This document shows, in pieces, positions 1 through 34,083 of a DNA stretch of 34,083 bases. Source of the DNA: a virus (Duplodnaviria; Heunggongvirae; Uroviricota; Caudoviricetes). Position 1 is the first letter of the stretch. Each line of letters begins with the position of its first letter. The notes under the pieces are model-generated. The model did no database searches. It was not told the origin of the DNA and worked only from the letters and a program-made list of their open reading frames with translations. The stretch covers positions 1 to 34,083 of the IMG/VR virus record IMGVR_UViG_2698536651_000008; one strand, written 5' to 3'. The translations under genes were made by a program, and so were the position numbers.

Positions 1-375
1 TTACCTGATACTCGAAGGTTTAATACCCTGACTTCTTCGGGTGGCGCAGTACTGGCTGATAAGCGATTTCGTAATTTGAAATGCGCATGGGTCATTCGTT
101 ATTTTTGTGAAGATTTCAATTTTTCCAAGATTAGATCTCCCATGCTCTTCGTGTTTACCCTTTAAATCCCACCAGATCTGTGTCAGCTCCGACAGACGTC
201 GCTTGTCTGTTGGTTTTGATAGCCATTCTTTATTGTGGTGGTTGTACAACGTGTATTTCTCGAAAGCGACAGCTTCGCTTTTCTTATCAAACTTCCTACG
301 GATGCGTTTTCCATTACGTCCAGTAGGGCGGATGTCCACTTCATATCGACCATCATCGAGTTTTTTGATTGCCAT
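1..375 (-). CDS. int: Phage integrase (P2 Int-like), N-terminal 124 aa only; gene continues beyond the left window edge
   Basis: ORF-track translation MAIKKLDDGRYEVDIRPTGRNGKRIRRKF... recognised as the P2 Int N-terminus; sits downstream of C on the same strand as in P2. Truncated by the window, not by mutation. Confidence 0.85.
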   Translation of the reverse strand: MAIKKLDDGRYEVDIRPTGRNGKRIRRKFDKKSEAVAFEKYTLYNHHNKEWLSKPTDKRRLSELTQIWWDLKGKHEEHGRSNLGKIEIFTKITNDPCAFQITKSLISQYCATRRSQGIKPSSIR

Positions 376-490
376 CAGAAAACCCTCCGAGTGGTGTGTT
401 TTTTTGCGACTACTAATCGCTTTTTTCGTGGTGGCTGAAATTTAGCCACCAATAGTAGGCACTTGTGATGAATATATTCACGATGAATTG

Positions 491-790
491 TTAACCAGTC
501 TTTTGACCGGAGTGGGGCGACGTTGTTTCGTTTTGCCCAAAGTGTGCGAGAGCGGGCGCAATTTGCCCGGACTCAGGAGCGATCTGATTGGTCATGAACC
601 ATAAAGTGTATTTGGTGAATTGTGGGGTCTGCAGGATGTTCATCATGACATCTGTTGGAGGTGTTGAACGACCACTTTCATAGTAACTCAGCGTGCCATA
701 CGGAACCCCTGTTAAATCAGCAAGTTGTTGTCTGCTCAAATACTCTGATTTTCGCATTAAGACTATCTTCTCGCTTATCGTGTTTGACAT
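491..790 (-). CDS. C: Immunity repressor C (99 aa)
   Basis: 99-aa ORF MSNTISEKIVLMRKSEYLSRQQLADLTGVPYGTLSYYESGRS... with an HTH motif; length and sequence as I recall for P2 C; divergent from cox. Confidence 0.85.
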   Translation of the reverse strand: MSNTISEKIVLMRKSEYLSRQQLADLTGVPYGTLSYYESGRSTPPTDVMMNILQTPQFTKYTLWFMTNQIAPESGQIAPALAHFGQNETTSPHSGQKTG

Positions 791-904
791 GGTGTTTAGA
801 TCTCAATAGTATTTAGTTTAGATATAGATTGTTTAGTGCTTGGATGTGGGCACTAAAAGGCATTATAAGGCATTAAACGCAATTCATGAGGTCTGGAGGA
901 CGAC
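791..904. promoter_or_regulatory. C/cox intergenic switch region (Pe/Pc-type) with direct repeats that are candidate C operators
   Basis: GTTTAGAT at 794-801 and 816-823 (22-bp spacing), variant GTTTAGTG at 831-838; a second direct repeat AAGGCATTA at 866-874 and 876-884. P2 C is known to bind spaced direct repeats flanking the early promoter; the exact sites here are inferred. Confidence 0.45.
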
Positions 905-1180
905 ATGAGCAAGCAAGTAACACTCATGACTGATGCGATTCCTTATCAGGAGTTCGCAAAACTAATAGGAAAATCGACAGGAGCGGTTCGTCGGATGATC
1001 GATAAAGGAAAGCTGCCTGTAATTGATATGACCGATCCACAATCAGCTTCAGGTCGTGCAGGTGAATATTGGGTATACCTTCCGGCATGGAATAACGGAC
1101 TAAAACTGGCTTATGAAAGCCGTCCTAAAGAGATTCGTGACGGCTGGTTGATGTGGTTAGGTCTCGGTGAACCACGTTAA
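905..1180 (+). CDS. cox: Cox (excisionase / repressor of Pc), 91 aa
   Basis: 91-aa ORF MSKQVTLMTDAIPYQEFAKLIGKSTGAVRRMIDKGKLPV... matches P2 Cox in length and position; SD GGAGGA upstream. Confidence 0.85.
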   Translation: MSKQVTLMTDAIPYQEFAKLIGKSTGAVRRMIDKGKLPVIDMTDPQSASGRAGEYWVYLPAWNNGLKLAYESRPKEIRDGWLMWLGLGEPR

Positions 1181-1190
1181 GGAGAACCGT

Positions 1191-1361
1191 ATGAATGAGC
1201 CTCGTTGTATTGCTCAGTTATTGCGTAACGAAAGCCCCAGGGCGATTGACTTCACCATCACCCACGGTAAGGGGCGTAAGGGAATCATTATCCGCACCAA
1301 AAAACAGAGTCCGTTAAAAAAGGCTCTGACCTTTCTGAAAAGCCGGAGGGTCTGGAAATGA
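1191..1361 (+). CDS. Small basic hypothetical protein (about 56 aa) of the early operon
   Basis: ATG at 1191 preceded by AAGGAG; the ORF track's longer version (1167) begins at a GTG inside the cox 3' end. Stop overlaps the B start (ATGA). Position equals the small ORF between cox and B in P2-like phages. Confidence 0.4.
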   Translation: MNEPRCIAQLLRNESPRAIDFTITHGKGRKGIIIRTKKQSPLKKALTFLKSRRVWK

Positions 1362-1858
1362 CAGTGATGACGCTCAATCTCGTTGAAAAACAGCCAGCAG
1401 CTATGCGCCGGATAATTGGTAAGCATCTTGCCGTTCCTCGCTGGCAGGATACATGTGATTATTATAATCAGATGATGGAGCGCGAACGGTTAACGGTTTG
1501 CTTCCATGCGCAGTTAAAACAGCGTCACGCAACGATGCGTTTTGAAGAAATGAACGACGTCGAACGTGAACGACTGGTATGTGCAATTGATGAATTGCGT
1601 GGGGCATTCTCAAAACGCCGTCAGGTTGGCGCAAGTGAGTATGCATATATTAGTTTTTTAACAGTCAGTCAGCGTCGTACTTTATTTATGCATGCCGGAT
1701 TGACTGAAAAAGAATTCAACCAGCCATACTGGCGAATTAATGAAGAATCATGTTACTGGCGTGATGCTTTATTCCGTGCATTACGTGAATTATTCAGCCT
1801 GTTTGAGTATGCACCGACAATTCTGACGTCGGTAAAACCAGAGCAATATCTGCATTAA
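1358..1858 (+). CDS. B: Replication protein B (166 aa)
   Basis: 166-aa ORF in the P2 B position and of the P2 B length; translationally coupled to the upstream ORF. Confidence 0.75.
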   Translation: MTVMTLNLVEKQPAAMRRIIGKHLAVPRWQDTCDYYNQMMERERLTVCFHAQLKQRHATMRFEEMNDVERERLVCAIDELRGAFSKRRQVGASEYAYISFLTVSQRRTLFMHAGLTEKEFNQPYWRINEESCYWRDALFRALRELFSLFEYAPTILTSVKPEQYLH

Positions 1859-1879
1859 GTAATTAACCAGAGTTTTTAA

Positions 1880-1908
1880 CGCACTTAATTGTGCGGGGCT
1901 TTTTTTTG
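1880..1908 (+). terminator. Putative rho-independent terminator after B
   Basis: Short GC-containing hairpin (cgcac-ttaatt-gtgcg) followed by GGGGC and a run of 8 T. Confidence 0.4.
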
Positions 1909-1921
1909 CCTGGAGAAAGTC

Positions 1922-2146
1922 ATGCATACAGTTTCTGAAAATCAGTGCGGTAAATACGCATTACTGCTGCAACAGGCCAGAACCGAAGCACAGGCCGACG
2001 CGGCGACGCGCTTTTCTTCTCATCTTGACGCCATGATTCGCCACATCACAAAGGCGGAGTTATCCCGCGTGGAGATAGTCGAGCTGCTCAGTCAGGAGTC
2101 GGAAAAATTTCACAATATCGGATTGTCTCGCGGGGAGGTACTTTGA
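1922..2146 (+). CDS. Early-operon hypothetical protein (P2 orf80-like)
   Basis: ATG at 1922 with SD GGAGAAAG; the ORF-track start at 1889 would overlap the terminator hairpin. Chained with neighbouring ORFs by overlapping stop/start. Confidence 0.5.
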
Positions 2147-2445
2147 TGTCCTGTTCTCATTCAGTTGTATTACTGAATAACGCCTTAAAAATCGCCGTTA
2201 TGGAAAATGGTGATTTGTCTCTTATTCAACTTTGTCTTGATAAAGAAAAACGCGACATAACTGAATCTGTTATCGCGATTTATCAGAATGAATTAAACCT
2301 CCTGTCTGATGTGGTCAATTTACTTGTTAAACGCGCTGTATTTCACAAGCAAATTTCCTCAGTGGATGAACTGACAAAATTAACGACAGAACTCGCCAGT
2401 TATTGCGCTGATGTATCCAGGAAACTTAACGATAAAAGGAGCTGA
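2143..2445 (+). CDS. Early-operon hypothetical protein (P2 orf81-like), 100 aa
   Basis: ATGA overlap with the upstream ORF; SD AAAGGAG precedes the next gene. Confidence 0.5.
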
Positions 2446-2447
2446 TA

Positions 2448-2672
2448 ATGCCGGACAACGTAGATTTTATTCAGGAACAACAGGCTGAATTACTGGAGCG
2501 CCAGATTAACGCGGCAAGGGTAAAACATTGCGGTGCTTCTGCGCTGGTTTGCGAAGAGTGTGACGCGCCAATACCTGCTGCCCGTCGTGCTGCTTATCCC
2601 TCAGCCACGCGTTGTGTTTCCTGTCAGTCAGTCTTTGAAGCAAAAAACAAACATTACCGGAGAACGGCATGA
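2448..2672 (+). CDS. TraR/DksA-family C4 zinc-finger protein (P2 orf82-like), 74 aa
   Basis: CxxC...CxxC arrangement (CEECD ... CVSCQ) in a 74-aa protein, typical of phage TraR-like zinc-finger proteins. Confidence 0.7.
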   Translation: MPDNVDFIQEQQAELLERQINAARVKHCGASALVCEECDAPIPAARRAAYPSATRCVSCQSVFEAKNKHYRRTA

Positions 2673-2944
2673 GTATTCGTATCGAAATTGGCGAACGTTA
2701 TGTCGTTACCAGTGACAGCTTTCAGTTTATTCTCCACGAGAAAAAGAGAGCGGAAAGCGGTAAAAACGCCGGTCAGGAATGGCTGGCGGTGGTTGGTTAT
2801 TACCCGAAATTAAGCCAGCTCGTTTCCGGCCTGATGCATCACGATATTCTGACCGGAAGCGCAAAGTCTTTTGCTGATTTAAACGCGCAGGTTGAGCAAC
2901 TCAGCAAGCGTTGTTCAGAGGCTTTGGGCTCATATGGCCGTTAA
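2669..2944 (+). CDS. Early-operon hypothetical protein (P2 orf83-like), 91 aa
   Basis: ORF overlapping its neighbours at both ends (ATGA). Confidence 0.5.
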   Translation: MSIRIEIGERYVVTSDSFQFILHEKKRAESGKNAGQEWLAVVGYYPKLSQLVSGLMHHDILTGSAKSFADLNAQVEQLSKRCSEALGSYGR

Positions 2945-5207
2945 AGCCTCCGGGCGCTTTGTCCCTCCGTCAGCATTTGCCGCAGGCACCGGTAAGACGT
3001 TTACCGGTGCTTATGCATGGAACGCGCCACGCGAGGCCGTCGGGCGCGAAAGACCCCTTACACGTGACGAGATGCGTCAGGTGCAAGGTGTTTTATCCAC
3101 GATTAACCGCCTGCCTTACTTTTTGCGCTCGCTGTTTACTTCACGCTATGACTACATCCGGCGCAATAAAAGCCCGGTACACGGGTTTTATTTCCTCACA
3201 TCCACTTTTCAGCGTCGTTTATGGCCGCGCATTGAGCGCGTGAATCAGCGCCATGAAATGAACACCGACGCGTCGTTGCTGTTTCTGGCAGAGCGTGACC
3301 ACTATGCGCGTCTGCCGGGGATGAATGACAAGGAGCTGAAAAAGTTTGCCGCCCGTATTTCATCGCAGCTTTTCATGATGTATGAGGAACTCTGCGATGC
3401 CTGGGTGGATGCGCATGGCGAAAAAGAATCACTGTTTACGGATGAGGCGCAGGATCATCTGTATGGTCATGTTGCTGGCGCTGCACGTGCTTTCAATATT
3501 TCCCCGCTCTACTGGAAAAAATACCGTAAAGGACAGATAACTACGAGGCAGGCATATTCTGCCATTGCCCGCCTGTTTAACGATGAGTGGTGGACTCATC
3601 AGTTTAAAGGCCAGCGTATGCGCTGGCATGAGGCGTTACTGATTGCTGTCGGGGAGGTCAATAAAGACCGTTCTCCTTATGCCAGTAAACATGCCATTCG
3701 TGATGTGCGTGCACGCCGCCAGGCAAATCTGGAGTTTCTTAAATCGTGTGACCTTGAAAATAAGGAAACCGGCGAGCGCATTGACCTTATCAGTAAGGTG
3801 ATGGGCAGTATTTCTAATCCTGAAATTCGCCGGATGGAGCTGATGAACACCATTGCCGGTATTGAGCGTTACGCCGCTGCAGAGGGTGATGTGGGGATGT
3901 TTATCACGCTGACCGCGCCGTCAAAGTATCACCCGACACGTCAGGTCGGAAAAGGCGAAAGTAAAACCGTTCAGCTTAATCACGGCTGGAACGATGAGGC
4001 ATTTAATCCAAAGGATGCGCAGCGTTATCTCTGCCGTATCTGGAGCCTGATGCGCACGGCATTCAAGGATAATGATTTACAGGCCTACGGTTTGCGTGTC
4101 GTCGAGCCACACCACGACGGAACGCCGCACTGGCATATGATGCTTTTTTGTAATCCACGCCAGCGTAACCAGATTATCGAAATCATGCGTCGCTATGCGC
4201 TCAAAGAGGATGGCGACGAAAGAGGAGCCGCGCGAAACCGTTTTCAGGCAAAACACCTTAACCGGGGCGGTGCTGCGGGGTATATCGCGAAATACATCTC
4301 AAAAAATATCGATGGCTATGCACTGGATGGTCAGCTCGATAACGATACCGGCAGACCGCTGAAAGACACTGCTGCGGCTGTTACCGCATGGGCGTCAACG
4401 TGGCGCATCCCACAATTTAAAACGGTTGGTCTGCCGACAATGGGGGCTTACCGTGAACTACGCAAATTGCCTCGCGGTGTCAGCATTGCTGATGAGTTTG
4501 ACGAGCGCGTCGAGGCTGCACGCGCCGCCGCAGACAGTGGTGATTTTGCGTTGTATATCAGCGCGCAGGGTGGGGCAAATGTCCCGCGCGATTGTCAGAC
4601 TGTCAGGGTCGCCCGTAGTCCGTCGGATGAAGTTAACGAGTACGAGGAAGAAGTCGAGAGAGTGGTCGGTATTTACGCGCCGCATCTCGGCGCGCGTCAT
4701 ATTCATATCACCAGAACGACGGACTGGCGCATTGTGCCGAAAGTTCCGGTCGTTGAGCCTTTGACTTTAAAAAGCGGCATCGCCGCGCCTCGGAGTCCTG
4801 TCAATAACTGTGGAAAGCTCACCGGTGGTGATACTTCGTTACCGGCTCCCACACCTTCTGAACACGCTGCAGCAGTGCTTAATCTGGTTGATGACGGTGT
4901 TATCGAATGGAATGACACGGAGGTCGTGAGGGCGCTCAGGGGGGCATTAAAACACGACCTGAGAACACCAAATCGTCAGCAAAGAAACGGAAGCCCGTTA
5001 AAACCACATGAAATTGCACCATCGGCCAGACTGACCCGGTCGGAAAGAATGCAAATTACCCGTATCCGCGTTGACCTTGCTCAGAACGGTATCAGGCCGC
5101 AGCGATGGGAGCTTGAGGCGCTGGCGCGTGGGGCAACATTGTTTTACAACGGGAAAAAATTTACGTATCCAGCCGTAGAAGAGTGGGCGGTTTTTTCCAC
5201 AAACTAA
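2934..5207 (+). CDS. A: Replication initiation protein A (rolling-circle nickase)
   Basis: Large ORF; I chose the ATG at 2934 (MAVKASGRFVPP...) because the ORF-track start at 2892 is a TTG. Contains an HUH-like HWHMMLF motif and the tyrosine pair in AGYIAKYISKNIDGYAL expected for gpA-type nickases. Confidence 0.85.
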   Translation: MAVKASGRFVPPSAFAAGTGKTFTGAYAWNAPREAVGRERPLTRDEMRQVQGVLSTINRLPYFLRSLFTSRYDYIRRNKSPVHGFYFLTSTFQRRLWPRIERVNQRHEMNTDASLLFLAERDHYARLPGMNDKELKKFAARISSQLFMMYEELCDAWVDAHGEKESLFTDEAQDHLYGHVAGAARAFNISPLYWKKYRKGQITTRQAYSAIARLFNDEWWTHQFKGQRMRWHEALLIAVGEVNKDRSPYASKHAIRDVRARRQANLEFLKSCDLENKETGERIDLISKVMGSISNPEIRRMELMNTIAGIERYAAAEGDVGMFITLTAPSKYHPTRQVGKGESKTVQLNHGWNDEAFNPKDAQRYLCRIWSLMRTAFKDNDLQAYGLRVVEPHHDGTPHWHMMLFCNPRQRNQIIEIMRRYALKEDGDERGAARNRFQAKHLNRGGAAGYIAKYISKNIDGYALDGQLDNDTGRPLKDTAAAVTAWASTWRIPQFKTVGLPTMGAYRELRKLPRGVSIADEFDERVEAARAAADSGDFALYISAQGGANVPRDCQTVRVARSPSDEVNEYEEEVERVVGIYAPHLGARHIHITRTTDWRIVPKVPVVEPLTLKSGIAAPRSPVNNCGKLTGGDTSLPAPTPSEHAAAVLNLVDDGVIEWNDTEVVRALRGALKHDLRTPNRQQRNGSPLKPHEIAPSARLTRSERMQITRIRVDLAQNGIRPQRWELEALARGATLFYNGKKFTYPAVEEWAVFSTN

Positions 5208-5237
5208 TAATTATGTTTGACAAAGAGTAACAAGGGG

Positions 5238-5272
5238 ATGCTGACAAGGTTAAAAAACTTTCTTGTCAGCAT
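5238..5272. other. Perfect 11-bp inverted repeat with 13-nt loop just after A
   Basis: atgctgacaag (5238-5248) and cttgtcagcat (5262-5272) are exact reverse complements; no clear U-tract follows on either strand. Confidence 0.35.
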
Positions 5273-5387
5273 GGTTAACTGGAACGGTGAGAACAGAACA
5301 GCTATGAGTAATTTGAATACAACTAATGCCACTCTTCAATATGCGACTATTAGGAGGAGGATTATAATGAAAATAGTCACATAGAGT

Positions 5388-5420
5388 AAAATAAGGGCAA
5401 GGGGTATTCTTGCCCTTATT
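5388..5420 (-). terminator. Putative rho-independent terminator for the SIR2-like gene
   Basis: 12-bp hairpin aataagggcaag / cttgcccttatt immediately after the minus-strand stop (5424-5426), followed on the minus strand by a T-rich tract. Confidence 0.45.
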
Positions 5421-5423
5421 TAT

Positions 5424-8018
5424 TTAGGCAGCAATACCAATGTTATTTTTACATGTTGAGAGGGTATTTTTTGGGACTGCTGGCCAAGCTAAGTATCTAT
5501 AATAGTTCATATAATCCTTCTCTATAAGTGTTTTTAGCTGTTTGATAGCCTTAAGTTCATCATCGAGTAAAAAGAATGCACACATGGCTGCATCTCCTTT
5601 TGAATTGTTGTGTGCTAAAATTGAATTTATTTCATTCTTTTTGATTTCTTGTTTGTCTTTTTTCTTTGCTACTTCTCTATTGATTATTAAAACATCTTTT
5701 TCCCTGTACTCTTTAATTTTGTCAAGGTTTTCGTTAACTATTTTAATTGTTTCTTTATAATTTCCTGCAAGAAGGTTGGTATAAGCTTTTCCTAAAATAT
5801 AATCACTAAAACCGTAACCTTTATCATAAGCTTCATCAAGAAGGTTTATTGCTTTGTGATAATCGCCACTTAAGGATGAAATATCAGATTTTAATTTTAG
5901 GATGGTTATTTCAGATGTATCTCTTGGCAGGCTCTCAATAAAATCCTCAGCTAGTTTAATGTTGTCTTTATCAATTAATAAGATTTCTACGATGTTCTCT
6001 ATATGATTATTTCTCCACGGACAGTTCATGGCTTCTTTAGCTAGTTCAATACCAGTTTTGATATCTTTATTGCAACCGATTTCATATCGAGCTTTGAATA
6101 TCATGAAAGGAGCAATTCTGGCGATATCACCCTCTTCTTCATATGTGTCAATAAAATCTTTCATTAAATCCGGAGTGTTTTCATCGAAATCATTATGAAA
6201 TAAAGATAAATGAAGTTTTGTTAAATATTTTAATATATTTCTTTTTTTGTTTTTTGATGATGTTTTATATACGTTGGATAATGTTTTTATGCATGATAAT
6301 GTTTCTTCTTTTTTTTGTAATGAGCAGGTGAAGTCAGTATATAAAGACAAGTATGTCTCGTGAGTGGGATTGATTTCCTTCAATTTATCAAGAAGTTCTT
6401 GTGTTTGTTTATTACAATCTTCCTTGTCATGATTTGATTGATGCTTAGTTTGTATTGCATCATATTTTATCCTCCAAGCAGTATTGTCAAGATCCCTGCT
6501 TTGAAGTAAGCTTTTATCAATTAAATCATTTATTTCATTAAAGCTTATCAATTCCTCGTCATTATTTTCTAGATGTAAGATAGCAATTCTGCTTAAATGA
6601 TTCTTAAGATTTATGCTATATGGAAATTTTTCCAGCAATCCTTTGAGATAATTTATTTTTTCTTTCAGATTTGTGAATATATTTGTTCTCAATAGTGCGT
6701 AACTTATATTGAACTCATCAAGAGCGATCAGCTTATCACTAATTTCTAATGCTGACTTTGTTTCTTTTTGTTCTTCTTTTATTTGAATTAACCTGCGCAG
6801 ATATTTGGATTTAATGTTGTCACTATCAGCGTTATGGATTAATTCATTTAGTTTTGACTCTGCGGTTGGATATTCTTTATTTTTAATGAGATTATCAATA
6901 TGTAATAAGTTTTTGAACTCCTCTTCGGGGATTTTTTGATCGTCTAAATCACTTTGGGATAACTCGTCTATTAATGATGATATATCATGTTTCAAAGTTT
7001 GTTTTTTTAATTTTGAGATATCAGATTTGATAATATTATTTTTAGATAGCTTATACTCATCAGCTATAAAATTTTGGATCATCATCTCTCTTTTTGTGGA
7101 TTTTTGATTTCCACCTAAGGAGAGTGTGCAGCCTAATTCTAGGGCTAGTTCTGCCATCAATTCATCAAAACCTTCTATTTCAACCCAATACACTTTTTCT
7201 TGGCCTAGAAGCCTAATCAGCTCTGGTGGGATGGGATCATCTTTTCTTACGCACCAGTATACTCCATTTCGCAGATAGTCATCCTGTTTTAATAAATGTT
7301 TTAGAACATCCATGATAGAGCTATCATTACCAGCATAACCAACGAAAATCATTCCATATTCTTTAGTAAATTCAGTTAGCTTTTCGCGTGTGTTTCCTTC
7401 TAATGACTCGGTTTCTTTTAAAGAACTTTTTATACTATCAAATAAATAATCACCATGTAATTTTATTATTTTGGGTCTAGATGAAGTGATTGAAACACCT
7501 TTGATTGATGAATCATGCGCACATAATAAAGGTCTATCGGAAGAAAATTGATAAAATGCTTCATTTATTAAATCGTCAAAATTTGTTGTAAAGACAGTAT
7601 CAAAAAACTTTGATTCAAATAAATCAACAAGATAAGCATATCCAATTGAAGGTAATTTTTTATCTACCTGACGCTCAACAAATCTCCTGCGTTGAGATGG
7701 GAGGTCAAATTTCTTTTCAAAAAGAGAAGAGTACTCATTGTTCTGATCGTACCAATCAGGGTGGTTTTTAGATAACCATTTTTTAGCTTCTTCGGCATCA
7801 GCGTATTCTTGATTGGATAATCTTGTGTATATTTCAGCTCTCCATTTTGTAACTAGTTCTTGACCAGTTTTTATTCCAGATGTAACGGATGCGCCAGCTC
7901 CAAGAAAAAATGAATAGTTAGGAGATGTGCCTGATTTTATTTTGATATAATCAGCCAAATCTTTAACAGTTCTTTTTTTTGAAACTAGTTTCTCCTTGGT
8001 TTCATCACGCTCTGACAT
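5424..8018 (-). CDS. SIR2-like (SIR2_2-type) domain protein with long C-terminal helical/TPR-like repeat region, 864 aa; candidate anti-phage NADase effector
   Basis: N-terminal motifs FFLGAGASVTSG, FTTNFDDLINEA and KIIKLHGDY fit the glycine-rich, TTNxD and catalytic-His signatures of defence-type SIR2 domains (recognised by eye). The C-terminal ~600 aa is K/E/N/L-rich helical repeat. The gene is strongly AT-rich compared with the flanking phage genes, and sits at the P2 tin/old position. Confidence 0.6.
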   Translation of the reverse strand: MSERDETKEKLVSKKRTVKDLADYIKIKSGTSPNYSFFLGAGASVTSGIKTGQELVTKWRAEIYTRLSNQEYADAEEAKKWLSKNHPDWYDQNNEYSSLFEKKFDLPSQRRRFVERQVDKKLPSIGYAYLVDLFESKFFDTVFTTNFDDLINEAFYQFSSDRPLLCAHDSSIKGVSITSSRPKIIKLHGDYLFDSIKSSLKETESLEGNTREKLTEFTKEYGMIFVGYAGNDSSIMDVLKHLLKQDDYLRNGVYWCVRKDDPIPPELIRLLGQEKVYWVEIEGFDELMAELALELGCTLSLGGNQKSTKREMMIQNFIADEYKLSKNNIIKSDISKLKKQTLKHDISSLIDELSQSDLDDQKIPEEEFKNLLHIDNLIKNKEYPTAESKLNELIHNADSDNIKSKYLRRLIQIKEEQKETKSALEISDKLIALDEFNISYALLRTNIFTNLKEKINYLKGLLEKFPYSINLKNHLSRIAILHLENNDEELISFNEINDLIDKSLLQSRDLDNTAWRIKYDAIQTKHQSNHDKEDCNKQTQELLDKLKEINPTHETYLSLYTDFTCSLQKKEETLSCIKTLSNVYKTSSKNKKRNILKYLTKLHLSLFHNDFDENTPDLMKDFIDTYEEEGDIARIAPFMIFKARYEIGCNKDIKTGIELAKEAMNCPWRNNHIENIVEILLIDKDNIKLAEDFIESLPRDTSEITILKLKSDISSLSGDYHKAINLLDEAYDKGYGFSDYILGKAYTNLLAGNYKETIKIVNENLDKIKEYREKDVLIINREVAKKKDKQEIKKNEINSILAHNNSKGDAAMCAFFLLDDELKAIKQLKTLIEKDYMNYYRYLAWPAVPKNTLSTCKNNIGIAA

Positions 8019-8334
8019 ATTTACCCCCCATAAATTACATTGTTAAAAGTGAGAATAATCCTAAAGGTGATTTTTTTTACATTAAATTCGATTCTTTTTC
8101 GTTTTTCTTACTCGCGTTTTGTGACTGAGATCAAGCTATGAGGGAGAAATGCTTTTTTATTGTTCGTTCCAGGCTAATTGGCCTGATAGACTTTTACTAA
8201 TCATCTATGGTGTGCCATAGTGTTGAATGATTTTGCATGCATTTGTCAGGCGTTTACTAATGTTGTGATGTCTGGACTGGTGCGCTTTTGGTCATTTCAT
8301 GCACCTGCATTAAAATCGCCCCATGAAGCGGGCG

Positions 8335-8353
8335 GGCGAGGCGGGGAAAGCAC
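8335..8353. other. cos: cos site (19-nt P2 cohesive-end sequence GGCGAGGCGGGGAAAGCAC)
   Basis: Exact string ggcgaggcggggaaagcac present about 170 bp beyond the Q stop, which is where cos lies relative to Q in P2. The cos sequence is recalled from memory. Confidence 0.6.
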
Positions 8354-8494
8354 TGCGCGCTGGCGGTGGTGCTGATTTTATTTTTTCAGCGTCTGAGCGC
8401 GTCGTGAAGGCGTTTACTTGGCCTGCTGGGCGTTGGTGTGTCTGCGGGATTTTTTGTGCGGTGATGAGCGTGTGAGGGCGTGATGGCGGGGTGT

Positions 8495-8516
8495 AAAAAA
8501 GCCGCCCGCAGGCGGC
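8495..8516 (-). terminator. Rho-independent terminator for the Q-P operon
   Basis: On the minus strand: GCCGCC-TGCG-GGCGGC hairpin followed by TTTTTT, directly after the Q stop. Confidence 0.5.
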
Positions 8517-8521
8517 GATGT

Positions 8522-9556
8522 TCAGCCGTTGTCAGTGTCCAGTGAGTAGTTTTTAAAGCGGATGACCTCTTGACCGAGCCAGCCGTTTATTTCCCGAATC
8601 CTGTCCTGTAACGGGATAAGCTCATTGCGGACAAAGACCTTTGCCACTTTCTCAATATCGCCCAGCGACCCGACGTTCTCCGGCTTGCCTCCCATCAACT
8701 GAAAGGGGATGCGGTGCGCGTCCAGCAGGTCAGCGGCGCTGGCTTTTTTGATATTAAAAAAATCGTCCTTCGTTGCGACTTCACTGAGCGGGATAATTTT
8801 AATGCCGTCGGCTTTCCCCTGTGGGGCATAGAGAAACAGATTTTTAAAGTTGTTGCGGCCTTTCGACTTCACCATGTTTTCGCGGAGCATTTCGATATCG
8901 TTGCGATCCTGCACGGCATCAGTGACGTACATGATGTATCCGGCATGTGCGCCGTTTTCGTAATACTTGCGGCGGAACAACGTGGCCGACTCATTCAGCC
9001 AGGCAGAGTTAAGGGCGCTGAGATATTCCGGCAGGCCGTACAGCTCCTGATTAATATCCGGCTCCAGCAGGTGAAACACGGAGCCTGGCGTGAAAGGTGT
9101 CGGCTCGTTGAAGGACGGCACCCACCAGTAAACATCCTCTGCCACACCACGGCGGGTATATTTTGCCGGTGAGGTTTCCAGTCTGATGACCTTACCGGTG
9201 GTGCTGTATCGCTTTTCCAGAAACGCATTACCGAACACCAGAAAATCCAGCACAAAGCGGCTGAAATCCTGCTGGGAAAGCCACGGATGCGGGATAAATG
9301 TTGAGGCCAGAATATTACGTTTGACGTAAATCGGTGAGCTGTGATGCACGGCAGCACGCAGGCTTTTTGCCAGACCGGTAAAGCTGACCGGTGGTTCATA
9401 CCATCTGCCGTTACTGATGCACTCGACGTAATCCAGAATGTCACGGCGGTCGAGTACCGGTACCGGCTCGCCAAAGGTGAATGCTTCCATTTTCGGGGCG
9501 CTGGCGGTGATTGTTTTTGCCGCAGGTCGCGGTGTTTTCCCTTTTTTCTTGCTCAT
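8522..9556 (-). CDS. Q: Portal protein Q (344 aa)
   Basis: 344-aa ORF MSKKKGKTPRPAAKTITASAPKMEAFTFGEP... with P2 Q length and position; its start overlaps the P stop. Confidence 0.9.
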   Translation of the reverse strand: MSKKKGKTPRPAAKTITASAPKMEAFTFGEPVPVLDRRDILDYVECISNGRWYEPPVSFTGLAKSLRAAVHHSSPIYVKRNILASTFIPHPWLSQQDFSRFVLDFLVFGNAFLEKRYSTTGKVIRLETSPAKYTRRGVAEDVYWWVPSFNEPTPFTPGSVFHLLEPDINQELYGLPEYLSALNSAWLNESATLFRRKYYENGAHAGYIMYVTDAVQDRNDIEMLRENMVKSKGRNNFKNLFLYAPQGKADGIKIIPLSEVATKDDFFNIKKASAADLLDAHRIPFQLMGGKPENVGSLGDIEKVAKVFVRNELIPLQDRIREINGWLGQEVIRFKNYSLDTDNG

Positions 9557-11328
9557 CAGTAAAACTCCAGAATGGTGGATGTCAGCGGGGTGCTGATACC
9601 GGCGGTGAGTGGCTCATTTAACAGGGCGTGCATGGTCGCCCAGGCGAGGTCGGCGTGGCTGGCTTCCTCGCTGCGGCTGGCCTCATACGTGGCGCTGCGT
9701 CCGCTGCTGGTCATGGTCTTGCGGATAGCCATAAACGAGCTGGTGATGTCGGTGGCGCTGACGTCATATTCCAGACAGCCACGGCGGATGACGTCTTTTG
9801 CCTTGAGCACCATTGCGGTTTTCATTTCCGGCGTGTAGCGGATGTCGCGCGCGGCGGGATAGAACGAGCGCACGAGCTGGAACACGCCGACACCGAGGCC
9901 GGTGGCATCAATTCCGATGTATTCGACGTTGTATTTTTCGGTGAGTTTGCGGATGGATTCCGCCTGGGTGGCAAAGTCCATGCCTTTCCACTGGTGACGC
10001 TCAAGTATTCTGAATTTGCCACCGGCCACCACCGGCGGTGCCAGTACCACGCATCCGGCGCTGTCGCCACGGTGTGACGGGTCGTAACCAATCCATACCG
10101 GACGTGAGCCGAACGGATTTGCGGCAAACGGCGCATAGTCTTCCCATTCTTCCAGCGTGTCGACCATGCAGCGTTGCAGCTCCTCGAACGGGAACACCGA
10201 CGCCTTGTCGTCAACAAATTCACACATGAACAGGTTTTTAAAATCGTCGGCGCTGTTTTCACGTTTGAGCTGCTCAATGTCGAACAGTGTGCAGCCGCCT
10301 TTCAGGGCGTCCTCAATGGTGACAATCTGCCGCCACTGGCCGTCCGCACAGAGAAGACCACCGGCAAGGGCGTTATGACTGACGTCGATTTCCACACGTT
10401 CGGCGGCGCTGGCGCGTCCCCGGTTGAACAGTTCACCTGACCAGAACGGGTAGGCGTCGTGCGCCAGCGTGGACGGGGTGGAGAAATAGGTCGAGCGCAG
10501 GTGACTCTGTGAGGCCATACCTGATGCCACCTTACGCAGTACCTGAAAATTCGGGATCCAGAAAATCTCGTCGACGTACAGGTCGCCGTTATGGCTCTGT
10601 GCGGTGTTGGAGTTGGTGCCGAGAAAAATCAGTTTTGCGCCGTTATTGCCCAGGACAATCGGGTCACCGGTCAGGTCAACGTCAACCAGCCGGGCAAAGG
10701 CGATGATGTATTCGCGGAACACATACGCCTGCGTTTTACTGGCTGACAGAAAAATCTGGTTATGACCGGTTTTCAGGGCGCGCAGCAGCGCCTCGCGGGA
10801 AAAATAAAACGTTGCGCCAATCTGGCGGGATTTCAGGATATCGCGGATGCGGTGCTCAAGCCCGGCGCGATACCAGTGCAACTGGTAGTCGAAAGACTGC
10901 TCAAAGAAAATCTGCTCCAGCTTTTCGATGGCCTCGTCACTGAAAAAATTCTTTTTCGGTTTGCGACGCCCGCCTTTGTTGCGGTTAGCGACGTTCGGAT
11001 TAAGGTCTGCCTCGTTGCCGGTCTGACTGTAACGGTTGACCCGTGCCAGTCGTTCAATCTGGCGTCCCAGCAGGTCAATTTCCTTGAAATCACCGCCGGT
11101 TTTCTGCGGTTTGATGATGAGCTGGGTCAGCCGCGCTTCCAGACTCATTTCGACACGGCTGATGGGGGCAACGCTGTCCCAGCCGTCGCGCTGTTTCCAG
11201 CTCTGCACCGTCGGGCGTTTCATCTGCAACATGGCGGCAATCTGCGGCACGGAAAATCCCTGCCAGTACAGCAGCGCCGCCTGACGACGCGGGTCGTGTA
11301 AAAGAGTGGTGTCTGTGGTGATGGTCAT
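9556..11328 (-). CDS. P: Terminase large (ATPase) subunit P
   Basis: Start set at MTITTDTTLLHDPRRQAALLYWQGF... (590 aa) rather than the longer ORF-track start; large terminase-like protein upstream of the portal gene as in P2. Confidence 0.9.
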   Translation of the reverse strand: MTITTDTTLLHDPRRQAALLYWQGFSVPQIAAMLQMKRPTVQSWKQRDGWDSVAPISRVEMSLEARLTQLIIKPQKTGGDFKEIDLLGRQIERLARVNRYSQTGNEADLNPNVANRNKGGRRKPKKNFFSDEAIEKLEQIFFEQSFDYQLHWYRAGLEHRIRDILKSRQIGATFYFSREALLRALKTGHNQIFLSASKTQAYVFREYIIAFARLVDVDLTGDPIVLGNNGAKLIFLGTNSNTAQSHNGDLYVDEIFWIPNFQVLRKVASGMASQSHLRSTYFSTPSTLAHDAYPFWSGELFNRGRASAAERVEIDVSHNALAGGLLCADGQWRQIVTIEDALKGGCTLFDIEQLKRENSADDFKNLFMCEFVDDKASVFPFEELQRCMVDTLEEWEDYAPFAANPFGSRPVWIGYDPSHRGDSAGCVVLAPPVVAGGKFRILERHQWKGMDFATQAESIRKLTEKYNVEYIGIDATGLGVGVFQLVRSFYPAARDIRYTPEMKTAMVLKAKDVIRRGCLEYDVSATDITSSFMAIRKTMTSSGRSATYEASRSEEASHADLAWATMHALLNEPLTAGISTPLTSTILEFY

Positions 11329-11501
11329 GAATACCTCGCCGTGATGAATACACGGCAAGGCTACTGAGTCGCGCCCTGCGATTCGCTAAGGTGCTGTTGT
11401 GTCAGTGATAAGCCATCCGGGACTGATGGCGGAGGATGCGCATCGTCGGGAAACTGATGCCGACATGTGACTCCTCTAATCACTATTCAGGACTCCTGAC
11501 A
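11329..11501. promoter_or_regulatory. Divergent late promoter region between P and O (expected Ogr-dependent promoters)
   Basis: Position only: in P2 the divergent late promoters lie here. I could not confidently place the TGT-N12-ACA activator element by eye. Confidence 0.35.
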
Positions 11502-12356
11502 ATGGCAAAAAAAGTCTCAAAATTCTTTCGTATCGGCGTTGAGGGTGACACCTGTGACGGGCGTGTCATCAGTGCGCAGGATATTCAGGAAATGGCCGAA
11601 ACCTTTGACCCGCGTGTCTATGGTTGCCGCATTAACCTGGAACATCTGCGCGGCATCCTGCCTGACGGTATTTTTAAGCGTTATGGCGATGTGGCCGAAC
11701 TGAAGGCCGAAAAGATTGACGATGATTCGGCGCTGAAAGGCAAATGGGCGCTGTTTGCGAAAATCACCCCGACCGATGACCTTATCGCGATGAACAAGGC
11801 TGCGCAGAAGGTCTACACCTCAATGGAAATTCAGCCGAACTTTGCCAACACCGGCAAATGTTATCTGGTGGGTCTGGCCGTCACCGATGACCCGGCAAGC
11901 CTTGGCACGGAATACCTGGAATTCTGCCGCACGGCAAAACACAACCCTCTGAACCGCTTCAAATTAAGCCCTGAAAACCTGATTTCAGTGGCAACGCCTG
12001 TTGAGCTGGAATTTGAAGACCTGCCTGAAACCGTGTTCACCGCCCTGACCGAAAAGGTGAAATCCATTTTTGGCCGCAAACAGGCCAGCGATGACGCCCG
12101 TCTGAATGACGTGCATGAAGCGGTGACCGCTGTTGCTGAACATGTGCAGGAAAAGCTGAGCGCCACTGAGCAGCGACTCGCTGAGATGGAAACCGCCTTT
12201 TCCGCACTTAAGCAGGAGGTGACTGACAGGGCGGATGAAACCAGCCAGGCATTCAGCCGCCTGAAAAACAGTCTCGACCACACCGAAAGTCTGACCCAGC
12301 AGCGCCGCAGCAAGGCCACCGGCGGTGGCGGTGACGCCCTGATGACGAACTGCTGA
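11502..12356 (+). CDS. O: Capsid scaffolding protein O (284 aa)
   Basis: Start at MAKKVSKFFRIGVEGDTCDG...; length and position match P2 O. Confidence 0.85.
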   Translation: MAKKVSKFFRIGVEGDTCDGRVISAQDIQEMAETFDPRVYGCRINLEHLRGILPDGIFKRYGDVAELKAEKIDDDSALKGKWALFAKITPTDDLIAMNKAAQKVYTSMEIQPNFANTGKCYLVGLAVTDDPASLGTEYLEFCRTAKHNPLNRFKLSPENLISVATPVELEFEDLPETVFTALTEKVKSIFGRKQASDDARLNDVHEAVTAVAEHVQEKLSATEQRLAEMETAFSALKQEVTDRADETSQAFSRLKNSLDHTESLTQQRRSKATGGGGDALMTNC

Positions 12357-12414
12357 CCGGCGTCAGCCAGTCCGGGAAAACCTTCACGATTAACCCTTAA
12401 TTTCAGGAAAAACT

Positions 12415-13488
12415 ATGCGCCAGGAAACCCGCTTTAAATTTAATGCCTACCTGTCCCGTGTTGCCGAACTGAACGGCATCGACGCCGGTGATGTGTCGAA
12501 AAAATTCACCGTTGAACCGTCGGTCACCCAGACCCTGATGAACACCATGCAGGAGTCCTCTGACTTTCTGACCCGCATCAACATTGTGCCGGTCAGCGAA
12601 ATGAAAGGGGAAAAAATTGGTATTGGTGTCACCGGCTCCATCGCCAGCACCACAGACACCGCCGGTGGCACCGAGCGTCAGCCGAAGGACTTCTCGAAGC
12701 TGGCGTCAAACAAGTACGAATGCGACCAGATTAACTTCGATTTTTATATCCGCTACAAAACGCTTGACCTGTGGGCGCGTTATCAGGATTTCCAGCTCCG
12801 TGTCCGTAACGCCATTATCAAACGCCAGTCCCTTGATTTAATCATGGCCGGTTTTAACGGCGTGAGGCGTGCCGAAACCTCTGACCGCAGCAGTAACCAG
12901 ATGCTGCAGGATGTGGCGGTCGGCTGGCTGCAGAAATACCGCAATGAAGCCCCGGCGCGCGTGATGAGCAAGGTTACTGACGAGGAAGGTCACACGACCT
13001 CTGAGGTCATCCGCGTGGGTAAGGGCGGTGATTATGCCAGCCTCGATGCACTGGTGATGGATGCGACCAACAACCTGATTGAGCCGTGGTATCAGGAAGA
13101 CCCTGACCTTGTGGTGATTGTGGGGCGTCAGCTACTGGCGGACAAGTATTTCCCCATCGTCAACAAGGAGCAGGACAACAGCGAGATGCTGGCCGCTGAT
13201 GTCATCATCAGCCAGAAACGCATCGGTAACCTGCCGGCGGTACGCGTCCCGTACTTCCCGGCGGATGCGATGCTCATCACGAAGCTGGAAAACCTGTCCA
13301 TCTACTACATGGATGACAGCCATCGCCGCGTGATTGTGGAAAACCCGAAACTAGACCGCGTGGAGAACTACGAGTCAATGAACATTGATTACGTGGTGGA
13401 AGACTACGCCGCCGGTTGTCTGGTGGAAAAAATTAAGGTCGGTGACTTCTCCACACCGACTAAAGTGACCGCAGAGCCGGGAGCGTAA
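12415..13488 (+). CDS. N: Major capsid protein N (357 aa)
   Basis: 357-aa ORF following the scaffold gene, with SD; matches P2 N length. Confidence 0.9.
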   Translation: MRQETRFKFNAYLSRVAELNGIDAGDVSKKFTVEPSVTQTLMNTMQESSDFLTRINIVPVSEMKGEKIGIGVTGSIASTTDTAGGTERQPKDFSKLASNKYECDQINFDFYIRYKTLDLWARYQDFQLRVRNAIIKRQSLDLIMAGFNGVRRAETSDRSSNQMLQDVAVGWLQKYRNEAPARVMSKVTDEEGHTTSEVIRVGKGGDYASLDALVMDATNNLIEPWYQEDPDLVVIVGRQLLADKYFPIVNKEQDNSEMLAADVIISQKRIGNLPAVRVPYFPADAMLITKLENLSIYYMDDSHRRVIVENPKLDRVENYESMNIDYVVEDYAAGCLVEKIKVGDFSTPTKVTAEPGA

Positions 13489-13491
13489 CCG

Positions 13492-14235
13492 ATGACGAGT
13501 CCCGCACAGCGCCACATGATGCGGGTCTCGGCAGCGATGACCGCGCAGCGGGACGCCGCCCCGCTGCGACATGCAACTGTCTATGAGCAGATGCTGGTCA
13601 AGCTGGCCGCAGACCAGCGCACACTGAAAGCGATTTATTCAAAAGAGCTGAAGGCCGCGAAAAAACGCGAACTGCTGCCGTTCTGGTTGCCGTGGGTGAA
13701 CGGTGTGCTGGAGCAGGGCAAAGGTGCACAGGATGACATTCTGATGACGGTCATGCTGTGGCGTCTGGATACCGGCGATATTGCCGGTGCGCTGGAGATT
13801 GCCCGTTATGCCCTGAAGTACGGTCTGACCATGCCGGGTAAACACCGCCGCACCCCGCCGTACATGTTCACCGAGGAGGTGGCGCTCGCGGCCATGCGCG
13901 CCCACGCTGCCGGTGAGTCTGTGGATACCCGCCTGCTGACGGAGACCCTTGCACTGACCGCCACGGCAGACATGCCTGATGAAGTGCGCGCAAAGCTGCA
14001 CAAAATCACCGGTCTGTTTCTGCGTGACGCTGGTGATGCCGCCGGTGCACTGGCTCACCTGCAACGTGCGACACAGCTCGACTGTCAGGCAGGCGTCAAA
14101 AAAGAGATTGAACGACTGGAGCGGGAGCTGAAACCGAAGCCGGAGCCGCAGCCCAAAGCGGCCACCAGTGCCACGCGTAAGACCCGGAGTGCGACACCGG
14201 CAAAACGTGGACGCCCGAAAAAGAAAGCCAGTTAA
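13492..14235 (+). CDS. M: Terminase small (endonuclease) subunit M (247 aa)
   Basis: 247-aa ORF with a basic lysine-rich C-terminus; position and length match P2 M. Confidence 0.85.
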   Translation: MTSPAQRHMMRVSAAMTAQRDAAPLRHATVYEQMLVKLAADQRTLKAIYSKELKAAKKRELLPFWLPWVNGVLEQGKGAQDDILMTVMLWRLDTGDIAGALEIARYALKYGLTMPGKHRRTPPYMFTEEVALAAMRAHAAGESVDTRLLTETLALTATADMPDEVRAKLHKITGLFLRDAGDAAGALAHLQRATQLDCQAGVKKEIERLERELKPKPEPQPKAATSATRKTRSATPAKRGRPKKKAS

Positions 14236-14334
14236 CAACCGAATGCGCCCCGCGCCAGGGCGGCACGCCGGTCTGTGAGGGTGAATCACCTGACACTGTA
14301 CCGGCGTCCACCGCCCGACTTTTCAGAGGTAGTC

Positions 14335-14844
14335 ATGATGACGCTGATTATTCCGCGAAAGGAGGCTCCCGTGTCTGGTGAGGGTACGGTGGTCATCCCG
14401 CAACCGGCAGGCGACGAGCCGGTGATTAAAAACACGTTCTTTTTTCCCGATATCGACCCGAAGCGCGTCCGGGAACGTATGCGCCTTGAGCAGACCGTCG
14501 CCCCCGCCCGTCTGCGTGAGGCCATCAAGTCAGGCATGGCTGAAACGAATGCGGAGCTGTACGAGTACCGCGAACAGAAAATTGCTGCCGGTTTTACGCG
14601 TCTGGCGGACGTTCCGGCGGACGACATCGACGGTGAAAGCATCAAGGTTTTTTACTACGAGCGCGCCGTGTGCGCGATGGCGACCGCGTCGCTTTATGAG
14701 CGTTATCGCGGCGTGGATGCCAGTGCGAAAGGCGACAAGAAGGCTGACAGTATTGACAGCACCATTGATGAACTGTGGCGGGATATGCGCTGGGCGGTGG
14801 CGCGTATCCAGGACAAGCCGCGCTGCATCGTGAGTCAAATCTGA
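14335..14844 (+). CDS. L: Head completion/stabilisation protein L (169 aa)
   Basis: Start set at MMTLIIPRKEAP... with SD GAGGTAG; length matches P2 L. Confidence 0.8.
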   Translation: MMTLIIPRKEAPVSGEGTVVIPQPAGDEPVIKNTFFFPDIDPKRVRERMRLEQTVAPARLREAIKSGMAETNAELYEYREQKIAAGFTRLADVPADDIDGESIKVFYYERAVCAMATASLYERYRGVDASAKGDKKADSIDSTIDELWRDMRWAVARIQDKPRCIVSQI

Positions 14845-15047
14845 TGAAGACCTTTGCGCTACAGGGCGACACGCTCGACGCCATTTGTGTCCGGTATTAC
14901 GGGCGCACTGAGGGCGTGGTTGAGACCGTGCTCGCCGCAAATCCGGGACTGGCTGAACTGGGTGCGGTGCTGCCACACGGCACCGCCGTCGAACTGCCCG
15001 ACGTTCAGACCGCGCCCGTGGCTGAAACTGTCAATCTTTGGGAGTAA
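14844..15047 (+). CDS. X: Tail protein X (67 aa)
   Basis: MKTFALQGDTLDAICVRYYGRTEG...; start overlaps the L stop (ATGA); length matches P2 X. Confidence 0.75.
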   Translation: MKTFALQGDTLDAICVRYYGRTEGVVETVLAANPGLAELGAVLPHGTAVELPDVQTAPVAETVNLWE

Positions 15048-15050
15048 CGC

Positions 15051-15332
15051 ATGACAGCAGAAGAAAAAAGCGTCCTGTCGCTTTTCATGATTGGGGTGCT
15101 GATTGTTGTCGGCAAGGTGCTTGCCGGTGGTGAACCCATCACCCCGCGTCTGTTTATTGGGCGCATGTTGCTCGGTGGTTTTGTCTCGATGGTTGCCGGT
15201 GTTGTTCTGGTGCAGTTTCCTGACCTGTCACTGCCTGCGGTGTGCGGCATCGGCTCCATGCTGGGTATCGCCGGTTATCAGGTGATTGAGATTGCCATTC
15301 AGCGCCGCTTTAAGGGCAGGGGGAAACCGTAA
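15051..15332 (+). CDS. Y: Holin Y (93 aa)
   Basis: 93-aa protein with hydrophobic transmembrane stretches and a charged C-terminus, immediately upstream of the endolysin. Confidence 0.8.
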   Translation: MTAEEKSVLSLFMIGVLIVVGKVLAGGEPITPRLFIGRMLLGGFVSMVAGVVLVQFPDLSLPAVCGIGSMLGIAGYQVIEIAIQRRFKGRGKP

Positions 15333-15829
15333 TGCCGGTAATTAACACGCATCAGAATATCGCCGCCTTTCTCGACATGCTGGCCGTGTCCGAAGGGACG
15401 GCGAATCACCCGCTGACGAAAAACCGGGGCTATGACGTGATAGTCACCGGACTGGACGGAAAGCCGGAAATATTCACCGACTACAGTGACCACCCGTTCG
15501 CGCATGGCCGACCGGCGAAGGTGTTTAACCGTCGCGGTGAAAAATCCACGGCTTCCGGTCGCTATCAGCAGCTTTACCTGTTCTGGCCGCATTACCGCAA
15601 ACAGCTTGCCCTGCCGGATTTCAGTCCGTTGTCGCAGGACAGGCTCGCCATTCAGTTGATCCGCGAACGCGGTGCACTGGATGACATCCGGGCGGGACGC
15701 ATTGAGCGCGCCATTTCACGCTGTCGCAATATCTGGGCGTCCCTGCCGGGTGCCGGTTACGGTCAGCGTGAGCATTCACTGGAAAAACTGGTCACCGTCT
15801 GGCGTAGCGCCGGCGGTGTACCGGCTTAA
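15332..15829 (+). CDS. K: Endolysin K (lysozyme-like, 165 aa)
   Basis: 165-aa ORF MPVINTHQNIAAFLDMLAVSEGT... in the P2 K position within the lysis cassette. Confidence 0.85.
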   Translation: MPVINTHQNIAAFLDMLAVSEGTANHPLTKNRGYDVIVTGLDGKPEIFTDYSDHPFAHGRPAKVFNRRGEKSTASGRYQQLYLFWPHYRKQLALPDFSPLSQDRLAIQLIRERGALDDIRAGRIERAISRCRNIWASLPGAGYGQREHSLEKLVTVWRSAGGVPA

Positions 15830-15843
15830 ACGGAGTAAACACC

Positions 15844-16269
15844 ATGAAGAAATTATCCCTTTCACTGATGCTGAATGTGTCGCTGGCGCTGATGCTGGCA
15901 CTGTCCCTGATTTACCCGCAGAGCGTGGCCGTCAGTTTTGTCGCCGCCTGGGCGATTCTGACGACGGTTATCTGTGTGGTTGCCGGTGGTGTCGGCGTGT
16001 ATGCCACAGAGTATGTACTGGAACGCTACGGGCGGGAGCTGCCGCCGGAATCGCTGGCCGTGAAGATTGTCGCGTCGCTGTTTTTGCAGCCGGTGCCGTG
16101 GCGCAGACGGGCGGCGGCTCTGGTAGTGATGGTGGCGACGTTTATCTCGCTGGTCGCTGCCGGGTGGATTTTTACCGCGCTGATTTATCTCGTGGCGTCA
16201 CTGTTTTTCCGGCTGATACGTACGGCCTGCCGTCAGCGTTTTGAGGGGCGGGAACCATGTCAAAACTGA
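15844..16269 (+). CDS. lysA: LysA lysis-timing membrane protein (141 aa)
   Basis: Highly hydrophobic multi-transmembrane ORF following K, as P2 lysA. Confidence 0.7.
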   Translation: MKKLSLSLMLNVSLALMLALSLIYPQSVAVSFVAAWAILTTVICVVAGGVGVYATEYVLERYGRELPPESLAVKIVASLFLQPVPWRRRAAALVVMVATFISLVAAGWIFTALIYLVASLFFRLIRTACRQRFEGREPCQN

Positions 16270-16682
16270 TGATTGTGCTGGTTGTGTTGTTATCACTGGC
16301 GGTGGCGGGGCTGTTTCTGGCGAAGCATGAAAACGCCAGCCTGCGCGCCTCGCTGGACAGGGTGAACAACGTCGCCAGTGAACAGCAGGTGACCATCACC
16401 ATGCTGAAAAATCAGCTTCATGTTGCCCTCACCAGAGCAGACAAAAACGAGCTGGCGCAGGTGGTACTGCGTCAGGAACTGGAGAACGCCGCGAAGCGTG
16501 AAGCACAGCGCGAGAAAACCATCACGAGGTTACTTAATGAAAACGAGGATTTTCGCCGCTGGTACGGTGCTGACCTGCCTGATGCTGTGCGCCGGTTGCA
16601 CCAGCGCCCCGCCTGCACTGACGCCAGTGATTGTCCACAACGCCTGCCCGAAAGTGAGCCTTTGCCCGATGCCGGGCAGTGA
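16257..16682 (+). CDS. lysB: LysB, Rz-like inner-membrane spanin (141 aa)
   Basis: N-terminal transmembrane helix followed by charged coiled-coil-like sequence; position as P2 lysB. Confidence 0.7.
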   Translation: MSKLMIVLVVLLSLAVAGLFLAKHENASLRASLDRVNNVASEQQVTITMLKNQLHVALTRADKNELAQVVLRQELENAAKREAQREKTITRLLNENEDFRRWYGADLPDAVRRLHQRPACTDASDCPQRLPESEPLPDAGQ

Positions 16683-16827
16683 CCCGCAGAAGAACGGCGA
16701 TTTAAGTGCCGATATCCGGCAGCTTGAGAACGCGCTGGCACGCTGTGCCAGCCAGGTAAAAATGATTAAACACTGTCAGGATGAAAACGATGCTCAAACC
16801 CGACAGCCTGCGCAGAGCGCTGACTGA
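16537..16827 (+). CDS. lysC: LysC, Rz1-like outer-membrane lipoprotein spanin, in +1 frame overlapping the lysB 3' end (96 aa)
   Basis: MKTRIFAAGTVLTCLMLCAGC: signal peptide with lipobox (LCAGC), proline-rich mature part; overlapping-gene architecture typical of spanin pairs. Confidence 0.6.
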   Translation: MKTRIFAAGTVLTCLMLCAGCTSAPPALTPVIVHNACPKVSLCPMPGSDPQKNGDLSADIRQLENALARCASQVKMIKHCQDENDAQTRQPAQSAD

Positions 16828-17257
16828 TGCCGTCACGGTGCTGAAAACCAGTCCCGAGATGCTGCGGATATTCATGGATAACGGGAGTATTGCCTCCACA
16901 CTGGCGACGTCGCTGTCATTTGAAAAGCGTTACACGCTCAATGTCATTGTGACCGACTTTACCGGTGATTTTGACCTGCTCATCGTGCCGGTGCTGGCGT
17001 GGCTGCGGGAAAATCAGCCCGACATCATGACCACCGACGAAGGCCAGAAAAAGGGCTTCACGTTTTATGCAGACATCAACAATGACAGCAGCTTTGATAT
17101 CAGCATCAGCCTGATGCTGACCGAGCGCACGCTGGTCAGTGAGGTGGACGGCGCGCTGCATGTGAAGAATATCCCGGAACCTCTGCCGCCGGAGCCGGTC
17201 ACCCGCCCGATGGAGCTTTATATCAATGGCGAACTGGTGAGTAAGTGGGATGAATGA
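16790..17257 (+). CDS. R: Tail completion protein R (155 aa)
   Basis: Start at MLKPDSLRRALTD...; length and position match P2 R. Confidence 0.75.
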   Translation: MLKPDSLRRALTDAVTVLKTSPEMLRIFMDNGSIASTLATSLSFEKRYTLNVIVTDFTGDFDLLIVPVLAWLRENQPDIMTTDEGQKKGFTFYADINNDSSFDISISLMLTERTLVSEVDGALHVKNIPEPLPPEPVTRPMELYINGELVSKWDE

Positions 17258-17702
17258 GTTTAAGCGTTTTGAAGACAGGCTGACCGGACTGATTGAGTCG
17301 CTGTCACCGTCAGGGCGTCGGCGACTGAGCGCCGAACTGGCGAAGCGCCTGCGGCAGAGTCAGCAGCGTCGGGTGATGGCACAGAAAGCCCCGGACGGCA
17401 CACCCTACGCGCCACGCCAGCAGCAGAGCGCCAGAAAAAAGACCGGTCGTGTTAAGCGAAAAATGTTTGCGAAACTTATCACCAGTCGCTTTTTGCATAT
17501 CCGCGCCAGCCCGGAACAGGCATCAATGGAATTTTACGGCGGGAAGTCACCGAAAATCGCCAGCGTGCATCAGTTCGGCCTGTCGGAAGAAACCCGGAAA
17601 GACGGTAAGAAAATTGATTATCCGGCGCGTCCTCTGCTCGGCTTTACCGGTGAGGATGTGCAGATGATTGAAGAGATTATCCTGGCTCACCTCGACCGTT
17701 AG
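17250..17702 (+). CDS. S: Tail completion protein S (150 aa)
   Basis: 150-aa ORF overlapping the R stop; matches P2 S length and order. Confidence 0.75.
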   Translation: MNEFKRFEDRLTGLIESLSPSGRRRLSAELAKRLRQSQQRRVMAQKAPDGTPYAPRQQQSARKKTGRVKRKMFAKLITSRFLHIRASPEQASMEFYGGKSPKIASVHQFGLSEETRKDGKKIDYPARPLLGFTGEDVQMIEEIILAHLDR

Positions 17703-17768
17703 TTGTGCCATTCCTGACACCTCATCGTCACATTGCCGCCGGTATGACCCGGCGGCATCCTTCCCGTT

Positions 17769-18404
17769 ATGAACACTCTCGCAAATATTCAGGAACTCGC
17801 GCGCGCACTGCGCAACATGATCCGCACCGGCCTTGTCGTCGAAACCGACCTTAACGCCGGTCGCTGCCGTGTGCAGACCGGCGGCATGTGCACTGACTGG
17901 CTTCAGTGGCTGACCCATCGTGCCGGTCGTTCGCGCACATGGTGGGCACCTTCCGTGGGGGAGCAGGTGCTGATTCTGGCCGTGGGCGGTGAACTCGACA
18001 CGGCGTTCGTTCTGCCGGGGATTTATTCCGGCGATAACCCCGCGCCGTCTGCGTCGGCGGATGCCCTGCATATCCGTTTCCCTGACGGGGCGGTGATTGA
18101 ATATGAACCTGAAACCAGTGCACTCACGGTAAGCGGAATTAAAACGGCCAGCGTGACGGCTTCTGATTCTGTTACTGCCACGGTGCCGGTGGTCATGGTG
18201 AAAGCATCAACCCGCGTCACCCTGGACACACCGGAGGTGGTCTGCACCAACAGGCTGATTACCGGCACGCTGGAAGTGCAGAAGGGCGGGACGATGCGCG
18301 GCAACATTGAACACACCGGCGGTGAACTCTCATCAAACGGTAAGGTACTGCATACCCATAAACACCCCGGCGACAGCGGCGGCACAACCGGGAGCCCTCT
18401 ATGA
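17769..18404 (+). CDS. V: Baseplate spike protein V (211 aa)
   Basis: 211-aa ORF; matches P2 V length and order. Confidence 0.85.
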   Translation: MNTLANIQELARALRNMIRTGLVVETDLNAGRCRVQTGGMCTDWLQWLTHRAGRSRTWWAPSVGEQVLILAVGGELDTAFVLPGIYSGDNPAPSASADALHIRFPDGAVIEYEPETSALTVSGIKTASVTASDSVTATVPVVMVKASTRVTLDTPEVVCTNRLITGTLEVQKGGTMRGNIEHTGGELSSNGKVLHTHKHPGDSGGTTGSPL

Positions 18405-18748
18405 CAGCGCGTTATCTCGGAATGAATCGCAGTGATGGCCTGACGGTCACTGACCTTGAGCATATCAGCCAGAGTATCGGCGATATCCTGCGCACACCGG
18501 TCGGCTCACGGGTGATGCGTCGTGATTACGGCTCGTTGCTGGCGTCAATGATTGACCAGCCGCAGACCCCGGCGCTTGAGTTGCAGATTAAGGTCGCCTG
18601 TTACATGGCGGTGCTGAAATGGGAACCCCGCGTCACGCTGTCATCTGTCACCACGGCGCGCAGTTTTGACGGGCGAATGACGGTCACGTTAACCGGCCAG
18701 CACAACGACACCGGCCAGCCACTTTCGTTAACCATCCCTGTGAGTTGA
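18401..18748 (+). CDS. W: Baseplate protein W (gp25-like, 115 aa)
   Basis: 115-aa ORF overlapping the V stop; matches P2 W. Confidence 0.85.
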   Translation: MTARYLGMNRSDGLTVTDLEHISQSIGDILRTPVGSRVMRRDYGSLLASMIDQPQTPALELQIKVACYMAVLKWEPRVTLSSVTTARSFDGRMTVTLTGQHNDTGQPLSLTIPVS

Positions 18749-18752
18749 AACC

Positions 18753-19661
18753 ATGCCGATTATCGACCTGAACCAGCTACCCGCACCGGATGTGGTCGAG
18801 GAGCTGGACTTTGAAACCATTCTCGCCGAACGCAAGGCGACACTGATTTCCCTTTACCCGGAAGACCAGCAGGAGGCGGTCGCCCGTACCCTGACGCTGG
18901 AATCTGAGCCTCTCGTCAAACTGCTGGAGGAAAATGCTTATCGTGAGCTTATCTGGCGTCAGCGTGTGAATGAGGCTGCACGGGCGGTGATGCTGGCCTG
19001 TGCAGCCGGTAATGACCTTGATGTGATTGGTGCCAATTACAACACCACGCGCCTGATTATCACCCCGGCAGATGATTCGACCATCCCGCCGACACCGGCA
19101 GTGATGGAATCTGACACCGATTATCGTCTGCGTATTCAGCAGGCGTTTGAAGGTTTAAGCGTCGCCGGGTCGGTGGGTGCCTATCAGTATCATGGCCGCA
19201 GTGCCGACGGGCGTGTCGCGGATATCTCTGTCACCAGTCCGTCTCCGGCCTGCGTCACCATCTCTGTGCTGTCACGTGAGAATAACGGTGTGGCATCCGA
19301 AGACCTGCTGGCTGTGGTACGTAACGCCCTTAATGGCGAGGATGTCAGGCCGGTGGCCGACCGCGTGACCGTGCAGTCTGCCGCCATCGTTGAATACCAG
19401 ATAAACGCCACGCTTTACCTTTACCCTGGTCCCGAAAGCGAACCCATCCGCGCGGCCGCAGTAAAAAAACTGGAAGCGTATATCACGGCACAGCACCGGC
19501 TGGGGCGCGACATCCGTCTGTCTGCCATTTATGCCGCTTTGCATGTGGAAGGCGTGCAGCGTGTCGAACTGACTGCACCACTGGCTGACATCGTGCTCAA
19601 CAGTACGCAGGCGTCTTTCTGTACCGAATACCGCGTCGTGACCGGAGGCTCGGATGAGTGA
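18753..19661 (+). CDS. J: Baseplate wedge protein J (302 aa)
   Basis: 302-aa ORF; matches P2 J length and order. Confidence 0.85.
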   Translation: MPIIDLNQLPAPDVVEELDFETILAERKATLISLYPEDQQEAVARTLTLESEPLVKLLEENAYRELIWRQRVNEAARAVMLACAAGNDLDVIGANYNTTRLIITPADDSTIPPTPAVMESDTDYRLRIQQAFEGLSVAGSVGAYQYHGRSADGRVADISVTSPSPACVTISVLSRENNGVASEDLLAVVRNALNGEDVRPVADRVTVQSAAIVEYQINATLYLYPGPESEPIRAAAVKKLEAYITAQHRLGRDIRLSAIYAALHVEGVQRVELTAPLADIVLNSTQASFCTEYRVVTGGSDE

Positions 19662-20184
19662 TTCGCGACTGCTGCCGACCGGCTCATCACCGCTTGAAGT
19701 TGCTGCCGCAAAAGCCTGTGCGGAAATTGAAAAAACGCCGGTCAGTATTCGTGAGCTGTGGAACCCGGATACCTGTCCGGCAAATCTGCTGCCGTGGCTG
19801 GCGTGGGCGTTTTCGGTCGACAGGTGGGATGAAAAGTGGCCGGAAGCGACAAAACGCGCCGTTATCCGCGATGCGTATTTCATTCATTGTCATAAAGGCA
19901 CTGTCGGCGCAATCCGGCGTGTGGTGGAGCCGCTCGGCTATCTCATTAACGTAAAGGAATGGTGGGAGACAAACGACCCGCCCGGAACCTTTCGCCTTGA
20001 TATCGGTGTGCTGGAAAGCGGTATCACGGAGGAGATGTATCTGGAAATGGAACGGCTGATTGCCGATGCCAAACCCGCAAGTCGCCACCTTATCGGCCTG
20101 AACATTATCCAGGACATTCCCGGCTATCTGTATACAGGCGGTGTGGTCTGTGATGGTGATGTTATTACTGTTTATCCCGGATAA
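19654..20184 (+). CDS. I: Baseplate protein I (176 aa)
   Basis: 176-aa ORF overlapping the J stop; matches P2 I. Confidence 0.8.
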   Translation: MSDSRLLPTGSSPLEVAAAKACAEIEKTPVSIRELWNPDTCPANLLPWLAWAFSVDRWDEKWPEATKRAVIRDAYFIHCHKGTVGAIRRVVEPLGYLINVKEWWETNDPPGTFRLDIGVLESGITEEMYLEMERLIADAKPASRHLIGLNIIQDIPGYLYTGGVVCDGDVITVYPG

Positions 20185-20194
20185 GTGAGAAACA

Positions 20195-22813
20195 ATGAGC
20201 ACGAAATTTAAAACCGTTATCACTACTGCCGGAGCCGCAAAGCTGGCAGCCGCCACTGTCCCCGGCGGGAAAAAAGTAAACCTGTCTGCAATGGCCGTGG
20301 GTGACGGTAATGGCAAATTGCCGGTGCCGGATGCCGGTCAGACGAAACTGGTGCATGAGGTCTGGCGTCACGCTCTGAATAAAGTCAGCGTGGATAACAA
20401 GAATAAAAACTATATCGTGGCTGAACTGGTTGTACCGCCCGAAGTGGGCGGCTTCTGGATGCGTGAGCTTGGTCTGTATGACGATGCCGGAACACTGATT
20501 GCGGTATCCAACATGGCAGAAAGCTATAAGCCAGAACTGGCTGAAGGCTCCGGACGTGCGCAGACCTGCCGCATGGTTATTATTCTCAGCAACGTGGCGT
20601 CCGTTGAGCTGAGTATTGATGCCAGCACGGTGATGGCGACGCAGGATTACGTCGATGACAAAATCGCAGAGCATGAGCAGTCCCGCCGCCATCCTGACGC
20701 CACGCTGACAGAAAAAGGTTTTACTCAGTTAAGCAGTGCAACAAACAGCACCAGTGAAAAGCTGGCGGCAACGCCAAAGGCAGTAAAAGCAGCCTATGAC
20801 AATGCTGAGAAACGTCTGCAGAAAGACCAGAACGGTGGCGATATTCCAGATAAGGACGCTTTTCTGGACAATATTGGCGTTACCAGCCTGACGTTTATGA
20901 AAAACAACGGCGAAATGCCGGTTGATGCTGATCTGAATACATTTGGTCCTGTTAAGGCTTATTCAGGTATCTGGTCTAAAGCAACATCCACCAACGCAAC
21001 ACTGGAGAAAAATTTCCCTGAAGACGGTGCAGTCGGTGTGCTTGAGGTATTCAATGGCGGTAATTTTGCAGGAATGCAGCGTTATACCACCAGAACAGGC
21101 AATGTTTATATGCGCAACCTTTCTGGCACCTGGAATGGCTCAGACGGTCCGTGGAGCTACTGGCGTCAGATTCAGTCAGCAACACGCCCCCTTAGTACAA
21201 CCATTGACCTGAACACGCTCGGAGACGCAGAGCATCTTGGCTTATGGCGAAACAGTAGTGGCTCTATCGCTTCATTTGACCGCAACTATCCGGAAGAAGG
21301 AAGTTATGGTCAGGGACTCCTTGAAGTTCTTGAAGGTGGTGGGTACTCACGCATGCAACGCTACACGACCCGCCGTGGGAATGTATATGTTCGCTGCCTT
21401 TCTGCTACATGGAATGCAGAGAATCCACAGTGGGAACCGTGGTTAAGAGTCGGTCATCAGTCAGAGAGTCGTTATTACGACGGGGATTTGAATGATGTGA
21501 CTTCACCAGGTATTTACAGCGTTACAGGGAAGGCGACAAACGGTCCAATGCAGGATACCGCTGGAGCGACACTGCTTGGGATACTGGAAGTAATCAGACG
21601 TTTTGATGGTGTATCTGTCTGGCAGCGTTACACAACCACAGGGAAAGCAGAAACCACAAAGGGGCGCACTTTTGAGCGCGTCTATACCGGCAGCTCGTGG
21701 AGCGAATGGCGGGAAGTCTACACCTCGTATTCACTTCCCCTGAATCTGGGTATCGGCGGTGCAGTGGCAAAACTCACCAGCCTGGACTGGCAGACCCACG
21801 ACTTTGTGCCGGGCAGTCTGATAACCGTTCGGCTTGATAACATGACCAATATTCCCGACGGTATGGACTGGGGCGTCATTGATGGCAACCTGATAAACAT
21901 CGCAGTTGGTCCGAGTGATGATTCCGGTACTGGGCGCTCAATGCATGTATGGCGCAGCACTGTAAGTAAAGCGAACTACCGCTTTTTTATGGTGCGTATT
22001 TCAGGAAATCCGGGAAGCCGCACGATCACGACAAGACGTGTGCCAATTATCGACGAAGCTCAGACATGGGCGGCGAAACAAACCTTCAGCGCCGGTCTTT
22101 CAGGCGAACTGTCCGGCAATGCGGCTACAGCTACAAAGCTGAAAACGGCAAGGGCGATTAATGGCGTAACGTTTGACGGGACGAAAGATATTGAAGCGTT
22201 TCCGCCAGGTGTTCCGTTGCCGTGGCCATCAGATACACCACCTGCGGGCTATGCAATTATGCAGGGGCAGACGTTTGATAAGGCTGCATATCCGAAACTG
22301 GCTGTTGCCTATCCTTCAGGTGTTATTCCTGATATGCGCGGCTGGACAATCAAGGGCAAACCTGCCAGTGGGCGTGCCGTATTGTCACAGGAACAGGACG
22401 GGATTAAATCGCATACTCACAGCGCCAGTGCGTCAAATACGGATTTGGGAACGAAAACAACCAGTTCATTTGATTACGGGACAAAAACAGTCAGTACGTT
22501 TAACCACGGCACAAAATCAACCAATACTTCTGGCAATCATACACATACCGTCGGTTTTGCTGTGAGCGTGCAATCAGGCGGTGCAGATTATGGTGTTCCG
22601 CGAAGTGATAAAGGTGCTACGACTACAAGTTCATCAGGCAATCATGCACATACAGTCGACATTGGAGCACATAACCATACTGTTGGTATTGGTGCACATT
22701 CACACACGGTTGCTATTGGCTCACACGGGCACTCTATTACCGTTAATGCTACAGGTAATACAGAAAATACCGTAAAAAACATCGCATTTAACTATATTGT
22801 GAGGCTTGCATAA
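20195..22813 (+). CDS. H: Tail fibre protein H, enlarged mosaic variant (872 aa)
   Basis: The N-terminal ~200 aa ([25 protein letters not shown]...) look like the P2 H baseplate-proximal region, but the protein is longer than the P2 H I recall. It has three tandem ~80-90 aa repeats (...[22 protein letters not shown]... / ...[22 protein letters not shown]... / ...[22 protein letters not shown]...) and a C-terminal His-rich GxHxHTV repeat array. Confidence 0.85.
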
Positions 22814-23391
22814 TGGCTTTCAGAATGAGTGCAGAAGCACAAACTATCCGCGTATTTAATTTACTTGATGGAACCAATGAATTTATTGGGGAAAGTGACG
22901 CGTATATTCCACCGTATACAGGTCTGCCTGCAAACAGTACAGATATTGCGCCGCCTGATATACCGGCTGGTTATGCAGCCGTTTTCAATGCAGATGAAAT
23001 AAAATGGGAGTTGATGGAAGATCATCGCGGAAAGACTGTCTACGAAACGAAAACGGGAGCAGCCATTTATATTTCTGAACTTGGCGCATTACCTCCAGAC
23101 GTGACAGCCATTTCCCCGGATGGGGATTATCAGAAATGGAACGGAAATGCGTGGGTGAATGATGAGAATGCAGAGCGTGATGCGCTTGTCAGAGCGGCTG
23201 ACTCTCAGAAGAAAGAGCTGATTGCATATGCAGGTGAAATTATTGCCACGCTGCAGGATGCTGTCGATTTAGATATGGCTACCGAGGAAGAAAAGTTAAG
23301 CCTGACACACTGGAAAAAATACCGTGTGCTACTGAATCGCGTTCAGCCGGAAGATGCTCCGGATATAGAATGGCCTGAAATGCCACAATAA
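22813..23391 (+). CDS. G: Tail fibre assembly chaperone G (192 aa)
   Basis: ORF starting at the H stop (TAATG overlap), in the P2 G position. Confidence 0.8.
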
Positions 23392-24085
23392 ATCGTATTA
23401 GATCTGGTGTGAGATTACTCATCTATGGCACAGAGTAAAACCTAATCTGACAGTCCGCTCTGTGCCTGTAGCGGAAGTATTGTGCTTGCGACAGCTATGG
23501 AAAACGCACTGCGAACGGTGAATCCGGAGAGAAAAGATTATCTATTCTTAAGCTCGGATCACTACGGCGTCCGTCGTACGGTGTGGTCGGGGCATCTTAA
23601 TAGCATCGACGCAGAACGTTATTTGCGCAATGTACGGTCGGTAATCGCGATCATCCAATCATTTGCGTAAACCAACTCTTGCATTGGTGTACCATCCTGC
23701 ATGGGGAATAATCTCCGAGTCATGCATGCTGTCAATACGGCTCTCGCGGGACTCTTGCTGAGAAACTCAACCCATCTTCACTAAAAATGCAGTATCCTGC
23801 GAAGTTCTTATTTCTAATTCACTTGATAAAAATCTTTATAGTTCTCCTTTCCGTAAAACTTCCTGCGTTATTTCTTCTTTTCAGCCCCATCAATACATCG
23901 AGAAGGCATGCGAAGCATTAAAAAAACTCTCTAAATTTCCGAAAAATAGGAAATTTGCTTGGTATAATCGAGATTGAGATACACATGTTCTCATACCCCC
24001 TGCCGGGCAAGCACGGTAGGGATTATTTTCAATCAATATGGAGAGGAGCCTATGGCTTAATCTGTTTATAGAAGGAGTAGTAAAA

Positions 24086-24796
24086 ATGACCAAATGGACA
24101 TTTGAAAAAAATATTGTTGCACAAGGAATTGCTGCAAAAAATAAATCTGGACGTATTCCGGCGATTGACATTCAACCAGGCTCTGGTCTTTTGAAGCGTC
24201 ATCAAATGGCGTTGTATGAAAGCGCAATCAACTTCAGAGCGCCAATTGAGGAAAATGAATGTGGGCGATACAACCCCCCAGGGGGATGTGTGGCGGTATG
24301 GTATGCCTCTGACTCTGCGTTAACGGCGGCGGCAGAAGCTTATGGGCGTTTGCTCCATCTCGAAGGGACGATTTCTTATCCTGAATCGGTACTTTCACAA
24401 CACTATATGTGCTCTGTGGATGTCATGAGGCCAGTGAAAGTGATCGATGTTGTAGCGCTCTGTGAGTTGTTACATATTCCTTTGGATAGCTTAGAGAACG
24501 AGGATTACACTTTTACTCAATGGCTAATGGAACATCTTTATACACATTTCGGGCGTGACTATGACGGGATAGCCTATACCTCAAGGCATAAACGCTATAA
24601 ACGCTGTTATGCCTTTTGGGAACGACCGGATAGTACACCAGCCTTTACCGATACCCCTCAGGGGATGGTGCCTTATGCCAGTTACATCGAAAATGACGAA
24701 GGTATCTTCCCTAAAGGGTGGCACAAAGGAACGATGTCAGGTGAAGAGATGTTCGAAGAACTGCTTGGATTCGAAATTACGCCAGAACCAATGTAA
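24086..24796 (+). CDS. RES-domain protein (putative NAD+-targeting toxin/effector), about 236 aa
   Basis: Motifs GRYNPPGGCVAVWYASDSALTAAAEA and DGIAYTSRH...CYAFWE resemble the conserved Arg / Glu / Ser blocks of RES-domain toxins (recognised by eye). Start chosen at MTKWTF (ATG 24086) with SD GAAGGAG; AT-rich cargo at the P2 Z/fun position. Confidence 0.55.
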   Translation: MTKWTFEKNIVAQGIAAKNKSGRIPAIDIQPGSGLLKRHQMALYESAINFRAPIEENECGRYNPPGGCVAVWYASDSALTAAAEAYGRLLHLEGTISYPESVLSQHYMCSVDVMRPVKVIDVVALCELLHIPLDSLENEDYTFTQWLMEHLYTHFGRDYDGIAYTSRHKRYKRCYAFWERPDSTPAFTDTPQGMVPYASYIENDEGIFPKGWHKGTMSGEEMFEELLGFEITPEPM

Positions 24797-24798
24797 AC

Positions 24799-24828
24799 CA
24801 AAGAGGGGCTGGCTAGCCCCTCTTTTTA
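24799..24828. terminator. Bidirectional rho-independent terminator between the convergent cargo genes
   Basis: AAA-agaggggc-tggcta-gcccctct-TTTTT: 8-bp GC-rich stem flanked by an A-run and a T-run. Confidence 0.5.
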
Positions 24829-24834
24829 AAACAA

Positions 24835-25479
24835 TTAACTGGATACATGATTTCCGAACTGTTTAGCGGCACGGATAGCCAGACTAAGTTCACTATTTTT
24901 AGCGCCGTCCTGCATGATTTGAATCGGCGTCTTTTTCAGGCCTTCGCTATTAACCTCTATTGGTGATTTCAGCACACCCAACCTCAGCATTGGATGGGTA
25001 TTCTCGTCAAATGCCGCCATTACGTCTTCAAAGCCGGGAATCAGCCCGTTATCTGTGAACTGAAATTTCGGGAAAATAAAATCACCGTTCTGCTTGAATG
25101 CTAAAAGCTTGTTCTTCTTAACGCGAATGTTGATCGCCTGGCGGGTGATTCCAAGAATATCGACCACGTCATTTACCTTTAGCGTACCGCCTAACTCCTG
25201 AAGCCCACGATAAAATCGTTCCAGATTTTCGCGACGACGGCGCACTTTACGTAGTTCGTAGTCATTGACACGAGTCTTCTGTTCGAGTTGAACGGTGTAG
25301 AGCAATTGCATCAGTGAACTATCATCCAGCGTGATAGCATTAATTGCCTGGTTTTTGTCTTCAAATTCAGGCATCAGGGAAATAGCGAGGTTGTTAATTC
25401 TTTTCAGAAGGTTCAACTGGTATTCATTCAGCTTAGCTGAAGTGTTGGTTTCCCTTTCTGCTGCGGTGTGTTTGATCAT
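24835..25479 (-). CDS. HTH-containing hypothetical protein (about 214 aa), possible Xre-like partner of the RES protein
   Basis: Start at MIKHTAAER... with SD GGAGGTG. Central helix-turn-helix-like segment LKVNDVVDILGITRQAINIRVKKNKLLAFKQNG; C-terminal ~80 aa of unknown function. Convergent with the RES gene. Confidence 0.5.
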   Translation of the reverse strand: MIKHTAAERETNTSAKLNEYQLNLLKRINNLAISLMPEFEDKNQAINAITLDDSSLMQLLYTVQLEQKTRVNDYELRKVRRRRENLERFYRGLQELGGTLKVNDVVDILGITRQAINIRVKKNKLLAFKQNGDFIFPKFQFTDNGLIPGFEDVMAAFDENTHPMLRLGVLKSPIEVNSEGLKKTPIQIMQDGAKNSELSLAIRAAKQFGNHVSS

Positions 25480-25846
25480 TGTGCACCTCCATTTGACGAT
25501 TATCATAATTCATTTTATTGGAATGGTCAAATTCAAGGGCAAGCAATCTATGGTCAATCAAGGCGTAATTCTTTGGCATAGACCCGATTGACTCATGCAC
25601 CGTGATGTTAGCATGCACATAATTATGGTTATCCACACCTCGTACAAATCAGTCTGCCAGACTTGATAGCTTTTTGGCTATGTAAATTGTCAGTCGTAAA
25701 ATTAGTGAGTACAAATCAGGACAGGTGGGCGAATTGCCCGCCTTTTCTTTATCTGTTGTTTCATCCACTGACCAGCCAGGTCAAATAGCGTCTCATGTAC
25801 TACCCAACGGAAAATAGTTGCACCCATTAACCACGGAGTTAAACGG

Positions 25847-27037
25847 ATGAGTGACTATCATCACGGCGTGCAGGTGCTGGAGATTAACGACGGCACCCGC
25901 GTCATTTCCACCGTATCCACGGCCATTGTCGGCATGGTCTGCACGGCCAGCGATGCGGATGCGGAAACCTTCCCCCTCAATAAACCGGTGCTGATCACCA
26001 ATGTGCAGAGCGCAATTGCAAAGGCCGGTAAAAAAGGCACGCTGGCGGCATCGTTACAGGCCATCGCCGACCAGTCAAAACCGGTCACCGTTGTCGTGCG
26101 TGTGGAAGACGGCACCGGCGACGACGAGGAAACGAAACTCGCGCAGACCGTTTCCAATATCATTGGCACCACCGACGAAAACGGTCAGTACACCGGACTG
26201 AAAGCCCTGCTGGCGGCGGAGTCGGTAACCGGTGTTAAACCGCGTATTCTCGGTGTGCCGGGACTGGACACCAAAGAGGTGGCTGTTGCACTGGTATCCG
26301 TCTGTCAGAAGCTGCGCGCTTTCGGGTATATCAGCGCATGGGGCTGTAAAACCATTTCCGAGGTGAAAGCCTACCGCCAGAATTTCAGCCAGCGTGAGCT
26401 GATGGTCATCTGGCCGGATTTCCTCGCATGGGATACGGTCACCAGTACCACCGCCACCGCGTATGCCACCGCCCGTGCGCTGGGTCTGCGCGCTAAAATC
26501 GACCAGGAGCAGGGCTGGCATAAAACGCTGTCCAACGTCGGGGTAAACGGTGTTACCGGCATCAGCGCATCTGTATTCTGGGATTTGCAGGAGTCCGGCA
26601 CCGATGCTGACCTGCTTAACGAGTCAGGCGTCACTACGCTGATTCGCCGCGACGGTTTCCGATTCTGGGGTAACCGTACCTGCTCTGATGACCCGCTGTT
26701 CCTCTTTGAAAACTACACCCGCACCGCGCAGGTGCTGGCCGACACGATGGCTGAGGCGCACATGTGGGCGGTGGACAAGCCCATCACCGCAACGCTGATT
26801 CGCGACATCGTTGACGGCATCAATGCCAAATTCCGTGAGCTGAAAACAAACGGCTATATCGTGGATGCGACCTGCTGGTTCAGCGAAGAATCCAACGATG
26901 CGGAAACCCTCAAGGCCGGAAAACTGTATATCGACTACGACTATACACCGGTGCCTCCTCTTGAAAACCTGACCCTGCGCCAGCGTATTACCGATAAATA
27001 CCTGGCAAATCTGGTCACCTCGGTTAACAGCAATTAA
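25847..27037 (+). CDS. FI: Tail sheath protein FI (396 aa)
   Basis: 396-aa ORF MSDYHHGVQVLEINDGTRVI...; matches P2 FI. Confidence 0.9.
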   Translation: MSDYHHGVQVLEINDGTRVISTVSTAIVGMVCTASDADAETFPLNKPVLITNVQSAIAKAGKKGTLAASLQAIADQSKPVTVVVRVEDGTGDDEETKLAQTVSNIIGTTDENGQYTGLKALLAAESVTGVKPRILGVPGLDTKEVAVALVSVCQKLRAFGYISAWGCKTISEVKAYRQNFSQRELMVIWPDFLAWDTVTSTTATAYATARALGLRAKIDQEQGWHKTLSNVGVNGVTGISASVFWDLQESGTDADLLNESGVTTLIRRDGFRFWGNRTCSDDPLFLFENYTRTAQVLADTMAEAHMWAVDKPITATLIRDIVDGINAKFRELKTNGYIVDATCWFSEESNDAETLKAGKLYIDYDYTPVPPLENLTLRQRITDKYLANLVTSVNSN

Positions 27038-27049
27038 GGAGCCTGACCG

Positions 27050-27568
27050 ATGGCAATGCCGCGCAAACTCAAGTTAATGAACGTCTTTCTGAACGGCTAC
27101 AGCTATCAGGGCGTCGCGAAGTCCGTCACGCTACCAAAACTGACCCGTAAGCTCGAAAACTATCGCGGTGCGGGGATGAACGGCAGCGCACCGGTAGACC
27201 TCGGCCTTGATGACGATGCGCTGTCAATGGAGTGGTCGCTCGGTGGCTTCCCGGATTCGGTTATCTGGGAGCTTTACGCCGCAACCGGTGTGGATTCCGT
27301 ACCGATTCGTTTTGCAGGCTCTTACCAGCGCGACGATACCGGCGAAACGGTGGCCGTCGAGGTGGTCATGCGTGGACGTCAGAAAGAAATCGACACCGGC
27401 GAGGGCAAACAGGGAGAAGACACCGAGTCGAAAATCTCCGTGGTCTGCACCTATTTCCGGCTGACGATGGACGGTAAGGAGCTGGTCGAAATCGACACCA
27501 TCAACATGATTGAGAAGGTGAACGGCGTCGACCGGCTGGAGCAACACCGCCGCAATATCGGCCTGTGA
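27050..27568 (+). CDS. FII: Tail tube protein FII (172 aa)
   Basis: 172-aa ORF following the sheath gene; matches P2 FII. Confidence 0.9.
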   Translation: MAMPRKLKLMNVFLNGYSYQGVAKSVTLPKLTRKLENYRGAGMNGSAPVDLGLDDDALSMEWSLGGFPDSVIWELYAATGVDSVPIRFAGSYQRDDTGETVAVEVVMRGRQKEIDTGEGKQGEDTESKISVVCTYFRLTMDGKELVEIDTINMIEKVNGVDRLEQHRRNIGL

Positions 27569-27624
27569 TTTTCATCCGGTCAGCCTGGCTGACCGGTTAA
27601 CCCCGATTCAGAAGTGAGAAAACC

Positions 27625-27900
27625 ATGAACAAAGAAAATGTGATTACCCTGGACAATCCGGTCAAGCGTGGTGAGCAGGTTATCGAACAGGTCACGCTGA
27701 TGAAACCTAATGCCGGGACGCTGCGCGGTGTCAGTCTGGCTGCGGTCGCGAACTCCGAAGTCGATGCACTGATTAAGGTGCTGCCGCGCATGACGGCACC
27801 GATGCTGACCGAGCAGGAAGTCGCCGCGCTGGAACTGCCTGACCTTGTGGCGCTGGCCGGTAAGGTGGTCGGTTTTTTGTCGCCGAACTCGGTGCAGTAA
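27625..27900 (+). CDS. E: Tail assembly chaperone E (91 aa)
   Basis: 91-aa ORF ending just after a TTTTTTG slippery heptamer; matches P2 E. Confidence 0.8.
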   Translation: MNKENVITLDNPVKRGEQVIEQVTLMKPNAGTLRGVSLAAVANSEVDALIKVLPRMTAPMLTEQEVAALELPDLVALAGKVVGFLSPNSVQ

Positions 27901-28052
27901 CGTTCCCGAAAAATCTCTCGGTCGATGACCTGATGGCGGATGTGGCAGTGATATTTCACTGGCCGCCATCAGAACTGTATCCCATGAGCCTGACCGAACT
28001 CATCACATGGCGCGAAAAGGCGCTCCGGCGAAGCGGAAACACGAATGAGTAA
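27625..28052 (+). CDS. E': E+E' -1 programmed-frameshift product (predicted 142 aa)
   Basis: Slippery heptamer T_TTT_TTG at 27873-27879. Reading in the -1 frame from 27879 I find an open frame to a TAA at 28050-28052, overlapping the T start, giving 84+1+57 = 142 aa, which equals the P2 E+E' length I recall. Confidence 0.6.
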
Positions 28053-30492
28053 CAATGTAAAATTACAGGTATTGCTCAGGGCTGTTGACCAGGCATCCCG
28101 CCCGTTTAAATCCATCCGCACAGCGAGCAAATCGCTGTCGGGGGATATCCGGGAAACACAAAAATCACTGCGCGAGCTGAACGGTCACGCATCCCGTATT
28201 GAGGGATTTCGCAAGACCAGTGCACAGCTCGCCGTGACTGGTCATGCACTTGAAAAGGCACGGCAGGAGGCCGAAGCCCTTGCCACACAGTTTAAAAACA
28301 CCGAACGTCCGACACGTGCTCAGGCGAAAGTGCTGGAATCCGCGAAGCGTGCGGCGGAGGACTTACAGGCGAAATATTACCGCCTGACGGATTCCGTTAA
28401 ACGCCAGCAGCGGGAACTGGCCGTTGTGGGAATTAATACCCGCAATCTTGCACATGATGAGCAGGGACTGAAAAACCGTATCAGTGAAACCACCGCCCAG
28501 CTTAACCGGCAGCGTGACGCGCTGGCGCGTGTCAGTGCGCAACAGGCAAAACTTAACGCAGTCAAACAGCGTTATCAGGCCGGAAAGGAACTGGCCGGAA
28601 ATATGGCCTCAGTGGGCGCTGCCGGTGTGGGGATTGCTGCTGCGGGAACGATGGCCGGAGTTAAGTTGCTGATGCCCGGTTATGAGTTTGCGCAGAAAAA
28701 CTCAGAATTGCAGGCCGTGCTCGGTGTGGCAAAAGACTCCGCCGAAATGGCCGCGCTCCGCAAGCAGGCGCGCCAGCTCGGCGACAATACCGCAGCCTCG
28801 GCAGATGATGCAGCCGGTGCTCAGATTATTATTGCGAAAGCCGGTGGGGATGTTGATGCCATTCAGGCGGCAACGCCGGTCACGCTGAATATGGCGCTGG
28901 CGAACCGTCGCACGATGGAAGAAAACGCCGCCCTGCTGATGGGGATGAAATCCGCCTTTCAGCTTTCAAACGATAAGGTCGCTCATATCGGGGATGTTCT
29001 CTCCATGACGATGAACAAAACCGCCGCCGATTTTGACGGTATGAGCGATGCGCTGACCTATGCCGCACCTGTGGCAAAAAATGCCGGTGTCAGCATTGAA
29101 GAAACCGCCGCAATGGTCGGGGCGCTGCATGATGCAAAAATTACCGGTTCAATGGCGGGGACGGGAAGCCGTGCCGTGTTAAGTCGCCTGCAGGCACCGA
29201 CGGGAAAAGCATGGGATGCACTCAAAGAGCTTGGAGTGAAAACCTCAGATAGCAAGGGAAACACCCGACCAGTATTTACAATTCTGAAAGAAATGCAGGC
29301 CAGTTTTGAGAAAAACCGGCTCGGTACTGCCCAGCAGGCTGAATACATGAAAACCATTTTCGGGGAGGAGGCCAGCTCAGCCGCCGCCGTGCTGATGACT
29401 GCCGCCTCAACCGGAAAGCTGGACAAACTGACCGCTGCGTTTAAAGCCTCAGACGGGAAGACCGCGGAGCTGGTAAATATCATGCAGGACAACCTCGGCG
29501 GTGACTTTAAGGAGTTTCAGTCCGCTTATGAGGCGGTGGGGACTGACCTGTTTGACCAGCAGGAAGGCGCGCTGCGTAAGCTCACGCAGACGGCCACAAA
29601 GTATGTGTTAAAACTCGACGGCTGGATACAGAAAAACAAATCACTGGCGTCAACCATCGGCATCATTGTCGGTGGTGCACTGGCGCTGACTGGTGTCATC
29701 GGTGCCATTGGCCTCGTAGCCTGGCCGGTTATCACCGGCATCAATGCCATCATCGCGGCAGCAGGCGCAATGGGTGCAATCTTCACGACGGTTGGTAGTG
29801 CCATTATGACGGCCATCGGGGCGATTAGCTGGCCGGTTGTGGCCGTGGTGGCTGCCATTGTCGCCGGGGCGTTGCTTATCCGTAAATACTGGGAGCCTGT
29901 CAGCGCATTCTTTGGCGGTGTGGTTGAAGGGCTGAAAGCGGCATTTGCGCCGGTGGGGGAGCTGTTCACGCCACTGAAACCGGTGTTTGACTGGCTGGGC
30001 GAAAAGTTACAGGCCGCGTGGCAGTGGTTTAAAAACCTGATTGCCCCGGTTAAAGCCACCCAGGACACCCTGAATCGTTGCCGTGACACGGGCGTCATGT
30101 TCGGGCAGGCACTGGCTGACGCGCTGATGCTGCCGCTTAATGCGTTCAACAAACTGCGCAGCGGTATTGACTGGGTACTGGAAAAGCTCGGGGTCATCAA
30201 CAAAGAGTCTGACGCACTTGACCAGACCGCCGCCAGAACTCAAGCCGCCACGTATGGCAGCGGTGGTTATATTCCGGCGACCAGCTCTTATGCAGGCTAT
30301 CAGGCTTATCAGCCGGTTACGGCACCGGCTGGCCGCTCTTATGTGGACCAGAGTAAAAACGAATATCACATCAGTCTGACGGGCGGTACTGCACCGGGGA
30401 CTCAGCTCGACCGCCAGTTACAGGATGCGCTCGAAAAATACGAGCGGGATAAACGTGCGCGCGCCCGTGCCAGCATGATGCATGACGGTTAA
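28045..30492 (+). CDS. T: Tail tape measure protein T (815 aa)
   Basis: 815-aa ORF with coiled-coil N-terminus and Gly/Ala-rich hydrophobic segments; matches P2 T. Confidence 0.9.
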   Translation: MSNNVKLQVLLRAVDQASRPFKSIRTASKSLSGDIRETQKSLRELNGHASRIEGFRKTSAQLAVTGHALEKARQEAEALATQFKNTERPTRAQAKVLESAKRAAEDLQAKYYRLTDSVKRQQRELAVVGINTRNLAHDEQGLKNRISETTAQLNRQRDALARVSAQQAKLNAVKQRYQAGKELAGNMASVGAAGVGIAAAGTMAGVKLLMPGYEFAQKNSELQAVLGVAKDSAEMAALRKQARQLGDNTAASADDAAGAQIIIAKAGGDVDAIQAATPVTLNMALANRRTMEENAALLMGMKSAFQLSNDKVAHIGDVLSMTMNKTAADFDGMSDALTYAAPVAKNAGVSIEETAAMVGALHDAKITGSMAGTGSRAVLSRLQAPTGKAWDALKELGVKTSDSKGNTRPVFTILKEMQASFEKNRLGTAQQAEYMKTIFGEEASSAAAVLMTAASTGKLDKLTAAFKASDGKTAELVNIMQDNLGGDFKEFQSAYEAVGTDLFDQQEGALRKLTQTATKYVLKLDGWIQKNKSLASTIGIIVGGALALTGVIGAIGLVAWPVITGINAIIAAAGAMGAIFTTVGSAIMTAIGAISWPVVAVVAAIVAGALLIRKYWEPVSAFFGGVVEGLKAAFAPVGELFTPLKPVFDWLGEKLQAAWQWFKNLIAPVKATQDTLNRCRDTGVMFGQALADALMLPLNAFNKLRSGIDWVLEKLGVINKESDALDQTAARTQAATYGSGGYIPATSSYAGYQAYQPVTAPAGRSYVDQSKNEYHISLTGGTAPGTQLDRQLQDALEKYERDKRARARASMMHDG

Positions 30493-30506
30493 GGAGGTGA
30501 CGAAAA

Positions 30507-30986
30507 ATGATGCTCGCGTTAGGTATGTTTGTTTTTATGCGCCAGACGCTGCCACACCAGACCATGCAGCGTGAATCAGATTATCGCTGGCCGTCAAATT
30601 CCCGTATCGGTAAACGGGATGCCTTTCAGTTTCTCGGTGTGGGTGAGGAAAACATTACGCTTGCCGGTGTGCTTTATCCCGAACTGACAGGCGGAAAGCT
30701 GACGATGACCACGCTCAGGCTGATGGCAGAGGAAGGTCGGGCGTGGCCGTTGCTGGATGGCACCGGCATGATTTACGGCATGTATGTCATCAGCAGGGTG
30801 AGTGAAACAGGGAGTATTTTCTTTGCAGACGGCACACCCCGGAAAATTGATTTTACGCTGTCGCTCACCCGCGTTGATGAATCACTGGCCGCGCTTTATG
30901 GCGATATCGGTAAACAGGCGGAATCGCTCATCGGTAAGGCTGGCAGTATGGCGACCAGATTCACGGGTATGACGGGGGCGGGATAA
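30507..30986 (+). CDS. U: Tail protein U (159 aa)
   Basis: 159-aa ORF; matches P2 U length and order. Confidence 0.85.
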   Translation: MMLALGMFVFMRQTLPHQTMQRESDYRWPSNSRIGKRDAFQFLGVGEENITLAGVLYPELTGGKLTMTTLRLMAEEGRAWPLLDGTGMIYGMYVISRVSETGSIFFADGTPRKIDFTLSLTRVDESLAALYGDIGKQAESLIGKAGSMATRFTGMTGAG

Positions 30987-32149
30987 TGCTGGATGCGCTG
31001 ACATTTGATGCAGGCAGTACGCTGACGCCGGATTACATGCTGATGCTCGACAGCAGGGATATTACCGGCAATATCAGCGACCGTCTGATGAGCATGACCC
31101 TGACGGATAACCGGGGCTTTGAGGCTGACCAGCTTGATATTGAACTGAACGATGCCGACGGGCAGGTCGGGCTGCCGGTTCGTGGCGCTGTCCTGACGGT
31201 GTATATCGGCTGGAAAGGTTTTGCCCTGGTATGCAAAGGGAAATTTACCGTTGATGAGGTTGAACACCGGGGCGCGCCGGATGTGGTTACCATCCGCGCC
31301 CGGAGTGCAGATTTTCGCGGGACGCTCAATTCCCGCCGTGAAGGCTCCTGGCATGACACCACGCTCGGTGCGATTGTTGAGGTGATAGCCTCCCGTAACA
31401 GGCTGGAAGCCAGTGTCGCGCCGTCACTGGCCGGAATTAAAATCCCGCACATCGACCAGTCGCAGGAGTCTGATGCAAAATTCCTGACCCGCCTTGCTGA
31501 ACGCAACGGCGGGGAGGTGTCGGTAAAAATGGGAAAACTGTTGTTTCTCAAAGCGGGGCAGGGAGTGACGGCCAGCGGTAAAAAAATCCCGCAGGTCACC
31601 ATAACCCGCAGCGACGGCGACCGCCATCATTTTGCGATTGCTGACCGTGGAGCCTACACCGGTGTAACGGCAAAATGGCTACACACCAAAGACCCGAAGC
31701 CTCAAAAGCAGAAGGTAAAACTGAAACGCAAAAAGAAAGAGAAACACCTGCGCGCACTGGAGCACCCGAAAGCGAAACCGGTCAGGCAGAAGAAAGCGCC
31801 TAAAGTACCGGAAGCGCGTGAAGGTGAATACATGGCCGGTGAGGCTGACAACGTTTTTGCCCTGACCACGGTATATGCCACGAAAGCGCAGGCCATGCGC
31901 GCCGCTCAGGCGAAGTGGGATAAACTGCAACGGGGCGTTGCGGAGTTCTCCATCAGCCTGGCTACCGGTCGGGCAGATATTTACACGGAAACACCGGTCA
32001 AAGTGTCTGGCTTTAAGCGCGTCATAGACGAGCAGGACTGGACAATCACTAAGGTGACACATTTTCTGAATAATAGCGGCTTCACGACGTCCTTAGAGCT
32101 TGAGGTCAGGCTTTCTGATGTGGAGTACGAAACAGAAGATGATGAGTGA
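30986..32149 (+). CDS. D: Late tail protein D (387 aa)
   Basis: 387-aa ORF overlapping the U stop; matches P2 D. Confidence 0.85.
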   Translation: MLDALTFDAGSTLTPDYMLMLDSRDITGNISDRLMSMTLTDNRGFEADQLDIELNDADGQVGLPVRGAVLTVYIGWKGFALVCKGKFTVDEVEHRGAPDVVTIRARSADFRGTLNSRREGSWHDTTLGAIVEVIASRNRLEASVAPSLAGIKIPHIDQSQESDAKFLTRLAERNGGEVSVKMGKLLFLKAGQGVTASGKKIPQVTITRSDGDRHHFAIADRGAYTGVTAKWLHTKDPKPQKQKVKLKRKKKEKHLRALEHPKAKPVRQKKAPKVPEAREGEYMAGEADNVFALTTVYATKAQAMRAAQAKWDKLQRGVAEFSISLATGRADIYTETPVKVSGFKRVIDEQDWTITKVTHFLNNSGFTTSLELEVRLSDVEYETEDDE

Positions 32150-32230
32150 TGTTTTTGTTTTATCTGTTTGTTTTGTAAGGATAAATTAACTAAAATGGCA
32201 CCATCAACAAAACCGGAAGAGGTGCTCGCG

Positions 32231-32449
32231 ATGTTTCATTGTCCTTTATGCCAGCATGCCGCACATGCGCGTACAAGTCGCTATATCACTGACACGACAA
32301 AAGAGCGTTATCATCAGTGCCAGAACGTGAATTGCAGCGCCACGTTCATCACTTATGAGTCGGTACAGCGATACATCGTGAAGCCGGGAGAAGTCCACGC
32401 CGTAAGGCCGCACCCGTTGCCATCAGGACAGCAAATTATGTGGATGTAA
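32231..32449 (+). CDS. ogr: Late-gene transcription activator Ogr (zinc finger, 72 aa)
   Basis: MFHCPLCQHAAHARTSRYITDTTKERYHQCQNVNCSATF... with a CxxC...CxxxxC zinc finger; the ORF-track start (32168) is longer than the 72-aa Ogr. Confidence 0.85.
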   Translation: MFHCPLCQHAAHARTSRYITDTTKERYHQCQNVNCSATFITYESVQRYIVKPGEVHAVRPHPLPSGQQIMWM

Positions 32450-32461
32450 TTACAAACAGAA

Positions 32462-32486
32462 AGCCCCTCAGTCGAGGGGCTTTTTT
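32462..32486 (+). terminator. Rho-independent terminator after ogr
   Basis: gcccctc-agtc-gaggggc hairpin followed by TTTTTT. Confidence 0.55.
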
Positions 32487-32550
32487 GTCGATGTGGTCAA
32501 TGTGTGGACGTGACCAGAAATAAATCCTTTTATTTCAATTTATTGTACGT

Positions 32551-32577
32551 AAAAAATAAGCCCGTGTAAGGGAGATT
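32551..32577. other. attR: Probable prophage attR core (P2-type att core overlapping the cyaR 3' end)
   Basis: The sequence aaaaaataagcccgtgtaagggagatt matches what I recall as the P2 att core, which coincides with the CyaR terminator. The exact extent is uncertain; attL lies outside the window. Confidence 0.45.
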
Positions 32578-32637
32578 ACACAGGCTAAGGAGGTGGTTCC
32601 TGGTACAGCTAGCATTTTATGGGTTATGTTTTTCAGC
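32551..32637 (-). ncRNA. cyaR: CyaR (RyeE) Hfq-dependent small RNA
   Basis: Minus-strand sequence GCTGAAAAACATAACCCATAAAATGCTAGCTGTACCAGGAACCACCTCCTTAGCCTGTGTAATCTCCCTTACACGGGCTTATTTTTT matches the E. coli CyaR sequence as I recall it, including the terminator hairpin and U-tail; it lies between yegQ and the phage ogr, as at the K-12 ogrK locus. Confidence 0.8.
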
Positions 32638-32672
32638 GAAACGGATGATAACCTTAATAAATGCAGCTGTAT

Positions 32673-32688
32673 GTGATCGGTTTCTAAG
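32673..32688. promoter_or_regulatory. Candidate CRP-binding site of the cyaR promoter
   Basis: TGTGA-N6-TCTAA on the plus strand (TTAGA-N6-TCACA on the minus strand), centred about 40 bp upstream of the inferred CyaR 5' end; CyaR is known to be CRP-activated. Confidence 0.4.
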
Positions 32689-32721
32689 AATTTTCCATCC
32701 GGGAAAAATAATCGAAATTAA

Positions 32722-34083
32722 TCACTTACCGTGGGGATTACGCGTGGTTTCCCCGGAGAAATTACGCATCAGCAGCGCGTAATTGAGCTCAAGATCCTGC
32801 GGGACCGGGAGCCACACAGTATAACCATCGCCTGGTGCTATCGGCATAGCTTCGCCTTTGGCGTTTTCCATGTGCTCAAGGGTAAAATTAATGTTGCCTT
32901 GCGGCGTCATCAGCTCAAGGCTGTCGCCAACGGAGAATTTATTTTTCACCGCTACCGCCGCGAGGTCCCCCTTGCGCTCACCGGTAAACTCACCAACAAA
33001 CTGCTGGCGGTCAGAAACTGAATAACCGTATTCGTAGTTCTGATAATCGTCGTGAGTATGACGACGCAGGAAACCTTCGGTATAGCCACGATGCGCCAGA
33101 CCTTCCAGAGTTTCCAGCAGGCTGGTATCGAACGGTTTTCCCGCAGCGGCGTCATCGATAGCTTTGCGGTAAACCTGTGCGGTGCGTGCACAATAGTAGA
33201 AAGATTTGGTACGACCTTCGATTTTCAGCGAATGCACGCCCATTTTGGTCAGGCGTTCTACATGGGCGATGGCGCGCAGATCTTTCGAGTTCATGATGTA
33301 AGTGCCGTGCTCATCTTCAAACGCGGTCATATACTCGCCCGGACGCTGGGCCTCTTCGATCATAAACACTTTGTCGGTTGGTGCGCCGATACCCAGCGTC
33401 GGCTCAACATTTTGCACCGGAATCGGCTCGTACTTGTGTACGATGTTGCCAACATCATCTTCTTTCCCTTCCTGGACGTTGTACTCCCAGCGGCAGGCGT
33501 TGGTGCAGGTGCCCTGGTTCGGGTCGCGCTTGTTGATATAGCCAGAGAGCAGGCAGCGACCGGAGTAGGCCATGCACAGCGCGCCGTGAACGAAGATCTC
33601 GATCTCCATATCCGGCACCTGATTGCGGATCTCTTCAATCTCTTCCAGCGACAGCTCGCGAGAGAGGATCACGCGGGTCAGGCCCATTTGCTGCCAGAAT
33701 TTCACCGTCGCCCAGTTCACGGCGTTAGCCTGCACCGAAAGGTGGATCGGCATTTCAGGGAAGTGCTCACGCACCAGCATAATCAGCCCTGGATCGGACA
33801 TAATCAGCGCATCCGGCCCCATTTCCACCACCGGTTTCAGGTCACGGATAAAGGTTTTCAGCTTGGCGTTGTGCGGTGCAATGTTGACCACGACATAAAA
33901 CTTTTTCCCCAGCGCGTGGGCTTCATTGATGCCGAGCTGAAGATTTTCGTGGTTGAATTCGTTGTTGCGCACACGCAGGGAATAACGCGGCTGGCCCGCA
34001 TAAACAGCATCTGCGCCATAAGCGAAAGCGTAACGCATATTTTTCAGCGTTCCCGCCGGGGAAAGGAGTTCCGGTTTAAACAT
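32722..34083 (-). CDS. yegQ: U32-family peptidase YegQ (TrhP-like), 453 aa, host gene
   Basis: Complete 453-aa ORF (MFKPELLSPAGTLKNMRYAFAYGADAVYAGQPRYSLRVRNNEF...) with the U32 signature region EIFVHGALCMAYSGRCLLSGY; its start codon is the last three bases of the window. Confidence 0.85.
   Translation of the reverse strand: MFKPELLSPAGTLKNMRYAFAYGADAVYAGQPRYSLRVRNNEFNHENLQLGINEAHALGKKFYVVVNIAPHNAKLKTFIRDLKPVVEMGPDALIMSDPGLIMLVREHFPEMPIHLSVQANAVNWATVKFWQQMGLTRVILSRELSLEEIEEIRNQVPDMEIEIFVHGALCMAYSGRCLLSGYINKRDPNQGTCTNACRWEYNVQEGKEDDVGNIVHKYEPIPVQNVEPTLGIGAPTDKVFMIEEAQRPGEYMTAFEDEHGTYIMNSKDLRAIAHVERLTKMGVHSLKIEGRTKSFYYCARTAQVYRKAIDDAAAGKPFDTSLLETLEGLAHRGYTEGFLRRHTHDDYQNYEYGYSVSDRQQFVGEFTGERKGDLAAVAVKNKFSVGDSLELMTPQGNINFTLEHMENAKGEAMPIAPGDGYTVWLPVPQDLELNYALLMRNFSGETTRNPHGK

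Follow-up and report, generated by a model that had tools for sequence, protein, structure and literature searches.

The two cargo hotspots of a P2-like Escherichia coli prophage carry unrelated, putatively NAD+-using modules

The sequence considered here, called the window throughout, is a stretch of 34,083 nt analysed over its whole length (IMG/VR record IMGVR_UViG_2698536651_000008). It represents a P2-like E. coli prophage, which is the host element of both cargoes described below. Its late-gene region is complete and collinear, and the gene order agrees with that of annotated P2-like prophages. The prophage is integrated at the E. coli yegR / cyaR-trhP(yegQ) site, and its integrase is truncated by the left edge of the window. 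The interval from 5208, the first base past gene A, to 25846, the last base ahead of FI, includes two accessory positions. Hotspot 1, the tin/old site (next to cos, where the cargo separating gpA from gpQ varies), is bordered on the left by the replication endonuclease gene A of P2 (2892..5207, + strand), an ORF 97% identical to the one annotated as 'replication endonuclease' in the RES-carrying prophage L004. On the right it is bordered by the portal gene Q (8522..9556, - strand), whose counterparts in prophages L003 and L004 are annotated as 'phage portal protein'. The cargo island in between (5187..8286) is AT-rich, with a GC content of 0.28-0.38 over about 5200-8100, and is the sole non-collinear segment when the window is compared with L004. 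Directly after Q, between that gene and the island, there is a terminator-like hairpin (8501..8516, - strand; GCCGCCTGCGGGCGGC followed by a T-run). It belongs to the conserved P2 backbone, as the old-tin clone of P2 has the identical sequence after Q (PMC9122126 Table S2). Hotspot 2, the Z/fun site (the fun locus, where the cargo between G and FI varies), holds its cargo at 23392-25846. It lies between the tail fibre assembly gene G (22813..23391, + strand; annotated in prophages L001 and L004) and the tail sheath gene FI (25847..27037, + strand; annotated as 'phage tail sheath protein'). In its flank we identified a 62-aa ORF (23482..23670, + strand) that appears to be a transposase remnant, matching PHROG transposase families with E-values of 1.7e-6 and 3e-5, in both cases within the C-terminal portions of the profiles. 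In other genomes, IS3 transposases are found at this position. The cargoes thus occupy the same two genome positions as the accessory loci of P2, although they are neither tin/old nor fun. Both positions, gpA|gpQ (PMC9122126) and the fun locus G|FI (PMC9519451), have been described in P2 as hotspots of anti-phage cargo, in agreement with the placement proposed in an earlier note on this DNA.

Hotspot 1 contains only one long ORF (5424..8018, - strand), with a GC content of 31% compared to 51% for the window. It encodes an 864-aa protein, referred to here as SIR2-TPR, that is predicted to consist of a SIR2 NADase domain (about aa 30-300) and a TPR-like alpha-solenoid (about aa 360-864). The SIR2 assignment is well founded. 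The Pfam SIR2_2 family matches the protein with an E-value of 9.1e-15 (55.4 bits, the cut-off being 24.5 bits) and also matches all 33 of its homologues, while the PADLOC models for pAgo-associated SIR2 match at E 3e-61. The Sir2 NADase of SPARSA (PDB chains 8jkz/8in8), its only solved relative by sequence, is found at E 2e-23 with a single sequence and 5e-29 with a profile. Asn146 and His188 align with N142 and H186 of GsSir2, which are needed for NADase activity according to mutational data (PMC10781750). Both residues are invariant across the 33 homologues, with identity down to 37%. The C-terminal half matches TPR families as well as TPR structures, with repeats at about aa 370-520 and 650-800. 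Identity among the distant homologues is 67% over the SIR2 domain and 28% over the C-terminal part, which is, judging by sequence, the usual pattern of a conserved effector and a variable sensor. The gene is a single gene in E. coli, Aeromonas, Vibrio and Atlantibacter; in the last of these it adjoins OLD-like or AbiTii genes on integrase islands.

How does this protein relate to known SIR2 systems? Its SIR2 domain is closest by sequence to that of the SPARSA Sir2-APAZ protein (GsSir2, 8in8/8jkz), the Asn/His dyad included. Nonetheless, it is not a SPARSA component, as it has neither an APAZ domain nor an adjacent short pAgo. Matches to SIR2-APAZ models and chains mostly stop at aa 291-348, only one weaker PADLOC model extending to aa 477, and no short pAgo gene is present beside the only long ORF between A and Q. 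Since the C-terminal half is TPR-like and both APAZ and pAgo are missing, activation is not expected to depend on guide RNA and target DNA. SIR2-TPR resembles Avs5 and NLR-like SIR2-STAND-TPR proteins in having a SIR2 effector at the N terminus and TPR-type repeats at the C terminus, and SIR2 variants of NLR-like proteins have been found in the P4 hotspot (PMC9122126). An assignment to this group was rejected for want of a STAND NTPase: a motif scan detected no Walker A motif, and a Pfam search returned no NTPase family.

The best analogy for how SIR2-TPR works is probably DSR2 of Bacillus subtilis, in which one chain joins an N-terminal SIR2 NADase to a C-terminal alpha-solenoid sensor, an architecture that our protein appears to share. 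In DSR2, the NADase is switched on when a phage tail tube protein binds the C-terminal domain (PMC11850899). The likeness is one of architecture. Unlike DSR2, SIR2-TPR has a SIR2 domain of the pAgo-associated subfamily, a TPR-like sensor and a length of 864 aa. Both PADLOC and PDB include DSR entries. SIR2-TPR was rejected as a DSR1 or DSR2 protein by sequence, since its PADLOC matches at E <= 0.1 include no DSR model and a profile search of the PDB (E <= 1) retrieved no DSR2 chain. By analogy, we infer that the variable C-terminal solenoid senses a phage-derived trigger, probably a protein, and that recognition would activate the N-terminal NADase through Asn146/His188, so that NAD+ would be hydrolysed and the infection aborted. 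Our literature searches returned no enzymology or phage assay for this family, and the SIR2 protein cloned by Rousset et al. (pFR88) is a different one.

Hotspot 2 encodes a 236-aa RES-domain protein, a putative NAD+-consuming toxin (24086..24796, + strand). The full ORF spans 24038-24796, and 24086 is its likely start according to the RefSeq annotation of homologous prophages, to which the DNA of this hotspot is about 99% identical. The gene is preceded by a promoter and structured 5' leader (23960..24085, + strand) conserved in six of nine independent loci. On the same strand, this region comprises an extended -10 element TGGTATAAT (23960-23968), a hairpin whose consensus fold has 3 compensated pairs (23998-24021), a near-invariant block (24031-24066) and the Shine-Dalgarno sequence GAAGGAG (24071-24077). 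Pfam RES matches the protein with an E-value of 2.4e-12 (47.6 bits, cut-off 23.2 bits). Its AlphaFold model (pLDDT 87.5) retrieves MbcT as the top Foldseek match (E 2.5e-7), followed by NatT (E 9e-4), P. putida Res, VPA0770, ParT (E 0.2-1.2) and diphtheria toxin. R38, R61, Y73 and E84 do not vary among 26 homologues, and conservation of S166 reaches at least 90%. The spacing is 23/12/11 as opposed to 20/11/11 in MbcT (R27, R47, Y58, E69, S126), the mapping between the two being based on spacing and invariance without an explicit structural alignment. Consequently, the SIR2-like and RES-like calls of the earlier note have both withstood the HMM check that it had proposed, passing the Pfam cut-offs far beyond chance, and its view of the two enzymes as unrelated is borne out by their folds (sirtuin versus ART/RES).

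The same note predicted that, if both calls were right, the two enzymes would attack the NAD+ pool. What stands of this are the domain identities and the active sites, which look intact; the generalisation to RES is less secure, since ParT, a RES enzyme, ADP-ribosylates a protein, and therefore not all RES enzymes deplete NAD+. If the hotspot 2 protein were likewise a mono-ADP-ribosyltransferase of a specific protein, NAD+ would be merely a co-substrate, the pool would not be depleted and 'NAD+-targeting' would be a misnomer for this hotspot. RES does belong to the ART superfamily, the structural matches include ParT (6d0h/6d0i), whose TM-score normalised to the target is about 0.6, and the N- and C-terminal extensions (roughly 50 and 40 aa) could bind a target. 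However, the best folds are the NAD+ phosphorylases MbcT and NatT, with E-values well ahead of that of ParT, and three of the four characterised RES toxins degrade NAD+. The RefSeq name, 'RES family NAD+ phosphorylase', points the same way, although it is annotation only. We consider a ParT-like activity unlikely.

RES does not stand alone. Its module also includes a gene absent from the earlier note, coding for a 214-aa partner, a putative antitoxin or regulator (24835..25479, - strand). The partner consists of an N-terminal helical region of about 95 aa, an Rv2175c-like winged HTH (about aa 97-147) and a C-terminal helical domain. Its gene has a Shine-Dalgarno sequence GGAGG 6 nt ahead of the ATG and a promoter-like site TTGACC-17-TATGAT (25502..25530, - strand; 10/12 in a consensus scan, and a consensus match only). 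Between the convergent stop codons of the two genes lies a bidirectional intrinsic terminator (24800..24825) with perfect 11-bp arms AAAGAGGGGCT/AGCCCCTCTTT, and the pairs of Proteus, Enterobacter and Pantoea retain the hairpin with altered stem sequences. The convergent pair is kept in nine loci with unrelated surroundings, which argues that it is a self-contained, TA-like mobile module. Neither RES nor the partner has a PADLOC match, nor a homologue among 50,697 deposited phage genomes.

The natural comparison is with RES-Xre type II TA systems (MbcTA, P. putida Res-Xre, NatRT, ParST, VPA0770/0769). Common to both are the RES fold with its Arg/Tyr/Glu/Ser constellation, a tightly linked DNA-binding partner and the format of a small mobile two-gene module. 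There are also clear differences. The HTH of the partner is a winged helix of Rv2175c/HTH_17 type rather than an Xre HTH_3, and it is preceded by the extra helical region. The Pfam families listed for the partner family do not include HTH_3, which matches only 2 of 69 remote relatives, and weakly. Members of the family, and remote relatives as well, give matches to the middle and C-terminal domains of Xre-MbcA-ParS, and the partner is weakly similar to the MbcA/ParS/NatR antitoxins. RES itself, at 236 aa, carries extensions, and the module resides in a prophage defence hotspot. The antitoxin-first operon of RES-Xre systems, with an Xre-HTH antitoxin upstream, is not found here, as the partner is on the opposite strand with the terminator in between. 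Convergent transcription is atypical of type II TA pairs. Rv2175c itself, a DNA-binding protein of M. tuberculosis (PDB 2kfs), is about 13% identical to the partner, which has the additional N-terminal region. To our knowledge, the Rv2175c gene is not adjacent to a RES toxin gene.

With this anatomy, RES and its partner would be transcribed from their own promoters into the shared terminator, and we infer that the partner acts as an antitoxin, binding RES, repressing it, or both. Loss or titration of the partner, upon phage takeover or loss of the element, would then leave RES to consume NAD+, most likely by phosphorolysis as in MbcT and NatT, and growth would stop. Whether such a module serves defence or its own maintenance matters for the earlier description of RES as an effector: the domain supports that description, but as one half of a TA-like pair RES could equally belong to an addiction module. 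It is quite conceivable, if somewhat less probable than otherwise, that the pair provides post-segregational killing or persistence with no anti-phage role, SIR2-TPR being the sole defence. In support of this, the pair is found inserted between housekeeping genes as a segment of roughly 1.6 kb, at exbD/MFS in Kalamiella and in the ter operon of Proteus; it also adjoins ArdC/IS66 and survives in decayed P2 remnants (L031, L032); the lack of a PADLOC model matching the pair is in line with it too. Many TA modules serve both addiction and defence, which speaks against a role in addiction alone. Among characterised relatives, the RES-Xre system knaAT stabilises a Klebsiella plasmid (PMC10896132), and NatT promotes persistence with no phage phenotype against >50 phages, no RES TA system having been implicated in immunity (PMC11535050). 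On the other hand, besides fun, three defence systems have been recovered from the G|FI locus of P2 by experimental selection (PMC9519451), the Pantoea pair lies near an AAA_21/AAA_15 ATPase gene, and a role in superinfection exclusion was put forward by Iyer et al. for RES-HTH pairs carried by phages. Taken together, we consider abortive infection or superinfection exclusion the most likely role of the RES module, closely followed by pure element addiction. Literature searches returned no enzymology or phage assay for this RES family. As there is no demonstrated case of a RES system protecting against phage, the module is a reasonable test case for anti-phage RES function.

One could also suppose that one gene, or even both, has no current function and is merely carried along as AT-rich cargo that is decaying or silenced. 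The 31% GC of the SIR2 island suggests probable silencing by H-NS, and the closest SIR2-TPR copies among complete genomes sit in degraded prophages. Yet neither ORF is truncated, the catalytic residues of both are intact, the two families keep a constant length across genera, and both genes have been kept while neighbouring phage genes decay. This retention argues for selection, and we regard inertness as very improbable.

It is tempting to see in the two cargoes a co-selected, layered abortive-infection arsenal, in which different triggers converge deliberately on the NAD+ pool, and the earlier note had raised layered or redundant defences. The two cargoes occupy validated defence hotspots, their enzymes are unrelated and, by sequence and model, plausibly both NAD+-consuming, and the sensor parts differ (a TPR solenoid versus antitoxin-type control). 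The distribution of the two genes speaks against it. Among 5,426 complete E. coli genomes, SIR2-TPR is present in 19 and RES in 11, but they never occur together and share no accession, the chance expectation being about 0.09 (19 x 10 / 2,156). Each cargo has other partners elsewhere: RES prophages have a DUF7380 protein at hotspot 1, and SIR2 prophages have three different cargoes at hotspot 2. The exact SIR2-TPR protein is present on only 2 contigs, whereas that of RES appears in 115 index blocks of the collection. Moreover, with a single observed instance, selection for the pairing cannot be shown. A designed two-layer system thus seems rather improbable, and the idea of a layered or co-selected pair finds no backing in these data. 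The pairing looks instead as if two modules, each mobile on its own, had come together by chance. In our opinion, the two hotspots were probably filled independently by separately mobile NAD+-using modules, their co-occurrence being a recombinational accident of hotspot mix-and-match rather than a coupled arrangement. The hotspot 1 tables of Rousset et al. list SIR2+HerA and a KAP-NTPase+RES arrangement, and SIR2-TPR with RES/partner is not among their entries. As for the window itself, its sole difference from the RES-carrying prophage L004 is a swap at hotspot 1 (5187-8286).

Gene order identifies the window as a P2-like prophage, with C, cox, B and A followed by a first cargo and then by Q, P, O, N, M, L, X, the holin and the lysis genes, and with R, S, V, W, J, I, H and G followed by a second cargo and then by FI, FII, E, T, U, D and ogr; annotated E. 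coli prophages are collinear with it. Window positions 8287-32537 match the prophage of strain SA186 (L004, a RES carrier) in one 24.25-kb alignment at 96.6% identity, and the late region is therefore intact. At the right end of the window, ogr is followed immediately by the CyaR/RyeE sRNA (32554-32639, minus strand; Rfam 100.7 bits) and then by trhP/yegQ (32722-34083, minus strand), which places the prophage at the same site, between yegR and trhP, as the degraded SIR2-bearing remnant L005. The segment 5208-25846 runs from the first base past gene A to the last base before gene FI and therefore spans both cargo sites, namely hotspot 1 between A and Q and hotspot 2 between G and FI, neither of which contains any Rfam match. 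The earlier note had assigned a SIR2-like domain to the first cargo and a RES-like domain to the second. Both assignments hold (Pfam SIR2_2, E 9.1e-15, 55.4 bits against a cut-off of 24.5 bits; Pfam RES, E 2.4e-12, 47.6 bits against 23.2), and with them the observation that each cargo site carries one predicted NAD+-targeting enzyme.

The same note interpreted this pairing as layered or redundant abortive infection. Of that interpretation the domain identities stand; design or coupling is not supported, as a set of 5,426 complete E. coli genomes contains none that has both cargoes and each is paired differently elsewhere. Of these genomes, 19 have the SIR2 gene and 11 have the RES module, which in ten cases lies at the P2 site; no accession is common to both sets. 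Since the hotspot-1 flanks are matched by about 2,156 genomes, independent assortment would give 19 x 10 / 2,156, or about 0.09, joint occurrences, and the observed zero is consistent with it. In all three RES prophages examined from complete E. coli genomes (L004, L009 and L010), hotspot 1 holds a 610-aa DUF7380 protein, another uncharacterised single-gene cargo, and in three SIR2 prophages hotspot 2 holds three different cargoes. Segment 5187-8286 is all that sets the window apart from RES prophage L004, and the window matches SIR2 remnant L005 at 98-99% over the early region and the island. The simplest history is one recombination at hotspot 1, and the co-occurrence of SIR2 and RES is best read as what hotspot shuffling yields by chance. 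Effector redundancy can arise in this way and calls for caution in its interpretation. Two NAD+ attackers in one prophage are no evidence of design; the observation is chiefly useful as a lead to an inexpensive test of RES enzymes as participants in phage defence. In the collection, 115 blocks index the exact RES protein, and the ten places listed for it are P2 G-FI junctions or P2 remnants; for the exact SIR2 protein there are two contigs only, and assembly GCA_001748535.1 carries it. Both cargoes also survive in heavily decayed P2 remnants (SIR2 in L003 and L005, RES in L031 and L032), which have lost most of their structural genes to deletions or frameshifts; this survival suggests that the cargo itself is under selection, via either host benefit or addiction.

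The only long ORF in the AT-rich A-Q island (GC 0.28-0.38 versus 0.51 for the whole window) encodes the 864-aa SIR2-TPR protein (5424-8018, minus strand). Its sole solved relative by sequence is the Sir2-APAZ subunit of SPARSA, found with E 2e-23 from the single sequence and 5e-29 from the family profile. Residues N146 and H188 align with N142 and H186 of GsSir2, either of which, when changed to alanine, abolishes NADase activity (PMC10781750), and they are invariant across 33 homologues with identity down to 37%. The top PADLOC matches are models of pAgo-associated SIR2 proteins (E 3e-61), with the candidate PDC-S65, on which a literature search found nothing, as the only other match; all are confined to the SIR2 domain. 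The likeness to SIR2-APAZ ends near residue 300-350. Past this point TPR family matches are weak in the window protein itself and clear in its relatives (TPR_2 1e-6, TPR_14 5e-7), and the profile search retrieved TPR structures. Distant homologues share 67% identity in the SIR2 domain versus 28% in the C-terminal part, as is usual where a conserved effector is joined to a fast-evolving sensor. Membership in the STAND/Avs group was ruled out, as the protein has no Walker A motif (P-loop).

The best analogy for the mechanism is DSR2, in which the SIR2 NADase is kept inactive until the C-terminal solenoid binds a phage protein (PMC11850899). By this analogy, from which we infer both trigger and phenotype, the TPR-like C-terminal half would bind a trigger and release the N-terminal NADase. 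Of this mechanism, the analysis itself shows that the NADase site is intact and that the repeat domain varies. The family probably represents a new variant, a SPARSA-type SIR2 fused to a putative TPR sensor, and it is a widespread single-gene one: the architecture of 860-890 aa is kept in Enterobacterales, Aeromonas, Vibrio, Shewanella and Pseudoalteromonas, and the gene is solitary in every context inspected. If it acts as proposed, it would widen the DSR2 paradigm of direct protein sensing. In PHROGs the protein falls into family 14359, whose listed function is unknown, and its matches in the phage genome collection are partial, covering the SIR2 domain only. We found no test of the family in the literature; the SIR2 protein cloned by Rousset et al. 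(pFR88) was considered and ruled out, being a different protein from a P4 locus. In Atlantibacter (L027 and L028) the gene lies on a small island with genes for a CI-like repressor and an integrase. One strain has an OLD-like ATPase as the next gene and another has AbiTii; this looks like another swap-in defence hotspot.

For the second cargo, annotation is guided by RefSeq entries for homologous prophages, ~99% identical in DNA to the window across hotspot 2, which place the most likely start of the RES ORF at 24086 (plus strand). Sequence and profile searches of the PDB returned no RES relative and, for the partner protein, a marginal Rv2175c match only; structure models were therefore needed. 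The AlphaFold model of RES (pLDDT 87.5, pTM 0.84) retrieved MbcT first in Foldseek (E 2.5e-7), followed by NatT, P. putida Res, VPA0770, ParT and diphtheria-toxin ART domains. Among 26 RES homologues four residues never vary (R38, R61 within GRYNP, Y73 and E84) and S166 hardly does; the spacing of the five parallels R27, R47, Y58, E69 and S126 of MbcT (mapped by spacing, without explicit superposition). MbcT toxicity requires R27, R47 and Y58 (PMC6436930). PADLOC has no model matching RES or its partner, NCBIfam gave no useful match for these two or for SIR2-TPR, and the phage genome collection contains no RES homologue. On the flank of hotspot 2, a 62-aa ORF (23482-23670, plus strand) resembles transposase families in their C-terminal parts (PHROG E 1.7e-6 and 3e-5) and is, judging from these matches, an IS/transposase remnant; other E. 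coli genomes carry intact IS3 elements at the same site.

The partner gene (24835-25479, minus strand; 214 aa) is convergent with RES. The 38 bp between the two genes form a perfect hairpin (AAAGAGGGGCT/AGCCCCTCTTT) with A and T runs on its flanks, an arrangement that looks like a bidirectional terminator. Upstream of the partner lie a separate promoter-like site (TTGACC-17-TATGAT) and a Shine-Dalgarno sequence. On its own, the partner protein stays below threshold for all Pfam models. The same convergent pair (RES of 236-237 aa, partner of 213-214 aa, stops 13-38 bp apart) is found at nine loci with unrelated surroundings: hotspot 2 of the window prophage, next to ArdC/IS66 in E. coli A28, next to the ter operon in Proteus, in a mobile region of Enterobacter, near an AAA_21/AAA_15 ATPase in Pantoea, wedged between exbD and an MFS transporter gene in Kalamiella, and on three metagenomic contigs. 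The hairpin between the stops is retained with stem sequences that differ among loci, and the minimal module, as judged from the Kalamiella copy, measures ~1.6 kb. RES and its partner are one mobile unit. Association of the partner with non-RES toxins, where no RES neighbour was listed, was ruled out, as the Proteus and Enterobacter copies all adjoin a 236-aa RES; the shorter list of RES matches is due to search sensitivity. With moderate confidence, we consider the partner a putative antitoxin or regulator, distantly related to RES antitoxins and having another DNA-binding head. From sequence, the pair would be a new variant in which a RES toxin is joined by a convergent partner resembling Rv2175c.

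The 5' leader of RES (23960-24085) is more strongly conserved than the coding sequence in six of the nine independent loci (the window, L002, L011, L015, L019 and L021). Within it lie an extended -10 (TGGTATAAT), a hairpin (23998-24021) containing three compensated base pairs, and a near-invariant 36-nt block (24031-24066) that is able to form a second stem-loop. The block also includes a GGAG resembling a Shine-Dalgarno sequence, after which comes a mini-ORF of two codons, ATG GCT TAA (24052-24060). These features suggest post-transcriptional or operator control of the toxin. The leader was ruled out as a universal part of the module, being missing in Kalamiella, L022 and L023. An imperfect 27-nt inverted repeat, 70% complementary (25482-25541), overlaps the promoter-like site of the partner, and a 13-mer containing TCAATCAA occurs both in the leader (24024-24036) and upstream of the partner promoter (25549-25561). 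They could be winged-helix operators or chance matches; the repeats common to the two regions are short and unconvincing.

In bacterial immunity, SIR2 and TIR enzymes that deplete NAD+ form a central theme. The RES module, compact (~1.6 kb) and clonable with its own promoters, recurs in an experimentally validated prophage defence hotspot and thus offers a cheap test of RES enzymes in this role. Following toxin-antitoxin logic, the partner likely neutralises and/or represses RES; upon its loss RES would be freed and would consume NAD+, most likely by phosphorolysis, like MbcT and NatT. The pair may serve in abortive infection, a role favoured by its location at G-FI, an experimentally supported defence hotspot (PMC9519451), and by its outlasting the decay of prophages. 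Alternatively, it may serve in element addiction: it is found as small insertions among housekeeping genes, a plasmid is known to be stabilised by a RES-Xre pair (PMC10896132), and NatT is without any phage phenotype (PMC11535050). Iyer et al. (PMC9503650) earlier drew attention to RES-HTH pairs on phages and proposed either of these roles. No RES toxin-antitoxin system has been implicated in immunity according to PMC11535050, and our literature search found no later exception. It is rather improbable, in our estimate, that the pair is the first RES-domain anti-phage system, a convergent, antitoxin-gated NAD+ phosphorylase acting beside SIR2-TPR on the same metabolite with other chemistry and another trigger. 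If it were, RES would yield ADP-ribose-1''-phosphate, as opposed to ADP-ribose from the SIR2 enzyme. Only one arm would then be rescued by phage counter-defences that regenerate NAD+ from ADP-ribose and nicotinamide. The main text of PMC9122126 never mentions the RES domain, all whole-word matches lying in a journal-name abbreviation. In its Table S5A, some P2 hotspot-1 arrangements hold a RES-domain protein beside a KAP NTPase (WP_077758113), and RES domains are therefore found at both P2 hotspots.

Follow-up and report, generated by a model that had tools for sequence, protein, structure and literature searches.

A P2-like Escherichia coli prophage carries a mosaic tail fiber gene with three tandem pyocin-type knob domains and a gp37/Stf-type tip

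The window examined here is the complete 34,083-nucleotide stretch of DNA deposited as IMG/VR virus record IMGVR_UViG_2698536651_000008. The tail fiber gene H occupies positions 20195 to 22813 of the plus strand and is a single open reading frame of 872 amino acids that has no internal stops. A first-pass annotation made from the DNA letters had described this protein as longer than P2 H, for which it gave about 670 amino acids. The size excess is real, because canonical P2 H (NC_001895; NP_046775) has 669 amino acids.

The genes around H are arranged in the order I-H-G-(moron)-FI, which is syntenic with P2. Homologues of V, W, J, and I lie 5' of H, and the order of the open reading frames between 17769 and 23391 parallels the V-W-J-I-H-G late operon of the P2 annotation. 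Upstream of H there is a match to Tail_P2_I, and the P2 families for capsid, sheath, GPD, and GPA were also detected in the prophage, the gene set of which comprises terminase, portal, P2-family capsid, sheath, tape measure, hub D, and replication gene A. At its right end, the window extends into the E. coli chromosome (yegQ/ogrK, 100% identity). The modules into which H and the adjacent chaperone gene can be divided are listed in Table 1.

Table 1. Modules of the tail fiber protein H and of the downstream chaperone gene, with nucleotide positions in the window
Feature	H residues	Position	Strand	Evidence or remark
P2-type N-terminal tail-collar fiber domain (baseplate attachment)	1-151	20195..20647	+	Pfam PF12571 Phage_tail_fib, E=3.8e-57, full-length match
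Phage_fiber_2/Mu S-like rod repeat	167-230	20693..20884	+	Pfam PF03406, E=2.5e-21
Knob domain 1 (pyocin-knob type)	243-330	20921..21184	+	Unit HMM, E=2e-35
Knob domain 2	334-424	21194..21466	+	Unit HMM, E=4.4e-32
Knob domain 3 (divergent copy)	429-512	21479..21730	+	Unit HMM, E=4.2e-17
Domain 4, conserved, beta-rich	516-625	21740..22069	+	98-100% conservation in close relatives
Linker with a motif of 23 residues	626-665	22070..22189	+	Second junction at 3' end
Collar domain of tip	666-735	22190..22399	+	Pfam PF07484 Collar, residues 672-719, E=2.2e-10; aligns to 2XGF collar
Descending needle strand	736-784	22400..22546	+	HxH at residues 740 and 782; FDYGTK-type Phage_fiber repeats; Pfam PF03335 on isolated C terminus
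Distal tip (head) subdomain, predicted receptor-contact surface, hypervariable allele	785-816	22547..22642	+	Aligns with T4 gp37 932-959
Ascending needle strand	817-872 and stop	22643..22813	+	HxH at residues 817, 826, 835, and 844; conserved C-terminal stretch of 15 residues
G/Tfa, lambda-type tail fiber assembly chaperone (192 amino acids)		22813..23391	+	Pfam Caudo_TAP, E=3.3e-40
Exchangeable tip and tfa cassette		22193..23367	+	Edges set where homology to P2 and to L001-type Peduovirus is lost and regained

The N-terminal end of H is closely related to that of P2, with 85% identity (BLASTP) to residues 1 to 204 of canonical P2 H, and it is 99 to 100% conserved in 6 of 6 relatives. The rod repeat that follows matches residues 110 to 176 of the Mu tail fiber protein S (5YVQ/8JU3) with E values from 1e-18 to 3e-15. 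Homology to P2 H ends within this rod repeat, at approximately residue 204 (nucleotide ∼20800 by blastn), which marks the first junction. No significant BLASTP alignment was obtained between P2 H and the part of H that is C-terminal of residue 204, and the distal, receptor-binding two thirds of H are not homologous to canonical P2 H. The proposed divergence of the C terminus, which the first-pass annotation would have taken as refuted by an alignment with standard P2 H along its length, stands.

Three tandem related units had been noticed at ∼20940 to 21750 in the first-pass annotation. A family hidden Markov model (HMM) made from 220 units and scanned against H gave exactly three units, between nucleotides 20921 and 21730. 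Self-BLAST of H returned the identity match only and reported no repeat pair, but windowed Smith-Waterman comparison revealed a strong off-diagonal signal between residues ∼231 to 330 and ∼331 to 425 and a weaker one to residues ∼426 to 525. The local alignment of the first segment (residues 231 to 330) with the second (residues 331 to 425) had a score of 205 (z = 31; 500 shuffles), and the third segment (residues 426 to 525) aligned with the first at z = 6.2 and with the second at z = 3.5 (500 shuffles). The internal repeats sought by this dot-plot type of comparison are thus present, with two units close to each other and the third old and divergent. The QRYTT...G.VY.R...W..W core is the consensus of the knob-unit family. 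The triplication is old, because the units are mutually ∼30 to 45% identical, a single stretch of 52 nucleotides is the DNA cross-match left between them, and no long direct DNA repeats linking the units were found.

NCBI names many relatives of H "pyocin knob domain-containing protein." Neither Pfam nor NCBIfam has an HMM for the unit, and scans against both gave no match for the isolated units or for domain 4, so this label was tested by fold and by profile. In the fold test, the units were small antiparallel beta-sheet domains that match solved knob domains (AF2 monomer pLDDT over the knob units, 77 to 88). A profile derived from 45 diverse units matched 6CL6 (E = 6.4e-16), 6CT8/6CU2 (E = 1.9e-13), and 6CL5 (E = 6.2e-13); the match to these R2 and R1 pyocin fibers lies mainly on Knob2, and Knob1 is matched more weakly. 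The units are therefore pyocin-type knob domains, three in tandem. No sequence similarity was found between the middle region of H and T4 gp34 or gp36, and the similarity of this region to lambda orf-401 is limited to a 40-amino-acid fiber repeat.

The knob unit is widespread. When 1.84 billion representative proteins were searched exhaustively with HMMER, the unit was located in 253 clusters, and among 144 representatives there were one unit per protein in 78, two in 41, three in 20, four in 3, five in 1, and six in 1. The family HMM detected no knob units in P2 H, T4 gp37, T4 gp34, or lambda Stf. The three-knob block is found in many Peduovirus H proteins as well as in Tequatrovirus gp37 proteins, such as that of Lv5cm, and the block of knobs and domain 4 is combined with other tips in many Peduoviruses infecting E. 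coli and Yersinia. The triplicate is an inherited three-knob module, neither peculiar to H nor a recent expansion, and for the family it is unexceptional.

The AF2 monomer model of the whole of H was of moderate quality (mean pLDDT, 65), and a prediction for domain 4 and the linker (residues 508 to 665), with a pLDDT of 43, was discarded. The linker motif also occurs in Lv5cm gp37, where it precedes the knobs (54% identity over 39 amino acids). The second junction follows at nucleotide 22192 (residue 666), where homology to Peduovirus H ends and homology to T4 gp37 and lambda Stf starts. The L001-type H protein (919 amino acids), which is the common type in Peduovirus, is 90% identical to H over residues 1 to 673. 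In blastn comparisons, homology to the L001-type phage stops at 22192 and returns at 23368, and homology to canonical P2, lost from the first junction onward, returns at the same position.

The tip beyond the second junction is of the gp37/Stf type. Residues 664 to 872 match the T4 gp37 tip chain 2XGF with an E value of 1.8e-77, and the tip is 61% identical to T4 gp37 residues 807 to 1026 (BLASTP) and 59% identical to lambda Stf (orf-314). H contains six HxH motifs, at residues 740, 782, 817, 826, 835, and 844 (nucleotides 22412 to 22732), in good agreement with the HxH repeats resembling T4 gp37-type tips that had been reported from ∼22400 to 22760. This likeness is not due to chance, and the first-pass annotation understated the likeness of the scaffold, which says nothing on specificity. 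In a global alignment, 12 of the 14 T4 HxH histidines are kept in H, and of the 7 HxH iron sites 6 are conserved, whereas the T4 H915/H917 site retains a single histidine (residue 771). Identity to T4 is 139/192 (72%) outside the head versus 4/28 inside it (T4 residues 932 to 959), and the divergence from gp37 is concentrated in this distal subdomain. None of the 11 T4 residues mapped as contacts to lipopolysaccharide (LPS) or OmpC (PMC6957217) is conserved in H, and therefore the receptor is not readable from the sequence. The gp37/Stf tip family has been defined by homology in the last ∼215 amino acids, including the collar, and comprises tip/chaperone pairs from >200 phages (Magaziner & Salmond 2022; PMC9659904).

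The stop codon of H overlaps the start codon of tfa (TAATG, 22811 to 22815), and by this overlap the two genes are apparently translationally coupled. Along its whole length, Tfa shares 65% identity with lambda Tfa; it is 98% identical to the Tfa of Peduovirus P24A7b and 29% identical to T4 gp38, and its similarity to P2 G is confined to the C-terminal 70 amino acids (46% identity). This pattern, in which P2 G is matched at the C terminus only, fits the model of a modular Tfa with a variable N-terminal fiber-binding domain and a conserved C-terminal trimerization domain (PMC9608196). The GC content within the tip and tfa cassette is 0.42 to 0.47 (∼0.44) versus ∼0.53 before it, and its DNA shares 73% identity with lambda stf-tfa and 81% with Salmonella phage STYP1. 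The tip is co-inherited with its lambda-type chaperone. The suggestion in the first-pass annotation that the receptor-binding region is recombinant is borne out by the two junctions, the gp37/Stf-type tip, the lambda-type tfa, and the drop in GC content. Alternative fiber ends generated by an invertible segment, in the style of Mu or P1, were also considered; inverted repeats are absent from 20195 to 23400, and therefore this arrangement was rejected.

The same architecture was present in 150 of 5,426 complete E. coli genomes (∼3%; at least 80% coverage), with a best nucleotide identity of 94.7%, and in Peduovirus P24A7b (874 amino acids) and Escherichia ruysiae. The N terminus, domain 4, and the collar are 97 to 100% identical in E. 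coli relatives. When the needle is included, the collar, needle, and domain 4 are 94 to 100% identical in four E. coli relatives, the low end being due to the needle strands, and domain 4 falls to 69% in P24A7b and E. ruysiae. The knobs are 46 to 99% identical among six relatives, with knob 3 the most variable block (46 to 89%), and the head (residues 786 to 812) exists as alternative alleles, with an identity of either 100% or 7%. Column entropy in 120 cluster representatives was 0.46 to 0.62 bits for the knobs (knob 3, 0.62) versus 0.16 for domain 4. The relatives represent alleles shuffled within one architecture. Three E. coli H alleles illustrate this, AF40 (WP_171884119.1; NZ_OZ547043), Br_54_kylling (WP_001531541.1), and S14 (WP_032221693.1), all of 872 amino acids and with 91 to 95% nucleotide identity. 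In AF40 the head allele, collar, needle, and domain 4 are 100% identical to those of H, and the downstream RES moron is also shared (99.1% nucleotide identity), but the knobs differ (81 to 86%). In S14, knobs 1 and 2 are near-identical to those of H, and the head allele is different.

The fiber of Peduovirus P24A7b (NC_049390; YP_009877362.1) has the same full-length domain order at 77% amino acid identity. It shares the N terminus, three knobs, domain 4, the linker, and a gp37-type tip with six HxH motifs, but differs from H in knob 1 (51%), knob 3 (46%), and the head allele (7%). Canonical P2 gpH/gpG occupy the same gene position, yet distal to residue 204 gpH is unrelated and lacks the knobs, the collar, and the HxH tip. 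Two T-even fibers share the middle of H as well as its tip. Salmonella phage Lv5cm gp37 (QVW09057.1; 928 amino acids) has three knobs and domain 4 (55% identity over 413 amino acids) and the same six-HxH tip (74% identity), and gp37 of the Tequatrovirus Shigella phage JK23 also has three knobs and domain 4 with this tip. Unlike H, both have a T-even N terminus, ∼200 extra residues between domain 4 and the tip, and a gp38-type chaperone.

The T4 gp37 tip (2XGF) and gp38 resemble H and tfa in the collar-needle-head layout over ∼210 amino acids and in the chaperone gene located directly 3'. However, the T4 head is unrelated, there are seven HxH motifs rather than six, sequence-detectable knob units are lacking, and the chaperone is of the gp38 type; furthermore, T4 gp37 attaches to gp36, whereas the H fiber would attach to a P2 baseplate. 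Stf (orf-401/orf-314) and Tfa (orf-194) of Ur-lambda are like H and tfa in the tip and in the full-length chaperone, but lambda Stf has eight HxH motifs, a longer head insert, and another proximal fiber without knobs, on a siphovirus tail. [quoted passage not shown] Sequence identity in the structural alignments is as low as about 16 to 21%.

That P2, Mu, lambda, and T-even phages exchange tail fiber segments is long established, and H is an ordinary mosaic tail fiber gene with good precedent. Although no paper describing exactly this Peduovirus H architecture was found in the literature, the architecture is already known from an isolated phage and many E. coli genomes, many Peduovirus H proteins and some T-even gp37 proteins contain the knob block, and the tip/chaperone family is published. 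The reading that we favor, with a probability of roughly 0.85, is that H is the tail fiber of a complete P2-like (Peduovirus) E. coli prophage, built from four preexisting modules, with a tip served by a lambda-type Tfa.

In such a fiber, the P2-type N-terminal domain would anchor the protein to the baseplate and be followed by the short Mu S/P2-type rod repeat, a shaft made of the three tandem pyocin-type knobs and the conserved beta-rich domain, and a T4 gp37/lambda Stf-type collar-needle-head tip at the distal end. From the solved structures of homologous proteins, we infer that H is a homotrimer. The six HxH motifs in each chain are predicted to coordinate metal on the threefold axis, probably approximately six ions, in comparison to the seven motifs and iron of T4 gp37. 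The head subdomain at the far end would touch the receptor. Tfa, encoded just 3', may fold the tip from its distal end, with an N-terminal part that would be specific to the type of tip and a C-terminal part that would serve as a generic trimerizing domain.

T4 gp37 binds OmpC/LPS via its tip subdomain (PMC6957217), and Ur-lambda Stf binds OmpC (PMC12617516). The receptor of P2 is the LPS core, and a waaC mutant is resistant (PMC9594776). By analogy with these systems, the likeliest receptor of H would be an outer membrane porin such as OmpC and/or the LPS core, rather than the LPS-core receptor of P2, and the exact specificity is presumably set by the head allele, which is unrelated to that of T4. 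Because this head cannot be aligned with that of T4 (4/28), OmpC/LPS binding is an extrapolation from the scaffold. A host range different from that of P2 is plausible.

It seems improbable that the tip reads the same LPS-core receptor as P2, so that host range would be unchanged and the mosaicism neutral. On E. coli B, LPS by itself can serve T4 gp37 as receptor (PMC6957217), and the head allele of H is unlike any characterized one, both of which are consistent with a shared receptor. However, the receptor-binding part of P2 H has no detectable similarity to H past residue 204, the gp37/Stf tip family diverges mainly in its specificity region (PMC9659904), and the alternative head alleles in relatives suggest diversifying specificity. 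We consider it less probable still that H is a decaying or nonfunctional remnant, or a tailocin gene, with a length that results from fusion or degradation. A cryptic P2 remnant (ogrK) is known from the same chromosomal locus, and the nearest homologue in a complete genome, that of E. coli 19KM1831, is annotated in RefSeq as three partial pseudogene fragments. This annotation is an artifact, because the homologue translates to 872 amino acids with 0 stops; the H open reading frame is likewise uninterrupted. Full-length homologues of 872 to 874 amino acids occur in the isolated phage P24A7b and in many genomes, and H and tfa appear to be translationally coupled. A tailocin or decayed prophage was rejected in view of the intact open reading frames and the presence of the head, packaging, tail, and replication genes.

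The main alternative concerns the knobs, which may be more than spacers in the shaft and bind a receptor at the side of the fiber, perhaps O-antigen/LPS glycans, so that the fiber would read two surface features, one with the knobs and one with the tip, and orient as proposed for R-type pyocin fibers. We regard this as rather unlikely, though it has evidence in its favor. Among close relatives the variation sits in the knobs and the head, and the entropy of the knobs exceeds that of domain 4, as described above. Furthermore, Buth et al. (2018; PMC6116203) concluded that Knob2 probably helps to determine the specificity of R pyocins and that sialic acid is bound by a knob-like domain of the K1F endosialidase. 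On the other hand, the variability may simply mean that surface loops are under relaxed constraint or that alleles often recombine, no identifiable ligand site is seen in the monomer model, and T4 gp34 has knob-like domains without a known receptor role. The pattern of variability is thus compatible with a second lateral glycan site but is not proof of one. Somewhat more doubtful is the extended proposal that the knobs act as an independent lateral glycan reader working with the tip, in which case two surface signatures would be needed (e.g., O-antigen/LPS and a porin) and prophages would diversify their host range by shuffling knob and head alleles independently.

For the favored reading of H as a mosaic fiber of a complete P2-like prophage, the main value lies in correct annotation, and it matters little otherwise. 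H illustrates the modular exchange of tail fiber parts among P2, Mu, lambda, and T-even phages. In practical terms it is useful as a natural template. The junctions at residues ∼204 and ∼666, together with the tip and tfa as one cassette, indicate where P2-based particles or tailocins may tolerate fiber swaps, and the pattern of knob and head alleles would provide a ready panel for host-range engineering.

The right flank of the prophage (window positions 32400 to 34083) corresponds to E. coli yegQ (trhP) and ogrK with 100% identity, and therefore the prophage occupies the chromosomal locus of the cryptic P2 remnant found in K-12-like strains.

Among complete genomes, the closest homologue of the tail fibre gene H was found in E. 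coli 19KM1831 (NZ_CP151026.1, locus L003, positions 4001 to 6619), with 94.7% nucleotide identity. RefSeq splits this homologue into three partial pseudogene fragments; when translated, it is an intact open reading frame of 872 amino acids with 0 stops. The pseudogene call seems to be an artefact of annotation that arises from the mosaic make-up of the gene.

A further set of loci (L019 to L030, L075, and similar) gave matches that were identical to one another, each with 59% identity to H over residues 167 to 872 of the protein. These matches lie on low-coverage contigs of roughly 3 to 50 kb from assemblies of unrelated organisms (Pseudomonas, Shewanella, Leeuwenhoekiella, Neobacillus, Paenibacillus, Kitasatospora, and Bradyrhizobium). 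They appear to represent the stf gene of phage lambda, introduced by lambda DNA contamination or spike-in, rather than genuine prophages.

Between the tail fibre assembly gene tfa and the tail sheath gene, in the slot that Z/fun fills in P2, is an insert of low GC content (0.38 to 0.46; window positions 23392 to 25850). Of 5,426 complete E. coli genomes, only 10 contained the complete insert at a coverage of at least 80%. The RES-domain gene in the insert does not show the typical RES-Xre operon arrangement, in which the antitoxin is encoded upstream in the same orientation, and the adjoining convergent reading frame had no match in Pfam or PADLOC.

Further genes of the prophage
Feature	Position	Strand	Remarks
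SIR2_2-domain protein, 864 aa	5424..8018	-	Located between A (replication) and Q (portal)
RES-domain protein	24038..24796	+	Pfam E=2.4e-12; RefSeq name, RES family NAD+ phosphorylase
223-aa ORF	24835..25506	-	Convergent with and adjoining the RES ORF

The interval between A and Q is presumably the old/tin accessory-gene hotspot of P2. PADLOC SIR2 models matched only the N-terminal ∼300 amino acids of the large SIR2_2-domain protein encoded there, leaving ∼550 C-terminal amino acids unassigned; the models matched include that of a pAgo-associated SIR2 (Aga_SIR2-PNTD; E=3e-61). This is probably a prophage-borne defence gene of the NADase type.

Follow-up and report, generated by a model that had tools for sequence, protein, structure and literature searches.

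At the Z/fun position of a P2-like prophage, two convergent genes were found that probably form a two-gene RES toxin/antitoxin module of non-canonical layout, carried as a moron in this hotspot. The window analysed was the whole stretch of 34,083 nt. The plus-strand gene encodes a RES-domain protein, and the minus-strand gene encodes a helix-turn-helix (HTH) protein, referred to below as the partner. The arrangement is regarded as an architecturally new form of RES toxin-antitoxin system, one that occurs mainly on plasmids and in this prophage is a P2 moron.

Position and content of the cargo block

The genes and boundaries of the block were as follows.

22813-23391: tail-fibre assembly gene (Caudo_TAP), left flank of the block
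23385-23472, no strand assigned: left inverted repeat of the P2 Z/fun region, aligning with features of AJ512683 (P2-EC58) and AJ512676 (P2-EC30); left cargo boundary
23392-25846: cargo block, between P2 genes G and FI
23482-23670, plus strand: 62-aa ORF, C-terminal remnant of an IS66-family transposase, outside the RES module (PHROG, tblastn)
24086-24796, plus strand: RES-domain protein, 236 aa, putative NAD+-consuming toxin (Pfam RES, AF2 fold)
24835-25479, minus strand: partner protein, 214 aa, putative antitoxin and autorepressor
25632-25760, no strand assigned: right inverted repeat of the P2 Z/fun region, aligning with features of AJ512683 and AJ512676; right cargo boundary
25847-27037: tail sheath gene, right flank of the block

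The original prediction had described AT-rich genes between G and FI, at the Z/fun position, and both points were borne out. The GC content was 0.38-0.48 within the block versus 0.52-0.60 in the flanks; the other cargo of the window (5-8 kb) was more extreme, at 0.29-0.36. Since the block is enclosed by the left and right Z-region inverted repeats, the cargo proper extends from about 23473 to 25631. A terminator-like hairpin was also noted at 25723-25743, inside the right repeat.

The same flanks without the cargo are common to 966 E. coli genomes, and the cargo was carried by 10 of 5,426 complete E. coli genomes. Neither the cargo nor any RES protein was detected among 50,697 deposited phage genomes. 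The Z/fun site is known as a place of exclusion genes in P2-like phages (fun(Z)), and a SIR2-domain defence-type protein is encoded at the other hotspot of the same prophage.

The 62-aa ORF upstream of the RES gene had been put forward as a possible neutraliser of the toxin, a role that could not be upheld. Over its last ~55 residues it matched PHROG transposase families (1.7e-6 and 3e-5), and tblastn found an annotated IS66 family transposase with 58% identity. The stretch 23473-23960 occurred only in the same 10 cargo-bearing E. coli genomes and was missing from the A28 copy of the module. As a transposase remnant absent from all other module copies, the ORF was rejected as an antitoxin candidate. 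A plasmid is the probable source of the module and of the IS66 fragment that came with it.

The RES protein and its partner

The predicted RES identity was confirmed by both profile and fold. The protein carries the motifs GRYNPPGG, VWYASDSALTAAAEA and GIAYTSRH, and it matched Pfam RES (PF08808) with 47.6 bits and an E-value of 2.4e-12 (cutoff 23.2); relatives at other loci scored 33-46 bits. The AF2 model (pLDDT 87.5, pTM 0.84) gave MbcT as its best Foldseek match (E 2.5e-7, probability 1.00, TM 0.63-0.68 on the target), with further matches to NatT, a P. putida RES protein, VPA0770, ParT and diphtheria toxin. ParT ranked far below MbcT, with E-values of 0.2-1.2. Residues R61 (GRYNP) and E84 (AAAEA) were invariant and S166 (YTSRH) nearly so in 26 family members, and all three persisted in the wider RES clade.

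Searches of PDB sequences with the single RES sequence, the 26-member profile and the 12-member wide profile recovered no solved RES toxin. Membership in the RES family rests on Pfam and fold, as there is no sequence-level PDB match for residue mapping. The RefSeq name, 'RES family NAD+ phosphorylase', is a family-level name only. A PADLOC-DB v2.0.0 scan (E <= 1) returned no match for the RES protein, the partner or the 62-aa ORF, and an NCBIfam scan returned nothing for the RES or partner protein.

The RES ORF is preceded by a good Shine-Dalgarno site, AGGAG at 24073-24077. An in-frame ATG upstream at 24038, which would yield a 252-aa protein, was discarded as a start: in Pantoea a stop codon stands at this place, and both the AGGAG sequence and an N-terminal MxKW motif are conserved. 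About 50 extra residues are present at the N-terminus of the protein, and some RES toxins with N-terminal extensions, NatT being an example of such toxins, are non-toxic by themselves (PMC11535050). In Erwinia, the RES copy is interrupted by a stop at the invariant codon 44 and the neighbouring partner gene is intact, which may be an indirect hint that the toxin carries a cost.

The predicted HTH in the minus-strand protein was located as a winged HTH at residues ~99-137, between an N-terminal helical region (~1-90) and a C-terminal Rv2175c_C-like helical domain (~140-214). A winged HTH followed by a C-terminal helical domain is the Rv2175c-like arrangement (PF21531 plus PF18367), and the HTH itself, central in the protein, is of the HTH_17/Rv2175c_wHTH type; an N-terminal HTH_3 of the Xre kind was not found in the window partner. 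The DUF2384/Xre antitoxin models named in the original prediction did not recognise the window protein, which had no match in Pfam, NCBIfam or PADLOC and only a weak excisionase-type HTH match in PHROGs. Among the 87 members of the partner family, four matched PF09722 (best E 9.7e-5) and nine matched Rv2175c_C, and sub-threshold Pfam matches to Xre-MbcA-ParS_M and Xre_MbcA_ParS_C were seen. A profile of the C-terminal domain only, run against PDB sequences, retrieved no RES antitoxin and also missed Rv2175c. At the fold level, the partner resembles MbcA, VPA0769 and NatR.

The two genes were convergent in all 28 loci holding both, a pairing that exceeds chance. In loci for which the alignments of both proteins extend to the C-termini, the 3'-to-3' gap is 19-61 nt. 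Identities of the RES proteins and of the partners were correlated with r = 0.996 over a range from 100% to 27%, a co-divergence so tight that it suggests a protein-protein interface. The pair recurred in prophage, plasmid and chromosome, contexts with nothing else in common. RES and partner records on Enterobacterales plasmids were present at nearly 1:1, and the near-full-length module was found on 121-133 plasmids, mostly conjugative. It adjoins a replication gene on a Rahnella plasmid and lies near a restriction-modification system on Klebsiella plasmids. Partner homologs without an adjacent RES gene were seen at two loci (L006 and L047). A pattern scan of metagenomes gave 22 matches, half of them due to chance and lacking the module.

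Canonical gene order was found only in far relatives, among which distant partner-family members were sampled one at a time. At locus L044, the partner homolog P0252 lies upstream of a 226-aa RES gene, is co-directional with it and overlaps it by 11 nt, and a second homolog, P0212, is directly followed by an overlapping RES fragment. The partner family aligned with P0252 by hhalign at 98.8% (E 5e-17); the related L044 RES protein gave 82% by hhalign and matched Pfam RES with 46 bits. To occupy the antitoxin position in an overlapping operon is the hallmark of toxin-binding type II antitoxins.

Putative terminator and operator, and the RES leader

The regulatory features of the module were as follows.

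23960-23968, plus strand: candidate extended -10 promoter of the RES gene, TGGTATAAT, read from the sequence and conserved in near-clade loci
23975-23993, plus strand: leader hairpin H1 (RNAalifold and compensatory changes, alignment A9)
23998-24021, plus strand: leader hairpin H2, 8-bp stem with the conserved loop GGCAAGCA, then a T-run; match of the terminator-like scan
24038-24065, plus strand: invariant leader block with a Shine-Dalgarno sequence, the mini-ORF ATG GCT TAA (24052-24060) and a predicted third helix
24800-24825, no strand assigned: bidirectional terminator-like hairpin, 11 bp and perfect, between the convergent stop codons
25491-25532, minus strand: predicted partner promoter, -35 TTGACC at 25530-25525 and -10 TATGAT at 25507-25502; scan score 10/12

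A bidirectional terminator between the genes had been anticipated, and a hairpin was indeed predicted at this place, with a folding energy of -18.6 kcal/mol (z -3.4) on one strand and -19.1 kcal/mol (z -3.2) on the other. A GC-rich hairpin of different sequence occupies the same intergenic position in A28, Pantoea, L008, L010 and L013.

The partner ATG is preceded at 6 nt by GGAGG, and its promoter is bracketed by the inverted repeat ATTTGAC-N28-GTCAAAT, a putative operator whose pattern occurs once in the window. In most loci the repeat has kept its place and its extended arms co-vary; the far loci L044, L045 and L009 carry it too. A perfect inverted repeat of at least 6 nt was present in 20 of 27 partner upstream regions versus 29% of shuffles, a conservation partly due to promoter function, as the left arm coincides with the -35 hexamer. 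The repeat is likely to be an operator for autorepression.

No copy of the operator motif was found at the RES promoter, so direct control of RES transcription by the partner is not evident. The sequences TCAATCAA / GGGCAAGCA, common to both upstream regions, were attributed to chance, as they are not conserved in other loci.

The leader of the RES gene was conserved and structured. Hairpin H2 had a folding energy of -16.4 kcal/mol; all eight pairs covaried and 92% of cells were paired, values reached by none of 500 shuffles. Its loop was identical in L010 and L013, despite RES identities of only 32-33%, and the 24038-24065 block was unchanged in 14 distinct leaders at protein identities down to 58%. 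The Erwinia and Kalamiella copies are without the leader and retain the partner. An Rfam scan of the region gave no match.

Proposed function and comparison with known systems

In the mechanism we propose, the partner would neutralise the RES enzyme through direct binding, by its C-terminal Rv2175c_C/MbcA-like domain, its conserved N-terminal helical region or both, and would repress its own promoter via the TTGAC-N28-GTCAA repeat. The RES gene would be transcribed independently from its extended -10 promoter, and its structured leader, with the covarying hairpins H1 and H2 (of which H2 is terminator-like) and the invariant mini-ORF block, would limit toxin output. As the RES gene is proposed to have its own promoter and leader, synthesis of toxin and antitoxin would be uncoupled, unlike in Xre-RES operons.

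Loss or titration of the antitoxin, for example by shut-off of host transcription during infection or by loss of the element, would act as the trigger. Free RES protein would consume NAD+, by phosphorylase or glycohydrolase activity, or ADP-ribosylate a target, and growth would stop. The outcome may be abortive infection or exclusion in the prophage and addiction on plasmids. NAD+ degradation and a defensive or abortive-infection role are plausible; the main habitat of the module is conjugative plasmids, on which addiction is an equally likely role. Abortive infection with the leader, by its GGCAAGCA loop and mini-ORF, acting as a riboregulator or attenuator that gates the toxin apart from the antitoxin is a reading to which we give little probability. 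The leader would then be read by a protein or by the translation state during infection, and the threshold would be set by the self-repressed, separately transcribed antitoxin.

That the module serves plasmid addiction (post-segregational killing) and nothing anti-phage, being an IS66-mediated passenger in the P2 hotspot that at most stabilises the prophage, is quite possible, if short of an even chance. Its abundance on 121-133 mostly conjugative plasmids, its place beside a replication gene in Rahnella, the IS66 remnant abutting the prophage copy, the lack of a PADLOC defence match and the rarity of the cargo in E. coli (10/5,426) and phage records (0/50,697) all fit this reading, as does a related RES-Xre locus described as stabilising a Klebsiella virulence plasmid (PMC10896132). 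On the other side, unknown genes of P2/P4 hotspots often turn out to be defences (bioRxiv 10.64898/2026.02.27.708500). The prophage also bears the SIR2-domain protein at its other hotspot, and the Klebsiella plasmids bear the restriction-modification system near the module. The Z/fun position, with its records AJ512683 and AJ512676, is an exclusion-gene site, as fun(Z) exemplifies, and defence and addiction can coexist. Rather unlikely is an enzyme that ADP-ribosylates a protein or nucleic-acid target, as ParT does Prs, in place of an NAD+ phosphorylase or glycohydrolase. RES chemistry does vary, MbcT and NatT being phosphorylases, ParT an ADP-ribosyltransferase and VPA0770 a predicted one (PMC12457610), and the model also matched ParT, VPA0770 and diphtheria toxin; as the RES protein has no sequence-level link to solved RES toxins, the chemistry of a subfamily is not transferable. 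The top structural matches, MbcT and then NatT, are nevertheless both NAD+ phosphorylases, ParT follows only at E 0.2-1.2, and the RefSeq label, at family level, points the same way.

The partner could instead be a transcription factor only, a signal-sensing switch, with the RES protein held by leader attenuation, low translation or N-terminal autoinhibition; this we consider unlikely. Such a role would suit the winged HTH, the operator-like repeat conserved at the partner's own promoter, the separate RES promoter with its elaborate conserved leader, the DNA-binding nature of Rv2175c and the failure of the C-terminal-only profile to link the partner with toxin-binding domains. It sits poorly with the missing operator motif at the RES promoter, with far homologs whose genes take the antitoxin place in overlapping operons, with the co-divergence that suggests a protein-protein interface and with the Erwinia and Kalamiella copies that keep the partner without the leader. 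The original prediction had noted that a convergent layout with separate promoters is atypical for RES systems, which holds: natR-natT and the other characterised systems have their antitoxin gene upstream (PMC11535050). From this it had left two alternatives, of which a different regulatory logic is favoured here. The other, an unrelated HTH protein with the RES protein neutralised by the 62-aa ORF or another factor, could appeal to the unusual convergence and separate promoters but is extremely improbable. The comparative data refute it by the strict pairing of co-diverging proteins across otherwise dissimilar contexts, and the ORF is an IS66 fragment confined to the prophage copy; far homologs in the antitoxin position and the MbcA/VPA0769/NatR-like fold likewise led us to reject it.

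Within the favoured reading of a convergent RES toxin/antitoxin module, the pair would be a tail-to-tail, separately regulated one, stably inherited across divergence to 27% identity, of a kind that operon-based toxin-antitoxin finders would overlook. A conserved leader RNA was found upstream of the toxin gene, and the module would connect Rv2175c-type proteins with RES antitoxins. Rv2175c is a substrate of the kinase PknL and is not known as a partner of a RES toxin. The M. tuberculosis protein (PDB 2kfs) has 146 aa and is without the N-terminal helical region of the partner.

The module shares with Xre-RES, MbcA-MbcT, ParS-ParT and NatR-NatT systems (COG5654 toxins) the RES domain, its fold and the R-E-S signature, as well as its form as a mobile two-gene module. 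In the partner, a DNA-binding HTH is joined to a helical C-terminal domain, with a fold-level resemblance to MbcA, VPA0769 and NatR, and the palindromic putative operator at the partner promoter is what an autoregulated antitoxin would be expected to have. Unlike in Xre-RES operons, the genes are convergent with a terminator-like hairpin between them, in place of antitoxin followed by toxin. The partner (214 aa) has a mid-protein HTH_17/Rv2175c-type winged helix where Xre antitoxins have an N-terminal HTH_3, and it has an additional conserved N-terminal helical region of ~90 aa. The RES gene differs from those of Xre-RES toxins in its own predicted promoter and structured leader, and its product is longer (236 aa), with no sequence-level match to solved ones. 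The operon-type relative at L044 has the same partner family, a related RES protein and a TTGAC-N30-GTCAA repeat at the partner promoter, but its antitoxin-position gene is upstream, co-directional and overlapping, and it is the convergent clade that departs from the canonical layout.

According to Santi et al. 2024, immunity had not been linked to any RES toxin-antitoxin system, and the NAD+-depleting defences known were TIR and SIR2 enzymes only (PMC11535050). RES toxins are widespread; a compact 1.6-kb module in a phage-exclusion hotspot makes an immune role testable, and RES-based abortive infection, if true, would be the first case of a RES toxin acting in immunity. The outcome, NAD+ loss and abortive infection, would then be the same as in SIR2/TIR anti-phage systems, which differ in enzyme fold, the RES module being of the RES/ART-like type. 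With P2 fun(Z) and other Z-region cargo (AJ512676-AJ512683), the module shares the G/FI insertion site, the same bounding inverted repeats, a composition AT-richer than the backbone and promoters of its own in the lysogen, here predicted, whereas its gene content is unrelated to theirs.

Composition and insertion site of the gene pair

The two-gene block described in the original prediction was present in the window with its ORFs, motifs, hairpin, flanking genes and drop in GC content (0.38-0.48 in the block vs. 0.52-0.60 in the flanks). The following features were located:

23385-23472, intact left inverted repeat of the Z region, holding a 9-bp stem GGCACAGAG...CTCTGTGCC
23482-23670, plus strand, 62-aa ORF, C-terminal end of an IS66-family transposase
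23960-23968, predicted, conserved extended -10 of the RES gene (TGGTATAAT), giving a leader of ~110 nt
23975-23993, predicted leader hairpin H1
23998-24021, predicted leader hairpin H2 with 8-nt loop GGCAAGCA, then a T-run
24038-24065, invariant 28-nt leader block with a Shine-Dalgarno site and a Met-Ala-stop mini-ORF
24086-24796, plus strand, RES ORF (236 aa) with a good ribosome-binding site
24800-24825, GC-rich intergenic hairpin, 11-bp perfect, between both stop codons
24835-25479, minus strand, partner ORF (214 aa)
25632-25760, intact right inverted repeat of the Z region, holding a terminator-like hairpin (25723-25743) just upstream of FI

The block is flanked by the genes for tail-fibre assembly (Caudo_TAP) and the tail sheath, an order matching the RefSeq annotation of E. 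coli prophages. Its assignment to the Z/fun position was borne out, as the block is enclosed by the left and right inverted repeats (~100 nt) annotated in the Z-region records of P2-EC58 (AJ512683) and P2-EC30 (AJ512676); the cargo proper therefore extends from about 23473 to 25631. The intergenic hairpin folds at about -19 kcal/mol on each strand (z about -3.3).

The stretch 23473-23960 (~490 nt) was limited to the ten E. coli prophage copies carrying the cargo, and a plasmid was probably the source of the module, which would have reached the Z region along with an IS fragment. The 62-aa ORF, earlier proposed as a possible neutraliser of the toxin, was ruled out as an antitoxin because it is a transposase remnant; the RES identity, the HTH, the Z/fun site and the atypical convergent layout stood, and the original interpretation was thus supported in part.

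The RES-domain call on the 236-aa protein was confirmed by Pfam (RES, 47.6 bits; cutoff 23.2) and by an AlphaFold model (pLDDT 87.5) matching solved RES toxins. The best structural match was MbcT (E 2.5e-7, probability 1.00), followed by NatT, the P. putida RES toxin, VPA0770 and ParT; diphtheria toxin matched less strongly. R61 and E84 are invariant in the family and S166 nearly so, corresponding to the published R-E-S signature (PMC12457610). Three sequence and profile searches with the protein retrieved no solved RES toxin, so that an assignment as NAD+ phosphorylase, glycohydrolase or ADP-ribosyltransferase could not be confidently transferred. The plus-strand gene encodes a RES protein of a divergent branch, longer than MbcT or ParT, with ~50 additional residues at either end. 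In NatT-type toxins, the N-terminal 'Flap' mediates antitoxin contact (PMC11535050).

The minus-strand gene product belongs to the Rv2175c-type winged-HTH proteins. In an exhaustive profile search, 1,494 representatives were retrieved at E <= 0.001; a profile built from 87 of them matched the Rv2175c sequence (E 1.5e-11) across winged helix and C-terminal domain alike. Among these 87, Pfam matches comprised HTH_17 (54), Rv2175c_wHTH (29), Xre-MbcA-ParS_M (12), Rv2175c_C (9) and Xre_MbcA_ParS_C (PF09722; 4), those to Rv2175c_wHTH, Xre-MbcA-ParS_M and Rv2175c_C lying under gathering thresholds in the members that were checked singly. Residues 1 to ~90 are helical with low model confidence, with R27, D52 and D53 conserved; Rv2175c lacks this N-terminal region.

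Co-occurrence and relatives of the pair

The strongest result of the analysis is that the RES gene and its partner form one unit. Both genes were detectable in 28 loci and were convergent in all 28, and their identities to the window copies correlated at r = 0.996. The tail-to-tail pair was found in a non-P2 island of E. coli A28 (87% DNA identity), in Pantoea, Erwinia and Kalamiella chromosomes (55-61% protein identity), on Rahnella and Klebsiella plasmids, on metagenomic contigs carrying plasmid genes (MobA/TraD, ParA-like; 27-38% identity), and in 11 more metagenome loci.

Plasmid records gave near-equal counts for RES and partner (92 vs. 95 in Klebsiella, 18 vs. 18 in Raoultella, 7 vs. 7 in Escherichia), and the plasmids were mostly conjugative. 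As the RES clade occurred in only 5 of ~100,000 species-representative genomes, the distribution is sporadic and mobile. Among 5,426 complete E. coli genomes, the flanks were common to 966 and the cargo was present in 10 (99% identity); it was absent from 50,697 phage records searched at the DNA and protein levels. On the Rahnella aquatilis plasmid CP042360 (locus L049), the module adjoins the plasmid replication gene, and a second, much larger 'RES domain-containing protein' (460 aa; 1174-2556) is encoded 3 kb away, beside traX.

Among the most distant members of the partner family, P0252 (202 aa) precedes a 226-aa RES gene (Pfam RES, 46 bits) on the same strand and overlaps it by 11 nt; a second far homolog, P0212, likewise has an overlapping RES fragment directly 3'. 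When aligned to P0252, the partner family scored 98.8% probability (E 5e-17), the match spanning winged helix and C-terminal domain; the RES proteins of the two kinds of loci are also related (82%, E 1e-5). The partner is thus a member of an antitoxin-position family. Both families are shared by the classic type II and the convergent layouts, and the convergent clade is most plausibly a RES toxin-antitoxin system that has been rearranged.

A few partner homologs lacked a neighbouring RES gene. One, a 213-aa protein (34% identity; locus L006, 4001-4642), is convergent with hipA in a toxin-antitoxin-rich island containing relE/HTH_3 and hipBA pairs; it may represent an orphan antitoxin or a regulator. 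In Erwinia sp. CGal63 (locus L004, 5860-6567), an in-frame stop at codon 44 of the RES gene replaces an invariant tyrosine, next to an intact partner gene. The toxin seems to be decaying and the antitoxin to be retained, as would be expected if RES is costly.

Predicted regulatory elements

The predicted sigma-70 promoter of the partner gene (TTGACC, 17 nt, TATGAT) is bracketed by ATTTGAC-N28-GTCAAAT, which occurs once in the 34-kb window. The repeat was found at the equal position in most loci, even at the partner promoter of far operon-type loci, and its extended arms change together (TTGACTATT/AATAGTCAA, TTTGACGAGT/ACTCGTCAAA, TTTTACACTT/AAGTGTAAAA). A perfect inverted repeat of at least 6 nt was present in 20 of 27 upstream regions vs. 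29% of shuffles. We infer a putative autorepression operator, with the reservation that its left arm doubles as the -35 hexamer.

No operator-type site was found upstream of the RES gene in the window. One-mismatch copies of the right half-site (TCGTCAAATGG) lie in the RES (24199-24209) and partner (25004-25014) coding regions; the three matches with at most one mismatch in the 34-kb window are all inside the module, a confinement that may be due to chance.

The RES leader folds with z = -2.6 and had no Rfam match. Across 14 distinct leaders, 90% of cells were paired vs. 33-47% with partners slid, and compensatory changes were found at 8 pairs, values reached by 0 of 500 shuffles; the covariation of H2 concerns all 8 pairs and includes two distant hairpins chosen by eye. 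The H2 loop GGCAAGCA was kept on wholly different stems at 32-33% RES identity, and the invariant 28-nt block is conserved above the coding sequence.

The chromosomal copies in Erwinia (L004) and Kalamiella (L005), directly after the exbD terminator, have neither leader nor intergenic hairpin; their stop codons are ~10-13 nt apart, so that transcript 3' ends may overlap.

Possible roles and comparison with known systems

The window has one other AT-rich cargo (5424-8018, minus strand, GC 0.29-0.36), situated between replication gene A and the portal gene. Its single product is an 864-aa SIR2-domain protein, which matched Pfam SIR2_2 at 55 bits and, in PADLOC, PDC-S65 and SIR2-type models at up to 206 bits. 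The prophage thus carries two independent candidate NAD+-targeting proteins.

A defence role for the module is suggested by its insertion site, by the SIR2-domain protein in the other hotspot and by the fact that unknown genes of P2/P4 hotspots are often validated as defences (bioRxiv 10.64898/2026.02.27.708500). Given the plasmid habitat, an addiction role is at least as likely; the two are compatible. A literature search returned no paper on RES modules with convergent genes or on a role of RES toxins against phages. According to Santi et al. (2024), no RES toxin-antitoxin system had been implicated in immunity (PMC11535050), and Rousset et al. (2022), whose analysis concerned the P2 hotspot adjoining cos rather than Z/fun, did not mention RES. 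The question of RES-toxin immunity is directly testable with a 1.6-kb construct.

The module would resemble RES toxin-antitoxin systems in its working. Canonical Xre-RES operons, however, combine a co-transcribed antitoxin-toxin gene order with an N-terminal Xre-type HTH, whereas the module has neither this organisation nor such a domain in the partner. The PF09722 domain, a third canonical feature, was matched by 4 of the 87 partner relatives (best E 9.7e-5), and the window protein itself gave no Pfam hit. With the first two defining features absent, the module represents a new architectural variant rather than a member of the canonical Xre-RES type.

Follow-up and report, generated by a model that had tools for sequence, protein, structure and literature searches.

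The window, by which we mean the whole analysed stretch of 34,083 nucleotides, carries at 32450-32721 what we regard with high confidence as the attR of a P2-type prophage that was inserted by Int at the 3' end of cyaR, between yegQ/trhP and yegR. A 27-bp copy of the 3' end of cyaR is present in the phage; the insertion fell inside it and left cyaR unaltered. This junction is of the ordinary, long-known P2 attachment-site type, which has already been described; the classical P2 attachment site at the cyaR 3' end is called locI. The junction nevertheless serves as a worked example of an sRNA terminator that is used like a tRNA 3' end while the gene remains unharmed. The features of the window are collected in Table 1.

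Table 1. Positions of the prophage, junction and host features within the window
Feature	Position	Strand	Basis
Five non-int bases, TTACC	1-5	.	relatives diverge here; IS1-end match
int', truncated	6-375	-	P2 match, ORF
P2-type prophage body, int' to ogr	6-32550	.	local blastn against P2
C	491-790	-	prophage body
cox	905-1180		prophage body
Gene order: int', C, cox, B, A, cargo, cos (about 8335), Q to S, V to H/G, cargo, FI to D, ogr			
ogr, P2 late-gene activator, 72 aa	32231-32449	+	NCBIfam NF007241 equivalog, P2 synteny
Rho-independent terminator of ogr and the F operon, convergent with cyaR	32460-32489	+	P2 annotation, scan, fold
attR phage arm: Int arm-type sites (P arm)	32488-32515	.	P2 RefSeq 24293-24320 + offset
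attR phage arm: IHF site	32519-32552	.	P2 RefSeq 24324-24357 + offset
P2 att core, 27 bp	32551-32577	.	exact match to NC_001895 attP
cyaR (ryeE), 87-nt sRNA, intact	32551-32637	-	Rfam RF00112 and K-12 identity
cyaR intrinsic terminator hairpin (11-bp stem, 6-nt loop)	32559-32586, tail 32551-32558	-	terminator scan, fold
Candidate cyaR -10 hexamer TATCAT, -13 to -8	32645-32650	-	inferred from position relative to +1 at 32637
Candidate CRP site TGTGA-N6-TCTAA, centre -42.5	32672-32687	.	sequence, conservation
yegQ/trhP, host gene upstream of cyaR, 453 aa	32722-34083	-	ORF; annotation in matching genomes

CyaR is an Hfq-dependent sRNA activated by CRP (for the CRP dependence, see PMC3333887 and PMC11795201). 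The earlier note, written from the sequence alone, had identified CyaR on the minus strand of the junction, and this identification is confirmed by a full-length match to the Rfam family CyaR_RyeE (RF00112) at 32554-32639 (-), with 100.7 bits against a curated gathering score of 47 bits, an E-value of 3.3e-19 and coverage of model positions 1-85 of 85. It is the sole Rfam family matched in the 34-kb window, in which no tRNA or tmRNA genes were found. The annotated cyaR of K-12 (b4438, NC_000913.3 2167114-2167200) corresponds to window positions 32637-32551 with 0 mismatches (87/87), and the yegQ-cyaR spacer, including the promoter, is identical to that of K-12 throughout, up to yegQ/trhP; the right edge of the window lies at the start codon of this gene. 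In the predicted fold, the GGAACCACCUCC seed hairpin is followed by a terminator with an 11-bp stem and a 6-nt loop, and then by the UUAUUUUUU tail. The terminator hairpin folds with -17.9 kcal/mol (z -4.4), and 0 of 200 shuffled sequences were equally stable. Together with its 8-nt U-rich tail, this intrinsic terminator is fully kept at attR.

Upstream of the gene, the hexamer at the -10 position reads TATCAT, TACTAT or TATTAT in Kluyvera. The earlier note had placed a candidate CRP site at 32673-32688; the TGTGA-N6-TCTAA motif is indeed present, and its correct position lies one base away. On the cyaR strand, this CRP-like site reads TTAGA-AACCGA-TCACA and spans -50 to -35 from the +1 G (32637), with 8 of the 10 half-site positions agreeing with the consensus. 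The site (TTAGAAAnnGATCACA) is kept in both Escherichia and Kluyvera, while its flanks have diverged on either side. With +1 taken from the annotated 5' end of the K-12 gene, its centre deviates by one base from where class II sites typically lie. Judged from the sequence, CyaR would be expressed and terminated as normal in this lysogen.

The 27-bp core, AAAAAATAAGCCCGTGTAAGGGAGATT, occurs as a single copy in the window and was absent from 100 shuffles (0 occurrences). It is the same as the attP of the P2 RefSeq record NC_001895 (24356-24382), which carries an Int core-binding feature on the same stretch; the P2 att core named in the earlier note is therefore confirmed. Read on the cyaR strand, the core takes in the final 2 nt of the terminator's 5' stem arm, together with the loop, the complete 3' arm and the U-tail; the nine bases that precede it in the 5' stem arm are of host origin. 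The similarity to P2, which reaches 99.7% through D and ogr, ends exactly at 32577, the final base of the core. P2 features were transferred to the window with an offset of +8195, and the alignment is gap-free over the final 678 bases. Positions 32488-32552, with the predicted Int arm-type and IHF sites, are identical to the P arm and IHF features of P2. Since the bases of the core are the same in phage and host, the crossover point determines which terminator bases at attR derive from the phage, and it leaves no trace in the sequence. The proposal that integration regenerated a functional terminator from phage DNA is thus upheld as regards the intact terminator at attR, whereas the phage origin of particular bases cannot be read from the sequence. 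The phage end of the window can be set at 32577 or 32550 by convention, and cyaR counts as host DNA. A promoter-like match on the minus strand in the core and P arm (32570-32542) was ignored, as 1 was found and 1.2 were expected in shuffled sequences.

Since the window begins inside int, its own attL lies outside, and the intact Campbell-type structure is seen in close relatives. In strain 1500, whose junction is 99.9% identical, an exact copy of the core is located between yegR and int. In the draft genome GCA_001748535.1, a sister prophage agrees with window positions 6-18018 at 100.000% identity (0 mismatches over 18,013 bp); this prophage has an intact int of 337 aa, and an exact core lies 80 bp past int, adjoining yegR (18737-18763 of locus L029). 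The second core copy that had been anticipated past int is therefore present beside yegR in these relatives. In E. ruysiae, two core copies reside on a single contig, one flanked by int-side DNA and the other by ogr-side DNA. A four-way alignment of attR, attP and attL sequences resolves attR into P arm, core and cyaR, and attL into host DNA, core and P' arm. The core copy at attL, in which the 5' stem arm is missing, shows no stable fold (z 0.13), so that a single functional cyaR results from the insertion.

To rebuild the empty site, the attL host flank of strain 1500, the core and the host flank of the window were joined into a sequence of 827 bp. This rebuilt attB is found as one uninterrupted piece with 100% identity in every E. 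coli genome among the matches listed. At a coverage of at least 80%, it is present in 4562 of 5426 E. coli genomes, a count that, judging by the joining rule, also takes in short remnants of the K-12 type. The comparison with an unoccupied yegQ-cyaR locus, which the earlier note had proposed, accordingly bears out its view that the 3' end of the sRNA served as attB, as does the phage/host boundary at the core edge.

From the established biology of P2, Int, together with IHF, would exchange strands inside the core. Because the attP core copies the 3' end of cyaR, recombination anywhere within the core rebuilds an unchanged cyaR at attR. The rebuilt gene would then be joined to the P arm of the phage, with its Int arm sites, IHF site and ogr terminator, and a non-folding 27-bp stub would remain at attL beside int. 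In this arrangement, CyaR would retain its host promoter, comprising the putative CRP site at -42.5 and the TATCAT hexamer. On the phage side, ogr matches the NCBIfam equivalog NF007241 over positions 1-72 of 72 (E 4.6e-53). The ogr terminator had been placed at 32462-32486, which is essentially correct; the scan assigns the stem-loop to 32460-32483, with a T-run extending to 32489. The stem-loop is the same as the terminator annotated in P2 at 24265-24288 and folds with -22.2 kcal/mol (z -4.7), and the region is also terminator-like on the reverse strand. Its convergence with cyaR at a distance of about 65 bp likewise holds, as the gap to the cyaR 3' end measures about 61-67 bp. Since 32488-32552 is identical to P2, this gap between the facing terminators is simply the P arm of attP, and it is present in every P2 attR. 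The terminators of the ogr/F operon and of cyaR, facing each other some 65 bp apart, should separate phage late transcription from cyaR transcription, as we infer from their arrangement.

The body of the prophage matches P2 by blastn in four segments, namely 6-5201 (int' to gene A), 8335-17704 (cos to S), 17769-20800 (V to the start of H) and 25654-32577 (FI to ogr and the core), with identities of 92-97.5%. Between the first two segments, at 5202-8334, P2 orf91, tin and old are replaced by a single protein of 864 aa (ORF 5424-8018, -). Its N-terminal region contains a SIR2 domain (Pfam SIR2_2, 9e-15), about 500 residues have no family match, and the Aga_SIR2 models of PADLOC match at 3e-61 in the N-terminal third only. 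The position of the tin/old region, 5202-8334 here, is a known defence hotspot of P2 (PMC9122126). At 23476-25653, the place of P2 fun(Z) is taken by a gene for a RES-domain protein of 252 aa (24038-24796, +; Pfam RES, 2.4e-12), which is convergent with the gene of a 223-aa protein (24835-25506, -). The latter has no family match and, by eye, an apparent helix-turn-helix. The two proteins may form a toxin-antitoxin-like pair in an unusual orientation. P2 orf30 is missing (17705-17768). At 20801-23367, neither the C-terminal part of the tail fibre H nor the assembly gene G is related to its P2 counterpart, and H comprises 872 aa here versus 2010 nt in P2. These differences in the H tip and G imply a different receptor specificity. 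For an understanding of this prophage, the truncated int and the defence cargo carry more weight than the junction.

Other readings of the junction were weighed against an attR of a full prophage at an undamaged cyaR. K-12 has an almost identical cyaR-P arm-ogrK junction, belonging to the short cryptic P2 remnant PR-X (D'-ogrK), and some of the 1128 E. coli genomes with this junction (see below) probably hold such remnants. That the present junction also belongs to a remnant of this kind is nevertheless extremely unlikely, and the reading is refuted by the whole P2 gene order from int' to ogr (A, cos, head, lysis, tail and D) at 92-97.5% identity; the K-12 remnant, by comparison, ends inside D. 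That the cyaR terminator and the P2 core agree by coincidence, the actual insertion having occurred at a neighbouring sequence, is hardly conceivable. The shortness of the shared segment (27 bp) could be cited in favour of this reading, and nothing else could. The boundary between phage and host falls exactly at the core edge at both junctions, CyaR is found at 20 of the 21 exact core copies in other species, and removal of the prophage in silico yields the natural empty site with 100% identity, by which a coincidence is already refuted. The insertion might also have damaged cyaR, by altering its terminator or abolishing its expression, so that the attR copy would be a pseudogene; the change from host to phage DNA just past the U-tail can in principle affect the efficiency of termination. 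We consider such damage very improbable, because the 87 nt and the promoter agree base for base with K-12, where CyaR is expressed and has been studied beside the same P arm, and the hairpin and the 8-nt U-rich tail are wholly retained. The preferred reading therefore remains an attR at which cyaR is intact.

A further reading concerns the left end of the window and modifies this explanation rather than replacing it. In place of an intact P2-type tyrosine integrase, int retains codons 1-123 only and is broken after codon 123, at window base 5/6, where foreign bases supply a TAA that closes an ORF of 124 aa. This truncation bears on the present mobility of the prophage, not on the origin of the junction. 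All related genomes, including the sister prophage, run from ...ATCACGAT directly into TGATACTCG, whereas the window has TTACC before TGATACTCG, and every genome match to the left end begins at query base 6. The five bases create the in-frame stop codon and coincide with the final 5 nt of an actual IS1 copy, which ends in ...GGAGTCATTACC. Because the sister prophage is otherwise identical and has an intact int, the disruption must be very recent. The left edge of the window falls on a stop codon and the right edge on the yegQ start, which suggests, and is consistent with, a truncated int of 124 aa having been called as a gene. With moderate confidence, we therefore favour an insertion element, probably IS1, that cut int and rendered the prophage non-excisable, with attR as a static scar. 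The assignment to IS1 is drawn from just 5 bases, and a contig end or another rearrangement would give the same appearance. Moreover, the junction of int with the foreign bases has no second copy in any collection searched: the 124-aa fragment gave no exact match in the protein-position index, a chimeric query of the IS1 end and int gave no place with at least 80% coverage in complete E. coli genomes, and exact 32-mer scans for the junction found none in GTDB species-representative genomes, metagenome contigs or viral contigs. The best matches to query positions 1-175, in BL21 and E. coli B, were rejected as an IS1/int junction, as they consist of an IS1 in gatR with a spurious extension of 37 nt; BL21 has an empty site at cyaR. 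Given the broken int, the prophage may be unable to excise; if the IS1 reading is true, it could not excise by itself and attR would be a frozen junction.

In the K-12 RefSeq record, a 'cryptic prophage PR-X' spans 2167183-2167811 and thereby takes in the final 18 nt of cyaR; it continues with ogrK and yegZ, the latter being a fragment of D, inside which the remnant stops. This element was reportedly recognised as a P2 remnant by Barreiro and Haggard-Ljungquist in 1992. At its far end (L004 2310-2330), a partial core, AAAAAAATAAGCCCGTGTA, is fused directly to the 3' part of D, indicating that the deletion that formed the remnant had one endpoint within the attL core. The flank of the empty site just past cyaR (L001 5640-5700) contains a decayed P arm, in which TCGATGTGGTCAATG matches at 15/15 positions and is followed by GTGACCAG. 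Relative to P2, this arm has a 16-nt deletion; the observation also concerns locus L027 and L004 2330-2400, and a fuller version is present in the cryptic-clade Escherichia sp. MOD1-EC7003. A decayed P arm at the 'unoccupied' site suggests an ancient P2-type insertion that was almost wholly deleted. We consider it fairly probable that the 'unoccupied' site is itself a scar, in that the 3' flank of cyaR throughout the genus would derive from a P2-type prophage of ancient origin, and the locus would have gone through insertion and nearly complete deletion more than once. The present copy would then stand at the step where the loss of int, probably by IS1, locks the prophage in place together with its defence cargo. 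For the 10-nt AAGGGAGATT upstream of the decayed P arm, the alignment is compatible with two origins, a second, partial core or what is left of the 3' half of the ogr terminator.

The ogr-cyaR-yegQ junction is found with at least 80% query coverage in 1128 of 5426 complete E. coli genomes. Among species-representative genomes (one per species), the exact core occurs in 21 copies, 20 of which lie at the 3' end of a full CyaR match; the twenty-first is the attL of the E. ruysiae prophage. The CyaR-associated copies belong to Escherichia, Shigella, Kluyvera and two records labelled Enterobacter hormaechei. Where the flank is available, the yegQ/trhP-cyaR synteny is observed at all 21 core loci except the E. 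ruysiae attL copy, and the DNA directly past the U-tail varies among these genomes, as expected of an insertion hotspot. The idea that the core is unusually conserved across genera was rejected as circular, because the loci were chosen by an exact core match. A passage of Bobay et al. (PMC3603311), citing Wassarman et al. 2001, describes ryeE in E. coli as 'previously known to be targeted by phages'. Annotators should be aware that cyaR is often unannotated at this junction, as in the record of strain 1500. Some peculiarities of the database records were also noted. In the two records labelled Enterobacter hormaechei, yegQ is 98% identical to that of E. coli, and ECDA1023, labelled E. coli, resembles Kluyvera in both its yegQ (76%) and its cyaR promoter; these labels (loci L007, L018 and L008) are probably species mislabels. 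Several 'complete' E. coli assemblies (NZ_CP040269.1, NZ_CP075663.1 and others) begin not at dnaA but at approximately window position 2933, close to where the P2 replication gene A (ORF 2892-5207) starts. Since this rotated start lies inside the prophage, the prophage spans the record origin in those assemblies.

The closest known systems are P2 at locI and PR-X of K-12 (ogrK, yegZ), which have the same 27-bp core, P arm, IHF site and ogr terminator and share the host neighbours yegQ/trhP, cyaR and yegR with the present prophage. PR-X is a remnant of 629 bp, whereas the prophage described here is full length. Compared with P2, it carries different cargo at tin/old and fun(Z) and a different tail-fibre tip, lacks orf30 and has a truncated int. 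The same logic applies to temperate phages and islands that insert into tRNA and tmRNA genes: attP contains the 3' portion of a gene for a small structured RNA, insertion restores that gene, and the other junction keeps a partial duplicate, as is the case here. Phage 186 in tRNA-Ile and Fels-2 and SopE-phi in ssrA insert at the 3' end and carry a copy of that end (PMC3448106). In contrast to these systems, the target here is the terminator of an Hfq-dependent sRNA instead of a tRNA, and the shared segment is 27 bp and covers one hairpin arm. The ryeB/sdsR sRNA locus of Salmonella is a recurrent phage insertion point (PMC3333887, PMC3603311) and has in common with the present site that an sRNA locus is targeted, although the sRNA, the phages and the host genus are different.
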